From a virus: 64,000 nucleotides of DNA. Of the stretch, positions 1 through 64,000 are shown one piece after another. The notes below the pieces were generated by a model. That model did not search any database. It saw only the letters and a program-made list of their open reading frames with translations, and had not been told where the DNA came from. The translations under genes and the position numbers were made by a program. The DNA lies in IMG/VR virus record IMGVR_UViG_3300008050_000026, positions 33,075 through 97,074 of that record; one strand, 5' to 3'. Every line of letters starts with the position of its first letter. Positions within the stretch are counted from its first letter, which is position 1.

Positions 1-31
1 TTGACAATGAGACGAGTCAGTACTTCCAAGT

Positions 32-811
32 ATGATACCAATAGTAATAGATACCAGACCATTAGTCGAACAGTTTGCCCTTAGTAGATCAGAAGTCGAT
101 ATCCTTATCGATGAGTCAGTAAAATACGTTGTATCAAAATTTGCTGAATATTGGGAACTTGCAGCTCAACAGAAATTAAAGAAAACACGTCAAAGGTATA
201 TCAATAGCCTGAAGGTTATAGATACAGGTAGGATGACAGGTGCAGTAGTACTTGATTATACCCAAGACAAGATTGTACGTTTCGTTGAAGAAGGCATAGG
301 TGCTTTTGATATGAAAGCAGGATTTGAACGTTCTGCCAAAAAGAAGTTCACAAAGAAAGGAGGATGGTACTTGACTATTCCTTTTACGTATGCTACACCT
401 GATGCTATTGGCGAATCTTCAGTTTTTAATGCTAAATTGCCTTTCTCAATACATGAGGTGGCTAAGGAGCTGGATGGCGTACCTGTACAAATAGGTGATA
501 TTCCAAACAAATACCAGATAAAGAAAGTAAGGCCACCTATTACAAATCTTGGGTTGCGTGAGTCATTTGATAAATATGCCCATAAGACAAATATTTACCA
601 AGGTGTTGCGAAAAGAGGTAATTTTGATGGTAAGCCAACCTATATGTCTTTCAGAAGAGTTTCAAGCAATTCAGATGATCTTAGTTGGATACATACTGGA
701 ATAAACGCTTATAATCTTGCAACTGATGCAAAAAGTACGTTGGATAGGAATTTTGAGGATGTGATGGGGGAAGCAATAAACAAGGCTTTAGAACACATGG
801 GCTATGAATAA
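32..811 (+). CDS. putative neck/tail-completion virion protein
   Basis: 259-aa ORF upstream of the tail sheath region; 'FVEEGIGAFDMK' and 'WIHTG' segments resemble myovirus neck proteins; mainly a positional call. Confidence 0.45.
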   Translation: MIPIVIDTRPLVEQFALSRSEVDILIDESVKYVVSKFAEYWELAAQQKLKKTRQRYINSLKVIDTGRMTGAVVLDYTQDKIVRFVEEGIGAFDMKAGFERSAKKKFTKKGGWYLTIPFTYATPDAIGESSVFNAKLPFSIHEVAKELDGVPVQIGDIPNKYQIKKVRPPITNLGLRESFDKYAHKTNIYQGVAKRGNFDGKPTYMSFRRVSSNSDDLSWIHTGINAYNLATDAKSTLDRNFEDVMGEAINKALEHMGYE

Positions 812-1124
812 GGATTGGATAAAAAATAATTTGATGTGGTTAACACCAGTTGTTTTATCGGCTTTAGGTGGTGCAGGTACTGGAATAACCTATGCAGCAA
901 AATCGTTTATTTCTTATGAACAATCTGCTGGATATGAACAAGCAAGAAAAGATTTTCAACCAAAAATAGATACATTACGAAATGAAAAACATGCGATCTA
1001 TGAGAAGTATAATGGTTCAATGCTTGATGCTATGCGCTTGCGTGTTAAGCTCGAACATTGTGAAGGCTCAGAAACAACAGAGCCAGAAGATGAACAATGG
1101 GACTTTTCGGGGGTACAACCTTGA
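804..1124 (+). CDS. putative inner-membrane spanin (Rz-like)
   Basis: N-terminal hydrophobic segment (LMWLTPVVLSALGGAGTGITYAA), then a helical coiled-coil-like region with a late Cys; overlapped by a lipoprotein-like ORF in another frame. Confidence 0.5.
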   Translation: MNKDWIKNNLMWLTPVVLSALGGAGTGITYAAKSFISYEQSAGYEQARKDFQPKIDTLRNEKHAIYEKYNGSMLDAMRLRVKLEHCEGSETTEPEDEQWDFSGVQP

Positions 1125-1290
1125 AACTGAGAATATCATAATTTACGATTATGAAACTTTGACACCTGTTGATAGTTTACACATTACTGAAGAGTTGAGG
1201 AAAATCCAAGGTATTAAGGATCCAGACTTTAGGAATGAAGAAATAGAGGACGTATACGAAACAGTTAAAGAAGCAAAAAATCCAGAATGA
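982..1290 (+). CDS. putative outer-membrane spanin (Rz1-like) or secreted protein
   Basis: Starts inside 804..1124 in the +1 frame; signal-like MRSIMVQCLMLCAC with lipobox-like L-C-A-C; stop overlaps the next ATG (ATGA). Confidence 0.45.
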   Translation: MKNMRSMRSIMVQCLMLCACVLSSNIVKAQKQQSQKMNNGTFRGYNLETENIIIYDYETLTPVDSLHITEELRKIQGIKDPDFRNEEIEDVYETVKEAKNPE

Positions 1291-1985
1291 TAGTACCAGA
1301 ACAAATCGTAAGGGATGCATTAGAAAAGATCTTGGATTTCATTAAAACAGATTTTGATACTGCATCTAATGAAAGTGAAAGTTATCTGCATAGAGTGTTG
1401 GGTCTTGATGATGACTTGAAATTGACTAACAGGTATGAGTTCTATAAACAAGCAAAAGCGCTATTTACAGATCAACCTGATGGTAGACGAAGATTGAAAA
1501 CTCATTTGTTCTTCAATGCTGAACGACATGGAGCACCTACAATGCATATCATGCCTTCAAATGATACACCTACACCAAGTGGAATTGGTTTGAACCAAGG
1601 AAATTATGAAGGAATTGTGTCTGGAGATGAAGATGGATATTTGAACGAGTTGATGACAAGGGCATATACTTCACAGATGCCAATGGTATTCACATCAGAT
1701 AATCCTTCTGAAGTTCTCATGATGTATTATTTCGTAAGACAGCTTCTAATACCAATGTTCAATCATTTTGAAATGAAAGGTTTGAAGAACTGTACAGTTA
1801 GTGGTGCACCAATTAATATAGAAGAACATTTAGTACCAAAAGGAATTTTTGCGAAACAGTTAACTATGACCTATTATAATGAACTGAATTCGGTAAACTT
1901 TTATACTTTAGCAAAAATCAATGATCTCAATTTCATTCAAATAATTCAGGATGCCTTCGAAGACAATTCCATTAGCGGCTCGTAA
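1287..1985 (+). CDS. putative tail terminator/neck protein
   Basis: 232 aa, just upstream of the sheath; ends in EDNSISGS; positional call. Confidence 0.45.
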   Translation: MIVPEQIVRDALEKILDFIKTDFDTASNESESYLHRVLGLDDDLKLTNRYEFYKQAKALFTDQPDGRRRLKTHLFFNAERHGAPTMHIMPSNDTPTPSGIGLNQGNYEGIVSGDEDGYLNELMTRAYTSQMPMVFTSDNPSEVLMMYYFVRQLLIPMFNHFEMKGLKNCTVSGAPINIEEHLVPKGIFAKQLTMTYYNELNSVNFYTLAKINDLNFIQIIQDAFEDNSISGS

Positions 1986-2469
1986 AGGAGTTCAAGTAGA
2001 AGATGGCAAAGTAATTGCTGTCTATCAAAGAGGAGATAGTTGGAAACCATATTCAGATCAAGAGTCTGATAATGCTATCGAACTAATTGACAAATACCTT
2101 GATGGATTGAAAGGACCTAAAGCAACTGAGGCTTCTGAAGTCAGTAAGACGACTGAAGATAAACTTCAGGACAAAATTGAAGATCTTGAAGAAACTATTG
2201 ATGCAGTTGAAGACTTGGTTGAAGATCTTAAGGCTGAAAAAGCCAGACGCCCACGAAATATTCAGGAGCAAGTAACGAGTCATATTCGTGAAATTGGTGC
2301 AGAGCAGTTGTTATTGGATAACCCAGTAAACCTATCTACAGTTCTTCGTCAAGTTACTATTGCTCAACCAAATTCGGTAAGATTTCTTAAGAAAAAGTAT
2401 GGTAATGCTACATTCACATACTCTCAATGGAAAGAACTTTTCCTAAAAGAAAACGTCATCGATAGTTAA
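1951..2469 (+). CDS. hypothetical protein with central coiled coil
   Basis: 172-aa ORF; heptad-like LQDKIEDLEETIDAVEDLVEDLK. Confidence 0.6.
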   Translation: MPSKTIPLAARKGVQVEDGKVIAVYQRGDSWKPYSDQESDNAIELIDKYLDGLKGPKATEASEVSKTTEDKLQDKIEDLEETIDAVEDLVEDLKAEKARRPRNIQEQVTSHIREIGAEQLLLDNPVNLSTVLRQVTIAQPNSVRFLKKKYGNATFTYSQWKELFLKENVIDS

Positions 2470-2475
2470 AATGAT

Positions 2476-2483
2476 TATATTTG
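2476..2483 (+). promoter_or_regulatory. Bacteroidota-type -7 promoter element upstream of the sheath gene
   Basis: TATATTTG matches TAnnTTTG in the intergenic gap before ATG 2522. Confidence 0.45.
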
Positions 2484-2521
2484 ACACAGATAACATCGGT
2501 CTTTTTGAAGATAATTAGATA

Positions 2522-4174
2522 ATGGCAACAGAGTTCACGTTTGACGGAAAAACGATAATCATCCCAGGTACTCATTCACGTTTAGTTAGTGGAGTAAAGA
2601 ACCAACCAGTAGAACTTTCTTATGGAACAGCACTTTTCATTGATACTGGAAGTGGTGCAGGATACGGAGGAGGTGCTGGAATAAATGGGGTTACAGCTGA
2701 TAGGAAAGATGCTTTTTACGAATTTGACAATCTTCGCGATTTTCAAAATTTCGTTGGGGGAAACCTACCTTGGTTACTTGCTACACCATTATTCAAACCT
2801 GCAGGATCTGGTATTCAAGGTCTTTCAAAACTTATTTACGTACGAGCTGCCAGAACAGCCCCCGGAACTTTAACAATTGAATTTGTAGGTGATGGAACGG
2901 CTTCAGTATCTACTTCAATCAACAATGGTGGATCATTAACCATAAGAACAAAATACGAAGGGCTTACTGCAAATGGTGCTTTATCACCAGACCTATCAAG
3001 ATTGTCAAGAGGTTTTGGTGTAACAATGGAAGCCGGCATTGATGATACTGCAAAATTTGTATTAAAATTCTGGCGAGGTGCTTTCACTGGAAACGATGCA
3101 AATGGATTTCCACATGATGGAATTGCTGAAAATGATGGTAATCCAATTCTTCTTACAACAAGTCCAGAATTTGACAACGTTGCTGAATTGGTAACATGGA
3201 TGCAGGGTGATTTTGAATTCAATGGTTTCTTTGAACTTACAGGTTCAGCAGTAAATGGTACAGGTGCTGTTGATCAATACGACCTTTTAGATTTTGGAAC
3301 AATTCAATTGTTTACAGGGGGAGCAGAAACATTTGGATCAACAAGTTTAGATGATGTTCTTGAAGATATTGCAAACATGGATTTCAGTTTCATTCTTTGT
3401 GATAGATATGGTACTGAGTCACAGCATGGAAACAATTTCAGAATTGCTGCCGCTGCAAACGATCACAAATACGAACCAGAAGTTTACATAGCATCTCAGG
3501 ATGATAGATCTGGTTTTGCTTTATCAAAAGCTGATTGTGTATACTATGATAATGAGAACACTACTGTAGTCCATGGTGCTGTAAGGATTTCAAATCGAAA
3601 TTCAGCATTGGGTTATAGGGTCTATTCATCGATATACAAAGCAGCTGGACTATTAGGGCGTGAAGCAGGTCGTCCACCACAAGTACCTTTGACAAACAAA
3701 AATATTGCAATCTCTGGTGAGGAGCATGCACTATCGGAAAAAGAAGCTAAGCAGGCTTTGAAGATAGGTTTGCTTGTAACATGGAAAGACAATGGTAAGT
3801 TCGTTTGTATCAAAGGTGTAAACTCACTTCAAAAAAATACTTACTTGTTGAACGAGGATGGAACAACCCACTCTAAGCAATTGCGAAGAATGGGTCGTCA
3901 ACTCAACAAGGAGATCATCATCAATTCAAAAGCTCAATTGCTTGATCAAGAAGAAGGAGTTAACAGAAATACACTTTCTGAAGCTGATGTGAAAACATGG
4001 TTATTCGGTTATTTGAAACTGAAAACAGCTGACTCTGAAACTGATAACTTGGTGATCTCACAAAGAAATATAACAGTTACGAGAAATCAGGATTTATACG
4101 ATGTCGAATATGAGGTTGTAATGAATACTGAAATATCGTTCATCTTATTCACAGGTAAAATCGTAGATTTGTAA
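2522..4174 (+). CDS. contractile tail sheath protein
   Basis: 550 aa; N-terminal 'IIPG', 'PPQVPLTNK', C-terminal 'KGVNSL' and 'YDVEYEVVMNTEISFI' typical of sheaths; followed by a tube-sized gene. Confidence 0.88.
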   Translation: MATEFTFDGKTIIIPGTHSRLVSGVKNQPVELSYGTALFIDTGSGAGYGGGAGINGVTADRKDAFYEFDNLRDFQNFVGGNLPWLLATPLFKPAGSGIQGLSKLIYVRAARTAPGTLTIEFVGDGTASVSTSINNGGSLTIRTKYEGLTANGALSPDLSRLSRGFGVTMEAGIDDTAKFVLKFWRGAFTGNDANGFPHDGIAENDGNPILLTTSPEFDNVAELVTWMQGDFEFNGFFELTGSAVNGTGAVDQYDLLDFGTIQLFTGGAETFGSTSLDDVLEDIANMDFSFILCDRYGTESQHGNNFRIAAAANDHKYEPEVYIASQDDRSGFALSKADCVYYDNENTTVVHGAVRISNRNSALGYRVYSSIYKAAGLLGREAGRPPQVPLTNKNIAISGEEHALSEKEAKQALKIGLLVTWKDNGKFVCIKGVNSLQKNTYLLNEDGTTHSKQLRRMGRQLNKEIIINSKAQLLDQEEGVNRNTLSEADVKTWLFGYLKLKTADSETDNLVISQRNITVTRNQDLYDVEYEVVMNTEISFILFTGKIVDL

Positions 4175-4186
4175 TAACGAAACACA

Positions 4187-4690
4187 ATGGATAGAGTATT
4201 AACAGGCGCGATAGCATTGGTCAAGAGTAACGGAGTGGTTATTGGCAAAATGCGTGACATTAACATTCAGGAGAATAATCAACGTCAGCGAATTGGTGGA
4301 ATAGGAACTATACTACCAAAAGAAATTGCTGCCACGATGTGGTCAGGAACCTTATCATGCTCATTCTTTGAAGTTGACTTTAAGAAATCAGGTATACCAA
4401 AAGCAATAAGGAGAGATACCGATGGAGTTGCTGCATCTCAGGCTGGAGGAACTAATAACCCCTCCTTTGAAGATCAAATTGTCCTTGATGAAGTTGGTGT
4501 CCAAGTTGATGTTTTCAAAAAGGTCACAGATGTGATAGATCCTACTACAGGATTGATCAGGCCAAAACTCGAACCATACGCAGTAGTTGGAAGATGTTTC
4601 ATCGAAGGTGATGGCGTTCAAATTGCTGATGGTCAGGTTTCAGGAAGAAATCAGTCATTCCAATATATGGATCCAGTTCTCGAACTATAA
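4187..4690 (+). CDS. tail tube protein
   Basis: 167 aa directly after the sheath; 'IGGIGTILPKE', 'SGTLS' and 'FQYMDP' tube-like pattern; followed by a terminator. Confidence 0.8.
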   Translation: MDRVLTGAIALVKSNGVVIGKMRDINIQENNQRQRIGGIGTILPKEIAATMWSGTLSCSFFEVDFKKSGIPKAIRRDTDGVAASQAGGTNNPSFEDQIVLDEVGVQVDVFKKVTDVIDPTTGLIRPKLEPYAVVGRCFIEGDGVQIADGQVSGRNQSFQYMDPVLEL

Positions 4691-4721
4691 TCCAACCCTT
4701 TATTTTCCAGTTGACACTGTG

Positions 4722-4748
4722 GACGCCTCCAAATGGGGCGTTTGCTTT
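4722..4748 (+). terminator. intrinsic terminator after the tail tube gene
   Basis: GACGCCTC-CAAAT-GGGGCGTT stem-loop followed by a T-rich tract. Confidence 0.6.
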
Positions 4749-4749
4749 G

Positions 4750-4771
4750 TAATAAAAAATGATTATTTTTG
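4750..4771 (+). promoter_or_regulatory. conserved 22-bp phage promoter motif
   Basis: TAATAA-AAAA-TGATTA-TTTTTG; one of about ten intergenic copies. Confidence 0.7.
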
Positions 4772-4789
4772 CTTCAAATAAATCGGAAA

Positions 4790-5173
4790 ATGAAAACACC
4801 TGAAAGAACAATCAAAGTAAAACTATTAGAAAAGGAATACGAGGTTGAATTTCCAGCCACAAGAGGCCTTATCGAAATCAGTATCCAGAAAGCTAATATC
4901 TCAAGACAGACGTATGATGCCATTTCGGCTTCAGGATCTGCTGATGATACATATTCAAGGTTCACAATTGATATGATAGCAACATTTCGGGTAATGATCA
5001 AAGACATTGAAAAAGATCTGAATGTTAGTAATTTCTTGGATCTTGATCCTTTACATGCTAAACAGTTCTTAAGCGTGTATCTTAAAGAGGTTCTACCTTG
5101 GATTGTTGAATGGCAAAAAGTTCTGAACGCAGAACCTGAAGAGAAGAAAGAACCTTCAGATGGCCAATCATGA
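4790..5173 (+). CDS. tail assembly chaperone
   Basis: Between tube and tape measure genes; ATG 4790 preferred because it lies downstream of the promoter motif. Confidence 0.6.
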   Translation: MKTPERTIKVKLLEKEYEVEFPATRGLIEISIQKANISRQTYDAISASGSADDTYSRFTIDMIATFRVMIKDIEKDLNVSNFLDLDPLHAKQFLSVYLKEVLPWIVEWQKVLNAEPEEKKEPSDGQS

Positions 5174-5501
5174 TAATTTTCTAAGCAAAATTGAAGATAT
5201 TCGTGGCTTTCTGATTGAATGGAACAATACTTATCCATTTGATAGAATATACAGGAAGAAATATAATATCCCGTTTGGTTCTGAGGAACACCTCAGCATA
5301 AATCAAATAGACGTATATTTGGATATCGCTGAGGATAGGCTATTCAATAATCTGTTCGTTGACCTGTCAGAAGTAGATAGTGGTAGAAAGAAATACAAGC
5401 ACGGTGAAATCTATCGCGAAGAAAAAGAGTCAGAAGAGGTAATCTCTGAATTGTTCGACAAGATCGACATTAACGATATACAAGACAATGGCGGACAATA
5501 A
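5160..5501 (+). CDS. second tail assembly chaperone-like protein
   Basis: 113 aa immediately before the tape measure gene; 'YRKKYNIPFGS' motif; positional call. Confidence 0.5.
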   Translation: MANHDNFLSKIEDIRGFLIEWNNTYPFDRIYRKKYNIPFGSEEHLSINQIDVYLDIAEDRLFNNLFVDLSEVDSGRKKYKHGEIYREEKESEEVISELFDKIDINDIQDNGGQ

Positions 5502-7425
5502 AACAGTAAACTTTAAGGGAAAAGATGGTGGCATCAATCAGTTGATGGACCAGTATAAGCGTAAAGCTGATACGATGTATTCAAACATGAAGCGTGATGC
5601 TGATAGTTTGAACATGTCCTTAGAGAAGCAGGTCAAGTTTATGAACCAACAGGTTGATACCCTTGAAAAACAATCACGTCTCATTAAACAACGCTTAGTA
5701 GACCAAGCAGCATCAGATTTTCAAAGTGAGTCATTCAATTCAAGGAATGCTCAACAAAGGGAACAAGCCAATATAGGTTATAGAACTACCATTGAAGGTG
5801 CTGAGTCAAAAAGAACAGAAGATAGGGAAGTAATTGGGTTGCTCCGTGAAATGATCAGAGCTAATGAGGACGATGAATTTGTAGATGAAGCACGAAGTTC
5901 TGGTCCAAATGGTCCCAATGGGAATATTATGGACATTCTGAAAAGAATGGAGAAGGAACTCAAAGGTATTAATAAGAATACAGGTATTACTGCTGGAGTG
6001 GGTGGAGCTGCTGGAGGTGCGGCAGGTGGGTTCTTTGGAAGTCTATTTGGAAATCGCGCTTCAGGTGCTGGCGGAGGTTTTGGAGGCGGAGGTGCTGGCG
6101 GAGGTTTTGGAGGAGGTCATGGAGGAGGCAGTCATGGTATTTTTGGAGGAATGCTTCGAGCCAATATGGTAGAAAATCTTGCTAAGAAACTTGGTAAGAT
6201 GGGTAATGTTAAAAGTGAAAATGAGATGATAGGATCTTGGGCTGGCTTAATGGCTCAAGGTGCAATATCAGCCCCATTGGTAGCAGCTGCTGCATTAGGT
6301 GATATGTTTGGATATGAAGGAGGTACTGATCTTGCCTTAAAATTAGGTGAAGTAGGGGGCGAGGTTGTAGGTGAAGCTAAATCAAGAGAACTTGAGGAGT
6401 TTGAACAATATGAAATTCCAATGTTCAAATTAGGAGCAACAACTGGACAAAGAACTTCTAAAGATCTTTCTGGGTTAGGTATTGAACGAAGTAAATCAGT
6501 ACAATTATCATTAGAACTTGCAAAAGCACAAATGAGTAGAAATGCTTTACTATCAAGGACAAATCTTGTTGCAAGAGGTGAAGCTGGTTTAGGTTTAGAT
6601 AGAAGTACAATGCTTGGTCTTGCTGGAATGTCAAGAATGACTTCTGGTGATATGTTAGAAAACATGTCTGGTTTGTATGGTAATATGAGGTCACAAGGTC
6701 TAATGGGATCTTCAAATATGTTGCCATTTCATGAAGCTATGCAATTTCAATTGGCTTTTGGTCAACAAAAAGGAAGTTCATTAGAAAGTTTGAATTCAGG
6801 TGATCTATCGGGGGCTGTAACAATGATGAGAGGAATAGGGGGAGGTTTTGGTGATCAAAGAGGACTTGGAAGAATGACACAAATAGATCAAGGGCTTGCA
6901 AAACCAGGGAATGATTATCAAAAAGCAAGATCTTTTTCTGCATTGTCAAAACTCAATCCTAATGCTTCGTATTTTGAATTACTCGAAATGCAAGAAAAAG
7001 GAGTTATGCAAGAAGGTTATCTTGGTGCTATGTTGAAACAACTTGAAGGTGAAGTTGGTGGAGGACAAAATCTTATGATGGGAGCAATGTCAGAATTTGG
7101 TGTATCACCTGAAGTAAGTAGATCATTAGTTGAAAAGTTTGAAAAGGATAGAACATATTTTGACAAATTTGCAGGTAGTACTGAAGATGCTGCTACAATG
7201 GCTGGTTTCAAAGGCGAGTTAGGTGGGAAATTAGCAGGTTCAGAACAATGGGTAACACACATGGAAGTTTCAGTAGCAAAAATTGCTGATGCTTTTGTAG
7301 AGTCTTGGCATAAAGGTATTACTGAAGCATTTTCATATAGTGGTCATAAGATGTCAAAAGAATTAAAACGAGAAATAGATAAATTATTCCATTCTGAACA
7401 TGGAACTCATCATCAAATTCACTAA
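5488..7425 (+). CDS. tape measure protein
   Basis: 645 aa, helical and Gly/Ala/Met-rich, with hydrophobic stretches; follows the chaperones. Confidence 0.7.
   Translation: MADNKTVNFKGKDGGINQLMDQYKRKADTMYSNMKRDADSLNMSLEKQVKFMNQQVDTLEKQSRLIKQRLVDQAASDFQSESFNSRNAQQREQANIGYRTTIEGAESKRTEDREVIGLLREMIRANEDDEFVDEARSSGPNGPNGNIMDILKRMEKELKGINKNTGITAGVGGAAGGAAGGFFGSLFGNRASGAGGGFGGGGAGGGFGGGHGGGSHGIFGGMLRANMVENLAKKLGKMGNVKSENEMIGSWAGLMAQGAISAPLVAAAALGDMFGYEGGTDLALKLGEVGGEVVGEAKSRELEEFEQYEIPMFKLGATTGQRTSKDLSGLGIERSKSVQLSLELAKAQMSRNALLSRTNLVARGEAGLGLDRSTMLGLAGMSRMTSGDMLENMSGLYGNMRSQGLMGSSNMLPFHEAMQFQLAFGQQKGSSLESLNSGDLSGAVTMMRGIGGGFGDQRGLGRMTQIDQGLAKPGNDYQKARSFSALSKLNPNASYFELLEMQEKGVMQEGYLGAMLKQLEGEVGGGQNLMMGAMSEFGVSPEVSRSLVEKFEKDRTYFDKFAGSTEDAATMAGFKGELGGKLAGSEQWVTHMEVSVAKIADAFVESWHKGITEAFSYSGHKMSKELKREIDKLFHSEHGTHHQIH
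6063..6113 (+). repeat. 27-bp-period tandem duplication (GAGGGFGGG x2) in the tape measure gene
   Basis: AGGTGCTGGCGGAGGTTTTGGAGG at 6063 and 6090. Confidence 0.85.
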
Positions 7426-10139
7426 TGAGGGAAGAATTATTTGAATACACTCATCAAGATAAGTCTCAAGCTGTATTGGGTGACATCGTTGAAGATCTTG
7501 CTTCTGTATTGTATGGTTCGCTATTACATGAAGTACTTCTTGTCAAAGATGATAATGGTGTTGATAATATATCCCGCCTTGTTGAGTTCTATACTGAGGA
7601 TGATCTTCAAACAAACTCAGAAGACTCGATCAGATCGTTTGCGGAAGCGATAAAAGAAACAAAGGCAACTGAGAATGATGATCAATTAAAAAATCTTAAG
7701 GTCTACAACCAGACAGTATTCATGGTCGATATGCATCTTGTTGAAAGGATGCTTGTATTTACACAATCAACTCAACAAGTTGATCAATCGTCATATAATG
7801 CATTTATGTCAGAGGCGCATTATCGTTTGCTTCGAAGTCCATTACATCAACAGGTTCTTGAGTCAAAAAATGTTTCAAGAGGTGTTGCAAAGAATTTATT
7901 TGTACATGCTTCTGTATGGGGGTGGTCAAAAACGCTTTCACTTGATAATGATGGAAACTATAAAGATGTAATTGTAAATTGCTCGCCTTTCCTGTTTGAT
8001 CTTACAACTGAAACAAATGAAAATGGTGGAAGTTTTCAAATGTCATTAGCTCCAGTTCAAGCTGAATATAGAGATGATAATTGGCAGATCAAAGATGGTT
8101 CATTGAAAGGATCACCTGACAATCGTATTTCACATTCCAATTTGCATACCAATAATTTTAACAGGTCTGATTATTATTTTGAAAAGATATTTCAGGAAAA
8201 TGACGTGATTTTCATCAGGTTTGAAACACTTGAGATAGAAAAACAATCAAGATATGATAATGCAAGGAAATTATTCATAGATAAGACTGAAATACCAAAC
8301 AAGCCTTATGATATGATAGCCCTCATTGATGGTGTTGATATAACAACTGATCCTGAGTCAAATGAAGTTTCTGTTAAAATAAGAGGTAGGGATCTTACAA
8401 AATTACTTATTGAGGATGGTGTGTATTTCTATCCACAGTTATTTGCAACAGGTGGAATGTTCGCTAACATATCAGATGACGATAAGCTTAAGAGATATGA
8501 CGGACAATTACAGAGTCTGTTTGTGTTTTCATTCAAGAACGTTTCGACAACGTTAAAATTCATCATGAATGCACTTTCAAATATTGAAATCGTTTCCGAT
8601 AAATTATTTGAACCATATAGTAACAGTAAAGACTTTGATGGGAATATTAAGGATAGACGAAATTATTTCTATTCTGAAAAGGAATTGACAGAAGCCTTAG
8701 CGTATGAAAAACGTGATACTGATGTCAAAAAGGTAATATCAGAAATTGAAGATGCAAGGGCATTAAGGGGGTTAATAAATTCAACACCTCTTGCAATATT
8801 ACAGAATTTGAACTTATTTGTTGCTCATTTGATAAAATATGATTTGTTCAATGTAGTAGATGGAGGAGATTTTGTTGGATTACCTAAAGGTTGGGGAGCT
8901 ACTACGTATGATGGTCAAAATCTAAAGGCTAATGAACTTCCTTTATTTTCTAAGGATACTTTGATGTCAAAGTTACCTGGGCTCAATAGGATGATTTTGA
9001 ATTTGACGAAACCCACATTGATAACTTCTCAAGGTACAATACATCAAGACATTGACGTACTTGGAATAGTAACACTTGTTCGAGAAAATCTTGTTTCTGT
9101 GGGTGTGACAAGTAATTTTAGACAATTACCCACTGAAAATCCTGCTAAAGGAATTTGGCAGATCATAAATCTTGTAATTGATGAGTCGGTTCAACAAAGA
9201 CGTTTGACTGACTCAAGTATTGGAAATGAGCATGGTAGTCTCATTAATGCTGTTAAAAAGATTTGTCAATCACCTTTTGTAGAGTTTTTTACAGATACAT
9301 ATTATGATAAATTTTATTTCGTAGCAAGAAAACAACCTTTCGATAGGAAATCATTGGAAAGTGTTTTGAATGGTACAGTTGTAATTGATACCACAAAAGA
9401 AAGTTACGGGAATGATTATGGTCCTCTTATTGTTGATATTAATGAAGAAGATATTCTTCAAGAAAACATAACGTATGGTGATACTGCATTTTCATGGTAT
9501 TACTTGAGACCTATAAATATGTTGAATGGTGGTGTAAATGATATGAACTTTGCTTATTTGAAAGCAGTTTATTTCAAACGCTATGCTGAGATATGGGGGT
9601 CCAAGCCTTATGACATTTCGACGAATTACATTGATTACTATTCAGTTCAGGATAAGGAGTTGAGAAACTCAGTTGGTCGATACATAAAACAAGGTATCTA
9701 TGATCTGAAATTCATTATTGACATTCACGCGCATTTACCTTTTACAAGAAAAGGGAACATAACAATAACACCCAACCGTAGAATAAAACGAGCAAATTAT
9801 GTACGTCTTGTTTCAACAGGTGAGATATTCTATGTTGATGGAGTGGAACAGAATATGGCTGTTACTAATAGTGAAATAACAAGAAGCACAAATCTTACTA
9901 TTTCAAGAGGTATGGTTGAGAAACATATCAACCCACCTGAATTAAGTCCAAATCAAGATAGTGGTCTTTATTCGTATTTTGACATCATAAATACAGACAT
10001 TCCAGAAGGTATTTTTGAACAAAAGTCAGATGATGGTCAAGCGTTAAGTGCTAACGAATACAACGAAAAGATCTTGGCTAACTGGGGTGTAAATGATGAT
10101 GTATTTGATTTTTTCTTAAAAAAGAAACAATTTCTATAA
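7425..10139 (+). CDS. baseplate hub / tail-associated protein
   Basis: 904 aa after the tape measure gene; 'IRGRDLTKLL', 'PFVEFF' and 'FYVDGVEQ' hub-like segments. Confidence 0.65.
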   Translation: MREELFEYTHQDKSQAVLGDIVEDLASVLYGSLLHEVLLVKDDNGVDNISRLVEFYTEDDLQTNSEDSIRSFAEAIKETKATENDDQLKNLKVYNQTVFMVDMHLVERMLVFTQSTQQVDQSSYNAFMSEAHYRLLRSPLHQQVLESKNVSRGVAKNLFVHASVWGWSKTLSLDNDGNYKDVIVNCSPFLFDLTTETNENGGSFQMSLAPVQAEYRDDNWQIKDGSLKGSPDNRISHSNLHTNNFNRSDYYFEKIFQENDVIFIRFETLEIEKQSRYDNARKLFIDKTEIPNKPYDMIALIDGVDITTDPESNEVSVKIRGRDLTKLLIEDGVYFYPQLFATGGMFANISDDDKLKRYDGQLQSLFVFSFKNVSTTLKFIMNALSNIEIVSDKLFEPYSNSKDFDGNIKDRRNYFYSEKELTEALAYEKRDTDVKKVISEIEDARALRGLINSTPLAILQNLNLFVAHLIKYDLFNVVDGGDFVGLPKGWGATTYDGQNLKANELPLFSKDTLMSKLPGLNRMILNLTKPTLITSQGTIHQDIDVLGIVTLVRENLVSVGVTSNFRQLPTENPAKGIWQIINLVIDESVQQRRLTDSSIGNEHGSLINAVKKICQSPFVEFFTDTYYDKFYFVARKQPFDRKSLESVLNGTVVIDTTKESYGNDYGPLIVDINEEDILQENITYGDTAFSWYYLRPINMLNGGVNDMNFAYLKAVYFKRYAEIWGSKPYDISTNYIDYYSVQDKELRNSVGRYIKQGIYDLKFIIDIHAHLPFTRKGNITITPNRRIKRANYVRLVSTGEIFYVDGVEQNMAVTNSEITRSTNLTISRGMVEKHINPPELSPNQDSGLYSYFDIINTDIPEGIFEQKSDDGQALSANEYNEKILANWGVNDDVFDFFLKKKQFL

Positions 10140-11059
10140 TGTTTGGAAATCGTAAATATGGAGTAACAACGCAAAGGGCTGGAACCAGATATTATACTGG
10201 GTTTGGATACGTTGCTTTACCTAAAGATCTTGATAGGGATAAATACATCAACAACTGTTTGAGAACAAATTCTATTACAATATTGTTTGAAAATGGGGGA
10301 TGGGCTGATAATGTACCTGTTGCAAAAGGATTATTCGAACACATAGAATTTCCAGACGATCCTGAAAAATTAGGTAGTCAAGTTGTTTATTCAAGCCTTA
10401 ACGCTACAGGTTGGTTGTTTATTACAGCAGTTCTTCCTAAAAACAACGAGGTTGTTGTTACCAATGAACTTCAATTTGTAAAGCAAAGAAGTGGTTCTAA
10501 CGGAGTAGTATCAATAGTAGGCGATGCTTTGAAGCAATTTGTGAATATCACAGTGTCGAGTTTCAAAAAAGGAATGGGTTCATTCAATTTATCTGTATCA
10601 AATCCAGATAAGACAGCTGAATTGAACGTTAGGGTAAAAGGTTCAAAGAATTCAGATATTGAAGGTTCCGAAAATAAGGAGATCCTTGGTACAAAGACAA
10701 CAACTGTTTCAGATAAATACGTCATAAATGTAAGTGAAGATGATACACTTACAACCATTACCATAGAAAAGGATGTTGGAGTAATAATTGAAGATCAATA
10801 TGACAATAAGTTAGAGTTGAAGAAAGATGGTGTTTTCTGGAATGGTGGGGATAACGGTGGTTTGATAAATATTTCAGACATTGTTGCTCAAATGAATAAG
10901 AATGAAAAGCTCACAAATAATCTGTTGGCTGCATTACAAGGGGTTGTAGTTCCACTTGCTCCATCTGGAACGTATCCTTTTGCTCCATTGTTCTCTGCTT
11001 ATCAACCTCTCGCTGAAACTCAGAAGGATCAAATTGAAGATACTAAAGTCAATCATTAA
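10139..11059 (+). CDS. baseplate central spike (gpV-like)
   Basis: 306 aa after the hub; beta-rich repetitive middle region. Confidence 0.55.
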   Translation: MFGNRKYGVTTQRAGTRYYTGFGYVALPKDLDRDKYINNCLRTNSITILFENGGWADNVPVAKGLFEHIEFPDDPEKLGSQVVYSSLNATGWLFITAVLPKNNEVVVTNELQFVKQRSGSNGVVSIVGDALKQFVNITVSSFKKGMGSFNLSVSNPDKTAELNVRVKGSKNSDIEGSENKEILGTKTTTVSDKYVINVSEDDTLTTITIEKDVGVIIEDQYDNKLELKKDGVFWNGGDNGGLINISDIVAQMNKNEKLTNNLLAALQGVVVPLAPSGTYPFAPLFSAYQPLAETQKDQIEDTKVNH

Positions 11060-11083
11060 ACATATATTTGTAAAAACATCGTT

Positions 11084-11590
11084 ATGAAATATAGTTCAGG
11101 AAATAAATTCGGTTCAAGATCAAAAGAAATTCTTGCAACGTGTCATGCTGATCTTCAACTTATTCACAATACAGCAATAGGACAATGTCCCGTTGATTAT
11201 GGTCCACATGCTGGCGCCAGAACAATTCCTGAACAGCAAAAATATTTTGATGAAAGTAAATCGAGAATAAATCCGAAATCATATCCTTCACCAGAAGCTT
11301 TGGCTAAGGTAGCCAAGCATATCACTATTCCTGATCATCCAGAATACGATAAAAGTAGAGCAACTGATCATCATGTTGCTGAAAAGCATAATGGAAAGGC
11401 ACTTACTTGGGATGAAATTCATCTTGCTTTTACTGCCGGCTATTTAATACGCGTTTCTCACGAATTACACAACGCTGGGAAAATCCAACATATTTTACGT
11501 TGGGGCGGAGATTGGGACTCAGATGGGGTCATCGCATTGGACCATAAGTTAAAGGACATGCCTCATTTGGAACTAATCAAAGTTAAATAA
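11084..11590 (+). CDS. endolysin, peptidase M15 family (L-Ala-D-Glu peptidase-like)
   Basis: 'GARTIPEQ', 'AKH', 'SRATD', 'RWGGDW' and 'DMPHLEL' Zn-peptidase motifs; preceded by TATATTTG. Confidence 0.85.
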   Translation: MKYSSGNKFGSRSKEILATCHADLQLIHNTAIGQCPVDYGPHAGARTIPEQQKYFDESKSRINPKSYPSPEALAKVAKHITIPDHPEYDKSRATDHHVAEKHNGKALTWDEIHLAFTAGYLIRVSHELHNAGKIQHILRWGGDWDSDGVIALDHKLKDMPHLELIKVK

Positions 11591-12336
11591 TGGCATCAAC
11601 GATAGAGTCGGTAAGGGAAGTTTACAAAAACTTAAGAGGTAGTTACGGTAAGGTTGGATTGAATGCCGTATTTCCTAATGATTTTGAAGCCTATATGATG
11701 GGCCTCGAACTTGTGAATGGATCTGGAGAGGTTGAAGAGTATTTCGTATTTCCTATCAATCCAAATCAACTTGTGGAGGTTTCTAAAAGGATTACATCCA
11801 TTAGAAAAACGTTGGGAGGTGTTTCAATACACTCAACAGAAAAATTCATACCTACAGATATTACTATGCAAGGAACCTTTGGTAGGAAATTGAAATTTCT
11901 TATTGGTGATGATATAATCAACTTTGCAGGATTGTCATTTGGTTTCAAAAAGAATAGGTTCAAATTTGATTTCAACACGAACGCTGCAGCAAGGGAACTT
12001 ACAAGGCAGGTAAAAACTGGTTACGGTTGTATTAAGGTATTGGAGTCAGTATGTAATCGGAGTGAAACACTTGATGAGAATGGAAAACCTTATGAGTTGT
12101 ATTTGTACAACCTTGCTTTAGGGAATAGTTATCTTGTAAAGGTACTTGATCTTACTTTTTCACAAAGTGAACAAATGAATATGATCTGGAGTTACAATCT
12201 TGTATTAAAATCAATCGCACCAATTGATCAGGTAAAAAGAAGATCAGCATTGAACCTGATAAGAGCGATGGGTGCTGGTTTTGTACAAAGTACAGCAAAT
12301 GCACATTTGCCTAAATTGCTTAAGATGCTTGGCTAA
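11590..12336 (+). CDS. baseplate protein (tube initiator-like)
   Basis: 'FVFPINP', 'ITMQGTFG' and 'WSYNLVL' motifs; baseplate context. Confidence 0.55.
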   Translation: MASTIESVREVYKNLRGSYGKVGLNAVFPNDFEAYMMGLELVNGSGEVEEYFVFPINPNQLVEVSKRITSIRKTLGGVSIHSTEKFIPTDITMQGTFGRKLKFLIGDDIINFAGLSFGFKKNRFKFDFNTNAAARELTRQVKTGYGCIKVLESVCNRSETLDENGKPYELYLYNLALGNSYLVKVLDLTFSQSEQMNMIWSYNLVLKSIAPIDQVKRRSALNLIRAMGAGFVQSTANAHLPKLLKMLG

Positions 12337-13262
12337 TGGATATTACTAAAGACATATTGGAAGAATTTGAAGAAATAACTAATTTCGATGCTATTTCGTT
12401 CATTCAGGCGTATGTTGATTTTTTACAAAAAGATCTATCAAAAATCCAACTGTTCTTTAGTGGTCAAATAAAGAATAATTCGCAAGATGCATTTGATAAT
12501 TTGAAGCAATTAAGAATAACAGTTGAAGATTTTTATTCCACCTTTAGATCATTTGAGACACAGTTGTGGTCATTCAAATGGTGGGATCTATTGGAAGAGA
12601 TTGAAAGAATAGAACATACGATCAGTTTGATGGAGAACATGTCAAAATGGATGCGTAGTAGTATTTTGAATTCAAGTTTTTCTCAGGATCAACTGGCTGA
12701 CTCAAATCTTATTCAAGGAGAAACCCTTGCTGATTTTTCAAGAACACGTGAAGGTTCTTCTGACCCTAATAATGATTGGTATGAGCTTGCGTTGTTGAAT
12801 GACCTTACTGAAGAGGAATATACAACCGATGGTGGTAATTTACTGTACTACAAAAAAAGGAATGGACCTATCCTATTCATTGAGTCAGTAGTAGATAATA
12901 TCGTAGGTGAAACTATATTGGGTCTTGATATTCAACAAACAATGGAGTTTGCTGATGATGATCTTGTAGTTTTATCACATAAGGACACATTTTATCAAGC
13001 AGTTGATATTTTAGCTACGTTAAAGAAAGGCGATAACCCAGAATTCTATGAAATTGGATTACAACCCGGAGTTACAGCAGGTTCAAATATCAACTCAATA
13101 GGGTTTCCTGTAATTTTGAGACAAATGAGTGAGTCGTTTGGTACAGATGATACGATAAGAACATCAGAAGTAACGGAAATTAGAAGAGACCAAGATGCGT
13201 TGTTCATTGATTTTGAAGTTGAAAGTATGAATAGCGATACAACCATTGCGTCAGTAAATTAA
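12336..13262 (+). CDS. baseplate wedge protein (C-terminal gp25-like)
   Basis: C-terminal 'KGDNPEFYEIG...DDTIRTSEVTEIRRDQDALFIDFEV'; precedes baseplate J. Confidence 0.6.
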   Translation: MDITKDILEEFEEITNFDAISFIQAYVDFLQKDLSKIQLFFSGQIKNNSQDAFDNLKQLRITVEDFYSTFRSFETQLWSFKWWDLLEEIERIEHTISLMENMSKWMRSSILNSSFSQDQLADSNLIQGETLADFSRTREGSSDPNNDWYELALLNDLTEEEYTTDGGNLLYYKKRNGPILFIESVVDNIVGETILGLDIQQTMEFADDDLVVLSHKDTFYQAVDILATLKKGDNPEFYEIGLQPGVTAGSNINSIGFPVILRQMSESFGTDDTIRTSEVTEIRRDQDALFIDFEVESMNSDTTIASVN

Positions 13263-13267
13263 AAGAC

Positions 13268-14473
13268 ATGGCACTTAATATTAGACCAAGTACAAGCAAA
13301 GAAAGAAAGGAACTATTTGTCGAAGCTATGCTTAATAAGACAGATAAGGTTACTAAGGTTTCGCCAAATTCAGTTTTGAGTGGAGTTGCTTTTGGTGTAG
13401 GTAAGATTGCAGGAAAGGCTGAAAAAGACATTTTCCTTGCTGTGGCCCAATTATTTCCTGATCATGCGTATGGTGAACAATTGGATCAGGTGGCTGAAAA
13501 TTTTGGTATTGCTCCAAGGTTTTTGCAATCTGGATCATCAACCTATTTAAGATTAGTTGGTGATGTTGGTACACAATATGCTATAAACACTCACATTTTT
13601 TCAGGTACTAATGGTATTCAATTCCAACTTGAAGAAGATGTTACGATAGGGGCTGCAGGATTTACATATACCAAAGTTAGAAGCGTTGATACTGGAGTTC
13701 AATCAAATGTAAACCCAGGAGATGTTTCCAACGTTACACCTGTACCTGTAGGACATACATACGTCGTGAATGAATACATTTCAACAGGTGGTAGAGAAAA
13801 TGAGTCAGATGAGGATTTTCGAAATAGAATAAAGGAGGGAGCCAATATTCTTGGAAAGGCAACAATTTCATCACTTGAACAGGCGATGATGAAGATCAAC
13901 ACAAATGTTCTTCGTGTATTTTTCTATGGACGTGATGATAATGGCAAATTGGTTCTTGCAATCCAATCACAAAATGGAATTGATTTCAACGAACAGGAAC
14001 TTGATGAATTGCTTGATAAAGCTGATAAGTACATGGCTTTTACAGAACTCAGGCCTTATGGTACACAAAGTTTTGGTGTGAAACTAAGAAACGTTGAATA
14101 TGATCCTCTTGATATTTCGTTCAGATGTAACCTATTCAATAACTTTGATCCAGATGCTGTAAGAAAAGAAATTCAGATCAACATCAGTAAATACCTTGAT
14201 TTTAGAAACTTTACTCAAGGTGGGATTGTTGAATGGGATAATATACTGGAGATTGTGAAAAAAACAAAAGGTGTGAAGTACGTGCCAGACCAATTCTTCT
14301 ATCCTAATAATGATATACAAACAAGTAGGGTGAAGATCATGCGCCTCAGGGGCTTCCTAATGTTAAACCTTGAAGGAACAGTTATCAGTACGCTTCAAAA
14401 TACATTGTCGCCAGTTTACTATCCCCAAGAGGCAGATTTTTCATTCCAACAAACTGTATTAGCTGAAATATAA
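13268..14473 (+). CDS. baseplate J-like wedge protein
   Basis: 'AYGEQLDQVAENFGIAPR' and 'GGRENESDEDFRNRI' are hallmark Baseplate_J motifs. Confidence 0.88.
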   Translation: MALNIRPSTSKERKELFVEAMLNKTDKVTKVSPNSVLSGVAFGVGKIAGKAEKDIFLAVAQLFPDHAYGEQLDQVAENFGIAPRFLQSGSSTYLRLVGDVGTQYAINTHIFSGTNGIQFQLEEDVTIGAAGFTYTKVRSVDTGVQSNVNPGDVSNVTPVPVGHTYVVNEYISTGGRENESDEDFRNRIKEGANILGKATISSLEQAMMKINTNVLRVFFYGRDDNGKLVLAIQSQNGIDFNEQELDELLDKADKYMAFTELRPYGTQSFGVKLRNVEYDPLDISFRCNLFNNFDPDAVRKEIQINISKYLDFRNFTQGGIVEWDNILEIVKKTKGVKYVPDQFFYPNNDIQTSRVKIMRLRGFLMLNLEGTVISTLQNTLSPVYYPQEADFSFQQTVLAEI

Positions 14474-14802
14474 TGGGAAAAGGAATAGCAAAAGTTCATC
14501 AAACGTATTCCTTTCCAAGGATAAAGCCTACTGTAGAAGATGCATCAAATTTGAGTATAACAAATGAAGATATGACCACGTATCCTCATTGTGGTTTTAA
14601 TATAATGGATGTTGAACCTAAAGGGATCAATTATGTTGAAACTTTGGAAGGTGAGCTTATGACAGTTTCGAGGGATGAATATCCAAATGGTGTCAATTTT
14701 TATATTGATAACATGGGTAACATGATTGTATACACTGATGATGAAACATTTAAGAATTTTTCCATTGATGAGATGGGTAACGTAATTTATACAACACCAT
14801 AA
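14473..14802 (+). CDS. hypothetical baseplate/tail protein
   Basis: 109 aa, TAATG-coupled on both sides; internal repeat NF(Y/S)ID(N/E)MGN. Confidence 0.55.
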   Translation: MGKGIAKVHQTYSFPRIKPTVEDASNLSITNEDMTTYPHCGFNIMDVEPKGINYVETLEGELMTVSRDEYPNGVNFYIDNMGNMIVYTDDETFKNFSIDEMGNVIYTTP

Positions 14803-15329
14803 TGGCTTCTGGTTCAAAAAATCTTGGTCTCGTAAAAGCAATTCATGCTGGAAATACTGCTCCAGCGAATACTGCCATGATCTGGTATAACACTTTAACA
14901 TTCAGGCACTACTATCATAATGGAACAATTTGGGTTCTTTTTGGTACTGGAGGAGGAGCTGGTGGAACGCCAAAAGTAACCGTTGAAATGGGTTATACAA
15001 CCAACGTTTCAATAAATGGTCAGCAAAATGGTATAAATTTTGATCCTACTTTCAAAATATCAACTGCGCCAAAACCAGTACCTGTACCTTTTAGAGTTAG
15101 CGTTGACAGAAATGGAAATGATGGGGAAGTTGAATTAACGTTTACAGATGCAGCAGGAGGTATGCATAATATGGATGGTGTATCGTATACTATGCCAGCA
15201 AATATGAGTGAAGTACTTTTCATGTTTGAAACTACACAAGCAAATCCAGTAGGTGTTTATACATTGGAAGTAAATTGTGTTTTGGGATCTTATTCGTTTT
15301 CACGAGAATTAACGATAGAAATTATTTAA
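14802..15329 (+). CDS. tail fibre/appendage protein with shared N-terminal anchor
   Basis: First ~50 aa nearly identical to 15331..16419; Gly linker; Ig-like beta C-terminus. Confidence 0.55.
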   Translation: MASGSKNLGLVKAIHAGNTAPANTAMIWYNTLTFRHYYHNGTIWVLFGTGGGAGGTPKVTVEMGYTTNVSINGQQNGINFDPTFKISTAPKPVPVPFRVSVDRNGNDGEVELTFTDAAGGMHNMDGVSYTMPANMSEVLFMFETTQANPVGVYTLEVNCVLGSYSFSRELTIEII

Positions 15330-15330
15330 G

Positions 15331-16419
15331 ATGGCTTCAGGTACAAAAAATCTTGGTTTAGTTAAAGCAATACACGCAGGAAATACTGCGCCTGCTAATA
15401 CATATATGATCTGGTACAATACACTTGCATCAAGGCATTATTATCACAATGGGTCAAGCTGGGTCGAATTAGGTACTGGAGGATCTGGAGCATTTGAAAC
15501 AATTCCACATTTTGTTTATCAGCCTCTTGGAGTTGATAGTGGTATGGTCTATAATGATTTTGAAATCATGATGGATGATGTTATTGAACAGAAAGGCAAG
15601 AAAACAATCTATTTTGATAGAACATTTTTATCAGCTTTGGATGCAATGGAAATACCAGTCAAATCTGGTGGTGGTTCTTGGGATTTTATAGATGTTTCGT
15701 TTCAGTGGTTATTTGAGTCAGTTTACGATACATCAAACATTACAATAAGCGTAGCAGATGGAAATTTATGGGAAAATTTTCCAGACAATTTCTCTTTTAT
15801 AAGGTTAATCTTTAATAACACTTCTTTTCCAGTCTATTCAGATAGTTCTGGACAAAAACTCAGCCTTTTAGACTCAGCTACAACGTTTGAAAACCTTGGT
15901 TCTGTTGAAGTTATGAATTTGTCAGGTTCAGCGGAATTTGTTTTTGGTTTGGAAGAAGGTTCAAAGATGAAAAATGGTTCTTATGAGATTTTCAATTTAG
16001 TTGGAAATTCGTCTATAAATCTTGCGTTGATTGGTGCTGGAGAAATTGAACAAGACGTCATAAGAGGAGCGATAACAGCTTATGTCGATATAAATTTGAC
16101 CCACGGAGGGTCAAGTTATAAAGAAACGCAAACCAATTATGCTGGTACAGTTGAATTACAAAGTAAAAATGCTTCAAGAATTATGTTTGGTGTTTTACCA
16201 AATTTGGGTTCAATATCTTTTGCACATAATTTTGGTAATGAGTTTTTGCACATCGAAGTTTATAGAAACTCGGGTTTTCCAAAAATAAGATTAGGGACTG
16301 TTTCGGAAGTAAGAGTTCAAATAGATGATGATGATAATATTACAATAACAGATCTTTTTGGGTTAGGCGGAATAAACATTCAAGTAGTCATTGCATCAAA
16401 ACCTCAACAGATAGACTAA
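15331..16419 (+). CDS. tail fibre/receptor-binding protein with shared N-terminal anchor
   Basis: Same N-terminal module, followed by an unrelated beta-rich body. Confidence 0.55.
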   Translation: MASGTKNLGLVKAIHAGNTAPANTYMIWYNTLASRHYYHNGSSWVELGTGGSGAFETIPHFVYQPLGVDSGMVYNDFEIMMDDVIEQKGKKTIYFDRTFLSALDAMEIPVKSGGGSWDFIDVSFQWLFESVYDTSNITISVADGNLWENFPDNFSFIRLIFNNTSFPVYSDSSGQKLSLLDSATTFENLGSVEVMNLSGSAEFVFGLEEGSKMKNGSYEIFNLVGNSSINLALIGAGEIEQDVIRGAITAYVDINLTHGGSSYKETQTNYAGTVELQSKNASRIMFGVLPNLGSISFAHNFGNEFLHIEVYRNSGFPKIRLGTVSEVRVQIDDDDNITITDLFGLGGINIQVVIASKPQQID

Positions 16420-18263
16420 TGGCAGTAATAGACAATCGTTTGACAGAAGTTGGTGATGTTCTTGTAATACAGACAGAAATCCCGCTTGTAGGAATAATTG
16501 CGCTACTTGGCTTTACAGATCTTACTACAGGAGAAGTACCCGGGTCTCGTGAATTTGATAAGAAGTTCAGGTATTCATTTGATGGAGGAGTAAATTGGTC
16601 TGACTTTGTTGACCTTACAACTTCAAATATTCTTGAAATACCAATTCAGGATACTGACCTCTTCATTTTAGAATATCTATACATAAGAACAGGTACTGAT
16701 AGTTCAGGTGAATTGACAGTTGAAGCTGTACAATTGAATTCACAAACTATTTTAGGAACTTCTGATGATGTATATGGTAATTCAATTTTCAAAGAGTTCT
16801 ATAATAGCTACAGTATCTGTACGCTTGCATGGTCAATCAATGTGCTTGAAAAACTATACAGAGATGGAATAGTACCTAAGTACATAAAACGAGGAAAAAG
16901 AAACGATACTCGAGAGGATCAGGATTATCTTGATTTTTGGTTTACTGTATCATTGTTCTATTCATATTATGTATGTCTGGCTCGTGAGTTCAAAGATTTC
17001 TATACAAATTCTGATTTGTTAAGGGAGTTCCTTATTGAAAGGAACATGTTCATGTGTAATGATATTCAGATGGCTGATATGCTTTACATCATGAGAATGT
17101 ACCACAGTGAAATGTCTCATAGAGGAACAGAACAGATATTCCTTAAAAAAGGCGTCTCATCATACGAAGATGAAGATAATTCATTTAGTGAAAGTTTCAG
17201 TCAAAGCCTAAGTGGTTCATTTAGTCATAGTTACAGTTCAGTAGATCCATTTTTCTATCGTCAGGTAGATGGGGAACTTTTAAGATTGATTTGCTATAGT
17301 TTATGCGATGAATTCATTTGGGGACTTGGAAGGGCTGAACACACAAGTTGGAATATGGGTAATGGAAGTCCATGTTATAGAGGATTGATGCCTCAACACC
17401 AATTCAGTAAAGGTTATGAAATAACAGAAGATGTTATCGATCTATCTGTATACCCTTTAATTGAAGATCAACTCATTTCTATTGCAGCTGATGGCGATAA
17501 GTATGTAATGGATATTGATGTACCTGTACTTGGTCCTTTTCCAGCAGGAATAGGACAACTTACAAATCAAGACATTGATAAAATGTTTGTTGTTGAACCT
17601 AATATGTCATATCAACTGACTTTTCAAATAAAAATAGGGCCAAAACTTGATAAGATTATGAATATTGGGTTTTCAATGGTGGATCAATTTGAAAACAATA
17701 TAATACCAACTTCTTTTGTAACTGGAACGTCTACAAATTATGCTATACAAGCTGAAGCATTATCTCGAAGTGATGTTTATTACAATATTCGTGTAATTCT
17801 TTGGGCTGCAAATCAAGGTAACGCTTGGGATCCAGCTGAAATTTATGAGAAAGAACGTATTGTTGAGCATAGTGGTAATTATTACGTATCAGAAAAGGTT
17901 ACTAATTTTGGAATAACACCCGGAACTACTTCTGATTGGAGATTGGTAGATACTGAAGGTTTAGTTTCAATAGGACAACCAAGTATTAAAGCAGGTGAAA
18001 ATCTTAAAATGAGTTCAAATGTATGTAAGGTAATGCCAATCATACATAGTTCAGTACCTGCTAATCCAGCATCTATAAGAATACACAACTTGAAATTCAA
18101 ACCTCTTCATTTTGAATACAGCCATTATTTCATCAATGTGAAGAATTTCGTCCATATATTTATGGAACAAAACAATGGGCGTTATACGAACGAAGAAGTA
18201 GAAGAAATAATGAGGCGTTATTTGTTTCCGTACAATACCTCGTTTAGAAACACTTATTTATGA
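16419..18263 (+). CDS. baseplate/tail structural protein with Ser-rich insert and CBM5/12-like motif
   Basis: 614 aa; SFSESFSQSLSGSFSHSYSS insert; 'WDPAEIYEKERIVEHSGNYY...PGTTSDW'. Confidence 0.55.
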   Translation: MAVIDNRLTEVGDVLVIQTEIPLVGIIALLGFTDLTTGEVPGSREFDKKFRYSFDGGVNWSDFVDLTTSNILEIPIQDTDLFILEYLYIRTGTDSSGELTVEAVQLNSQTILGTSDDVYGNSIFKEFYNSYSICTLAWSINVLEKLYRDGIVPKYIKRGKRNDTREDQDYLDFWFTVSLFYSYYVCLAREFKDFYTNSDLLREFLIERNMFMCNDIQMADMLYIMRMYHSEMSHRGTEQIFLKKGVSSYEDEDNSFSESFSQSLSGSFSHSYSSVDPFFYRQVDGELLRLICYSLCDEFIWGLGRAEHTSWNMGNGSPCYRGLMPQHQFSKGYEITEDVIDLSVYPLIEDQLISIAADGDKYVMDIDVPVLGPFPAGIGQLTNQDIDKMFVVEPNMSYQLTFQIKIGPKLDKIMNIGFSMVDQFENNIIPTSFVTGTSTNYAIQAEALSRSDVYYNIRVILWAANQGNAWDPAEIYEKERIVEHSGNYYVSEKVTNFGITPGTTSDWRLVDTEGLVSIGQPSIKAGENLKMSSNVCKVMPIIHSSVPANPASIRIHNLKFKPLHFEYSHYFINVKNFVHIFMEQNNGRYTNEEVEEIMRRYLFPYNTSFRNTYL

Positions 18264-18275
18264 TAAATTTGTAAC

Positions 18276-20747
18276 ATGTCGATCTTAAAATTTGCACCAG
18301 ATCTATTTCTTGAACAACAGGAGCTTAATAGGTTAAGAAAGTTCCTTGATGATGAAGGCTTTAGAATAAATCTAATTGACAATACTCAGAAATGGGGATT
18401 GATTGATAAGCAAAGTTTCTATCCAGATAATTCTGTAAAGGATCAATTCACAAATGCATTGATCACTGAGGATGTTGGTTTAACAATCAAGCATAATCCA
18501 ATACGAGCATTGAATGCTGATGGAAGACTTATTTATAGGGCTGCCACAAATCAGATTGCTGTTACAGGTGATAATAACTGGTATTGGGTTAAGATCTCGT
18601 GGGTTGCCTCTCCTATTGAACTTGGTGTTTGGGCATTGGATGCTGATGGAAATCTTACAGGAACAGGTGGAGAACTTCTTACGATATTAAGAGGTGAACC
18701 TAATTTTCCTTCAAGAATAAAATTCACGAATGCTATAAATAACACTGCTGAATATGATGTTGTTGAAGTCATTGATGACAATAACGCTATTCTAAATGGG
18801 GTATCTGGTACATTCAATGTTGAAACAGGTTTAGAATTAGCAGTTGTTGGAACATTCACTGAAGGAGTAGCCCCACCAGCTGCAAATAAATATCCATTCC
18901 AATATGATAGTTGCGTATTTGAATTAATCCTTGAAGCAACACCAAACACACCACCTACATTAGTTGAAGGTCAAGAATTCGTTATTGCTCGTGTAAAGAG
19001 TGATGGTGTAACAATGGTTATCCAAGATAAAAGGGTTGAAAGATGGACAACGAAAGCAAATTATAGGCTTTCAAAAGTTGATGAAGTAGATAACCCTTTA
19101 ATAGGAGTTGGTAGAATAATGTTCGACCACGAATATTCTACAAAGGATAGGAATAAGGTTTTCATGCAATGGGCATTTCAATCTACAAACTATACTGTAA
19201 ATACAAATTTGAATATCATAACGATCAACGCTGGATCTGGTGGTAATTTCAAAACTGTTGCTGATTTTACAGATGGTGATTTCAATGGATGGAGATTGTA
19301 TGCTACCAACGGAAAATACTTGAGGATCGTAAATTCTGTTCTTACAGGAGGTCAGATCAATTGTTATTTTGACAGTCTCGAAGTTGATTATTTCTCGACC
19401 GATGGAGGTTCAACATTTACAGGTTCTCAAATTGTAATCACACCTGATGCTGAAAAGATTGAAATTGTATTCGATGCTCAGGATATTTCTTCAACATCAG
19501 TTGTAGAGACATTTCCAAATCTTGAAGAAACGTTTGAATTCAATATCAATGAAGTAGAAGCATTGTGTCCACTGTTAGTATATGATGATCCAGTCGCGTA
19601 TTATTCTGCTAAATACAGATACAAGACAAATGATACATATACTGAATATGTAGATCTTCCTGAAGATACATCGTTTGGGTATTATACTGAAAACGCATAC
19701 GAGGATGATGGTTCATTGAAACCAATTGTTCTTGCAAATAGTTATGCTCAAAACGTAGCTCAAGGATACATCAAGACATATACTGGAGGCGTTATTGAAC
19801 TCATTTTACATGGTACAGCTTACTATCCTCTACTTGCAACAATTGTTACAGGTGATAGACTTGGTGTAGATCGTGTAACATTAAATCCTGCAATTACTCC
19901 ACCTTACACATTGGTTGTTGGTGCAAATAGGATCTATCAGTACTTTGAAGGGGGACCTTTTTCTTTGACACAGGATTTTTTCATCAATATTGAAAACACA
20001 GGTGCTATAAATGGTAACAGGTTTTTCTTACATTTTGCCAATGAACCCCAGTTAAATGGTTTTAGGTTAAGAATAGTTACAAATTTCGTTAACATTTCTA
20101 CATTTGATCTAATTGAGGAGTTCACAACCTTTGATGATACATTTGCTTCGTTGGGACATCCTGTTCAGTTTGAAGTAAGACATGATGGAACACAATGGGA
20201 AGTTGAACATAGCACCTATGATAGAGGACTTGTTGCTTTGGAATACCTACAAATACTGTTTGTAAACGCATTGGTTGCAGCAAACGCTGCCGATATTACA
20301 GCACTTCAAGCTTTCCAAGCCGATGTTGAAAGTGCATGGACTTCTTTTTCAAGCCCAACAACCAGATACATAGACCAATTTGGTTTACCTGTTAATGGTA
20401 CTGTACTACTCACTTCAGGAGGATATAAAATAGTCGGTAGAGTTGCTACAATTCAAATACAAGTAACTATTGATACAATTACGGGTAATTCTGGCACTGG
20501 ATTTCAGTGGATCGAGGTTGATTTACCAGCAGCTTTAGAAAACTTTGGTGGAGCCGCTGAACCAGTTGGAATGTGTAAAGGTGCAAGAAATGGTACAAAC
20601 ATTTTCGAATGGCAAATGACAACTACGATGGTAGCTGGCGGTGGAAGTACTGTTAGATTTGTTTATGGTAATAGTATGACTGATGTTTCACCAATTGGTT
20701 CAGGTTCTCAAACTATTAGAGCAACCTTTCAAATAGGCGTATTATAA
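18276..20747 (+). CDS. tail fibre / baseplate protein
   Basis: 823 aa, beta-rich, with a short coiled coil and C-terminal 'GGYKIVGRVATIQI...VDLP' fibre-tip-like domain; TAAATTTG 5 nt upstream. Confidence 0.65.
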   Translation: MSILKFAPDLFLEQQELNRLRKFLDDEGFRINLIDNTQKWGLIDKQSFYPDNSVKDQFTNALITEDVGLTIKHNPIRALNADGRLIYRAATNQIAVTGDNNWYWVKISWVASPIELGVWALDADGNLTGTGGELLTILRGEPNFPSRIKFTNAINNTAEYDVVEVIDDNNAILNGVSGTFNVETGLELAVVGTFTEGVAPPAANKYPFQYDSCVFELILEATPNTPPTLVEGQEFVIARVKSDGVTMVIQDKRVERWTTKANYRLSKVDEVDNPLIGVGRIMFDHEYSTKDRNKVFMQWAFQSTNYTVNTNLNIITINAGSGGNFKTVADFTDGDFNGWRLYATNGKYLRIVNSVLTGGQINCYFDSLEVDYFSTDGGSTFTGSQIVITPDAEKIEIVFDAQDISSTSVVETFPNLEETFEFNINEVEALCPLLVYDDPVAYYSAKYRYKTNDTYTEYVDLPEDTSFGYYTENAYEDDGSLKPIVLANSYAQNVAQGYIKTYTGGVIELILHGTAYYPLLATIVTGDRLGVDRVTLNPAITPPYTLVVGANRIYQYFEGGPFSLTQDFFINIENTGAINGNRFFLHFANEPQLNGFRLRIVTNFVNISTFDLIEEFTTFDDTFASLGHPVQFEVRHDGTQWEVEHSTYDRGLVALEYLQILFVNALVAANAADITALQAFQADVESAWTSFSSPTTRYIDQFGLPVNGTVLLTSGGYKIVGRVATIQIQVTIDTITGNSGTGFQWIEVDLPAALENFGGAAEPVGMCKGARNGTNIFEWQMTTTMVAGGGSTVRFVYGNSMTDVSPIGSGSQTIRATFQIGVL

Positions 20748-21361
20748 TGATAGAACTACGATATACAGGGGCTACTAATAGTTCAGATACTCAGACTATT
20801 GCTTCAAAGTCATTGGGGGGTTATGTTTCACCTTCGAAAGTACCAAATGATGATTTTAGCAATTTGTTTGATGAGATATCGTTGATGTCAAAACAGTTGA
20901 AGAAAAGGGAAGCAAGGTTGATTGCTATTGTAAACATTTCATCAACAGAAGACTATGGTTCATTATCAGCCATGTTCACATTGCAGAATAATTCGGATGT
21001 AAAATACAAAGTTGCTTTTGTGGCTCCATCAGAAGATAGTGATGGACTGTATTTTGAACGATTGAATTCACAACGTGAATTACCAGCATACGCAACATTC
21101 CAAGACATAGTTACTCTTCAAACATTGAACCTTGGAACACTTAATGCTGGGAAGGCCTTGGGAATGTGGTTAATAAGGGAACTTACAGATGAGTTTGTTG
21201 CACCAGTAGATTGTCAAGAACTTTATGACAATTACAAAGCTGAAACATCTCGTGAAACTGAAGAAAAACTTGCATTGACAATATCTTATGGTGATGACTC
21301 AGTATCAACATCTGTATCAACATCTGTATCGTCTTCTGGATCATTATCAAAGGTTCTATAA
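20747..21361 (+). CDS. virion structural protein with Ser/Thr-rich C-terminal tail
   Basis: Last gene of the tail module; 'SLGGYVS' and 'NLFDEIS'; ends DDSVSTSVSTSVSSSGSLSKVL. Confidence 0.55.
   Translation: MIELRYTGATNSSDTQTIASKSLGGYVSPSKVPNDDFSNLFDEISLMSKQLKKREARLIAIVNISSTEDYGSLSAMFTLQNNSDVKYKVAFVAPSEDSDGLYFERLNSQRELPAYATFQDIVTLQTLNLGTLNAGKALGMWLIRELTDEFVAPVDCQELYDNYKAETSRETEEKLALTISYGDDSVSTSVSTSVSSSGSLSKVL
21302..21330 (+). repeat. 12-bp tandem repeat encoding VSTS units
   Basis: GTATCAACATCT x2 plus GTATC. Confidence 0.8.
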
Positions 21362-21415
21362 CCTTAATTGCAACATTAGTTTCCAATAATAAATTTTTAT
21401 TTTATTTTTGTCCTT

Positions 21416-22060
21416 ATGGACTATGATACTCTGCTCAAATGTGTAGAAATTGTTTATTCTTATTTATATTCGTTGACGTATGGTAATTCTAAGTACTACT
21501 ATAATTGGAATGAAAGATCAATCCTTACTTTCAACAATTTTGCAGGTCATATTGATAATAGGTATAAGCTGATTACAGTAGGTAAGAATTTCATGGTAAA
21601 TTATTTCTTGTTCCATTATGCAAGGTTGGTTGAAACGGAATTTGAAAGATATTCATCAAAGGATGCAAAAGGAAACATCACTGCTCATGGTAGGTTCCAG
21701 ATCTATGATTTCATTTCAAAGAAATCATTTGAAACATTTGTAAATAGAAATAGGAAATTCGATTTCTGTATCCTTACAAATAGAAAGTTCGATAAGTATG
21801 TAGTTAGTGTATCGACTATGCTTAAAGCATTGGACGCTATCATCAATCCTAATGATATAAGCTTTGAACTATTTGAAGAAACTGTCAAGCATCGTTATTT
21901 TGGAACCTCATCATGTTTTGTGTATTGTATTTCAGAAACAACTCTGTACAATCCAGACTCAGTGATGTGTCCAAAATGTCCATTTCGGAAAGAGTGTATA
22001 AAATTGTTGGAAAAAAAGTATCCAAAAATCTATAAAGAAAGAGAATGTCAGATAAGTTAA
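21416..22060 (+). CDS. hypothetical replication-associated protein with C-terminal Cys cluster
   Basis: 214 aa directly upstream of the helicase; C...CPKCPFRKEC. Confidence 0.55.
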   Translation: MDYDTLLKCVEIVYSYLYSLTYGNSKYYYNWNERSILTFNNFAGHIDNRYKLITVGKNFMVNYFLFHYARLVETEFERYSSKDAKGNITAHGRFQIYDFISKKSFETFVNRNRKFDFCILTNRKFDKYVVSVSTMLKALDAIINPNDISFELFEETVKHRYFGTSSCFVYCISETTLYNPDSVMCPKCPFRKECIKLLEKKYPKIYKERECQIS

Positions 22061-23403
22061 CTTATGATTTCCTTGTTGAATTGATAGCACAGTGTTTCAC
22101 ATCAAGGACGTTTTCAGAAATAGTAACATCAAATCTAAAATATGAATACCTACCCACAGAAGCCACAAAATTAGTTTTCAAAGAAATTGTTGATACACTT
22201 GAGCTTGAGGATCGAGTTTCTACGATAGGTACCATTTCGCAAAAACATTCTGATCATGAAGAAGTAAAACAGTTCCTAAAGGAGATCAAAAAAGTAAAAC
22301 TCAGCAATTCAAAGGACCAATTATTAGATACACTTGAAGATTATGTCAAGGAAAGCATGTTCGTTGAACTATATGATGAAATTGCTGAGGAGTATAATAA
22401 AGGTGACAAATCGGAAGCTATAATTACGCTTTCACAGCGAGCAACGGATATTGCTGAATTTTCAATTAAACAAGCAACTGTAGGTAGGGTATTTAAGGAT
22501 TTTGATAAAAGGAACCAGAAACGACAGAATAAGACAGAAACCAACGAAGCCAAAATACCTACAGGAATACATCCATTTGATTTCTACACATTCGGTGGTA
22601 TAAAAGCAGGAACCTCATTACTTGCCTTGGGTAGATCTGGTGGAGGTAAATCAACATTCTTAAAGTGGTTAGGAATACATGCTGCAAGGTTAGGTTATAA
22701 TGTTGTTCATTTTCAAGCTGAAGGTACAGAAGATGAAGCATTCGATAACTATGATGCTGGATGGACAGGTATAAGTACAGTTGATATTGAGGAGGGGTAT
22801 ATTCCACCAGATAAGCTTAAGAAAATAAAAATAGCCCACAAGGACTTATTATCACAAAAAGGTGAGATTTTCATAAAATCATCAGAGCAATTCGATGAAA
22901 TGTACCTTGATGATTGTCGCGATTATCTAATTGAATTGGAAAGGTCAGTTGGTAAAATACATTTGGTTTTGTTTGACTACCTTGAACTATTCATGTTAAA
23001 AGGTAAAAGATTTTCGCAATCTGAGTCTGGTGAAAGAAGAAGACGAGAATTGATTGCCAATAGAATTACCAATATAGCAACAGAAATGAAATGTGCTACA
23101 GCTACTGTAACACAGGCAAATGATATTAAGACGGAAAAATACAATGATCCAGATTATGTCATGACAAGATCTGATATTGCTGAATTCAAAGGCGCTGTAA
23201 AACCTTTCAGTTATTTTCTAACATTAAATCAAACTGATGACGAATACGACTCTGGATCTATGAGGGTATTCATTGATAAGATGAGAAAGTACAAAGGTAG
23301 AAGATTATTCACAATTGCCCAATCAATGGACAATGCAAGGTTCTACAATAGCAACAAGACACTTGATTACTTCTGGGATGAACATAAACACAAACCTAAG
23401 TGA
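22045..23403 (+). CDS. DnaB-like (SF4) replicative helicase
   Basis: Walker A GRSGGGKS, 'FQAE', 'LFDYLEL', 'TVTQAN', 'IDKMR'. Confidence 0.9.
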   Translation: MSDKLTYDFLVELIAQCFTSRTFSEIVTSNLKYEYLPTEATKLVFKEIVDTLELEDRVSTIGTISQKHSDHEEVKQFLKEIKKVKLSNSKDQLLDTLEDYVKESMFVELYDEIAEEYNKGDKSEAIITLSQRATDIAEFSIKQATVGRVFKDFDKRNQKRQNKTETNEAKIPTGIHPFDFYTFGGIKAGTSLLALGRSGGGKSTFLKWLGIHAARLGYNVVHFQAEGTEDEAFDNYDAGWTGISTVDIEEGYIPPDKLKKIKIAHKDLLSQKGEIFIKSSEQFDEMYLDDCRDYLIELERSVGKIHLVLFDYLELFMLKGKRFSQSESGERRRRELIANRITNIATEMKCATATVTQANDIKTEKYNDPDYVMTRSDIAEFKGAVKPFSYFLTLNQTDDEYDSGSMRVFIDKMRKYKGRRLFTIAQSMDNARFYNSNKTLDYFWDEHKHKPK

Positions 23404-24344
23404 AATTATCGAAAGATAAAATCCTTGAACTTATTAAGAAATCTCGAGTATCAAGGGATGGAAAAGATGTGTATGGGGTATGCCCATGGTGTGGGCATGA
23501 TGAGTTTGGTATTTCACTTTCAGATAATCACCAATTCAATTGCTTTAGAAAAAAGAAATGTGGTGAGACAGGTAATATATATACATTACTTAAGTTCTTA
23601 AAGGAATATTCATTTTTCAATAAGACATACCAACCAAAAGATACGTTAGCAAAACTTTCAGTTGAAGAAGATGAAGAATTCAGTATTGAGGTGCCTACAA
23701 TCAAACTTCCAATTGGTTTTATGAGAACCAGTAAATCAAACTATCTTGATGATAGAGGTTTCAAAGCGTATGATAAATATGGTGTAGGTAGGACAAAACT
23801 CATATACAGTTTGAAGAAATACATCATTTTTCAGGTTTTTGAAGATGGTGAGCTTAAGGGATACCTTGGAAGATTTGAAAGCGATGAAAAAGTCAAACGA
23901 AAATATAGAAATTCAGAAGGCACTGATTTTGCCAAACTCGTATTAGGTCTTGATGAACTAAATGAGAGCATTGAAGAAATACTAATGGTTGAGGGTGTAT
24001 TTGATAAGGAAAATGTAGACGAAGAATTGAACCTTGAAGAAAATGAAATAAGAAAATGCGTTTGTACGTTTGGGGCAAGATGTACTGATGAACAGCTTAT
24101 CAAGATAATGATGAGGGCTCCTAATTTGAAAAGGATCTATGTAATGCACGAATCTGACGTTATCAATTCTGTGAAGAAAACTGGGTTGAGATGTCAGAAT
24201 TATGTCAAGGATACAAAGGTTTGTCATCTTGATGAAAAAGACCCAGGTGATATGTCTGAAAAAGAATTAGTAAATTGCCTGTCCCTTTCCAAAGATCCTT
24301 TAGCATTCAATGTTGGGACAGTTAAGAAAGGTATTTTACGTTGA
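23400..24344 (+). CDS. DNA primase
   Basis: Zn-finger CPWC...C..C; TOPRIM 'MVEGVFD'; 'KDPGD'; follows the helicase. Confidence 0.88.
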   Translation: MKLSKDKILELIKKSRVSRDGKDVYGVCPWCGHDEFGISLSDNHQFNCFRKKKCGETGNIYTLLKFLKEYSFFNKTYQPKDTLAKLSVEEDEEFSIEVPTIKLPIGFMRTSKSNYLDDRGFKAYDKYGVGRTKLIYSLKKYIIFQVFEDGELKGYLGRFESDEKVKRKYRNSEGTDFAKLVLGLDELNESIEEILMVEGVFDKENVDEELNLEENEIRKCVCTFGARCTDEQLIKIMMRAPNLKRIYVMHESDVINSVKKTGLRCQNYVKDTKVCHLDEKDPGDMSEKELVNCLSLSKDPLAFNVGTVKKGILR

Positions 24345-24814
24345 TTATGGGATCAAGAAAACTATCGTTATCCGAATTACTTAAAAATCTACAGTACGAA
24401 TATATTTGTTGTGAAATCAGGTCGAAGACTTATGTTCATGAAAAACATCGAATATATTGGGAAAAAGTAGCAGGATATAAAAAAGAGAAGATCATCAATA
24501 TTGCTGAAAAGCAAAATGCGTCTTCCATATTTTCAGATGATAACATCAATAAGTCGTTTAAGGACATGATCTATTCAGGTTATGGACTACCTGCATTTGT
24601 GTATAAGAACGAACAGGATCGTGAAGTTCAGGAACAGTGGGATATTTTGAATTTTTTCTACAGGGGAACAGAAGTCGAATTTGTTATTGATGGAAACATA
24701 AAGAAAGGAAAAGCTATGTTTACAGACTCTGAAAAAAGACGAGTAGAAATTAAGGAATTTGATGGTGAAAAATACAATGTGTTCTTTGAGTCCATCAAAC
24801 GAGATATTTGGTAA
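24341..24814 (+). CDS. hypothetical protein
   Basis: 157-aa ORF between primase and polymerase; SH3-like C-terminus. Confidence 0.6.
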   Translation: MIMGSRKLSLSELLKNLQYEYICCEIRSKTYVHEKHRIYWEKVAGYKKEKIINIAEKQNASSIFSDDNINKSFKDMIYSGYGLPAFVYKNEQDREVQEQWDILNFFYRGTEVEFVIDGNIKKGKAMFTDSEKRRVEIKEFDGEKYNVFFESIKRDIW

Positions 24815-24833
24815 TAAAAATTTATTATTTTTG
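24812..24833 (+). promoter_or_regulatory. conserved 22-bp phage promoter motif
   Basis: TAATAA-AAAT-TTATTA-TTTTTG; ATG 6 nt downstream. Confidence 0.75.
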
Positions 24834-24838
24834 GCAGC

Positions 24839-27800
24839 ATGAATGCTGATACAATCGTTGAATTACAATCTTGGCTTGAGACTAATAAGTTACAAGCAAC
24901 AATTGAAAAAAACATAGTTGAATGTGCTGATAAGAAATTCCTGTTCATAGAGGATAAGGATGGTACGTTGATCAACAAGAAATTCCAACTGATAGTTACA
25001 CAACCTGAGTTTAATCAAACTCCACATGTTGACTATTATCTATTCAAGTTTGGATCATTTTTCTACTATTCAGAAATTGACAAACTCAAGCTTAATAAAT
25101 TCAAGTATTTAGGTGAAGCAGATGATGATCTTTTTGATTTCAGTTTGCCTTTCCTTGGTATTCATGGAAAATATGAGCTATGTAATGGAACAAGGCATTA
25201 TGATGATTGGTGTATAAAAGCAAAATTCTTAGGTTACAAATCATTGGCAATTTGTGAAAAGAATACATTGGCTGGAATACTTCACTTTCAAAAATCTTGT
25301 GAGGATCAGGATATTAAGCCAATTCTTGGTGCATCGTTCGATATAAATATTGGAAGTGAGAAGGTAGATACCAAATTTTATGTCAAATCCAAAGAAGGTT
25401 GGATGAGCATATTAAGGTTACTTCATGAAGCTAACTCTGGAGATGATATGAGTATCACATTTGATGATCTCATCGAAAATTCAAAAGACTTGGTTATAGT
25501 CATACCTGCATCATGTAAGAATTACAAGAAGTTCATTGCTTTACCTGAAGATGTTTATGTTCAGTTTGATACTACAGAATTCAATTCAAATGAAACCGAT
25601 ACGAAAAGGTTAAATGATCTGAAGACAGTTTACAACTCAAATCTCAATCCTGTATTAGTAAGTGACGCATTTTATCTCGACAAAGAAGATCATGTAATAA
25701 AGGATGTGATAAATACAGTTGGAAAAGTCAATTTCCAATTTAGTTCATCTGATCAGTATTTCAAAAGTAAGCAGGAATTGGTTGAAAAAGCTGAAGGTTT
25801 GTTTGCTGACGATGATAAAGCTGTTGAATTTGTAAAGAAACTCATAAAGAATACAAGGGAAATTGATGAATTGTGTGATTATACATTGCATGAGAAGAAA
25901 AGTCATTTGCCTGAGTATGAAATGAATGAAGATGAAGTTGATCTGGCTGATACGAATATAGATCTTTTCTACCATTATATAGAATTGGGATTTGCAGAAA
26001 AAATTGCAGGTAAGGACAACGAGAAGGAATACAAGGAAAGGTTAGATTATGAAATAAGTGTTCTTATTGAAGGAAATGTCATCGATTATTTTCTGATCCT
26101 ATTTGATATTGTAAACTGGTGTAAGAAAAACAACATCCTCCCGGGAATAGGTAGAGGATCAGCTGCAGGCTCACTTGTATCATATCTAATGGGGATCACT
26201 GGTTTGGATCCTTTGGAACATGGATTACTATTTGAAAGATTTTTGAATAAAGCAAGGATGCTTACTGGAGCATTACCTGATATTGATCAGGATGTTCCTT
26301 CAGCTCACAGGCAGGACATAATTGAATATGTCAAAACAAAATATGGTAAGGATCAAGTTGCATGTATAGGTACTTCACAGAATTTCAAGTTGAAGTCACT
26401 TCTAAAGGACATGCTTAAGCTCAAGAATGTTGATTTCAAGGAGCAAAATTTCATTACGTCGATGCTAACAAAGGAATATGACTTTGCAGATGTAGGTGGG
26501 TTATTCGAATTGGCTACCAAGGAACCTAAGATCCTTGAGGTGATAAATGATCATTGGGAAAATATCGAAATGATGGATTTATGCATGTTCCAACCAAGAT
26601 CATTTGGTATTCACGCAGCTGCAATCATCGTTGTACCAAAACATAATGAGGGTAGAAGAACGTATGTTTGGGATTATACCCCTGTTCGAATGCATAATGG
26701 ACAATGGGTTACAGAATGGGAAAAGGACCATATTGAACAAGTAGGACTATTAAAAGAAGACATCCTTGGATTACTTCAACTTGATAAGCTCATGAGAATG
26801 GTGATGCTTATAAAGGAAAATAAGAATATCGAGATTGATGTCCTTAAAATACCTGTTGACGATCCAGAAGTGTATGAGTTATTTGCTAAGGGGATAAATC
26901 AAGACATTTTTCAATTTGGTTCACCTGGGCAAAAGGTATATACGACTGAATTGAAACCCGATAATATCAGTGACCTCATAGCAACTGTAGCTTTATATCG
27001 CCCAGGAGCCATGGAGAACAATTCACATAATAAATATGTGAAGATGAAGAATGGTGAACTTGAACCAGTTTTACCTAAGAACCTTGAAGAATTTTCGGAG
27101 GAGACATTTGGTTTGTATATCTATCAGGAACAAGCAATGCTTTCATATCAGAAGATCACAGCCTGTGAACTTGAAGAAGCTGATAAATTCAGAAAGGCAC
27201 TTACAAAACTCAAGCCTGGGTTTAGAAATCCTGAAATAGAAATCTACGAGAAGATATTCAAGGACAAGTATTTTGCAATGATACATGATAAAGATCATGT
27301 TCAATATGTTTGGGACCTCATTGTTGGTTTCAGTAGTTATGGTTTCAATAAATCACACGCTGCAGCATACGCAATAACTGGATATTATGCTCAGTGGTTC
27401 AAAGCCCATTATCCTCTTGAGTTCTATGTTACAGCTTTGGAATTTGCTGACGATAAAACAATATCCGATGTGATACATGAGATCCAACATAATAGTAAAA
27501 CTGAATTGAAACAACCAGACATCAACAAATCAGCTACGCATTTCACTTATGATGATGAACTCAATGAAATATATTGGTCATTCAATTCAATAAAATATGT
27601 TACTGAAAGATCAATCGATGTCATAGTTGAAGAAAGGAATAAATCTGGTGCATTTTTTACGTTTGAGGAGTTTCTATCAAGAGTTAAGATCAACAAACAA
27701 GCTGTTGAAAATCTAATCCTTGCTGGTGCGTTTGATACAATTGAAAAACATGTTGATGCATACGATAGATTTTCGTTACTTCAAAGATACTATACAGCTA

Positions 27801-28237
27801 TCAAAAGGTTAGACTCGCTTGAAAAAATACCTGAGGAGTTCAGGATGAAAAATTGGTGGTGGCAATTACAATCAAAGAACAATTGTGGTTATGGGTTCAT
27901 TGATTACAGGGGTATTTTCATGAGAAAGGCTAATACGACAACTTATCATCATCCTGATCAATTTCAAAAAGAAGATGCAGAAGGGTATTACATAACTGGA
28001 GGTATTGTAACCAATATCATCAAAAGAAATTCGAAGAAAGGACCTTTTGTCCAACTTAATATAGATCACAATAATATCGAGATCATTTTTACTGTATGGA
28101 ACGATGCCTATAGTAAAATAAGAAAGGATCTTGCTGAGAACAGATTGATCGTTTTCAAAGCTGATTTATCTTGGGATGGATACAAAAAGAAAAACACTTT
28201 CAAAAGTGGCAAAAAAACATTCATACATTTTGTATGA
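24839..28237 (+). CDS. dnaE: DNA polymerase III alpha subunit (family C)
   Basis: GRGSAAGSLV, LLFERFLN, PDIDQD, GIHAAA, LLKEDILGL, ALYRPG, YGFNKSHAAAY; PHP and OB domains. Confidence 0.96.
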   Translation: MNADTIVELQSWLETNKLQATIEKNIVECADKKFLFIEDKDGTLINKKFQLIVTQPEFNQTPHVDYYLFKFGSFFYYSEIDKLKLNKFKYLGEADDDLFDFSLPFLGIHGKYELCNGTRHYDDWCIKAKFLGYKSLAICEKNTLAGILHFQKSCEDQDIKPILGASFDINIGSEKVDTKFYVKSKEGWMSILRLLHEANSGDDMSITFDDLIENSKDLVIVIPASCKNYKKFIALPEDVYVQFDTTEFNSNETDTKRLNDLKTVYNSNLNPVLVSDAFYLDKEDHVIKDVINTVGKVNFQFSSSDQYFKSKQELVEKAEGLFADDDKAVEFVKKLIKNTREIDELCDYTLHEKKSHLPEYEMNEDEVDLADTNIDLFYHYIELGFAEKIAGKDNEKEYKERLDYEISVLIEGNVIDYFLILFDIVNWCKKNNILPGIGRGSAAGSLVSYLMGITGLDPLEHGLLFERFLNKARMLTGALPDIDQDVPSAHRQDIIEYVKTKYGKDQVACIGTSQNFKLKSLLKDMLKLKNVDFKEQNFITSMLTKEYDFADVGGLFELATKEPKILEVINDHWENIEMMDLCMFQPRSFGIHAAAIIVVPKHNEGRRTYVWDYTPVRMHNGQWVTEWEKDHIEQVGLLKEDILGLLQLDKLMRMVMLIKENKNIEIDVLKIPVDDPEVYELFAKGINQDIFQFGSPGQKVYTTELKPDNISDLIATVALYRPGAMENNSHNKYVKMKNGELEPVLPKNLEEFSEETFGLYIYQEQAMLSYQKITACELEEADKFRKALTKLKPGFRNPEIEIYEKIFKDKYFAMIHDKDHVQYVWDLIVGFSSYGFNKSHAAAYAITGYYAQWFKAHYPLEFYVTALEFADDKTISDVIHEIQHNSKTELKQPDINKSATHFTYDDELNEIYWSFNSIKYVTERSIDVIVEERNKSGAFFTFEEFLSRVKINKQAVENLILAGAFDTIEKHVDAYDRFSLLQRYYTAIKRLDSLEKIPEEFRMKNWWWQLQSKNNCGYGFIDYRGIFMRKANTTTYHHPDQFQKEDAEGYYITGGIVTNIIKRNSKKGPFVQLNIDHNNIEIIFTVWNDAYSKIRKDLAENRLIVFKADLSWDGYKKKNTFKSGKKTFIHFV

Positions 28238-28239
28238 TG

Positions 28240-28261
28240 TAATAAAATATTATTATTTTTG
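28240..28261 (+). promoter_or_regulatory. conserved 22-bp phage promoter motif
   Basis: TAATAA-AATA-TTATTA-TTTTTG; ATG 6 nt downstream. Confidence 0.75.
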
Positions 28262-28266
28262 AAGCA

Positions 28267-29199
28267 ATGAAAGACGATCTCATCTTAGGTGCTGGTACAG
28301 CTGGTATAATTACTTCACTTTTCACAAAAGCAAAAATGATAGATCCTAAGCCACTTGGTGAGCTGGGGTTACCTTTTTCACCTGGGATAAGGATCTTCAA
28401 ATGGGAACTTGAAGTTGTACAATTTATTTCATACTGGCTTCCTAAGTGGTATCCAGAATTTAGCATCAAAAGGGAAACTTTGAAAATAGGCTATAAAACT
28501 GATGATGGGGTTTTTAATTGTGCCACTGAAAAATTCAAGGAAACATATTCCTTAATAACAAGAGGAAAACAAGAATATGAACCAAGTTTTTTATCGTCTG
28601 GTCAAAATAGTATTTCATACGTATCAATCAATGGTTTAGGATACGAAGGTTCTTATGAATTCTTTTTCAAATCAGCACTTGAGTACTTGAAAACAAAAGG
28701 TAAGTTAATTGAAGAAAAAGTAACATTTGTTGATATAGGATCAAAAACAGTAAGGTGTGGTGATAAAAAATACAACTATAAGCATTTGTATTCCTGTATC
28801 AAAAGACCAATTCTTGAAAGACTTATGGATAAGATTTCAGGTGAAGATTTTTCAACAACTAAGAAATCATTTTACAGAACTATCAAAATGATAGATGGTG
28901 GTATCATGGGTTATGCTTACATCTACAGTATAACAGATGAATGGACAAGAAAAACTGAGTTTGGTCGTTACTATGTTTATGAAACAACTAAGCCAATTTT
29001 AAGTGATCATTTTGAACATGACAATGAAATAACTGATACATTTGAGGATATTCCTTTGCAAATACAGAAATCACTATCACAAACAAACTACTATGGTGTA
29101 GAACTTGTTGGTAGGTATGCAGAATGGAACCATGCAATAAAAGCAAACGAAATAATTCAAAGGTTTGCGCAACGATTAAAATTCAAAGTAAATGGGTGA
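28267..29199 (+). CDS. FAD-dependent oxidoreductase (UDP-galactopyranose mutase-like)
   Basis: N-terminal ILGAGTAG dinucleotide-binding motif; C-terminal LVGRYAEW. Confidence 0.65.
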   Translation: MKDDLILGAGTAGIITSLFTKAKMIDPKPLGELGLPFSPGIRIFKWELEVVQFISYWLPKWYPEFSIKRETLKIGYKTDDGVFNCATEKFKETYSLITRGKQEYEPSFLSSGQNSISYVSINGLGYEGSYEFFFKSALEYLKTKGKLIEEKVTFVDIGSKTVRCGDKKYNYKHLYSCIKRPILERLMDKISGEDFSTTKKSFYRTIKMIDGGIMGYAYIYSITDEWTRKTEFGRYYVYETTKPILSDHFEHDNEITDTFEDIPLQIQKSLSQTNYYGVELVGRYAEWNHAIKANEIIQRFAQRLKFKVNG

Positions 29200-30145
29200 T
29201 AGATTAAGTGAGATATTTCGTATTCAAATCGAGTTCAGTAAAACTTGGCTTAAGAATGAAAAGAACATTGACATTTTTGATATGTCAAGGAACGACAGGA
29301 TAAAATGGAGCAAGGAATACATATTAGCAGCAGTAAATGAACTATGTGAAGCCTTAAATGAGTTGAAGTGGAAAACTCATCGCGAATTTGAAAAACAAGA
29401 CAACATAGATAATTTTAACGAGGAATGTATTGATGTTTTTAAGTTCCTTATGAACCTCCTTCTAATAAATGGTATCAAGGAGGATGATTTCTATCAAAAG
29501 TTCATTGATAAAAGTGAAATCGTCCAATTGAGGTATGAGCAGGAAAAAGCAATGACTTTGTTGAAGTTGGACCCAAACGCAAGAATTGCCATTGTTGACA
29601 TTGATGGATGCTTGAATAACTACCCGTATCACTTTCTTGAATTTACAGAAGCTGCCACAGGATTGGATTACAAAACTGTTCCAGACTTCAAAGAAGCTGA
29701 CATAGTAAATTACAATAAAGCAAAGGCCTCATATAGATTATCAGGAGGAGAACGAGGAAACGTACCTAATGAAGAAACATTCAAATTCCTACATGATCTA
29801 AAGGCACATGGTTACACGGTTGTTCTTTTATCATCAAGGCCTTATGAAAAGATCAAAAGGCTATATTCGGATACTGTTCATTGGTTGAATAGTTACAAGT
29901 TTCCTTATGATTATCTGGTATTCAATAAAAATAAGGACACCTACATAATAGACAACCTAAAAGATTGTAATGTAGAATTTTGTGTAGATGATGATTTCAA
30001 CAATGCTCAGAACCTTTCTTATCATTTTCCAACTTATTTGATGGTTAACAAGGGCCTCTACTCGTTGGAAGCCTATCTACATGCACCAAAGAAAGTAAAG
30101 GTTATAGACTCACTATTAAAAATTGAACTTACAGGTATGAAATAA
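29192..30145 (+). CDS. dimeric dUTPase/MazG-like dNTP pyrophosphatase fused to a HAD phosphatase
   Basis: N-terminal 'ELCEALNELKWK' and 'EECIDVFKF'; C-terminal 'VDIDGCL', 'LSSR', K and 'VDD'. Confidence 0.8.
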   Translation: MGDRLSEIFRIQIEFSKTWLKNEKNIDIFDMSRNDRIKWSKEYILAAVNELCEALNELKWKTHREFEKQDNIDNFNEECIDVFKFLMNLLLINGIKEDDFYQKFIDKSEIVQLRYEQEKAMTLLKLDPNARIAIVDIDGCLNNYPYHFLEFTEAATGLDYKTVPDFKEADIVNYNKAKASYRLSGGERGNVPNEETFKFLHDLKAHGYTVVLLSSRPYEKIKRLYSDTVHWLNSYKFPYDYLVFNKNKDTYIIDNLKDCNVEFCVDDDFNNAQNLSYHFPTYLMVNKGLYSLEAYLHAPKKVKVIDSLLKIELTGMK

Positions 30146-30161
30146 TAAATTATTATTTTTA
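30140..30161 (+). promoter_or_regulatory. conserved 22-bp phage promoter motif
   Basis: AAATAA-TAAA-TTATTA-TTTTTA; ATG 6 nt downstream. Confidence 0.7.
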
Positions 30162-30166
30162 CATAC

Positions 30167-30496
30167 ATGAAAGAAACAAAAACATATTGCTTTTATCAAG
30201 AAGGTGCTGCAGAAGTTGAATTGGACTTTTGGGAAAGCATGCAAAAACAGTTTTTGAAAACAGAAGTTGAGTTCAAAGGAAAAAAGTTAAGAATTTATGC
30301 TTTGGATAAAACACCAAGGAAACAAGAAATAGAACACATGATCTGTATTCCAGATACTATTGGCATCAATGCAGAACTTCACAATTTCTTGAATAACATC
30401 AGGCCAGCAGAATACAAGAAGACATTATATTTTGGAAAGATAACTTCTGAATATGCACAAATACTTAGTAACTTTATAAAGGCTTGTAAAAAATGA
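30167..30496 (+). CDS. hypothetical protein in the nucleotide-modification cluster
   Basis: 109-aa ORF coupled to the next gene. Confidence 0.6.
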   Translation: MKETKTYCFYQEGAAEVELDFWESMQKQFLKTEVEFKGKKLRIYALDKTPRKQEIEHMICIPDTIGINAELHNFLNNIRPAEYKKTLYFGKITSEYAQILSNFIKACKK

Positions 30497-31446
30497 GTGA
30501 TGTAGTTCAAATCATACACATTGATGGACCAGACAAATCTGGCAAAGATGCTATCAAGCGTGAGATAATAAAAAGAACAGGTGGGGCTGTAATGGTAATT
30601 GCCAGATCGTTCCTTTCACAAACTGTTTATGCAAGTATCTATGGTCGAGATATAAATTCTGAAGGATATTGGTTAAAAGCAAAGCAAGCTTTTCAAAGAG
30701 GTGAAACACTCATATATCTTCGTCCAGAAAAGAACTTAGGTGAAATTGAAAGGAGGTTCAAGGAACATGATGAAAAAGACATGGACTTTGAAAATTATAC
30801 CTTACATAGAACTTGGTTTGATAGAACAGTATCGTTATTGGGACACCAAGGATGTAGATATTTACAAATAGATACAACAGCACATGATATTAGTAAATGT
30901 GTTGACATTATCTTACACAAGGCACTTTCAGATTATACAAAATTCTGTTCAAATTGTTTGCTTCATACTTTGGATGTCAATCAAATGGAGGCTAAACATG
31001 GATATGGGAAGCTTGTTCCAAAAAGAAATGATGGAACTGAGTTCATGATAGTGGGAATAAATCCATCTAACAAAAGAATACCATATAATCAAAACCCTTT
31101 TGAACTTACTAACGATCCACAAACACATAAGAACAAACCTTTTTGGGATGCTCTTTGGGACCTTGGCATCGGAAATAGATCATACATTACAAATGCAGTT
31201 AAATGTAGTACAAAAAACAACAAGTTAAAAACTGTAGATTTCAAATGCTGCGAACATATTCTTCAAGCGGAAATTGAATTCATGAGACCAAAGATTATAG
31301 TCGCAGTTGGAAAAGAAGTTGCAGCATATCTAAAAGGTAAACTTGATAGACACATTATTGAAATTCAAGATCCTGAACACCATAATTTCACACATTCATC
31401 AGTATACACACTTGACGTAATAGAAAAACTAAAACATCATGTCTAA
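30493..31446 (+). CDS. dNMP kinase fused to a uracil-DNA-glycosylase-superfamily domain
   Basis: P-loop IDGPDKSGKD and 'ARSFLSQTVY'; C-terminal CSNC, 'VGINPS', 'YITNAVKC', 'EIEFMRPKIIVAVG'. Confidence 0.78.
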   Translation: MSDVVQIIHIDGPDKSGKDAIKREIIKRTGGAVMVIARSFLSQTVYASIYGRDINSEGYWLKAKQAFQRGETLIYLRPEKNLGEIERRFKEHDEKDMDFENYTLHRTWFDRTVSLLGHQGCRYLQIDTTAHDISKCVDIILHKALSDYTKFCSNCLLHTLDVNQMEAKHGYGKLVPKRNDGTEFMIVGINPSNKRIPYNQNPFELTNDPQTHKNKPFWDALWDLGIGNRSYITNAVKCSTKNNKLKTVDFKCCEHILQAEIEFMRPKIIVAVGKEVAAYLKGKLDRHIIEIQDPEHHNFTHSSVYTLDVIEKLKHHV

Positions 31447-32398
31447 AAGAATATTCATAACTGGAGAAAGTGGTGTAATACCAAAAGCAATCATGGCGCT
31501 TTGTGAAAACTCAAACCATGTGGTTGTAAATACACATCTTAATAAAGATCTGGATGGATTACGATGGCATCAATCATTCAAGGTTAGACATCCTGAAATT
31601 GATTTCACAAACGATAGTGTAATTGAAGAGGCATTTCGAAGATCACAACCTGAAATAGTAATACATTCAGGTGCTTATGTTGGAACAGATTATTGTGCAA
31701 GTTCAAAAGATGAAGCAGTAAGATCCAATGTATATGGTACACAGAAAATTGTTGACCTGTGTAATGAACATGGGTGTAAGTTAATCTATTTTTCAACAAC
31801 GGCTATTTTCGATCCAAAAGCTTATAATAAGTATAAGTATATGACTGGACAAACTCGAATTGATCCTCAAACATTATATGGTATCACGAAATACGCTGGG
31901 GAACTGATTGTTAAGAACTTGTGCAAAACACCTTTCACCATCGTTAGACCAGTATTTGGTTTTGGTGATTATCCAGATGATCTACATTCAGCTTTGACTA
32001 AGTACATCTATTCCATAATAAATGGAAATCCTTTGACGATCCTACTTGATAGAAAAATAGGCAAGAACTATTTTAGGGTTGAGAACATTGCACAAATTGT
32101 AATGAACATCATCAATCAAAATTATTTTGGTTCTATATTCAATATAGGTGAGAATTACGACCTTAGGAAAAATTGGAATGAGATTGATGAAGTCATTGAA
32201 AGTAAGTTAGGTAAGTTTGACAATAGTAAAATCACTTTTGTACCAGAAAAGGATTACCTGCACTGGCACAATATAGATAACAGGAATTTGAAGACATTGG
32301 GGTTGTATTATGATCTACCTATCATGTTTGAACAAGGAATAGAAATGACAATCAAATCAGTTAAGGAAAATCTTGACAAAAAACCATATTGGATATGA
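31439..32398 (+). CDS. NAD-dependent NDP-sugar epimerase/dehydratase/reductase (extended SDR)
   Basis: 'IFITGESGVI', 'NVYGT', 'FSTTAIF', YGITK catalytic motif. Confidence 0.85.
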   Translation: MSKRIFITGESGVIPKAIMALCENSNHVVVNTHLNKDLDGLRWHQSFKVRHPEIDFTNDSVIEEAFRRSQPEIVIHSGAYVGTDYCASSKDEAVRSNVYGTQKIVDLCNEHGCKLIYFSTTAIFDPKAYNKYKYMTGQTRIDPQTLYGITKYAGELIVKNLCKTPFTIVRPVFGFGDYPDDLHSALTKYIYSIINGNPLTILLDRKIGKNYFRVENIAQIVMNIINQNYFGSIFNIGENYDLRKNWNEIDEVIESKLGKFDNSKITFVPEKDYLHWHNIDNRNLKTLGLYYDLPIMFEQGIEMTIKSVKENLDKKPYWI

Positions 32399-32901
32399 AA
32401 CCAAGAATGCGATATATTCAGTTCAAACAAGAACTTGATGATCAGATTGATATTATCAAAGTTGGTGGTCGTGATACCAAGGAAATTGTATCACTTGTAA
32501 TTGACTATGAGATCAATACCATGTCAGAAGAAGTTAACAGCTTTTTAACAGAGAAATTAACAGCTCAATCTAAAGATGATGTGAAGGAAAGAAAAATGAT
32601 CATGTTGGAACTTACAAAAACTATCATTGATCTTAGAGAGGATCCAAATTCAAGACAGATGTTAGTAAGGCCAAACTACATCGGGAACGAAAGGCTTTCA
32701 GCATGTATATCACTTGTGCATGTCTTATTTAGGAAAGGGAAGATCATTATGAATGTATATCAACGAAGTCAGAATATTGATAACTTCTTATATGACCAGC
32801 AAACATTCTTTTTCCTTGCGAAGATGGTCGCAAATACATCAGCTGTTGACAAATGCGAAATAAATGTGATCATAGGGTCACTACACAAATACTTAGACTA
32901 A
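32395..32901 (+). CDS. minimal thymidylate-synthase-like protein (putative dNMP-modifying enzyme)
   Basis: 'DPNSRQM', 'LSAC', 'VYQRSQN', 'IGSLHKY' correspond to TS 'P.SRR', 'LPPC', 'YQRS.D', 'G..H.Y'. Confidence 0.75.
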   Translation: MKPRMRYIQFKQELDDQIDIIKVGGRDTKEIVSLVIDYEINTMSEEVNSFLTEKLTAQSKDDVKERKMIMLELTKTIIDLREDPNSRQMLVRPNYIGNERLSACISLVHVLFRKGKIIMNVYQRSQNIDNFLYDQQTFFFLAKMVANTSAVDKCEINVIIGSLHKYLD

Positions 32902-33710
32902 TGGATTTCAAAGAAATAGAAGACCTGAGAAAAGCAACTGGAACATTGCCTTCGGAAAGGCCAATGAAAAATACCAATGTGTTACAATTACCAGTTGCAT
33001 TGAAAGTAACACTTGAAGATCATTCAGCAAATCCATATAAAGCCATGTTCGTTACAGCAACGAGTACATGGGGTGATAATAATTTTGAACAGAAGTGGCC
33101 AATTACTTCACCTGAAGGAAAACTGGAAGTGATAAAAGCTGTACTTACTCATAATACATTACCTCAGGCTAAGGAAATGGTCCAATTTGTATTTCGAGTA
33201 AAAGGGGTACCAAGATGGTTGTTTGATTATCATGCAACGACTGTGAAATTTGCTTCATTCATGTCCATCGGTTGTAGAGATAACAATAAGATTGACTCAG
33301 ATGTCATAACAATGGATCAAGTTGGTTCAGCAGAAATGGCAGTTTTTAGGGAATTGAAAGATCTATATGAACTGGCACTTGGTTCTGATCAAGCAAGTTG
33401 GCAATCAGCGAGAACATTCTTACCTCAATCATATTCACATTCATACCACTTTGGACAAAATTTACTATCATTGATTTCAACCAGAGGATTTCATGCATCA
33501 AAGTTCTTTGGTAATGATTTCAAAGAAGAGGCAATACAATATTTGTATCATACCATTGTAAAAGAAGTAAAACAGCACTTTCCTTTACTTGGTTTGTATT
33601 TGAACATGATGTTTAGCCATGAGGTTAAGAAAACAGTAATGGATCAACTTCATAAATTGAAGCTTGAGGATCTAAACGAAAAAGACATTGAACTATTAAA
33701 TAGGATATGA
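32901..33710 (+). CDS. divergent ThyX (flavin-dependent thymidylate synthase)-like protein
   Basis: 'FVFRVKGVPR' and 'WQSARTFLPQS' resemble ThyX segments; the RHRx7S signature is absent; start chosen at the TAATG overlap. Confidence 0.6.
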   Translation: MDFKEIEDLRKATGTLPSERPMKNTNVLQLPVALKVTLEDHSANPYKAMFVTATSTWGDNNFEQKWPITSPEGKLEVIKAVLTHNTLPQAKEMVQFVFRVKGVPRWLFDYHATTVKFASFMSIGCRDNNKIDSDVITMDQVGSAEMAVFRELKDLYELALGSDQASWQSARTFLPQSYSHSYHFGQNLLSLISTRGFHASKFFGNDFKEEAIQYLYHTIVKEVKQHFPLLGLYLNMMFSHEVKKTVMDQLHKLKLEDLNEKDIELLNRI

Positions 33711-34396
33711 TGAAAAAAGAAGCAGTCATTTTTGCAAAAGGAGTAGAAGCGTTAGTGGTAGATATTATTTCTGCAGATGAAACTGGTGTCACATACCATG
33801 TAAAAGGAACCCCCATTTGCCAATATGATCAACATAGTCGAGCAAGAATAGGGGTTGAGTTCTTTGATTACAAGGTTGAAGAAAAACCTGTGTATGTCGT
33901 TTATACAGCAGTTGCAAATCACATGACATCAGATAATGCTGATAAGATTTCAAGTGCATTGTGGAAGTTGGAAGCATTAAGAAACAAATCACCTTATAAA
34001 GATCAGTACAATCTCATGACAAGGTCATGTGAATATAAGGTTAAGCAATCATGGGGATCCTTACGTGGACAAATGATGAGGAGGTTGAAATTCTGTGAAG
34101 AAGAATTCATTGTAGGTTTACATTGGTTATTGAGACATAAGCTTATAGACATGGGCTTCAAACAAGCAGAAAGTTTCCTACCTGGGTGTGATAATGCAAA
34201 AGATTGTGACTATGCTTCGGCAGATTACCTATCAAATATGTTTGGTTGTTTATTCGCTGGATGTAATAGATGGGAGTCGCATGCCAAATACGCTTCATTC
34301 AACGAGTCGTGTACAACACCTGAACTATTGGAACAACAATTAGCATCATATCACCTTAGAATACCAAGGTCTACATACGAGCTTGAAAAAAAATAA
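33707..34396 (+). CDS. second ThyX-like protein (C-terminal-type, Cys-rich)
   Basis: 'QYDQHSR', 'GSLRGQMMRRLKFCEEEF' and 'LPGCD...C...C..C' resemble the ThyX C-terminal region. Confidence 0.45.
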   Translation: MMKKEAVIFAKGVEALVVDIISADETGVTYHVKGTPICQYDQHSRARIGVEFFDYKVEEKPVYVVYTAVANHMTSDNADKISSALWKLEALRNKSPYKDQYNLMTRSCEYKVKQSWGSLRGQMMRRLKFCEEEFIVGLHWLLRHKLIDMGFKQAESFLPGCDNAKDCDYASADYLSNMFGCLFAGCNRWESHAKYASFNESCTTPELLEQQLASYHLRIPRSTYELEKK

Positions 34397-34471
34397 AAAA
34401 TTATTTCATAGATACAGAAAAAAGTTGTAGATTTGACTTGTCAATTGGTTATTAACTAAAAATAGAAGATC

Positions 34472-34984
34472 ATGACAAAAATCGATGCAAGGGAGACAAC
34501 AAAAAGGTCTCTCAAGAAGTACACCTCGGATCAGCTGATTAAGAAGCTGGAAGGTGGCAAATTACTTTCCTTATCTAAGGAATTGGCTTTTGAAATCCTT
34601 AAAGATCGTGAGGTTGAACTACCTGACAGTTTAAAGGATGGTTCACCTGAACCTGTGAAAAAGAAAAAAGCTGCTCCAAAGGCCAAGGTTGAAAAAAAGG
34701 AAGATGCCCCTAAGGACGAGAAAAAGGAAACCGCTCCAAAAGCAAAAGCGGAAAAATCTGGTGGAACACGGGATGTTTCAAATGAAAATCCTGACCTTGT
34801 GGTTGGAACAAAGGTTTCATTTGAACAACGAGTTTCAAAGGACACAGTTACTGGTAAGATCATCAGTTTCTATGACTGGACCACCAAGAAGGATGTAACG
34901 AAAGAAGCTGCCAACATCTCAGTTGAGGTTGATGGAAAAGCTAAAAAGTTCGTGAAAAATGTTTCGGCTTTGACCAAGGCATAA
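34472..34984 (+). CDS. Lys-rich putative DNA-binding protein
   Basis: KKKKAAPKAK linker and SH3-like C-terminus; has its own promoter (TAGATTTG at 34428) and terminator. Confidence 0.5.
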   Translation: MTKIDARETTKRSLKKYTSDQLIKKLEGGKLLSLSKELAFEILKDREVELPDSLKDGSPEPVKKKKAAPKAKVEKKEDAPKDEKKETAPKAKAEKSGGTRDVSNENPDLVVGTKVSFEQRVSKDTVTGKIISFYDWTTKKDVTKEAANISVEVDGKAKKFVKNVSALTKA

Positions 34985-35005
34985 GCAATATCCCAATCAT
35001 TTTTG

Positions 35006-35036
35006 AAAAGGTCACCAATTTGGTGACTTTTTTTTT
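35006..35036 (+). terminator. intrinsic terminator
   Basis: GTCACCA-ATT-TGGTGAC followed by T9. Confidence 0.85.
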
Positions 35037-35053
35037 GCAAAATTGTTTCTGTT

Positions 35054-35075
35054 TAATAATAATTTATTATTTTTA
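35054..35075 (+). promoter_or_regulatory. conserved 22-bp phage promoter motif
   Basis: TAATAA-TAAT-TTATTA-TTTTTA; ATG 5 nt downstream. Confidence 0.75.
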
Positions 35076-35079
35076 TTGC

Positions 35080-35976
35080 ATGAACTTAATCTTTGATCTA
35101 TCACACGCCTACTACAAGTCATACGCAGTTTTCAAATCAAGGTACCCAGGGGTTGAATTAACCAACCATGATAGCCAAAAACAACTTATCAGAAAGTTCC
35201 TTACAGATTTTTGTTATTCAATCAGATTGTTTGAAAGTACAGGAATTGATCGAGTTATCTGTTGTATGGATGGTAGGAACAATTGGAGGAAAAATGTTGA
35301 TCCTGAATATAAAGGAAATAGGGAACGAAAGGAACCTGAATTTTATCAGGTAAGAGAAGAATGTGCAAGGTACCTTAAGAATGCAGGTTTCATAATATCA
35401 CACGATGCTATGTTGGAAGCTGATGATCTGGTGGCTATATGGAGTAAGTTCATTTCTATAAATGGTGAAGAATGTTTGATCCTATCTTCAGATAAGGACA
35501 TCAGGATGCTCGTTAATGAAAACGTGGCAGTTTACTCAAACAATAGTAAATTGGCTGAGATTTATTACAAGGAACCCCTATCATGGTTTGGGAATTTTTC
35601 TTCATCTCAGTTAATTACATATCAAGAGGTTTCACCAAAGTGGATAGTTTTTGAAAAAACACTCATGGGTGACTCTGGGGACAATGTTCCTAAGATCCTT
35701 AAAAGAGGGGTTGGATATAAAAGATGTGTCAAGCTGTTCAATGATTGCAAGTCACATCTAAGCGATTATGGAAAGGTCTATGAAATATGTAAGGAACAAG
35801 ACGTCTTTGATGATGACCTTACTGAGAAGCTATTCCTGAGAAATAAAAAATTGATTGATCTAACAAGTTTCAATGGTCCACTCAACGTAGTTAAAAGGAT
35901 GTACGAGGAAGCTATTGATAAATCCACTGAATATGATTTTGATGATGACTATGTTCTTAGTAAAATTTATGTCTAA
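35080..35976 (+). CDS. 5'-3' exonuclease / flap endonuclease (T4 RNase H-like)
   Basis: 'YKGNR', 'LEADD', 'SSDKD', 'GDSGDNVP'; start moved to ATG 35080. Confidence 0.9.
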   Translation: MNLIFDLSHAYYKSYAVFKSRYPGVELTNHDSQKQLIRKFLTDFCYSIRLFESTGIDRVICCMDGRNNWRKNVDPEYKGNRERKEPEFYQVREECARYLKNAGFIISHDAMLEADDLVAIWSKFISINGEECLILSSDKDIRMLVNENVAVYSNNSKLAEIYYKEPLSWFGNFSSSQLITYQEVSPKWIVFEKTLMGDSGDNVPKILKRGVGYKRCVKLFNDCKSHLSDYGKVYEICKEQDVFDDDLTEKLFLRNKKLIDLTSFNGPLNVVKRMYEEAIDKSTEYDFDDDYVLSKIYV

Positions 35977-36283
35977 CCCATTTTATTGGCTTTGGGTACC
36001 TGCATTATTGGCATTTATATTGATTGTCTATGCTGCACGTAAAATTGAATGGCCTACAGAAAAGAAAATATGGGATCATTCCAAAGAAAAGGAACAAGCT
36101 GATAAGTTTGTTGCCAACGATGGTAAGAAATGGGTTTCTGAAAATAAGTATTATATCTGGAATGTTCGCAAAGGACTTTTTGAAAAATTTACAAGAACTG
36201 ATGGAAAAGATACTCAATCTGGTTGGGATATTTATTCCAACGTTGAAAAACAATCGAAACAATGGGCAAAGAACTCCAAGTAG
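35969..36283 (+). CDS. membrane-anchored hypothetical protein
   Basis: N-terminal TM segment FYWLWVPALLAFILIVYAA. Confidence 0.55.
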   Translation: MSNPFYWLWVPALLAFILIVYAARKIEWPTEKKIWDHSKEKEQADKFVANDGKKWVSENKYYIWNVRKGLFEKFTRTDGKDTQSGWDIYSNVEKQSKQWAKNSK

Positions 36284-36474
36284 ATGACAAATTCAGAACT
36301 AATCCTTTGAGCCACCAACCAGGGGGCCATGAGGTAAAAGTTCAAAAAAGAGATAATTCAATCTTTAAGTATGATAAAATCAAAAATCCAAAAGCATACA
36401 TCAAGAAATTAAAATTCGTTGAAGAAATAATTGCCGTTTGGGTTGATGGCGTAGAACTTACAGCATGGCGTTAG
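36262..36474 (+). CDS. hypothetical protein
   Basis: 70-aa ORF overlapping both neighbours. Confidence 0.55.
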   Translation: MGKELQVDDKFRTNPLSHQPGGHEVKVQKRDNSIFKYDKIKNPKAYIKKLKFVEEIIAVWVDGVELTAWR

Positions 36475-36998
36475 AAGATTATGAACAGTTGGTAACACTC
36501 CAACTACCTACAAAAATAGTCGTTTTAAGATTGCGAGATTTTGATACTGACATTGATGTAGATGAATTGACACAAATCCACTACCATAATTTAATGGGAG
36601 AACTATTAACTTGTTCTGTAGCAATGAACAGAATAGGAAATCTTCTTGCTGATTATGAAAGCATGGTAAGTGAAGCCAAACTTGATATTAGTATCTATGA
36701 GGCTCAACGAGATGCTGAGGAAAGGAAAGAAATGGTCAACAATAATGAAAGGATCAGTAATGAAAAAGTGGAAATGGCAATTAGGAGATCACCTGAATGG
36801 AAAGTAAAGAAGAAAGAACATATCAGGCTTTCAAAGGAATGGGGATACCTCAATTCATTGTATTGGGCGATTAAGTCAAAAGACGAAAAATTGAACAAGC
36901 TTACTGATAAATTGAGACCTGAAGATTTTGAAGCAGAAATCGTCGAAGAAAAAATTAACGGAATAATGATAAAATTGCAGGATAAAGCCGTTATGTAA
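36465..36998 (+). CDS. UvsY-like recombination mediator
   Basis: All-helical 177 aa with 'EKVEMAIRRSPEW'; adjacent to a gp32-like SSB and Mre11/Rad50. Confidence 0.5.
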   Translation: MALEDYEQLVTLQLPTKIVVLRLRDFDTDIDVDELTQIHYHNLMGELLTCSVAMNRIGNLLADYESMVSEAKLDISIYEAQRDAEERKEMVNNNERISNEKVEMAIRRSPEWKVKKKEHIRLSKEWGYLNSLYWAIKSKDEKLNKLTDKLRPEDFEAEIVEEKINGIMIKLQDKAVM

Positions 36999-37017
36999 TA
37001 AAAAATTATTATTTTTA
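36996..37017 (+). promoter_or_regulatory. conserved 22-bp phage promoter motif
   Basis: TAATAA-AAAA-TTATTA-TTTTTA upstream of the SSB gene. Confidence 0.75.
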
Positions 37018-37042
37018 ATGTCATAAATCAACATAAACAAAA

Positions 37043-38371
37043 ATGGGAATAGAAAGAGACAAGTTTCGAGATACCACTCGAGTTGAAGACCTGAAAAAGG
37101 CCGACCAGAAAGTCGAAAAACTCAACAGGACACAAACGTCCGATTATGCTGGCTATCTAACCATTGAAGATGGGGAGAATAAGTTCAGAATTTATCCACC
37201 TCACCCTAACAAGGATAATCATCCATTTGTACAAGCAAAACAGCTTTGGTGGTTACCTTGGGTATACGAACAAAAGGATGACGATGGTAATGTCATAAAG
37301 GATAAAAAAGGAAATCCTAAAATGCAAGATGGCAAGAAAAGGATTTTCGATGCTCGTATCCATTCCAAAGCTGGTGTCGATGTTGTTTCAGAATACATTG
37401 ATTTCTACAAGAAAATGTGTGAAGATGCTGGAATGAGTGAAGATGAAGTAACGGAAGCAATGTTACCAATCTATGGTAGTTACCAGAAAAAGATCCAAGG
37501 AATTGTTGGAAAACCTGGGTGGGTAATTTATGCAGATAAACACAACAATGCTGGAGGTAAGGAGTTCGGTAGATTGGAAATTGGTAAAGCTGTTAAATAC
37601 AGATTGAATGACATCATTGCACGAGAAAGTGATGATGAACCTGTAGGCACAGTTTCACAAAATCCATTCACTGATCTTGATGATGGTCGATTGTTGATCG
37701 TAACCTATAATGGGGATGCGAAGAAAGCAGCTGATTACTACAAAACTGAGATTGACAGTTCGTTCGATAAGAAAACCAAGCAAGTAAATCTCGTACCATT
37801 ATCGGATGAAGAATTGGAAACCTTCTCAAAATATCCATCGTTGCATAGTTTGTTCGTTGATGTCTATACATCAGAAGATTTTGAATATGCTGTAACAGGT
37901 TTGAAACTATTTGATGATAAGGAAGAACTTGGTGTATTCGAACATGAAGAATGGAATGAAAAGGTTGCCAAGATGGCTGAGTTGTATCCAGATCCTGATG
38001 ATGACGATGAAGAAAAACCTGAAGAGGAGAAAGCAGAAGAAACTGAAGGTGATGGTAATATGAATGATGGAGGTCCTGAATATTCTGGAGGTGATGATGA
38101 AAAAAATGAAGATGAGGAACCACCAGAAGAAGTTGAAGAGGTTGATGATGGTATTCCACCAGAACTTGAAGGGGACGATTACGATGACATGGAAAGGAAC
38201 GATTTGAAGATATTCATTCGTGACAATGCCATTCCAATAGTTGTAAAGAAATCAATGACAGATGATGCCATTCGCGATCTTATCAGAAAGCATGTTGCGG
38301 AACTTGAAGGTGGAGGGGATACCAAAGCTGAAAAGCCGGCAAAATCTTCATTGAAAGATAAGTACAAATAA
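37043..38371 (+). CDS. single-stranded DNA-binding protein (gp32-like) with acidic linker
   Basis: 'GENKFRIYPP' and 'PFTDLDDGRLLIV'; very long D/E-rich tail; small C-terminal helical domain. Confidence 0.7.
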   Translation: MGIERDKFRDTTRVEDLKKADQKVEKLNRTQTSDYAGYLTIEDGENKFRIYPPHPNKDNHPFVQAKQLWWLPWVYEQKDDDGNVIKDKKGNPKMQDGKKRIFDARIHSKAGVDVVSEYIDFYKKMCEDAGMSEDEVTEAMLPIYGSYQKKIQGIVGKPGWVIYADKHNNAGGKEFGRLEIGKAVKYRLNDIIARESDDEPVGTVSQNPFTDLDDGRLLIVTYNGDAKKAADYYKTEIDSSFDKKTKQVNLVPLSDEELETFSKYPSLHSLFVDVYTSEDFEYAVTGLKLFDDKEELGVFEHEEWNEKVAKMAELYPDPDDDDEEKPEEEKAEETEGDGNMNDGGPEYSGGDDEKNEDEEPPEEVEEVDDGIPPELEGDDYDDMERNDLKIFIRDNAIPIVVKKSMTDDAIRDLIRKHVAELEGGGDTKAEKPAKSSLKDKYK

Positions 38372-38386
38372 GGAAGCTAATTACCA

Positions 38387-39427
38387 ATGGCGAAGAAGAG
38401 ACAACCTGTCGGTTTACTAATTACTGACACACACCTTAAAGATGGAAATGAAGATCTTGTTTTATCGATTTTTCAACAAGCTATCAAAATCTGTCAGGCC
38501 CATGGTTTATCAACGATCTATCATTTAGGTGATTGGTTTACCAGCAGGAAGTCTCAATCTTTATCTGTACTACTTACAACTGTAAGGATTAAAAATGCAA
38601 TCGAGGAAGCTGGATTGATCTTGGAAGTAACACCAGGGAACCATGATAAAACTGACTTAAACTCAGATCATAGTTTTCTGGATTTTTTCTATGACCATGA
38701 ATGTTTTAGAGTGATTGATTGTTTTCATAGAAGTAAGATTACAGATAAGATCAAAGTTCTATGGTGCCCATATTATAAGGTAGACCTTTGGAAAGAAAAA
38801 CTTGATGAAAAAATCAAAGAGGGGCTTGATAAGGATTTCAAATGGGTTTTGTTTGGACATCAAGCTGTTAATGGAGCTGTTAATAACGATGGCTCTAAGG
38901 TTAAGAATAAGTTGACAAAAAATGTATTCAAAGATTTTGATGCAACATTCTTTGGACATTACCACAACCAGTCTGGACCTTATTTAGGTTCAGCATACCA
39001 ATCTAATTTTGGTGAGGACACTAATAAAGGTGTCACATTGCTTTATTCAGATTTGAGCACAGAACATATTCAATTGGAATTTCCTGCCTATGTGAAGTAT
39101 GTTGCTGATCCAACAAACGAAAAGCAATTCAAATCAATAACAAAAAAGGTTCTTGATTTCAAACTTAAGAATAAACAACACGTCGTTCGTATAGAACTTA
39201 CAGGCGATCGTGATAAGATAATTTCATTAGACAAAAGCTTATTTGCAGAAGCTGGCGTTCAAGTTACTTCAAAATTCGATGATGCTAAGGTTTCTATGGA
39301 CTATGAAGAAGGTGAATTCAAGGTGTTTGATAATGAAACAATCATTCAAGAATTCAGTGAATTTGCAGAGGAAGAAAAACTCGATGTTGAACAAGGAATA
39401 GGTTTCATAGAAAAAGCAGTTAAATAA
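38387..39427 (+). CDS. Mre11/SbcD-like nuclease (gp47-like)
   Basis: DTH, LGDWF, GNHD, GHQ and GHYH metallophosphoesterase motifs. Confidence 0.9.
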   Translation: MAKKRQPVGLLITDTHLKDGNEDLVLSIFQQAIKICQAHGLSTIYHLGDWFTSRKSQSLSVLLTTVRIKNAIEEAGLILEVTPGNHDKTDLNSDHSFLDFFYDHECFRVIDCFHRSKITDKIKVLWCPYYKVDLWKEKLDEKIKEGLDKDFKWVLFGHQAVNGAVNNDGSKVKNKLTKNVFKDFDATFFGHYHNQSGPYLGSAYQSNFGEDTNKGVTLLYSDLSTEHIQLEFPAYVKYVADPTNEKQFKSITKKVLDFKLKNKQHVVRIELTGDRDKIISLDKSLFAEAGVQVTSKFDDAKVSMDYEEGEFKVFDNETIIQEFSEFAEEEKLDVEQGIGFIEKAVK

Positions 39428-41523
39428 TGTGGTCAATTGAAAGTATAAAAGCCCAAAACGTAATATCCTTTGAAAGTCTTGAGTTTGTTGTCCAGAATGG
39501 ACAAGCATTACCTATCGTAGGTCAGAACATTGATGATCTTGGCCAAGAAGCTAATGGTGCTGGAAAATCTGCCTTGTTTGAAATCGTATCCATGGGGATT
39601 ACTGGGGACTCGATGAGAAAGGTAAGTGTAAAGGAAAACATACAGGATGGTTTTGATGAAGCTTATGTTGAAATCTTATTGAATAACTCGACTATTAACA
39701 GTTCTTTGTTAATAACTAGAACGTTCAGGACAAAGAAATCTACTGTAATTTCAGTTGAATTGAATGGTAAGACACCCAATATCAAAACATCAGATAGTGG
39801 TGATCTTGATGGGCGTGAGGCTAATTTGTTCATTTTGGACACATTGGGGGTTACACGAGAAGATCTTTTCAATTACTATTTGATCTCACAGCAGAATTTC
39901 GTTTCATTCCTACAGGCTTCTGATACCAAGAAAAAGGAGATCATAAGTAGATTTTCAAATACCCAAACCATTGATAAGGTAATAGATTACATAGGTAGTG
40001 AACATATAGATCCACTTGGTGAGAAGCTTACAATCATTGAACAGCAACAAGTTGCCATAAATGCTAAGATCAGTGTAAGGAAAGAACAACTTGAAGAATT
40101 GAACGAAGGTGAGTTTGAAAGGTTGAAAAAGGAAAAGATCGATCAGCTCAAAGGAAATATAGAAGCATCAAAGATTTCCATAAAAAACCAAGGTGAAAAG
40201 ATTGATAGAATTATTGAACATTCAAAGGCAATAGATAAAGAGATCCTTGATATTGAAAAGAAACTTGAAACCGAAAAAGTAACGCTTGGTAAAATTGAAG
40301 ATGCTGGTAAGAAAGCAAAGGAAAAAAGCGATCAACTTCAAAGTAGTTTCCAAACTGAACGCGAAACACTTTTGAAATCAAGGACTGGAAAAATAAATGA
40401 GGCCTTAAACGAAGCAAAAGAAGATAATCAACTTCAAGATGGTGAGATTTCAAAATTGAAATCAGAATTAAGATCTATTGAAAATAGGTTGATGGGTTCC
40501 ATTACTTGTCCTGAATGTGAACATGAATTCAAGTTAGGTGAAGAGGTTTCAATGAAAGACCTATTGATCCAGAAACAAAAACTCAAAACTTCAATAGAAG
40601 AAGCTGAAGTCATTTCAGGTAAAATTGTCAATGCAATTGAAGCCAAACAAAAAGAACTAAATGAAGCTACCTTGGTTGTTACTAAGGAACTTGATCAATC
40701 ACGTGATGCAATTGACAAGCAGAAAGACGCCATTGACGAAATCAGGAATGATTTTAGAAATCAAGAGGTTGCTGTATTTGAAATCAAACATAAGTTACGT
40801 GCTGAAAATGCCAAGATAGTAACCAATAACAGTAGTATAAAATCAATTGAGGGGTACATTGATCAAGAAAAAGAAGGAATTGAAAGTTACCTACGAGCCA
40901 TTGAAATTGAACAAGAAAAAACATTAGGTACTAAGAAGGAGGAGATTGAAAATAAGATCGAAGAACTTGACGATGAATATCTTGACAAGGTAAATGAATT
41001 GGGAAGCCTTTCAGAAGAAAAGGACGAATATGACAATTGGATCCTTAGTTTCATGAAATTCAAGACCAGATTGGCTAACAATTCAATTAAGACAATTGAA
41101 ACTTTCGCCAACTTTTACCTTGGTAAAATGAAATCCAATATCAGGATAAGAATTGATGGTTATAAGACACTTGCATCAGGTCAGGTACGTGAAAAAATAT
41201 CAACAACAGTATTTAGAGATGGCATTGAAAAAGGAAGCTATGGAAAGTTTTCGGCAGGGGAACGTGCAAGGATCGATATTGCTGTAACAGCAGCATTGCA
41301 AAGCATTATCAATTCAGCATCAACATCTGGAGGTTTGAATATGTTATTCATGGATGAAATACTTGATGCAGTTGATACTTTGGGATTGAAAAGCATTACA
41401 CATGCACTTCAAAATCTTGGTATTACAATCATGATAGTAACCCAGAATACTATAGACCAACTTGGTGAAGGTTGCCTATTGGTTCAAAAGGAAAATGGGA
41501 AATCAAAAATATTGATACGATGA
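39427..41523 (+). CDS. Rad50/SbcC-like ATPase (gp46-like)
   Basis: Walker A NGAGKS, coiled coil with CPEC zinc hook, FSAGE signature, LFMDE Walker B. Confidence 0.93.
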   Translation: MWSIESIKAQNVISFESLEFVVQNGQALPIVGQNIDDLGQEANGAGKSALFEIVSMGITGDSMRKVSVKENIQDGFDEAYVEILLNNSTINSSLLITRTFRTKKSTVISVELNGKTPNIKTSDSGDLDGREANLFILDTLGVTREDLFNYYLISQQNFVSFLQASDTKKKEIISRFSNTQTIDKVIDYIGSEHIDPLGEKLTIIEQQQVAINAKISVRKEQLEELNEGEFERLKKEKIDQLKGNIEASKISIKNQGEKIDRIIEHSKAIDKEILDIEKKLETEKVTLGKIEDAGKKAKEKSDQLQSSFQTERETLLKSRTGKINEALNEAKEDNQLQDGEISKLKSELRSIENRLMGSITCPECEHEFKLGEEVSMKDLLIQKQKLKTSIEEAEVISGKIVNAIEAKQKELNEATLVVTKELDQSRDAIDKQKDAIDEIRNDFRNQEVAVFEIKHKLRAENAKIVTNNSSIKSIEGYIDQEKEGIESYLRAIEIEQEKTLGTKKEEIENKIEELDDEYLDKVNELGSLSEEKDEYDNWILSFMKFKTRLANNSIKTIETFANFYLGKMKSNIRIRIDGYKTLASGQVREKISTTVFRDGIEKGSYGKFSAGERARIDIAVTAALQSIINSASTSGGLNMLFMDEILDAVDTLGLKSITHALQNLGITIMIVTQNTIDQLGEGCLLVQKENGKSKILIR

Positions 41524-41780
41524 ATACTCAACTCGCAACACCTGAGAAAGTAGAAGACTGGTTATTAAGGTTTGATAGATACAGACCTGAATTTGAATGG
41601 TTCATGAAAGATTTTACGCCTGAGGATTATTCAAAGTTACTTGATGCAAGGGTAGAAAAGAAATCACAGTTGATGATGGATATTATGTGTAAGGTGTGGT
41701 TTGTACTACCAGACAACCAATTTAACATCATTAAAAATCCGAAGGGGTGGGGACCATTTTTAAGCTTAATTGAGCAATAA
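41520..41780 (+). CDS. hypothetical protein
   Basis: ATGA-coupled to the Rad50 stop. Confidence 0.55.
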   Translation: MNTQLATPEKVEDWLLRFDRYRPEFEWFMKDFTPEDYSKLLDARVEKKSQLMMDIMCKVWFVLPDNQFNIIKNPKGWGPFLSLIEQ

Positions 41781-41864
41781 TGAAGAAAATGCTAAAAATC
41801 CGCGTTGAGACTGGGCGCTATAACAGAGTTTTACAACAACGCTTGATATAATATATAAGGAAAA

Positions 41865-42089
41865 ATGGCTGATTTTTGTACAAAGTGTTCAAAGGATATG
41901 GGATTTCCAAAACCTGATATTGATGTTAAAAAGAAATTCGATGACCTTAAGAAAGGATATTTCATAAATGTTGGAGTTTGTGAAGGATGTGGTATGTTGG
42001 GTATTCAAAAAACAGAAGAAGGAAATATGCAAATTGCCTTCGCTGATAAACAGGATTGGGTTGACGCTAAAATCGAGGATTATGAGTAA
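41865..42089 (+). CDS. small zinc-binding protein
   Basis: CTKC...CEGC. Confidence 0.6.
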   Translation: MADFCTKCSKDMGFPKPDIDVKKKFDDLKKGYFINVGVCEGCGMLGIQKTEEGNMQIAFADKQDWVDAKIEDYE

Positions 42090-42630
42090 ATTGTACATAG
42101 GAATAGACCCTGGGAAAAATGGTGGCATTGTCGCCAAGATAGATGGGCAAATAGTTGAAAGCATAGTTATGCCAACAAAAGCAAAATTCTACTTGACTGG
42201 TGAGATCAATGGAATATTCACTAACTTAATTGAAACGTTCTCAGAAGATGGGGATGTTCTTGTATGTTTTGAGGATATACATTCGATGCATAGAAATGGA
42301 GCATCTGCTAATTTTGGTATGGGTTTTGCTTCTGGTTATCTTGAAGGATTATGTACAGGTATGGGATTGCCTTTCGTAAAGGTCCAGCCAAAGAAGTGGC
42401 AGGAATATTGTTGGCAAGGTATTCAACCCATCAAGATCAATACTGGTGAGAAAACAGCAAAAGGAAATATCAAATACAAAATTGATACAAAAGGAACATC
42501 ATTAGTAGCAGTTCAAAGGTTATATCCAACTGCAGATCTAACAGGACGAGGAAGAGATCGAGCAACAAAACCCCATGATGGTGTAGTAGATGGATTATTG
42601 ATATGTCATTATGCTGAAAACAATTTGTAA
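42082..42630 (+). CDS. RuvC-like Holliday junction resolvase
   Basis: YIGIDPG, 'CFED', 'VQPKKWQ', 'HDGVVDGLLI'. Confidence 0.85.
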   Translation: MSKLYIGIDPGKNGGIVAKIDGQIVESIVMPTKAKFYLTGEINGIFTNLIETFSEDGDVLVCFEDIHSMHRNGASANFGMGFASGYLEGLCTGMGLPFVKVQPKKWQEYCWQGIQPIKINTGEKTAKGNIKYKIDTKGTSLVAVQRLYPTADLTGRGRDRATKPHDGVVDGLLICHYAENNL

Positions 42631-42890
42631 TGCACAAATCAAAGGAATTGGTAACTTTCAAATACGACAACATAACAGTTGGGCTTATAGAAACTCCTGT
42701 TACTAATGGTTGGGGTAGGTTGAGGGGTTATTCAAAAAATGTAGGTTGGAAAGTAGATGGTGCACATGGTTATTGTTTGATATATGACTTAACGTTTAGA
42801 GATAAGAAACTTGAAACGCTTATGAAAACATTCAATAATATGGTAAAAGAAGTAAGAAACGGAAAAATCAAATTTTCATGCAAAAAATAG
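42630..42890 (+). CDS. hypothetical protein
   Basis: 86-aa TAATG-coupled ORF. Confidence 0.5.
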   Translation: MHKSKELVTFKYDNITVGLIETPVTNGWGRLRGYSKNVGWKVDGAHGYCLIYDLTFRDKKLETLMKTFNNMVKEVRNGKIKFSCKK

Positions 42891-43222
42891 ATGCCGAAAT
42901 AGGCAAGAACGGATTTAAGTACAAGCAAGTTCATGAAGGTGAGAACTTCTACATCTACGAACAACGAATACCTGAGAATGGTAATAAGATCATTGCTTAT
43001 GAAGTATTCGAAAAGAAAATAGCCAAGGAACGAGAAACTGAATGGGCAAACATGCCAGAACGAGAAATATTTCCATCAAATGAAGCATTTGGTGTATGGG
43101 CGTGGTCCATGGCTGTCAAAGGTGACAACGCCGAAAAAGGGCTCGCGCGCGCTATGGAGAGGGGGTTGGAAATTAACGAGAGGATAAAACTAAGAGAAAA
43201 TGAGCAGGAAGCAACTACGTGA
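42878..43222 (+). CDS. hypothetical phage protein
   Basis: 114 aa; 'YEVF...EIFPSNEAFGVWAWS'. Confidence 0.6.
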   Translation: MQKIDAEIGKNGFKYKQVHEGENFYIYEQRIPENGNKIIAYEVFEKKIAKERETEWANMPEREIFPSNEAFGVWAWSMAVKGDNAEKGLARAMERGLEINERIKLRENEQEATT

Positions 43223-43520
43223 ATGGGAGTTCAAGTGCAACAATAAAGATTGTGAAGTTGACAAGATCAAGAAGTACAAATGGTCTGACAACGAAGAACA
43301 AGAGCAATGTCCAGAATGTGGGGAAGAACTAAGGTTGCACATTGAGTATGTCAATGAAGGTCCTATGATCATGACATCGAAGTTCAAGAACAAGGGAAGA
43401 CCACGAGCTGAAGCACGTTCAAGAAGTCTCAATCATTTCAAGAAGGATGTTTATGATACATTACCAATGTGGGAAAGGAAACATTTCGCAAAGAAGCACG
43501 GTTGGAGCCTAAAGCGATAA
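43200..43520 (+). CDS. FmdB-like zinc-ribbon protein
   Basis: 'WEFKCNNKDC...CPECG'. Confidence 0.6.
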   Translation: MSRKQLREWEFKCNNKDCEVDKIKKYKWSDNEEQEQCPECGEELRLHIEYVNEGPMIMTSKFKNKGRPRAEARSRSLNHFKKDVYDTLPMWERKHFAKKHGWSLKR

Positions 43521-44332
43521 AATACCTGAAAGGTTCATTTAAGCACGCTAACGAACTGGGGTGTGTAAAGGAACTTTTGATGTACTTGCAGTTGAAGCAA
43601 GTGAACCCCCATGGTAAGATCATGTATGGCAAATCCATTGAGACAATCATGGGGTTGACTGGTTATTCGTCAGGCGGGACATGCAAAACGCTTCGATCAA
43701 CTATTGATAAAGGTTTCATCAAGGAATTTAAGACCAAGGACGGTAAAACTTATTGTTACCAGTTAGTTTCATACGTCCACGCATACAGGAGGATCCTGAT
43801 GATGAAGTTCAGACTTGATCGGGGAGCAATTCCAGAACATAGACTAATAAGGATAAAAGCAAAATTCATAAATGATAGCAAACAATTAAAGAAGATCATC
43901 CAAGCATCGGAGATCAAGAACAACATTGATCGCCAACTGTTCAGGTTCGAGCAGAAGGAACAGCTAAGGAAATACTCAAAGAACGACATCGTTTCGCAGG
44001 TGGAAGAACATGAATGTGTCAAAGCCGCAATATCCTGTCGACGATTACGAGAAATTCTTGGGTACAAGACCACAGCTGCAATTCTGAAAGTGCTAAAACA
44101 ATTGGAAGAGTGTAGTTTGTTAATAGTTACCAGACAAGGTATTCAGGACATAGTAAAGATGAGCTATCAGAAGTTCAAGGATACTGGAAGCCTAAAGAAC
44201 TATTCATTCAAATCGGGCCACGCATATCGGTACGGTTGTAATTTGTTGCAGATTGACAGCAAGCTTGAATATATCTATTTACACAACTCACACTCTAATG
44301 ATTTCGATACTCGAAATTATCAGCATGTTTGA
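43469..44332 (+). CDS. putative DNA-binding protein with two winged-HTH-like segments
   Basis: 'SIETIMGLTGYSSGGTCKTLRSTIDKGFI' and 'SCRRLREILGYKTTAAILKVLKQLEECSLL'; start uncertain. Confidence 0.5.
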   Translation: MGKETFRKEARLEPKAIKYLKGSFKHANELGCVKELLMYLQLKQVNPHGKIMYGKSIETIMGLTGYSSGGTCKTLRSTIDKGFIKEFKTKDGKTYCYQLVSYVHAYRRILMMKFRLDRGAIPEHRLIRIKAKFINDSKQLKKIIQASEIKNNIDRQLFRFEQKEQLRKYSKNDIVSQVEEHECVKAAISCRRLREILGYKTTAAILKVLKQLEECSLLIVTRQGIQDIVKMSYQKFKDTGSLKNYSFKSGHAYRYGCNLLQIDSKLEYIYLHNSHSNDFDTRNYQHV

Positions 44333-44401
44333 AAAGGTGATTTTCACTTTTGTAAACTATCATATTAGCATAAATGCTAATTAGTAAAAAGCAAAGCTTG
44401 T

Positions 44402-44779
44402 TTGAAACAAAGAAAAGAAGACGTACGTAAGTTCACTGAAGAGGAAAAGGAAGACATGATATTCAAGCATGTCTATGAAGACTGGTCTATAGCGAGTTTA
44501 CAGCATAAGTACTACGCGTCTTATGGAGAAATAAATAAAGCACTTTCATTTAATCTTGATAGAATATCGAAAGACAAAGACTTCAAGACATATATTGAAA
44601 ACAGACGATATATAGTACTCATAGAAAGACTTGAAAAAAGAATTGATAGTTACGTTAGTTACTTACTATCAGAAGAAGGCCAATTAGAAATAACTGCAAA
44701 GCAATACAAAAAGATAGCAGATGAAATATCCAAAATTCAAAAGATGATCAATAAACATAAAGCAAAATCGGTAATATGA
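44402..44779 (+). CDS. hypothetical HTH-like protein
   Basis: 'WSIASLQHKYYASYGEINKAL' followed by a coiled coil. Confidence 0.5.
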   Translation: MKQRKEDVRKFTEEEKEDMIFKHVYEDWSIASLQHKYYASYGEINKALSFNLDRISKDKDFKTYIENRRYIVLIERLEKRIDSYVSYLLSEEGQLEITAKQYKKIADEISKIQKMINKHKAKSVI

Positions 44780-46248
44780 AATTTTCAAACCTACAAGAGA
44801 ATATCTTCAATGCAATAATCTATACAGAACATGACGTGTGCGTCAATGCAGCGCCTGGGTCAGGTAAAACAACAACTATTGTTGAAGCCTCCAGAAGAGT
44901 AGCCCCAAGCCTCGCATCCTTGTTCTTGGCTTTCAACAAGGGAATTGTTACTGAACTGACCGAGAAATTACCTCCACACGTCGAATGCAGTACACTCCAT
45001 TCGAAAGGAATGAAGGCACTCATTAAGACCTATGGTAAATTGGCAGTCAGTGAGTCTAAGACGTTCTTCCTTTCCGAACATATTATCAACAAGAAATCTG
45101 GATTGAACGAAAAGAAGAAGATAATCTTAAGGTTAAGGCTTCAAGATCTTATGAATTATGCCCGCCTTCATTTAGTAGATAAGACCAAAGAAGCATTTGA
45201 AACTATTTGTATCAGGTATGGACTTGACTATGATGATGAATTCATTCAGGATGGATTTGAAATGTGGGATTACCTGAAAGAATACAATGAAAGGTTCAGG
45301 TATGGTTCAAATCAGATTGACTATACAGATATGATCTACCTGCCAGTCACAGATGAAGATGTCCTACTCGATAGTTATGATGTCATATTTGTAGATGAAG
45401 GCCAAGATCTAAATAAGTTACAACATACATTTGTCAGGATGATGTCCGAAAAAGGACGTGTGATACTTGTTGGAGATAAGAACCAAGCAATCTATGCGTT
45501 CTGTGGAGCAGATATTGACAGCTTCATAAATTTTGAGAACTCGAACAATACAGTTTCACTACCTTTGTCCATTTCATACAGATGTCCGAAGCTTGTAGTT
45601 GAAAAGGCACAGGAGGTCTATAAATCAATCGATCCTTTTGAAGATCAGGAACAAGGCATTGTAAGAAATGGCATTCCTGAAGAAATCAAGGATGGTGATT
45701 TTGTATTATGCAGGAACGTGCGTCCATTGGTACTCATGTTCTTCAGGTTATTGGAAAGGGGCCTCAAAGCAGAGATCAAAGGACATGAGGTATTAGAAGC
45801 TATCAAACGGGAAATCAAAGCACAGATCGCCCACGATGTTGATAAAGGAGTTGACAAGATGTTGGAAAAGCTGGGGAGGATCCACGAAGAACTGAAGAAG
45901 AAGAATATCAAATCACCATTGAAACACCCCAAGTTTGTCAATCATCAGGAGAAAATCCAAATTGTAAGGCACTTGATAAATTGTACAGGCGTGAGATCCA
46001 TGCGTGCATTGTTCCAAGAATTCAATTCTATGCTTGAGGCTAAAGGAACAATCAAACTCATGACAATCCATAAGTCTAAGGGACTTGAGAATGATAGGAT
46101 ATTCCTGATTGAAAGATTTGAAGGCAAAAGACTGATACCAAGTCAATATGCCACCACCCCTGCCCAATTAAGGCAAGAAAACAACCTTTTGTTTGTAGCA
46201 TATACCAGATCCATGAAGGAATTGATCACAATACCCAATTTTGAATAA
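44776..46248 (+). CDS. UvrD/Rep-family SF1 helicase
   Basis: AAPGSGKT, VDEGQD, VGDKNQAIY, SYRCP, TIHKSKGLE, VAYTR. Confidence 0.93.
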   Translation: MKFSNLQENIFNAIIYTEHDVCVNAAPGSGKTTTIVEASRRVAPSLASLFLAFNKGIVTELTEKLPPHVECSTLHSKGMKALIKTYGKLAVSESKTFFLSEHIINKKSGLNEKKKIILRLRLQDLMNYARLHLVDKTKEAFETICIRYGLDYDDEFIQDGFEMWDYLKEYNERFRYGSNQIDYTDMIYLPVTDEDVLLDSYDVIFVDEGQDLNKLQHTFVRMMSEKGRVILVGDKNQAIYAFCGADIDSFINFENSNNTVSLPLSISYRCPKLVVEKAQEVYKSIDPFEDQEQGIVRNGIPEEIKDGDFVLCRNVRPLVLMFFRLLERGLKAEIKGHEVLEAIKREIKAQIAHDVDKGVDKMLEKLGRIHEELKKKNIKSPLKHPKFVNHQEKIQIVRHLINCTGVRSMRALFQEFNSMLEAKGTIKLMTIHKSKGLENDRIFLIERFEGKRLIPSQYATTPAQLRQENNLLFVAYTRSMKELITIPNFE

Positions 46249-46295
46249 AAAAATAATAAATTATTATTCTATGTCAAGATAATTGTTTATTTTAG
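46247..46295 (+). promoter_or_regulatory. second promoter class, copy 1 (8-1-8 palindrome plus AATTGTTTA.TTTAG)
   Basis: ~48-bp element nearly identical to 47719-47766. Confidence 0.6.
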
Positions 46296-46318
46296 ATCTG
46301 TAATTAAAACAGATCGAT

Positions 46319-46618
46319 ATGAACGCAACACAGGCATACAAAAAAGTGGACGAATTCGGGGTTGATTTCAGCTTCGCCACTCCGTCCGATTTCGAACAAG
46401 CTAAAAAGGATAGATATGATTTCGATTTCACAGGGGCTCGGATCCATATAAAATGGAAGGGCTTAAGTGGAACACATTCGTTTCCATTGAACTCTCGCGA
46501 AGAGGCTGCATTCACGGTCCTTGTTTTGGATCTGAAAAAGGAATATGAAACTTGGAACCTATCACAGGAAACCAGCTTCCACCTTAGGGGTGATGATACT
46601 TTAGAACTACAATCTTAA
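46319..46618 (+). CDS. hypothetical protein
   Basis: 99-aa ORF after the promoter-like element. Confidence 0.55.
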   Translation: MNATQAYKKVDEFGVDFSFATPSDFEQAKKDRYDFDFTGARIHIKWKGLSGTHSFPLNSREEAAFTVLVLDLKKEYETWNLSQETSFHLRGDDTLELQS

Positions 46619-46628
46619 AACCATAGAT

Positions 46629-47216
46629 ATGAAAAAGAAACAATCGTTAATCTACTCGATGCTCAACCAATGGGTTGACAAAAAATTCGGTGGCCAATTC
46701 GAGGGCCATTACACTGGGATCGAAACCCTGGAGGTCAAAGGACCTTTTGGTGGGAACCAATTCATATATATCCAACGGGATGCCAAAACCCACGACCTCA
46801 ACTACCTCAGGTTTGACCTGACTATCAGACCATTCAAGGAACGATGGAAATCATTCGGTATCAACAACCTTGGTTTCAAATGGAAATACACCAACGAACT
46901 GGAAAGATGGTGGATGCATGTTTCATTTGTCAAAAGCTTGGATGTAACAGGCATGCACTGGAAAAAGGTTTTTCCAAAGATCCACGAATGGTGGACTGAT
47001 TACAACAACCCATATACTTTTATGGATCACAATGAGGAAACAGGGGAACCAATTCCATTAGATAAACCCCCGCTTTGGAAATACTTTTACCAGATGTGGA
47101 AAATGGAAAAATTCCAAAAAGTATGTACTCACCCAAACGCAGAAATGGAAGATTACTACTCGGAGTCTCAAGGTCGAGTTACTAACTTCTACTGCCCAAC
47201 ATGTCACTTATCATAA
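46629..47216 (+). CDS. hypothetical protein
   Basis: 195 aa, Trp-rich, C-terminal CTH...CPTC. Confidence 0.6.
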   Translation: MKKKQSLIYSMLNQWVDKKFGGQFEGHYTGIETLEVKGPFGGNQFIYIQRDAKTHDLNYLRFDLTIRPFKERWKSFGINNLGFKWKYTNELERWWMHVSFVKSLDVTGMHWKKVFPKIHEWWTDYNNPYTFMDHNEETGEPIPLDKPPLWKYFYQMWKMEKFQKVCTHPNAEMEDYYSESQGRVTNFYCPTCHLS

Positions 47217-47728
47217 TCATGGGACAAAAACGAAAAGATTGGAAAAAGAAAAATTCACCTCAACCTTGGGGTGAATGGGAGGATGGTTTCGTACCAGCCA
47301 AAGCCATTGAATTATCACCCAGGCTTGAAGGTAGTACAATTAAGATGAATAACCACTTTCAGGTTTGGATCCGAGAAGAAAAAGGAAAAGAAGGTTGGCC
47401 TGATATGATATGGTTGTCAATCAAGCGCCATGATAAGGAAGCATTTCACGACTGGCGTATTTTCCAAAGAATAAAGAATGAATTGGTTGGGGAGGAAAAT
47501 GAGGCAGTGGAGATCTATCCTGCAGAGTCAAGGAAAGTGGACACAGCCAACCAATATCACCTGTGGGTAATGAAAGATCCAGAAGTCAGGTTTCCTTTTG
47601 GTTTCTTTGATGGAAGAATTGTGGATTACACAGGTGAACTACAAAAGGATCTGGCACCAAACGCCAAACAACGCCCTTTGGATAGCAACTCAAATTACAT
47701 TAGGGATATCGAAATTGAAAAAAAATAA
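47201..47728 (+). CDS. conserved phage hypothetical protein
   Basis: 'WLSIKR...DWRIFQRIKNELVG...AVEIYPAESRKVDTANQYHLW' motif. Confidence 0.65.
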   Translation: MSLIIIMGQKRKDWKKKNSPQPWGEWEDGFVPAKAIELSPRLEGSTIKMNNHFQVWIREEKGKEGWPDMIWLSIKRHDKEAFHDWRIFQRIKNELVGEENEAVEIYPAESRKVDTANQYHLWVMKDPEVRFPFGFFDGRIVDYTGELQKDLAPNAKQRPLDSNSNYIRDIEIEKK

Positions 47729-47766
47729 TAAATTATTATTTTATATCAAAAAATTGTTTAATTTAG
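47719..47766 (+). promoter_or_regulatory. second promoter class, copy 2
   Basis: Near-identical to 46247-46295; ATG 5 nt downstream. Confidence 0.6.
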
Positions 47767-47770
47767 GATC

Positions 47771-47962
47771 ATGAAAAAACATCAAACAGGCCCACATCAG
47801 AAGAAAGCTATACAGCGATTAACCTCCCGACATGATGGAGCGTATTTAACAGGACTTCAAGATATGTGCATATTGATGCATTTTCAACATGATCCAAAGA
47901 AAAAGCCTCTTACAGTTGAACAGGCTAATAATAGGATTGCATTATCAATACTTTATAACTAA
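47771..47962 (+). CDS. hypothetical protein
   Basis: 63-aa ORF directly after the promoter element. Confidence 0.5.
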   Translation: MKKHQTGPHQKKAIQRLTSRHDGAYLTGLQDMCILMHFQHDPKKKPLTVEQANNRIALSILYN

Positions 47963-47972
47963 ATCATAAATC

Positions 47973-48797
47973 ATGAAAACAGATCGCAAAAAAATGTTGC
48001 TCCCTGTGGAGATGGTTGATACCAAAACGGTGTTACCAAACTTCGCAGTAACACACAAAAGGGAAAAGACGATTATCGTCACAAAAAAAGAAGGCCCAAA
48101 AATTGTTCATTTCGCTGGACCCAAATACAATCTGGTTCCAATGTCTGAAATTTTACTACCTTTCGAAAGGGATTTGAAATCTCTTGGTAAATTCGAATGT
48201 AAATACAATGTCTATGATGATGCTGTATTTTACCTTGATTATGTATTCACAGATAATGTGTTTTCGGTTGGAAAGGAAAGAAAGTACAAGAAATCTGATG
48301 GGATAACACCCAAACTCAAATTAGCCCATTCCTATAATGGTTGGATCAAATTCAACTTGAAGTTCGGATACGAAAGGCTCGTTTGTGAGAATGGTCTAAC
48401 GGTTTTCGACTACAAAGGAGGTTTCAGCGTAAAGCACACCGAACAACTTGCTGAAGGTAATGCCTTCAAAATGTGCAAGGAGGCAATTCAGGAATTTCTG
48501 GATGAGTCAAAGATCCTTTGGAAACCATACGAGGAACTATCAACTCAGGTAGTTACCAATTGGGAAGAAAGGATCCTCGAAATCATCACAGCTGTACCTG
48601 GGTTACCAAAAAGGGAAGCTGGCCAGAATTACATCAAGGAAGTTGTGGCTCGGGAAATGGATCATTTCGGTGTCAAAGAGGCTGATGATTGGTTGATTTA
48701 CAATGGAATTAACAATTTCATTAACCACGAATCTACTGCGGACCAAGAATACAAACAAAAACTGGATGCTAAGGTTCTTGAATTTGTGATGGCATAA
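47973..48797 (+). CDS. DUF932/DUF945-like protein
   Basis: 'HSYNG', 'RLVCENG', 'KHT', 'WLIYNGIN'. Confidence 0.7.
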   Translation: MKTDRKKMLLPVEMVDTKTVLPNFAVTHKREKTIIVTKKEGPKIVHFAGPKYNLVPMSEILLPFERDLKSLGKFECKYNVYDDAVFYLDYVFTDNVFSVGKERKYKKSDGITPKLKLAHSYNGWIKFNLKFGYERLVCENGLTVFDYKGGFSVKHTEQLAEGNAFKMCKEAIQEFLDESKILWKPYEELSTQVVTNWEERILEIITAVPGLPKREAGQNYIKEVVAREMDHFGVKEADDWLIYNGINNFINHESTADQEYKQKLDAKVLEFVMA

Positions 48798-48823
48798 CAA
48801 TCACATCTTCTATTTTCTTAATC

Positions 48824-48846
48824 AAAGGGGCTTTGCCCCTTTTTTT
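48824..48846 (+). terminator. intrinsic terminator
   Basis: AAAGGGGC-TTT-GCCCCTTT followed by a T tract. Confidence 0.85.
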
Positions 48847-48867
48847 AATAAGTAATGATTATTTTTG
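48846..48867 (+). promoter_or_regulatory. conserved 22-bp phage promoter motif
   Basis: TAATAA-GTAA-TGATTA-TTTTTG at the head of the packaging operon. Confidence 0.7.
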
Positions 48868-48873
48868 ATGTCA

Positions 48874-49530
48874 ATGGAAATCAACAATTTCAAAGTATCT
48901 AAGCCAACATTCATTAAATCAAAGGAACAATGGAGGTTGATCAAACGAGATAATAATGACAAGGTACTTGAAAGGTTGTTCTTTGATACAAAAGAGGAGG
49001 CCGATACTATTTACATCCATTTGAAAACAGAACAAGGTGCAAAGATCAAGGCTGACGAGATTTCTTCTTCTGATAAAAACAAATCATTAGCAAAAACTGG
49101 AGATGCTAAGATCAAGGTACTTACAGCCCACGATACTATGTTTGATATGTTAGTGTCTGGTTCTGCAAGATCTACTATTGTTGAAAAATGCATGGTTGAT
49201 TTTAAGATCAATAGAAGCCAAGCGTTATTGATCCTGAAAGAAGTACTTGATACTGTGACATTATTCACACTTTCAAATATTGATGATATTATACCCATCC
49301 ACGTAAAAAGATACGAGGACATTTATGCTGCTGCTGAAACTGCTGGCTTTGATAAGTTGGCTTTGAAAGCATTGAATGCTAAGGAAAAATTGATTGGAAT
49401 GTCCAACAATAATGTTGAGGTTATCATCAACCAAGACAATTTCATTCAGGAATACAATTTTGACGATATTATTTTGAATAAGGAGGAGACAAATAAATTT
49501 GACCAAATCATGAAAAAAGCAAAAATCTAA
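48874..49530 (+). CDS. putative terminase small subunit-like protein (paralogue A)
   Basis: HTH-like segment then 'ALKALNAKEKLIGM'; similar to 53519..54436; start uncertain (48865/48868/48874). Confidence 0.45.
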   Translation: MEINNFKVSKPTFIKSKEQWRLIKRDNNDKVLERLFFDTKEEADTIYIHLKTEQGAKIKADEISSSDKNKSLAKTGDAKIKVLTAHDTMFDMLVSGSARSTIVEKCMVDFKINRSQALLILKEVLDTVTLFTLSNIDDIIPIHVKRYEDIYAAAETAGFDKLALKALNAKEKLIGMSNNNVEVIINQDNFIQEYNFDDIILNKEETNKFDQIMKKAKI

Positions 49531-50150
49531 TGGCATGTTATTTGATAAGGGATAAAGAAGGCAATCCAAAAGTTGGGTTCATCCACATCTATAAGAATGG
49601 TGGAATGTCTGTAAGAAAAGAAATTGATAGGATATGCAAAGACCGAGGGTATACTCAGGAAGTTGTTGCCCAAGATGAAGGATCTTTATTTCTGAATAAA
49701 CAGGCTTTTGAACATTGGGGAGATGATTGGGGGCATGCATATAAGTTTGCAATTGTCCGATTACCTTATTCAAGAATGGTTTCATTGTATCATTTCATAA
49801 TTCAAAGAAAACAAAAACCTTTGTTTGATATGATCAAAGGAAAAAGTTTCAAGCAATTCATGCAAATGACATTTGAACATAAAACTGGAGCTAATGTAAA
49901 GCAAAAGGATTATGTTCTGGTTGACAACGTGATGCGTGTTCAACATATATGCCACCTTGAAACACTTGAACAGGATCTGAAAGTTGTAAATGCACAAACA
50001 GGTCTTGATTTTAAGATCAAACATGACAACAAGTCTCAACACAAACACTGGTCTCAGTATTTTCCAAAATCAGTATTGAATGCTACTTTTAAGTTCTTCA
50101 AAGAAGACTTCGAGCTATTCGGATACACAAAACAAGGAAACCTATCATGA
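49530..50150 (+). CDS. sulfotransferase family protein
   Basis: 5'-PSB-like FIHIYKNGGMS; 3'-PB-like VRLPYSRMVSLY; 'LETLEQD'; C-terminal 'EDFELFGY'. Confidence 0.8.
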   Translation: MACYLIRDKEGNPKVGFIHIYKNGGMSVRKEIDRICKDRGYTQEVVAQDEGSLFLNKQAFEHWGDDWGHAYKFAIVRLPYSRMVSLYHFIIQRKQKPLFDMIKGKSFKQFMQMTFEHKTGANVKQKDYVLVDNVMRVQHICHLETLEQDLKVVNAQTGLDFKIKHDNKSQHKHWSQYFPKSVLNATFKFFKEDFELFGYTKQGNLS

Positions 50151-51076
50151 AGAAAACATCAAGGATTTTAGTAATTGGTGCCAATGGGATGGTTGGGTCT
50201 TCTTTAATGAGATTTTTGAAAAGAAAAGGTTTCAAATCTGTAATAGGTTCAACAAGGGATGATACTAATTTATTAGACTTGAAGCAGGTATCGTCTATGT
50301 ACAGAATGGCATCTGCAGAATATGTTTTCATGTGTGCAGGTAAAGTAGGAGGTATAAAGGCTAATAACGAGCAACGTGTGGAGTTCATGGAACAAAACAC
50401 ATTGATAGCAATAAATACTATTTCACAGGCATACGCTCAAGGTGTAAAGAAATTCTTGTATTTGGGATCTTCTTGTGTATATCCAAGATCTGTGGATACA
50501 CCTATTGCTGAAAGTTCTTTATTATCAGGTCCTTTGGAACAAACAAACGAACCTTACGCTTTGGCTAAAATACTTGGTATCAAGTTATGTGAAAACTATC
50601 GTTCTCAACATAACGCTGATTTCATTTCATGCATGCCTTGTAATTTATATGGCCCAGGTGATAATTATGATCTTGACTCAAGCCATGTGATGGCAGCAAT
50701 GATCAGAAAATTACATTATGCAAAAGAGGAAAATCTGAATGAAGTTACTTTTTGGGGTACTGGAAATCCTCTTCGTGAATTTGTTTATGTTGATGATCTT
50801 GCTGAAGCACTTCAGTTCTTAATGGAAAACTATTCTGAACAAGAAACAATAAACGTAGGTGCATACAGTGATTTTCATATAAAAGATCTTGCTGAAGTTG
50901 TTGCTAAGGTTATTGGATATGAAGGTGCAATTGAATTTGATCATGTTCATCCAGATGGAACTATGAGAAAAAAGGTTTCAACATCTAAAATGTCAAAACT
51001 TGGATGGACACCTAAGACAATGATTTTTGATGGAATAAAAAGAACTTACGAACAATACATAAAAACGTTAAAATGA
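50147..51076 (+). CDS. fcl: GDP-L-fucose synthase
   Basis: GANGMVG, AGKVGGI, LGSSCVYP, NEPYALAK, MPCNLYGPGDNY, SHV, WGTGNPLREF. Confidence 0.95.
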   Translation: MKKTSRILVIGANGMVGSSLMRFLKRKGFKSVIGSTRDDTNLLDLKQVSSMYRMASAEYVFMCAGKVGGIKANNEQRVEFMEQNTLIAINTISQAYAQGVKKFLYLGSSCVYPRSVDTPIAESSLLSGPLEQTNEPYALAKILGIKLCENYRSQHNADFISCMPCNLYGPGDNYDLDSSHVMAAMIRKLHYAKEENLNEVTFWGTGNPLREFVYVDDLAEALQFLMENYSEQETINVGAYSDFHIKDLAEVVAKVIGYEGAIEFDHVHPDGTMRKKVSTSKMSKLGWTPKTMIFDGIKRTYEQYIKTLK

Positions 51077-52068
51077 AAATAGCATTGATCTATGGTGTTA
51101 CAGGAATGGATGGTTCACATCTTGCTGAACTATTATTGGAAAAGGAATATGTCGTACACGGCGTAATAAGAAGATCTTCTTCTTTTAATACTGGGAGAAT
51201 TGATCATATAATCAAGGATTTGAATTTGCATTACGGGGATATTACAGATCCAAATTCTGTCAACAGTTTGATTAGTAAAATCCAACCAGATGAAATCTAT
51301 AATTTAGCGGCTCAATCTCATGTGGCTGTTTCATTTGAAATGCCTAACTATACAGGGCAGGTTGATGCAATGGGAACTACAAACATACTTGAAGCAGTAA
51401 GAAATTTGTCTCACCATTCAAAGTTCTATCAAGCATCAACATCTGAGTTATTTGGAAAAGTTGTTGAAACACCTCAAAAAGAAACAACTCCCTTTTACCC
51501 ACGAAGTCCATACGCTGTTGCCAAACTATATGGATATTGGATTACAAAAAATTATCGTGAAGCGTATGATTTGTTCGTTTGTAATGGTATTTTGTTCAAT
51601 CATACGGGTCCAAGACGCGGGGGAACCTTTGTAGAGAAGAAAATTGTTGATGGATTATGCAAATTCATTGAAGGAGGGCGAGGAATAAGACTTGGGAACA
51701 TCTATTCCAAGCGAGATATTGGTTTTGCACCTGAATATGTGGAAGGTATGTGGCGAATGCTTCAACAAGATGATCCTGATGACTACGTTCTTTCAACTGG
51801 GATTACAACTACAATAAAGGATATTGTAATTGAAGTCCTTTCGATTTTAGGAATAGAACATAAGTGGTTAGGTGAAGGCTTAAATGAAATTTGTGTTGAA
51901 AAAGGAACAGACAAAATAATCGTATCAATTGATGAGAGGTATTTCAGACCAACAGAAGTTGACTTATTACTTGGTGATAATTCAAAAGCAAAAGAGAAAT
52001 TAGGTTGGGAACCTACATACGATCTGAATAAGATACTTCATACAATGATAAAAATGGCACAGGAATGA
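51073..52068 (+). CDS. gmd: GDP-mannose 4,6-dehydratase
   Basis: GVTGMDGS, YNLAAQSHV, FYQASTSELFG, FYPRSPYAVAK, GILFNH, YFRPTEVDLLLGD. Confidence 0.96.
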   Translation: MKIALIYGVTGMDGSHLAELLLEKEYVVHGVIRRSSSFNTGRIDHIIKDLNLHYGDITDPNSVNSLISKIQPDEIYNLAAQSHVAVSFEMPNYTGQVDAMGTTNILEAVRNLSHHSKFYQASTSELFGKVVETPQKETTPFYPRSPYAVAKLYGYWITKNYREAYDLFVCNGILFNHTGPRRGGTFVEKKIVDGLCKFIEGGRGIRLGNIYSKRDIGFAPEYVEGMWRMLQQDDPDDYVLSTGITTTIKDIVIEVLSILGIEHKWLGEGLNEICVEKGTDKIIVSIDERYFRPTEVDLLLGDNSKAKEKLGWEPTYDLNKILHTMIKMAQE

Positions 52069-53522
52069 TTGCTGTAGACAAGGAACTTGAAATTGAGTTG
52101 CTTAAGGAGGTATACAAACGAAGCTATTATGAATTTTTCAAAGATGCTTTCGCTTTATTACACCCAGGGGAACCTTATGATGACAATTGGCATATTGAAC
52201 ACTTATGTAATAGATTACAGCAGGAGTTATTCAGGATAAGAGCTCGAAAGAAAAGGCAACGCGATATCATTGTAAATATGCCTTTTAGATCAAGTAAAAG
52301 TTTGATCGTCACAGTAATATATCCTGCATGGGTCTGGTCTCAGGATCCTCAAGTAAAATTTATATGCACATCATTCTCCGATCCACTTTCATTAGAACAT
52401 GCTTCAAGATCAAGAACCTTGATAATGTCAGAATGGTATCAAACGCTATATGGTGACAAGGTTATTTTAAGATCAGATGAAAACACGAAATCGTTCTTCT
52501 CAACTGATCGTTATGGATTTAGAAAATCTGTAGGTACTGGTGGACAAATTACAGGATCAGGTTCTGACATCATAATAATTGATGATCCACAAAATCCTAA
52601 GAAAGCATCATCGGAAGTTGAACGACAGAATACTATTGATTTTTACGATTTTACATTATTCTCAAGATTGAACCAACCAGACATTGGAGTAAGAATAATC
52701 GTAATGCAAAGACTACATGAAGAAGATCTATCTGGACACTTAATTGAAACAAGACCCGATGATCATGAACACATTTGTTTTCCTGCTGAACTTACACCAA
52801 AAACAAGGGAATATGTTTCGCCTGAAAGTGTATTGAAACATTATCGCGATGGATTATTCTGGCATACAAGGTTCAGTAAAAAGCAACTTATTGCTTATGG
52901 TGCAGCTTTAGGATCAGTACAATATGCTGGACAACTTCAACAATTACCTGCACCAGAAGAAGGGAACATAATTAAACGAGATTGGTTTGAGATAGTTCCA
53001 GCGCATACTGTTGAAAGGGACGAATACAAGCATCCTATAAAGTTCTACCTTGATACAGCCGAAACAGAGAAACAAGAAGGTGATGCAACAGGAATTTGTG
53101 CATGTTTCAAAAAGGACAACAGGTTGTATATCACAAATGTGATCGAGGTCAGAAAAGAATTTCATCAACTCATTAAGTACATACCTGTTTTCGCTAAAGC
53201 AAATATGTATACAGGAGGTTCACAAATAAAGGTTGAACCAAAATCATCAGGTAAGTCAATTGTTTCTCAGTTAAGAACAGAAACTCAATTGAATATTTCT
53301 GAACTACCTGCACCAACAGATGATAAATTGACAAGAGCCACTGCTGTTACACCTATCATTGAAAGTGGTAGAGTTATTTTGATCCAAGGTGCATACTTAT
53401 CAAATTTCATGGCACAATTAACATCATTTCCAAACGCTAAACATGATGATATGTTTGATGCATTCATCCATGCAGTAACAGACCAGTTGGCTGGAGGGGA
53501 TTTTGACTTCGCATTTGTATGA
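52065..53522 (+). CDS. terL: terminase large subunit
   Basis: 'VNMPFRSSKS', 'ITGSGSDIIIIDDP', 'VMQRLHEEDL', 'QLQQLP'; RNase H-like 'LDTA', 'FPNAKHDDMFDA'. Confidence 0.92.
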   Translation: MIAVDKELEIELLKEVYKRSYYEFFKDAFALLHPGEPYDDNWHIEHLCNRLQQELFRIRARKKRQRDIIVNMPFRSSKSLIVTVIYPAWVWSQDPQVKFICTSFSDPLSLEHASRSRTLIMSEWYQTLYGDKVILRSDENTKSFFSTDRYGFRKSVGTGGQITGSGSDIIIIDDPQNPKKASSEVERQNTIDFYDFTLFSRLNQPDIGVRIIVMQRLHEEDLSGHLIETRPDDHEHICFPAELTPKTREYVSPESVLKHYRDGLFWHTRFSKKQLIAYGAALGSVQYAGQLQQLPAPEEGNIIKRDWFEIVPAHTVERDEYKHPIKFYLDTAETEKQEGDATGICACFKKDNRLYITNVIEVRKEFHQLIKYIPVFAKANMYTGGSQIKVEPKSSGKSIVSQLRTETQLNISELPAPTDDKLTRATAVTPIIESGRVILIQGAYLSNFMAQLTSFPNAKHDDMFDAFIHAVTDQLAGGDFDFAFV

Positions 53523-54436
53523 TAACACAAGACGACATACAGGCATATTCAGATAGACGAAAAGAGCTATTGAATAACAAGGCATTCAAGTCTGAATGTG
53601 GAAAATGCAATGGTGCAGGGGTGGTAATAAAGAAACGAGGAGGGGCTAAGAATAATATCTTCAGAAAATGTTCAATCTGTAGAGGATCTGGTGAAATAAC
53701 AAAAAAGGAATTTGGTGCTAAGACTATTGCTTTATCTGAGTTGTTCTATAAAGGATATACAAGGAGTGATTTGAGGCACATGCTGATAAAAACTTTCAGG
53801 TTAAATCCAGCAACTGCTGAAATGGATGTATCACGTGCTTTTCATTATATTGAAAACGAACATTCTACAAATAAAAAGGATGTCCTGTCAATTCATTACA
53901 GGAGGTATGAAAGGATCTTCAGAAAATATGCTGAATTAGATATTGAATTGGTGCCAAAACATTTACGTGGTTTGAGAATGTTTGAAGCGCTGTCAATAAT
54001 GATCGAAACCCTTCAATCAAAAGAACGTGCATTTGGAATGCATGCACAGAATTTTTCACTTAAGATCAACCAATTCAACATAGCACAAAAGAAAGTAGCA
54101 ACAAGAAATAAGTATGACTTCAAAAAATTATCATTGGAGGAACTCGTTGAAATCAAAACACTGATTGATGTTGCTAAGAAAAGAACTCAAGCAAGCATGG
54201 TTGTTGACTCAGATGTGGCTGCAGATATGGAGTTTGAAAAGATGACAAGCGCTAAAAGGCGAAAAGAAGAGGTTGAATACGATCATCCAATTCAAAAAGT
54301 AAAGACAAAAAAGCATCGAAAGGAAAAGGAATTTCAACATGTTCCTATGAAGACTGCTGATGATATTAAGAAAAAAATCAACGAGAGCTTAAAAAATAGT
54401 ATTATTGTTAGTATGAATAAGAAGAAAAATGGCTGA
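53519..54436 (+). CDS. putative terminase small subunit-like protein (paralogue B) with DnaJ-type Zn finger
   Basis: CGKCNGAG...CSICRGSG; 'IHYRRYERIF...LQSKERAFGM...INQFN'; 'YDFKKLSLEEL'. Confidence 0.5.
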   Translation: MITQDDIQAYSDRRKELLNNKAFKSECGKCNGAGVVIKKRGGAKNNIFRKCSICRGSGEITKKEFGAKTIALSELFYKGYTRSDLRHMLIKTFRLNPATAEMDVSRAFHYIENEHSTNKKDVLSIHYRRYERIFRKYAELDIELVPKHLRGLRMFEALSIMIETLQSKERAFGMHAQNFSLKINQFNIAQKKVATRNKYDFKKLSLEELVEIKTLIDVAKKRTQASMVVDSDVAADMEFEKMTSAKRRKEEVEYDHPIQKVKTKKHRKEKEFQHVPMKTADDIKKKINESLKNSIIVSMNKKKNG

Positions 54437-54965
54437 AAAAACAGAACTTCGAGATAAAGTTAGACCTTTTGTATTATCACTTACTAACAAGGTAAGTGAT
54501 CAACGGTGGGGAGTTACACCTGAAACACTGGTAAATATTAGTAGAGGAGCATTTGATCTTTACAAAGATATTTTATCTGAAGGTGATCGTGATCTACTTG
54601 GTGCTGTGATCATGCTATTCTTCATACCTGATGATTACAAAATTGATTACATCGATGTTAGAAATGACGTAAGCATTGAAGTTGGAAGAATACTTGAAAC
54701 TGCAAAAACAATTACTACTGATACAATCAAAGGTGATTATGATCAAAATTTCATTTTTTTGATTTCAGAAATCATTCAAGGTAATATCATAAAAATGACT
54801 GATCCAACTTTGTATGGTACGAAGCAGGCAGCATATCCAGCACTTAGGGCTATTCATTCTCGTTCAGATCAACAAGTTCTCATATCAACCCTTGACGTTA
54901 TTTATCTATACTCAGAGTCAAGTGTATCAGTTTCATCCTCAGGATCCAGTGTTAGCACACCTTGA
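54429..54965 (+). CDS. hypothetical protein, possible inactive HD-domain paralogue with Ser-rich tail
   Basis: Gapless pattern similarity to 60692..61201 without the catalytic HD; ends SESSVSVSSSGSSVSTP. Confidence 0.5.
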   Translation: MAEKTELRDKVRPFVLSLTNKVSDQRWGVTPETLVNISRGAFDLYKDILSEGDRDLLGAVIMLFFIPDDYKIDYIDVRNDVSIEVGRILETAKTITTDTIKGDYDQNFIFLISEIIQGNIIKMTDPTLYGTKQAAYPALRAIHSRSDQQVLISTLDVIYLYSESSVSVSSSGSSVSTP

Positions 54966-55531
54966 TGGAAATAGGTCAATGTAAAAAATGTCCAACAGGA
55001 CAAAAGAAACCCATAGTTAATAGAACACATTGGTTGTGTGATGATCATAATTATATGAGGCTTCATGGTGGTAAAACACGTCATGAGGCTCAGTTGGAGA
55101 AGGCTAAGGCTCAACAAAAGGTAAGGAAACCAATTGTATTCAAAAAGACACCCAGAAAACCTATAAAAAGGAGGAAAAGACCTATTGATGTTGAGTATTC
55201 AATTTTGATAAGAGAAATCGCAAGTGAAAGGGAAAAAGTATGTACAGGTTGTGGTAGACCCCAAGGAGGTGACATAAGACTTTCAAATAGTCATCTCATT
55301 TCAAGAAAGCATTGTCAGGAAATTGGACGTATGGATCTAATTGCTGATAAGAACAACATTACTTACCATTGTATGGACTTCGGAAATAACGAAGGTTGCC
55401 ATAGAAAATGGGAGGGTCCTCGAAAAATAGAGTTGCTTGATTACCACATGAACATGACGTATGTGAAATCTATTAACATTCAACTGTTCACAAGATTAAA
55501 AATTTCAGCGGAAAGTTTTTCTAATAAATAA
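54962..55531 (+). CDS. HNH/NinG-like zinc-binding nuclease
   Basis: CTGC...SHLISR...NITYHC...CHRKWE; extra N-terminal CKKC...CDDH. Confidence 0.65.
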   Translation: MMEIGQCKKCPTGQKKPIVNRTHWLCDDHNYMRLHGGKTRHEAQLEKAKAQQKVRKPIVFKKTPRKPIKRRKRPIDVEYSILIREIASEREKVCTGCGRPQGGDIRLSNSHLISRKHCQEIGRMDLIADKNNITYHCMDFGNNEGCHRKWEGPRKIELLDYHMNMTYVKSINIQLFTRLKISAESFSNK

Positions 55532-55547
55532 AATTTTATTATTTTTG
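55526..55547 (+). promoter_or_regulatory. conserved 22-bp phage promoter motif
   Basis: AAATAA-AATT-TTATTA-TTTTTG. Confidence 0.7.
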
Positions 55548-55590
55548 TGTACGAACAACAAATAATCGTTCATTATTGAAGTAACTGAAG

Positions 55591-55812
55591 ATGAGATTGA
55601 ATTCAAACGAATACACATTTGAAACACTGGTTGAGCATCTTACCGAAAAACATGGTAAGAAATCAACAGGTGAGGATTTTAATAAGAGCGATGTAGCTCA
55701 GTATTTGATACGAGGAAAACTCCCAAAAAAGTATGGTGGTCATAAGATTGAGAAATCTTCTCAACACGGTATTGCTATCATCACTATGTCAAAGGCAAAA
55801 GTTGATGCTTAA
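55591..55812 (+). CDS. small putative DNA-binding protein
   Basis: 73 aa; 'FNKSDVAQYLIRGKLP' HTH-like. Confidence 0.5.
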   Translation: MRLNSNEYTFETLVEHLTEKHGKKSTGEDFNKSDVAQYLIRGKLPKKYGGHKIEKSSQHGIAIITMSKAKVDA

Positions 55813-56515
55813 AAACCACACTTTTGTCTGTTTTGACTTCGAAACTGGAGGAGTTGATAAGAAAGAAAACAAACATGCTACAAAATTTCCTATCACTGAA
55901 GTGGGGATGGTTGCTTATGATATGAACTTTGAACATATCTGTGAGTATCGTGACTATATAAAAGGTCAGGAAATTGATGGTGTATATGTAGGCTATGATC
56001 CAGATCTTCATTATCAACAGGAAGCATTACGTTATACTGGTATTACAATTGAAAAACTTGAGAACGAAGGAATTGATTACAAACAGGTAGTCAAGAACAT
56101 AGTTAATGTATTCAAACAGGCTGATGCTGGAGCAAGATATAAGAAACCAATTCTTGTAGGACACAATGTTGCCTATGATGTTGGATTTCTTCTGTACTTA
56201 TTTGCTTACGCTAAGGTTGATCTCAGTAAACTTGTAGCAGGATACTTTGATCATTTCGATACATTTCATCCAACATTTTTGGATACCATGTATATGAGTA
56301 GAATTAGTGATCCACATAATCGGTTGAAACATGGACTTGGGGATGCTTGTAAGCGAGCAGAAATTGAATTGTTTGATGCTCACACTGCTTTAGCGGATAC
56401 AAAGGCAACGGCAAAACTTCATCAGTGGTTCACAACTCGAATGAGGTCTGGATCTACAGAAGCAGTTGAAACGACAGAAAATAGAACACGTGACCATTTC
56501 AAAATAGAAGGATGA
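55805..56515 (+). CDS. DEDDh 3'-5' exonuclease (Pol III epsilon-like)
   Basis: FDFETGG, VGHNVAYD, LDT, HTALAD. Confidence 0.9.
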   Translation: MLKNHTFVCFDFETGGVDKKENKHATKFPITEVGMVAYDMNFEHICEYRDYIKGQEIDGVYVGYDPDLHYQQEALRYTGITIEKLENEGIDYKQVVKNIVNVFKQADAGARYKKPILVGHNVAYDVGFLLYLFAYAKVDLSKLVAGYFDHFDTFHPTFLDTMYMSRISDPHNRLKHGLGDACKRAEIELFDAHTALADTKATAKLHQWFTTRMRSGSTEAVETTENRTRDHFKIEG

Positions 56516-56820
56516 ACAGAAAAAACAAATTGCCAAAACCTATTGGCCAACTTCATGGGTATAAATTCAGAAACATCGGTGGAGGTATATTCATCTTCGC
56601 TGGTAAGAAATCTTTGTCAAAAGATAATCCTCCAAAAGGTTTTTTCAATCTTGGAAATGCAAAGAAATATGTTGAAGTTCTCATGTCTGAAAAGAATGAC
56701 ACAAAGTTAATTGAAACAGCAACAAATCCTTATCTATCAAGTTTAGGGTCAGCAAGAAAAAGACTTGAAGAATATAAGAAAACAAAAAAATCGTTAAGAA
56801 ATGCGCATAGACCTATCTAA
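56512..56820 (+). CDS. hypothetical basic protein
   Basis: 102-aa coupled ORF. Confidence 0.55.
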   Translation: MNRKNKLPKPIGQLHGYKFRNIGGGIFIFAGKKSLSKDNPPKGFFNLGNAKKYVEVLMSEKNDTKLIETATNPYLSSLGSARKRLEEYKKTKKSLRNAHRPI

Positions 56821-58378
56821 AAGGCTTTACAATCTATTAAGAAAAGAGCCTCATTCACTCATTCATGGTTACTATGATTATGACAACAACAAGATCGATG
56901 ATCGTGTAGAGTCATTAAATCTTGCTGAATTTAATCAGCCAAAAATTGAGAAGTTCATTGCTGCTATTGAAAAGGCAAATCATCCATCTTTCAAAACACC
57001 CTTGCGTCAATGTAAAAAATGGCTTGAAGTTCTCAAAGATCCATTGAATACATCTGTAGGTTCAGTATCTGGTTTCAAAACTGTAATGGAAACCTATGTG
57101 AAACAAACAAAGTCTGGATACATATACAGTTTGAATGAGGATGGAAATTATATGCCATATTGTATTGAGGAGGTAAAAGCTACTCGAGATGATGATGATG
57201 GTTATTATGTATTCATCAAAACAAAATACATTGGTACTTCACTTGATCGTGACGAATGGTCCTCAAGGAGCAAAAGCTTTGAAGAAAAATCAAGATATTT
57301 TTATTTCTATGGTGATGCATTTGATGAGAAACTATCATTGATTGATATTCTTTCAAAACAAAATCTTCATATCGAAACCCAAGAATACATAGATAATTAT
57401 GCTATGCAAATTGAGGATTTCAAAATACTAATAAATAAAGGCCAGAACAAACAATACAGAGGATTAGGTTCAGCTTTGGTTTCTGATGGTGATAGATGGT
57501 ATGCGAGAAACCGATGGATTTCAATTGATAGTAATGTTATACTTGATGCAATTCCAGATGAATTGAAAAGGAAAGCAACTGTTTCAGGTAAGAAAAGACG
57601 TATACCAATTCATCCATATTTCAAATGCTTTGATCTACAAACTCATAAGTGGTGTTTGCTTCATCCAAATTCATTAGAGGATTATGAATATAGTAAGGAG
57701 CAAATGGATAAGCTCGTCCTTGATCAAGATCTAAAAGATACGTTGAATAAGGTTCTTGCAAGTGAAGCCAAATTCAATGACATCATAGCAAATAAAGGAA
57801 AGGCTATGATTGTTTTATCAACAGGAGTACCCGGAGTTGGTAAGACACTAACTGCAGAGGTCTATTCCGAATACCATGAAATGCCATTGTACAAGGTTCA
57901 AGCCTCAAGTCTTGGTAGTAAACCAGAGGACATTGAAAAGAATTTGAAGATCACACTTGAAAGGGCATACAATTGGAATGCAGTTCTATTGATCGATGAA
58001 GCTGATACCTATGTAATGCAACGAGGAACTGATCTTGTTCAAAATGTCATCGTGGGAATATTCCTAAGATTGCTTGAATATTACAATGGTGTCCTGTTCA
58101 TGACTTCAAATCGAGTTGATGAAATTGACAATGCAATCAGGAGTAGATCTACATTGGTTATCAATTATCAACTTCCAAATGATAATCAAAGACACGAAAT
58201 TTATAAGATCTTGTTGAAACAAAATGAATTTGAATATGATGAAAATGAATTGGTTCAAATACTTCCAAGTTCTGAAGGTGACTCTGGGCGAGACATCAAA
58301 AACATAATACACAAGTTATTACTTTTGGACCTTCCACTTAATTTGACTAATGTTGAAAAAGTAAAGAAATTCATGTAA
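56801..58378 (+). CDS. AAA+ ATPase
   Basis: GVPGVGKTLTAE, LLIDEAD, 'FLRLLEYYNGVLFMTSNR', 'IDNAIRSR', 'SGRDIKN'. Confidence 0.9.
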   Translation: MRIDLSKRLYNLLRKEPHSLIHGYYDYDNNKIDDRVESLNLAEFNQPKIEKFIAAIEKANHPSFKTPLRQCKKWLEVLKDPLNTSVGSVSGFKTVMETYVKQTKSGYIYSLNEDGNYMPYCIEEVKATRDDDDGYYVFIKTKYIGTSLDRDEWSSRSKSFEEKSRYFYFYGDAFDEKLSLIDILSKQNLHIETQEYIDNYAMQIEDFKILINKGQNKQYRGLGSALVSDGDRWYARNRWISIDSNVILDAIPDELKRKATVSGKKRRIPIHPYFKCFDLQTHKWCLLHPNSLEDYEYSKEQMDKLVLDQDLKDTLNKVLASEAKFNDIIANKGKAMIVLSTGVPGVGKTLTAEVYSEYHEMPLYKVQASSLGSKPEDIEKNLKITLERAYNWNAVLLIDEADTYVMQRGTDLVQNVIVGIFLRLLEYYNGVLFMTSNRVDEIDNAIRSRSTLVINYQLPNDNQRHEIYKILLKQNEFEYDENELVQILPSSEGDSGRDIKNIIHKLLLLDLPLNLTNVEKVKKFM

Positions 58379-59040
58379 TGGACAATTGGTTAAAAGAAAT
58401 CAAGAACAGTAACTTCAAGAAATATTCTCAATTTGGAGAAGAAGGACATCTGTTATTTATTCTTGCTCAAATTCCAGAATGTGGTAAAGACCAATTTCTT
58501 GTTGATATTGGTGCAGGTAAGAATTACTACCTCTCAAACACTAAACACTTCAAGGATATTGGATATTCAGGAATTTGGATTGATGGTGATATAAGTGAAT
58601 TGCATCCTGAAATCAAGCAACATTGGGTTACACGAGAGAACGTATGTGATCTACTTCAAATGTACAAATGTCCCCATGAGTTTGATTTGCTTTCAATTGA
58701 CCTTGATGGAAATGATCTATTCATACTTGAAAAGATCCTTGTTTATTACAGGCCAAGAGTTATTGTAGCTGAATTCAATGCTAATGTTCCTCATGGTGAA
58801 ATCAAAACGATAAAATATGATCCTCAACATGAGTGGGGAAAGGATGATTATTTTGGCTTCAGTTTTGAGGCAGGAAAGTTACTTGGAAAGATGTTTGGAT
58901 ATAAGATTGTCTACAACAATGCTGATCATAATCTTTTCTTCATAAGGGAAGATCTAATAGTTGGCCTTGAAGTACCTGAAATTACATACCACCACAGGCA
59001 GTGGCATAAGAAGTCTAACAGAAAAATGATTGACTGGTGA
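58378..59040 (+). CDS. FkbM-like SAM-dependent methyltransferase
   Basis: 'YSQFGEEG', 'VDIGAG', 'DLLSIDLDGND', 'PRVIVAEFN'. Confidence 0.78.
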   Translation: MDNWLKEIKNSNFKKYSQFGEEGHLLFILAQIPECGKDQFLVDIGAGKNYYLSNTKHFKDIGYSGIWIDGDISELHPEIKQHWVTRENVCDLLQMYKCPHEFDLLSIDLDGNDLFILEKILVYYRPRVIVAEFNANVPHGEIKTIKYDPQHEWGKDDYFGFSFEAGKLLGKMFGYKIVYNNADHNLFFIREDLIVGLEVPEITYHHRQWHKKSNRKMIDW

Positions 59041-59651
59041 ATTACGAAGAAAATATAGAACAGGGATTGGAGAACAAAGGTAGATACAGATTACCTTTCA
59101 ACAACGATGAGTTCATTAAGGATATGGTTGTTCAATTGAAAAAACAACACAACCTGAAAATAGCAATAGAAACAGGTAGTTTCATGTATACTACATCAAG
59201 GTTCTTTGCCAATCTTTTTGAGAAGTTCATAACATTTGAGAAATCAAGTAAGTTATTCAATGAGTTCAATCACATCATTGCAGGACATACAAATGCAATA
59301 GGCCTCTGTATTGATAGTGTAGATGGATTGAAAAAATATTCACCTCAAATAACTTCTGAAACACTTATTTATCTGGATGCACATTGGGATGATAATTTTC
59401 CATTGTTAGAGGAGCTAAAGGTCATTGCTGATACAGGTGAAAAACCTCTTATCATGATCCATGATTTCAAAGTTCCTGACACAGATAGGTTCTTCTATAC
59501 ATTTAATGATGTAGATTTAGATCTTGATTATGTAGAAGAAAGTCTCGATAAAATCTATGGTAAAGACAAATATTCAATCATGTATCCTGCACAAGTTGGA
59601 ATTGAAAACGTAGGTTGTGTATTCATAATTCCTGAAAAAAGTGGAAGTTGA
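59037..59651 (+). CDS. class I SAM-dependent methyltransferase-like protein
   Basis: 'IETGS', 'DS', 'YLDAH', 'IMIHD'. Confidence 0.7.
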   Translation: MNYEENIEQGLENKGRYRLPFNNDEFIKDMVVQLKKQHNLKIAIETGSFMYTTSRFFANLFEKFITFEKSSKLFNEFNHIIAGHTNAIGLCIDSVDGLKKYSPQITSETLIYLDAHWDDNFPLLEELKVIADTGEKPLIMIHDFKVPDTDRFFYTFNDVDLDLDYVEESLDKIYGKDKYSIMYPAQVGIENVGCVFIIPEKSGS

Positions 59652-60090
59652 AGACAAAATAAAATTGCTTAAAGCGTATCCTCCAATAATTGAGGTGCGT
59701 GTACCTGAGAAGTATGCGTATTCACCTCTTTTCAAACATGCAATGAGTGATGAGATGAAAAAATTATGGGGTGATGATAAATACTTGATCGTCATAATGC
59801 CTATTGAACACATGCCTGCTGTTATCAATATCAAAACAACAGAAATTTCAGATGAAGCATTACAAGAATTTGCTAAAAAATGGTCAGAGGTCGTCCAAAC
59901 AAATAGACCTACATACATAGTACCAGATGCTGACAATGATCCAGAATTCAGTCTTGTCAAGCCAAGTTTCATCAAAATCCATTCAGTTTTAGAGGATGGA
60001 GAAGATCTATTCAGAGAGAAGATGGAACGAATGGATGAATATGTAGTCAACAAGATCCAATCAGATAATGAAAAAAAGTTGTTGAATTGA
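59641..60090 (+). CDS. hypothetical protein
   Basis: 149-aa ORF with GTG start overlapping the previous gene. Confidence 0.5.
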   Translation: MEVEDKIKLLKAYPPIIEVRVPEKYAYSPLFKHAMSDEMKKLWGDDKYLIVIMPIEHMPAVINIKTTEISDEALQEFAKKWSEVVQTNRPTYIVPDADNDPEFSLVKPSFIKIHSVLEDGEDLFREKMERMDEYVVNKIQSDNEKKLLN

Positions 60091-60098
60091 CTGTAGAA

Positions 60099-60120
60099 TA
60101 ATAATTTATTATTATTTTTA
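60099..60120 (+). promoter_or_regulatory. conserved 22-bp phage promoter motif
   Basis: TAATAA-TTTA-TTATTA-TTTTTA. Confidence 0.7.
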
Positions 60121-60141
60121 CATCATATTAAATCAACAACA

Positions 60142-60543
60142 ATGGATTATTATTGCGATAAATGTAAAGGAACTACAAAATGTGTGGATTATTGTGATAA
60201 TCCAAGCTGTCCAGAACAACCATGCTGTTTCAAACCATTGAAAGATTGTGATTGCAATCCTTTAACTGAAACAAGGCTAAAGGAAATGGATGATTATCAG
60301 ATTTTTGCTCGAGGTGAAATTGTAAACGAACAGGAAAAAACTTGGTTATACAACTTTGATCCAGACATTAAGTTAATATGGTATGCAAAGCGAGGGTTGG
60401 TGCATGACTGGACAATATATGTTGGTCCAGCTAAAAATGGCAAAGAATGGGTCCTTTCTTATGGTAACAAGTTCACAGATGAGAAACTTGTTAAGGAATT
60501 GGTACCTATGTTGGACTCAGCTTGGAAATTATACAGGCGATGA
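60142..60543 (+). CDS. hypothetical protein with Cys-rich N-terminus
   Basis: 9 Cys in the first 40 aa. Confidence 0.55.
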   Translation: MDYYCDKCKGTTKCVDYCDNPSCPEQPCCFKPLKDCDCNPLTETRLKEMDDYQIFARGEIVNEQEKTWLYNFDPDIKLIWYAKRGLVHDWTIYVGPAKNGKEWVLSYGNKFTDEKLVKELVPMLDSAWKLYRR

Positions 60544-60691
60544 AAAAGAAAATACAGGATTTGAAAAATAAAGTTGATAAAATGACTTTGATTGATGTTG
60601 AAAAAAGACTTCAATTTATTTCAATGTTCTGTATAGAACCTGGGTTGTTGACGTTGGTAGAAATAAGATTACTAACTGATAGAATTTTGAA

Positions 60692-61201
60692 ATGATGGAA
60701 ATAGAAATAATCGAACGAGCATTTATGGTGGCAAGATTGGCTCACGCCAACCAAATGTATGACATATATCCATACGAATACCACTTACGTGAAACACTTA
60801 AGGTGGCCAAAGGAATTGCTTTGTCTGAAGATATTCAAGTTGCTTGTGTTTTACACGATGCACTTGAGGACACTTCATTATCATACAACGACATCAAGAA
60901 AGCTTTTGGTAAAAATGTTGCTGAGATTGTTTACAGTGTAACCGATGAATTGGGTAGAAACAGAAAGGAGCGAAAGGAAAAAACATACCCAAAAATAAGG
61001 GGAAGCGTTGATGCAGTTCTTGTTAAACTATGTGACAGAATTGCTAATGTGAAACATTCAAAGGGATACAATGAAAGGCTCTTTAACATGTATGTCAACG
61101 AACATTCAAATTTCAAAAACAACATTGTCGTTGATCATCTTACAAATGTGAATGTTGAAATGCTATCACTAACGTTAGAAAATCTATATGTTACTGATTG
61201 A
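60692..61201 (+). CDS. HD-domain small alarmone hydrolase-like protein (Mesh1/SpoT-HD)
   Basis: 'AHANQ', 'PYEYH', 'LHDALEDT', 'FGKNVAEIVYSVTD', 'VKLCDRIAN'. Confidence 0.88.
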   Translation: MMEIEIIERAFMVARLAHANQMYDIYPYEYHLRETLKVAKGIALSEDIQVACVLHDALEDTSLSYNDIKKAFGKNVAEIVYSVTDELGRNRKERKEKTYPKIRGSVDAVLVKLCDRIANVKHSKGYNERLFNMYVNEHSNFKNNIVVDHLTNVNVEMLSLTLENLYVTD

Positions 61202-61291
61202 TGGTAAAATGGCGATCGATTTCCAATTCCTTATCGGGGGTGGGATCTTGATCGTCTATTTTGAAGATGATGAATTCAAATTTAAGATTGT

Positions 61292-61483
61292 GTGATGACA
61301 TCCAGATCTAAAATATACACAGTTGAAATTGAAATGGACTCATTTGAATGTGAGGTCGTTGCAAAGAACATAACTGAAGCAAAACAAAAGGCTTTGAAAC
61401 GTCTTGGTAAAAGGAAACCAAGTGGATTGGTTAAAAAGGATTGGAAGACAAGAAGAAAAGCAATTTGGGTTGATGAGAAATGA
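61292..61483 (+). CDS. hypothetical protein
   Basis: 63-aa ORF. Confidence 0.5.
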   Translation: MMTSRSKIYTVEIEMDSFECEVVAKNITEAKQKALKRLGKRKPSGLVKKDWKTRRKAIWVDEK

Positions 61484-61686
61484 ACGTAGCATTCTACTTA
61501 CTAACAGCAATTGAAACCATGGGAATAAGAAAATCTACATTGAAAGGATGCTTTCTTTGGATCTTGATTTTTATATTTATTGCAATATGTATTGCAATTT
61601 GGAACTTGGACGATGAAGTTTGTACTACCTGTAGTTTGTGTGTTATATATAGCAATCAAGCTAATTATCTTAATCAGAAACGATAA
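61480..61686 (+). CDS. small membrane protein
   Basis: TM segment CFLWILIFIFIAICIAIW. Confidence 0.4.
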   Translation: MNVAFYLLTAIETMGIRKSTLKGCFLWILIFIFIAICIAIWNLDDEVCTTCSLCVIYSNQANYLNQKR

Positions 61687-61714
61687 CAATCACAATAATT
61701 ATTAGATTAGCACT

Positions 61715-62113
61715 ATGAAAAACCTCTATTCAATCCTATTTGTGTTGATGACATTCTCGGCATCAATAGGCGTGGGTATCGCTGGAAACAGTGGCACTTT
61801 CGACAATCCGTCTGAGGAGAAAGTATCTCCCTCAATTGTTGATTTGTTTGTAACTTCAGCTTATGCCCAAGAGGCAGATGAACCAGCTGATACAGATGAA
61901 TTGATTTCCGAAATAATCGCGAACTATGACTGTGAAGAAGCCCAAGCAATTGCGGTGGAAGTAGCAGAAGTTTTCGAGGATATGCCGGCTTCAGGATCAG
62001 ATGCCAATAGTTGGGTATCTTGGGTAACTGGTTTGGCTGCAGTAATCGGAGGAGCAGTAACGTATATTGTACAATTGATTGTCAGGCGGAAAAGTAAAGC
62101 CGCAGCTGGGTGA
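61715..62113 (+). CDS. membrane protein with N-terminal signal and C-terminal TM anchor
   Basis: N-terminal hydrophobic signal, acidic middle region, C-terminal TM plus RRKSK; followed by a terminator. Confidence 0.65.
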   Translation: MKNLYSILFVLMTFSASIGVGIAGNSGTFDNPSEEKVSPSIVDLFVTSAYAQEADEPADTDELISEIIANYDCEEAQAIAVEVAEVFEDMPASGSDANSWVSWVTGLAAVIGGAVTYIVQLIVRRKSKAAAG

Positions 62114-62136
62114 GCCAGCAGATTAAACATCTAATG

Positions 62137-62164
62137 AAAAGGTCTATTTCGGTAGACCTTTTTT
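62137..62164 (+). terminator. intrinsic terminator
   Basis: AAAAGGTCTAT-TTCG-GTAGACCTTTTTT with a UUCG loop. Confidence 0.88.
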
Positions 62165-62185
62165 ATGCAATAAAGTGAGCCAAGT

Positions 62186-62207
62186 TAATAATAATTTATT
62201 ATTTTTA
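62186..62207 (+). promoter_or_regulatory. conserved 22-bp phage promoter motif
   Basis: TAATAA-TAAT-TTATTA-TTTTTA, identical to the 35054 copy. Confidence 0.75.
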
Positions 62208-62230
62208 CTGTATGGTTAATATGCAAAATA

Positions 62231-62590
62231 ATGGATCGCGAAAGTATATATCTAAGACAATGTCTGGATTGCAATTGCAACGATTGCAAGTTCCTGATAC
62301 GTCGTCTTGATGTGCTTAACGAATATAAGCAGAAAAACAGAGATTATTATGCATGGTCATATAGGATAAGGAGAAAGAAATTTTGGGATGATGCACAAAA
62401 AGCATTTAAGAATGGACAAATCAAAAGGTATGAAGCTTTGTTAAAAGAAAGAACGAAAGTATCTCTTGATACCACATACAAAAGTGGATTATCTTATGGT
62501 GATTGTACCAAGTTCAATAAGCCGATATCGTTCATAGCCAACACATTGCAATTAGATACACAAGAATGCTTCATTCATAGAAAAGATTAG
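62231..62590 (+). CDS. hypothetical Cys-rich protein
   Basis: CLDCNCNDC...C...CF. Confidence 0.55.
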   Translation: MDRESIYLRQCLDCNCNDCKFLIRRLDVLNEYKQKNRDYYAWSYRIRRKKFWDDAQKAFKNGQIKRYEALLKERTKVSLDTTYKSGLSYGDCTKFNKPISFIANTLQLDTQECFIHRKD

Positions 62591-62767
62591 ATGAAAATAG
62601 TTAAGATCCAAATGAAGTTGATAGTAACAGATGAATACTATGAGGGAGATATGAAAGAATGGGTTGAGGGACTTAAGACAGGTGTATCACAAAAGGAACT
62701 AATGAAAGATGCTGAGAAAGGCATTAAGAAAGTAACTGCATCAGCAACTGTAACCGATAGGAAATGA
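62591..62767 (+). CDS. small hypothetical protein (58 aa, below the ORF-track cutoff)
   Basis: ATG immediately after the previous stop; TGA overlaps ATG 62764. Confidence 0.5.
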   Translation: MKIVKIQMKLIVTDEYYEGDMKEWVEGLKTGVSQKELMKDAEKGIKKVTASATVTDRK

Positions 62768-62988
62768 AAAAACTGATAAAAAAATTCAAGGAATGGTTAG
62801 ATGATAACTTTCCAAAGTATGAGATACTTGAAGAGAAATGCGTGTCATATCTTGAAGCAGATAAGCTAATGAAAGCTTGTAACAACGATGATGATACAAC
62901 AAAACATTGGGTAATTTCTGACCTTGAAGACATCAACAAAGCATACGGTTGGGTCTGGATATGTAGAAAGAAAAAAGTTAAGAGATGA
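62764..62988 (+). CDS. hypothetical protein
   Basis: 74-aa ORF. Confidence 0.5.
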   Translation: MKKLIKKFKEWLDDNFPKYEILEEKCVSYLEADKLMKACNNDDDTTKHWVISDLEDINKAYGWVWICRKKKVKR

Positions 62989-63160
62989 TACAGAAAGCAG
63001 GAAAACCAAAAGCAGGTACAGTACATCCTTCAATTAAGAAATTTGATTGGAATATAGTAACTGGAAATACTGGTAAATGTATATGTGCAAGACCAAAAGC
63101 AATGAGTTATGGTAGAATGATCTCGTGCAATGGTTGTGGAAAACTAATATCAAGTTTCTA

Positions 63161-63799
63161 ATGGTTGTTTCAGATAAATACAATTTCATCTTTGTTCATA
63201 TACCTAAAACAGGAGGTAGATCAATAAGAACAATACTGAAAGATCATATAGAAATATCTACTCATCATCGATTAGAAAATATGAATAGAAATCGAATACA
63301 TGCTCATCTTACATTATACGAGATAAGAAAGTATTTGAATGGCTATAGTTTTGATAATAAAGGCAATGTAAAACCATTACAAGATCCTATCAAGCGATTT
63401 GAAGGGAAAAAGATCTTTACTGTAATGAGAAATCCATGGGATTGGGTAGTAAGTTACTATGAATTCATAAAGAGTAGAAGACGTCATCCAAAATATTTTG
63501 AAGTAAATGCAATGAGCTTTAAGGATTTTATAAAGTCAGATTATGTCAAACCTCAAGTAAATTACATTTGGAATTTTACAACAAATAGTATCTGGCCAGA
63601 AACTAAGATAATTCGTTTCGAAGATCTTCAAAAAGGATTTAATGAAATGCTGCTGGAAGTTGGTCTTCATCAAATGCAATTACCTCATTTACATAAAACA
63701 AAAAGAGGAAAATATCATGAGTATTATGATGAAGAAACAAAATCGTTAATAGCCAATAAGTTTGCAAAGGAAATAGAACTATTAAAATACGAATTTTAA
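63161..63799 (+). CDS. sulfotransferase family protein (second copy)
   Basis: FVHIPKTGGRS, 'MRNPWDWVVSYY', 'RFEDL', 'EIELLKYEF'; start at MVVSDKY. Confidence 0.85.
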   Translation: MVVSDKYNFIFVHIPKTGGRSIRTILKDHIEISTHHRLENMNRNRIHAHLTLYEIRKYLNGYSFDNKGNVKPLQDPIKRFEGKKIFTVMRNPWDWVVSYYEFIKSRRRHPKYFEVNAMSFKDFIKSDYVKPQVNYIWNFTTNSIWPETKIIRFEDLQKGFNEMLLEVGLHQMQLPHLHKTKRGKYHEYYDEETKSLIANKFAKEIELLKYEF

Positions 63800-63800
63800 G

Positions 63801-64000
63801 ATGAAGACAAAAATAGATCTAAAACTGTACGTATTGATACAAGTCATACGTGAAATAAGAATATCATCCAACGAGAATAGATTTGGAGGAGGAACAAAAG
63901 GATTTTCAATCACTACACCTATGGCAGGTCTCATGCTTAAGGAGGATTGGGAATACCTGAAGGAATTCATGGCTATTAAAATGGAAGACGTGATAATGGA
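63801..64000 (+). CDS. hypothetical protein, truncated by the window end
   Basis: ATG at 63801, open to the end of the window. Confidence 0.4.
   Translation, partial: MKTKIDLKLYVLIQVIREIRISSNENRFGGGTKGFSITTPMAGLMLKEDWEYLKEFMAIKMEDVIM

Follow-up and report, generated by a model that had tools for sequence, protein, structure and literature searches.

Serine-rich tracts in an uncultured phage

The DNA considered here, termed the window, is a stretch of 64,000 nt from the 97-kb genome of an uncultured phage. It starts at genome base 33075, and positions labelled "genome" refer to the whole record. A Baseplate_J match is the sole anchor in the structural region and places the tagged genes at 14.8-21.4 kb in a contractile-tail baseplate module; the terms sheath, neck and baseplate protein are used as gene-order names only. 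Features are collected in Table 1.

Table 1. Serine tags and candidate glycan genes; positions are those of the window unless labelled "genome"
Feature	Position	Strand	Remarks
EDNSISGS (FEDNSISGS, then stop), C-terminus of 232-aa neck-region protein (1287-1985)	1956-1985	+	weak; chance-level singly
GDGTASVSTS mini-insert, 550-aa sheath-position protein (2522-4174)	2888-2917	+	weak; chance-level singly
Baseplate_J protein	13268-14473	+	Pfam Baseplate_J 8e-19
Acid-led (Ser-X)9 tag EDEDNSFSESFSQSLSGSFSHSYSS, loop residues 250-274 of 614-aa baseplate-region protein (16419-18263)	17166-17240	+	
Tag DDSVSTSVSTSVSSSGSLS of 204-aa protein (20747-21361)	21293-21349	+	lengthened by exact 12-bp repeat
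Sulfotransferase	49530-50150	+	Pfam Sulfotransfer_2 4e-9
GDP-fucose synthase-like SDR	50147-51076	+	Pfam Epimerase 9e-59
GDP-mannose 4,6-dehydratase	51073-52068	+	Pfam GDP_Man_Dehyd 6e-130
Tag SESSVSVSSSGSSVSTP of 178-aa orphan protein (54429-54965)	54912-54962 (54965 with stop)	+	C-terminal
Second sulfotransferase-like gene	63125-63799	+	Pfam Sulfotransfer_2 9e-6, Sulfotransfer_1 6e-4
Putative Stealth-like hexose-1-phosphate transferase, 245 aa	genome 12809-13546 (outside window)		Pfam Stealth_CR2 and profile match
GT2-like gene	genome 10116-10805 (outside window)		0.96 to GT2 clusters in Atlas
GT-like/FkbM methyltransferase fusion	genome 8762-10123 (outside window)		

Short serine tracts, here called tags, are found in six proteins. 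They are led by acidic residues, are free of Lys and Arg and comprise 8-25 residues. Five had been listed in a preliminary description of this DNA, and all five are present where it placed them. Its 12-bp tandem repeat in the tag of the 204-aa protein (the 20747 protein) is also confirmed, at 21302-21330, with 2.4 copies and 100% matches. The sixth tagged protein is encoded outside the window; it has 107 aa (genome 7406-7729) and the C-terminus FSGSVSSSGSMSGP. The carriers had been described as unrelated structural proteins. The tracts are real, but one carrier, the 178-aa protein encoded from 54429, is an orphan whose structural role is only putative.

The frequency of alternating Ser was compared with that in 2000 within-protein shuffles of 105 plus-strand proteins. 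Runs of at least three number 14 (7.2 +/- 2.7 expected), runs of at least five number four (0.04 expected) and runs of at least seven number two (0 expected). Chance does not account for the three long tracts; SISGS and SVSTS, taken singly, are indistinguishable from it. The heptapeptide SVSSSGS is common to three unrelated C-termini and is specified by differing codons, which points to a constraint on protein rather than DNA. The earlier remark that no such tracts were noticed in the replication enzymes needs qualification, as similar runs of three Ser do occur in replication-type proteins (22045, 38387, 39427 and 56801). Inspection of the capsid candidate (genome 29467-30942) and of the tube-position protein (4187-4690) revealed no tag.

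Tags in homologous proteins

A Ser tract is present in the same loop in 19 of 61 homologues of the 614-aa baseplate-region protein, and in 17 of these 19 at least two acidic residues stand just upstream. The median loop is 38 aa with the tract vs 12 aa without it. In some relatives the tag of this protein is found in other loops, near residues 92, 330 and 398. The tracts behave like portable tags under selection rather than accidents: the same proteins carry them in relatives, while sequence, length and even loop position vary.

The 20747 protein ends in DDSVSTSVSTSVSSSGSLSKVL followed by the stop codon (21293-21361). The pattern G-[DE]-x-S-V-S-x-S-x-S forms the C-terminal end in six of its seven database homologues, and in Stealth-negative relatives (see below) the family ends with the last beta-strand, without a tail. 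The 54429 protein displays SVSSSGS at its C-terminus, in codons other than those of the two further C-termini; a search of 5.8 billion proteins gave no homologue.

One check proposed in the preliminary description was whether the tags are predicted to be exposed disordered loops; the tracts that could be modelled fall in regions predicted to be disordered. The 20747 protein is modelled as a beta-sandwich (pTM 0.73) with a predicted disordered tail at residues 187-204 (pLDDT ~30). The loop tag of the baseplate-region protein is modelled with no secondary structure (pLDDT 22-36), the entire middle region of this protein being poorly modelled.

The two weak tags also have counterparts. Neck-region homologues end in DQSESISIP in G013, which is Stealth-positive, and in DPDISSSI in G005; no acid-led Ser-X-Ser end is found in those of seven complete Stealth-negative genomes. 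An alignment at the sheath site displays a 5-6 residue acid/Ser insert (ASVSTS, SDSSA, DGSES, DGSSS, DISVS, DASVSG) in the tagged clade only. Such an insert is missing from the remaining 13 relatives, most of which are GG-GANGG-like at this point. G022 has a large unrelated insertion at this site.

A Stealth-like gene

The Stealth family includes the Neisseria capsule polymerases SacB and XcbA, M. tuberculosis CpsY and human GNPTAB (PMC1285062, PMC5974469, PMC7729866). Four conserved regions have been defined (Sperisen 2005; PMC1285062): CR1, an N-terminal IDVVYTF-like motif; CR2, of ~100 residues and the most conserved; CR3, of ~50 less conserved residues; and CR4, with a near-universal CLND/CIND. 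Pfam Stealth_CR2 is matched in five of five phage homologues, with a best E of 1.4e-8 at 35.3 bits, just below the curated cut-off of 39.4 bits. Searched against the PDB, the phage profile matches the catalytic domain of the GNPTAB GlcNAc-1-phosphotransferase over positions 15-160 (E 5e-9), and it matches CpsY at 8e-4.

CR1 is present, the alignment of the five homologues opening with K-[IL]-D-[IV]-[IV]-x-x-L-G throughout (KLDIVIPLG in G000). In the putative CR3 zone the alignment to GNPTAB extends through an H-x-P that is invariant in the five homologues, and there is some similarity between the C-terminal F-P-x-K-S-x-[FY]-E and the end of GNPTAB. The CLND/CIND of CR4 is not kept; the phage proteins have [FL]-[FL]-N-[YF] (F-L-N-Y), in which only the Asn is largely retained (four of five). 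No hydrophobic segment is found in the protein. On these sequence grounds it is filed as Stealth-like, in a divergent minimal branch. In this genome, 35-40 kb separate the gene from the tail genes that are tagged.

Co-occurrence of tags and the Stealth gene

A six-frame profile search across the phage's own group detected the Stealth gene in G000, G003, G009, G013 and G020 only. In the 10 records that are at least 90% complete, three of three Stealth-positive genomes are tagged at both sites compared (baseplate-region protein and 20747-family tail) and none of seven Stealth-negative genomes is tagged there (Fisher p = 1/120, from few genomes that are related to each other). G020 has a Stealth gene (28% identity) yet no detectable tag, in a record 78% complete. 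The tree separates the G000/G009/G003 clade, G013, which is sister to the untagged Stealth-negative G012, and L130/G029, nested within untagged Stealth-negative phages. At least three independent co-gains of tag and Stealth gene are indicated by this topology.

The gene also stands beside Ser-tagged genes in other phages. In L130/G029 it lies within the baseplate cluster, directly after the gene for a 283-aa protein ending in DESSSSSS and directly before that for the baseplate-protein homologue. The 38 kb available of this record, which is 33% complete, contain no further homologue of the candidate glycan genes of the phage considered here. In three high-GC phages (L135, L137, L141) the gene directly upstream of Stealth, two genes after the tape measure, encodes 17-28% Ser with many DESSS tracts. 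In L139/L140, DDESSSS-type tails are found on three or four of the proteins encoded close to Stealth.

Of the proteins encoded in Stealth loci, ~2% have an acid-led Ser tract, vs a single protein out of 1094 across eight Stealth-negative genomes. These loci were collected by a Stealth search, so an effect of Stealth is inseparable from that of its usual companions, the GT2-like, TOD1-like and methyltransferase genes. Genes for phage glycan enzymes (Stealth, GT2-like and methyltransferase) co-occur with Ser-rich extensions of virion-region proteins, the association expected for virion O-glycosylation.

Might the tags instead be unmodified low-complexity tails and loops, serving as flexible hydrophilic spacers or sticky patches, with slippage-driven length and a link to glycan genes that reflects shared ancestry? 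One tag has recently been extended by the exact 12-bp repeat, the tags differ freely in length and sequence, and one clade comprises most tagged genomes. Ser-rich tails are also present in Stealth-negative genomes (an 825-aa protein of G012, a 190-aa protein of G022) and missing from Stealth-positive G020. However, the same three proteins are tagged again in the independent Stealth-positive lineage G013, tags adjoin the Stealth gene in unrelated phages, and at the tag sites of complete Stealth-negative relatives the loops are short and the tails missing. The consistent absence of Lys and Arg, the acidic lead and the recurrence of SVSSSGS in differing codons also argue against low complexity, and this explanation appears unlikely.

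Proposed modification of virion proteins

The tags probably serve to anchor a coat of sugars to the virus particle. It is hypothesized that the phage encodes enzymes that modify its own proteins, with the acid-led Ser tracts as acceptor peptides; this would take place in the cytoplasm of the host, before the particle is assembled or while it is. Priming would most likely be due to the soluble minimal Stealth-type hexose-1-phosphate transferase; a nucleotide sugar would be attacked and the sugar-1-phosphate placed on the Ser hydroxyl by a phosphodiester (Ser-O-P-sugar). Extension or capping of the sugar could follow through the nearby GT2-like and FkbM methyltransferase genes. GDP-fucose synthesis and the two sulfotransferases could, in this phage alone, act in the same way or supply the donor (e.g. 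for Fuc-1-P-Ser as in Dictyostelium). Baseplate, neck and sheath-position proteins would then carry a fringe of anionic glycans on their exposed loops and tails, and this fringe could plausibly shield the particle or tune host contact. This reading, in which a sugar is joined to the tags by a phosphodiester and fucose and sulfate are optional decorations, has about an even chance of being correct.

The order of steps could be reversed, as in a direct O-glycosylation of the mycobacteriophage kind: the products of the GT2-like genes (genome 10116-10805 and 8762-10123) would prime Ser, and Stealth would then add sugar-phosphate to the sugar. In most loci the genes flanking Stealth include those for GT2-like, TOD1/MUCI70-like, Glyco_trans_1_2 and DXD-type transferases, and the closeness of the genome 10116-10805 protein to Atlas GT2 clusters (Table 1) fits as well. 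Characterised Stealth enzymes have sugar hydroxyls and not Ser as acceptors (PMC7729866, PMC5974469), which also counts against direct priming by Stealth, and glycosyltransferases are implicated in mycobacteriophage virions in the work of Freeman 2023 as related in PMC12619734. In L130/G029, on the other hand, Stealth adjoins a tagged baseplate gene, with no homologue of this phage's GT2-like genes in those 38 kb of structural genes of a 33% complete record, and priming by GT2-like enzymes is judged distinctly unlikely.

The preliminary description assigned the tags to the fucose and sulfate genes and pointed to a fit of D-S-V with the Bacteroidota sequon D-(S/T)-(A/I/L/V/M/T), which would belong to a host O-glycosylation system. 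The gmd, fcl and two sulfotransferase genes are genuinely present; in G003 and L132 the distance between gmd and Stealth is 1-3 kb, and a Sulfotransfer_4 gene adjoins Stealth in L139. Nevertheless, the predicted co-occurrence fails in two complete tagged genomes, G009 and G013, which are without gmd, fcl and sulfotransferase (no SDR epimerase/dehydratase and no Sulfotransfer_2 or Sulfotransfer_4 gene); this is an outcome that the description itself had listed as a refutation. In 27 related records gmd is found once, in a record without the tag in the baseplate-region loop, and the second sulfotransferase-like gene has no homologue in 20 relatives fetched whole. The tags of related phages track the Stealth gene rather than the fucose/sulfate genes. 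Moreover, such enzymes produce or alter a donor and do not attach it to protein, and GDP-fucose could serve the DNA-modification module at 28267-34396 or change host surface glycans. As for the sequon, only DDSV in one tag fits; homologous tags open mostly with DES or EES, also DAS, so the sequon is not kept. Bacteroidota O-glycosylation has exported proteins as its substrates, not cytoplasmically assembled virions. It is very unlikely that either system writes the tags. The genes at 49530-52068 are possible lineage-specific donors or decorators, and fucose and sulfate may decorate the glycan in this phage.

Another modification of Ser that gives an anionic patch without sugar, by phosphorylation or by direct O-sulfation, is highly improbable: acid-led Ser clusters do look like acidophilic kinase sites and the two sulfotransferases have no assigned acceptor, but no protein kinase family was found among the proteins scanned with Pfam, and there are tagged relatives without sulfotransferases.

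Comparison with known systems

Serine-rich repeat adhesins and Ser-Asp repeat proteins of Gram-positive cocci are glycosylated by GtfA/B and SdgA/B. The phage tags share the alternating Ser-X of the adhesins, where it provides dense cytoplasmic O-glycosylation sites. Adhesin repeats span hundreds of residues and are exported by dedicated SecA2/Y2, whereas the tags have 8-25 residues and belong to virion-region proteins; no GtfA/B-type pair or accessory Sec genes were found among the proteins scanned with Pfam.

Virion O-glycosylation is described for mycobacteriophages Che8, Corndog and Myrna, as summarized from Freeman 2023 (Cell Host Microbe 31:1216) in PMC12619734 and PMC12801897, with glycans at the C-termini of capsid and tail-tube proteins (PMC12619734). 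As far as these summaries go, the resemblance to the system proposed here lies in phage enzymes that would decorate their own structural proteins, in C-terminal extensions as sites and in shielding as a suggested role. By the same accounts, the phage differs in its carriers (baseplate-region, neck and sheath-position proteins and two small proteins of unassigned role), in a conserved partner that is a putative Stealth sugar-1-phosphate transferase rather than glycosyltransferases, and in acid-led Ser-X repeats that include internal loops.

Compared with known Stealth proteins, the phage protein has a recognisable CR1-like IDVV start and CR2, and a possible CR3. It differs in being reduced to a core of 245 aa, which lacks additional domains, a signal peptide, a membrane segment and CLND, and in the protein Ser acceptor proposed here in place of sugars.

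A chemical precedent is Dictyostelium phosphoglycosylation, in which sugar-1-phosphate is attached to Ser in serine-rich tracts. As summarized in PMC13738210 and PMC1285062, GlcNAc-alpha-1-P-Ser is found on the serine-rich domain of the cysteine proteinase cprG, and Fuc-beta-1-P-Ser and, on spore coat SP96, Fuc-GlcNAc-1-P-Ser are also described (Ord 1997; Srikrishna 1998; Mreyen 2000). The Ser-specific enzymes had not been assigned to genes as of 2005 (PMC1285062). Dictyostelium is eukaryotic and uses the secretory pathway, whereas the phage system would be cytoplasmic, its chemistry being suggested by enzyme family and gene association only. Fucose-1-phosphate is transferred in Dictyostelium, and this phage has genes for GDP-fucose synthesis.

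Setting of the tagged proteins

The source is a single phage contig of 97,074 bp, of which bases 33075-97074 are covered here; all window genes are on the plus strand and the G + C content is ∼35%. Judged by the sheath-position protein, the phage is closest among cultured phages to Chryseobacterium phage MA9V-3 (39% identity) and to Bacteroides phages (28%). As this protein has no sequence relative in the PDB, the label "sheath" reflects gene order only. A PHROGs search of the tagged proteins gave no match, and a Pfam search gave none for most tail proteins. The window also contains a nucleotide-modification cluster as well as genes for a helicase, a primase and PolIII-alpha. Next to the large terminase are gmd, an fcl-like gene and the first of two sulfotransferase genes of the window.

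Coordinates of the features discussed, in this phage and in other records
Feature	Source	Position	Strand	Remarks
Portal gene	this phage, genome	1320-3035		
310-aa head-region protein and small protein after it	this phage, genome	6427-7729		outside window
107-aa protein	this phage, genome	7406-7729		outside window
Region searched in Atlas	this phage, genome	7742-8740		no lead
FkbM methyltransferase fusion	this phage, genome	8762-10123		near Stealth-like gene
GT2-like protein	this phage, genome	10116-10805		near Stealth-like gene; Atlas score 0.96
Stealth-like gene	this phage, genome	12809-13546		245 aa; outside window
Neck-region protein	this phage, window	1287-1985	+	
Sheath-position protein	this phage, window	2522-4174	+	
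Baseplate_J protein	this phage, window	13268-14473	+	anchors contractile-tail baseplate module
Baseplate-region protein	this phage, window	16419-18263	+	614 aa
20747 protein	this phage, window	20747-21361	+	204 aa
Nucleotide-metabolism genes	this phage, window	28267-34396	+	beside polymerase
825-aa homologue of 18276-20747 protein	G012 (L048)	16249-18726	-	Ser-rich tail
Poly-Ser ORF	G017 (L086)	93146-93568	-	
Poly-Ser ORF	G024 (L093)	1999-2547	-	
Small tailed protein region	G032	7745-9138		
Stealth-flanking genes	L139	5676-6242		
Stealth-flanking genes	L129	6586-9288		
Mycobacterium phage Fionnbharth loci	L159, NC_027365.1	1273-1959 and 9165-10094		

Serine tracts and chance

The preliminary description reported Ser tracts in five structural proteins, and all five are present where it placed them. 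When residues were shuffled 2000 times inside each of the 105 plus-strand proteins, alternating-Ser runs of at least three were expected 7.2 ± 2.7 times and were observed 14 times. Runs of at least five numbered 4 against an expected 0.04, and there were 2 of at least seven where the shuffles gave none. The loop of the baseplate-region protein and the C-termini of the 20747 protein and of the 54429 protein, a 178-aa orphan, are clearly not products of chance. Because the shuffles give 7.2 three-Ser runs, SISGS of the neck-region protein and SVSTS of the sheath-position protein are individually unremarkable; similar three-Ser runs do occur in replication-type proteins, where none had been noticed before.

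A fourth long tag, meaning a short acid-led Ser tract free of Lys and Arg, forms the C-terminus of the 107-aa protein. The exact heptapeptide SVSSSGS is common to the C-termini of the 107-aa, 20747 and 54429 proteins and is encoded by different codons in each, which indicates that the constraint acts on the peptide and not on a DNA motif. A regulatory DNA repeat read through as protein is dismissed on these codon differences and on homologues that retain the composition of the tags but not their sequence. The 20747 tail owes extra length to a 12-bp repeat, which was confirmed to be exact; slippage therefore alters tag length. A homologue search with the 54429 protein found none.

In two phages an acid/Ser tail is found on the small protein encoded directly after a conserved 310-aa head-region protein: FSGSVSSSGSMSGP on the 107-aa protein of this phage and DDISASGSYSYEH in record G032. 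These small proteins have no detectable similarity to each other.

Conservation and predicted structure of the tags

What is conserved is the presence of the tags and not their sequence. The baseplate-region protein has 63 database relatives. In 19 of the 61 alignable homologues a Lys/Arg-free Ser tract lies between invariant R-G-T and V-D-G-E motifs, and it is preceded by at least two acidic residues in 17 of these 19. The loop is ∼38 residues long with the tract and ∼12 without it. Other relatives have the Ser tract in different loops, near residues 92, 330 and 398. The 20747 protein has seven relatives, and the C-terminus of six of them conforms to G-[DE]-x-S-V-S-x-S-x-S.

The AlphaFold model of the 20747 protein is good (pTM 0.73) and consists of a beta-sandwich followed by a tail with pLDDT ∼30; a Foldseek search with it gave no convincing match. 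The model of the baseplate-region protein is poor (pTM 0.43), with a tag loop of pLDDT 22-36 predicted to have no secondary structure. Its C-terminal half (residues ∼340-560) is modeled as a lectin-type jelly roll for which Foldseek gave weak matches, with E about 3e-4 and target TM 0.4-0.58, to PL7 alginate lyases and CBM16/lectin domains. This model suggests a glycan-binding peripheral baseplate protein.

Fucose and sulfate genes as proposed partners

It had been proposed that the tags are acceptors for the fucose/sulfate machinery, to be checked by their co-occurrence with gmd, fcl and sulfotransferase genes. The related set comprises 27 IMG/VR records encoding the baseplate-region protein, of which 20 were examined as whole records. 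Only one of the 27 has gmd, and the baseplate-region homologue of that record is without a tag in the R-G-T/V-D-G-E loop. Record G009 (98,965 bp, terminal repeats, rated 100% complete) has a Ser tract in the baseplate-region loop and a 26-residue tag on the 20747-family protein; it has no gmd, fcl, SDR epimerase of any kind, Sulfotransfer_2 or Sulfotransfer_4 gene. The same genes are absent from G013, which is also complete and tagged. Such a result had been set in advance as refuting the fucose/sulfate link, which is therefore not supported. The Bacteroidota sequon is likewise not kept, because homologous tags start with DES, EES or DAS.

GDP-fucose might instead feed host surface glycans or genes beside the polymerase that look like a DNA-base modification module, a possible alternative consumer of nucleotide sugars. 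These encode dUTPase_2 plus HAD, a UDG-like domain fused to a kinase-like part, an SDR epimerase, a short thymidylate-synthase-like protein and a ThyX-like protein.

A Stealth-like gene accompanies the tags

Stealth proteins are a family of hexose-1-phosphate transferases with conserved regions CR1 to CR4. A Stealth_CR2 match was obtained for a gene outside the window and for its four homologues in related phages. A profile of the five phage proteins matches the GlcNAc-1-phosphotransferase catalytic domain (E 5e-9) and CpsY (E 8e-4). The N-terminus, K-L-D-I-V, is CR1-like and no membrane segment was detected; an S-D-D motif is conserved. CR4 is divergent and its CLND motif is not kept, hence the name Stealth-like. 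Supposed GT-like paralogues (alignment A5) were dropped, as their BLAST links ran via the FkbM part.

In a six-frame profile search the gene was found only in this phage, G003, G009, G013 and G020. Among ten records at least 90% complete, a small set of related genomes, all three Stealth-positive members are tagged on both the baseplate-region protein and the 20747-family tail, and none of the seven Stealth-negative members is tagged at either site (Fisher p = 1/120 by our own arithmetic, for genomes that are related). G013 is placed in the tree beside G012, which is untagged at these sites and Stealth-negative. In G013, short tags are present on three proteins that are also tagged in this phage: the baseplate-region protein (DESASFSISGS), the 20747-family tail (EENSISLSITV) and the neck-region tail (DQSESISIP). 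In the sheath-position protein, an acid/Ser insert of 5-6 residues is confined to the tagged clade. With this insert and the G013 neck tail, SISGS and SVSTS are rescued as probable members of the tag set.

The acceptor-tag idea is thus backed by comparison and its fucose/sulfate partner is not; the Stealth-like gene, rather than gmd, fcl and the sulfotransferases, becomes the candidate to pair with the tags. G020, 78% complete, has the gene, and no tag was found in it. One Ser-rich tail each is present in the Stealth-negative records G012 and G022. The tail in the complete genome of G012 (SGSVTSESSDLSSIS...) is either a counter-example or a hint of another writer enzyme. A scan with profile P0015 gave no match, and one with P0013 no further tagged genome.

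Two other Stealth-negative relatives, G017 and G024, have near-pure poly-Ser ORFs on the minus strand, with at least 40 Ser in a row. These may be spurious or represent a different kind of Ser-rich protein.

Stealth loci in unrelated phages

An IMG/VR search with the Stealth alignment yielded 22 loci. Tags were defined here as 6 Ser in 12 residues without Lys or Arg, plus a count of upstream acids; a threshold of 5 Ser in 8 residues overlooked tags with strict alternation, and 5 in 9 admitted noise. Acid-led Ser tracts are found in ∼2% of proteins in Stealth loci versus 1 of 1094 in eight Stealth-negative genomes.

L130 and L131 (records G028 and G029) belong to a branch of the tree that is otherwise untagged and Stealth-negative. 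Their Stealth gene is inside the baseplate cluster, directly after a 283-aa protein ending in DESSSSSS and directly before a homologue of the baseplate protein; the 38 kb examined contain no other homologue of the candidate glycan genes of this phage. The high-GC loci L135, L137 and L141 have, immediately upstream of Stealth and second after the tape measure, a gene whose product is 17-28% Ser with many DESSS tracts. At L139 and L140, three or four head-module proteins near the Stealth gene have DDESSSS-type tails, and a Sulfotransfer_4 gene is beside it.

A constant Stealth core is surrounded by a variable cassette, the companions being GT2-like, TOD1/MUCI70-like, Glyco_trans_1_2 or DXD-type transferases, methyltransferases, a sulfotransferase or gmd, depending on the locus. 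As the loci came from a Stealth search, Stealth is not separable from the accompanying glycosyltransferases. The flanking genes at L139 and L129 include Sulfotransfer_4, Methyltransf_24, a TOD1/MUCI70-like transferase and Glyco_trans_1_2.

Possible phosphoglycosylation of the tags

Enzymes of the Stealth family form a phosphodiester by moving hexose-1-phosphate from a nucleotide sugar onto a hydroxyl (PMC1285062, PMC5974469, PMC7729866); the acceptors of the known enzymes are sugars (PMC7729866, PMC5974469). In Dictyostelium, sugar-1-phosphate is attached to Ser in serine-rich domains, including as Fuc-beta-1-P-Ser, according to PMC13738210 and the reference list of PMC1285062. This chemistry and this precedent led to the proposal of sugar-1-phosphate priming on the tags. 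The soluble Stealth-like enzyme would prime the tags in the cytoplasm, and variable partner enzymes would extend or cap the primed sugar. GDP-fucose would either be the donor in this phage or, together with sulfate, serve as optional decoration. The chances of such a model appear about even. That a minimal Stealth enzyme in unrelated tailed-phage lineages writes sugar-1-phosphate directly on portable (D/E)-led Ser tags, here perhaps fucose-1-phosphate that is later sulfated, is a more doubtful suggestion. If direct writing is true, protein phosphoglycosylation would be known outside eukaryotes for the first time, and a genetically encoded tag-writer pair would set an anionic glycan at selected surface sites on baseplate, neck and sheath. 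A soluble writer of only 245 aa, paired with a short peptide tag, would make a useful tool.

To our knowledge, mycobacteriophages are the only phages with experimentally demonstrated virion glycosylation, which in their case blunts recognition by antibodies. If tail and baseplate proteins of phages in the sea and the gut were routinely tagged for a phosphate-linked sugar, many phages would differ in particle surface, host-range determinants and immune visibility from what protein sequences lead one to expect. Among demonstrated systems, the nearest is the O-glycosylation of mycobacteriophage virions, in which capsid and tail-tube C-termini carry the glycans (Freeman 2023, as cited in PMC12619734). 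The putative targets here differ in being at baseplate, neck and sheath positions, internal loops included; the tags also differ in their acid-led Ser-X form, and the conserved enzyme is Stealth.

Relatives of the Stealth-like protein

With 780 clusters at E <= 1e-30 and 3108 at E <= 1e-10, the Stealth-like family is large; a literature search found no paper connecting phages with Stealth proteins. Relatives of the phage protein (P0072-P0221) are mostly stand-alone and about 240-250 aa long. Fusions of 500-900 aa, in which the Stealth core is N-terminal, central or C-terminal, make up a sizeable minority.

Relatives in cultured actinobacteriophages (Fionnbharth, OneUp) open a way to experiment, and Fionnbharth-type phages are a possible laboratory model. 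Cluster-K-type mycobacteriophages in culture encode a Stealth-like gp6 that is ∼30% identical to the query across 67% of its length (E 1e-13). The capsid protein of Mycobacterium phage Fionnbharth ends in ...PDAGSGS. Stealth-like proteins are also encoded by the Gordonia phages OneUp and BrutonGaster.
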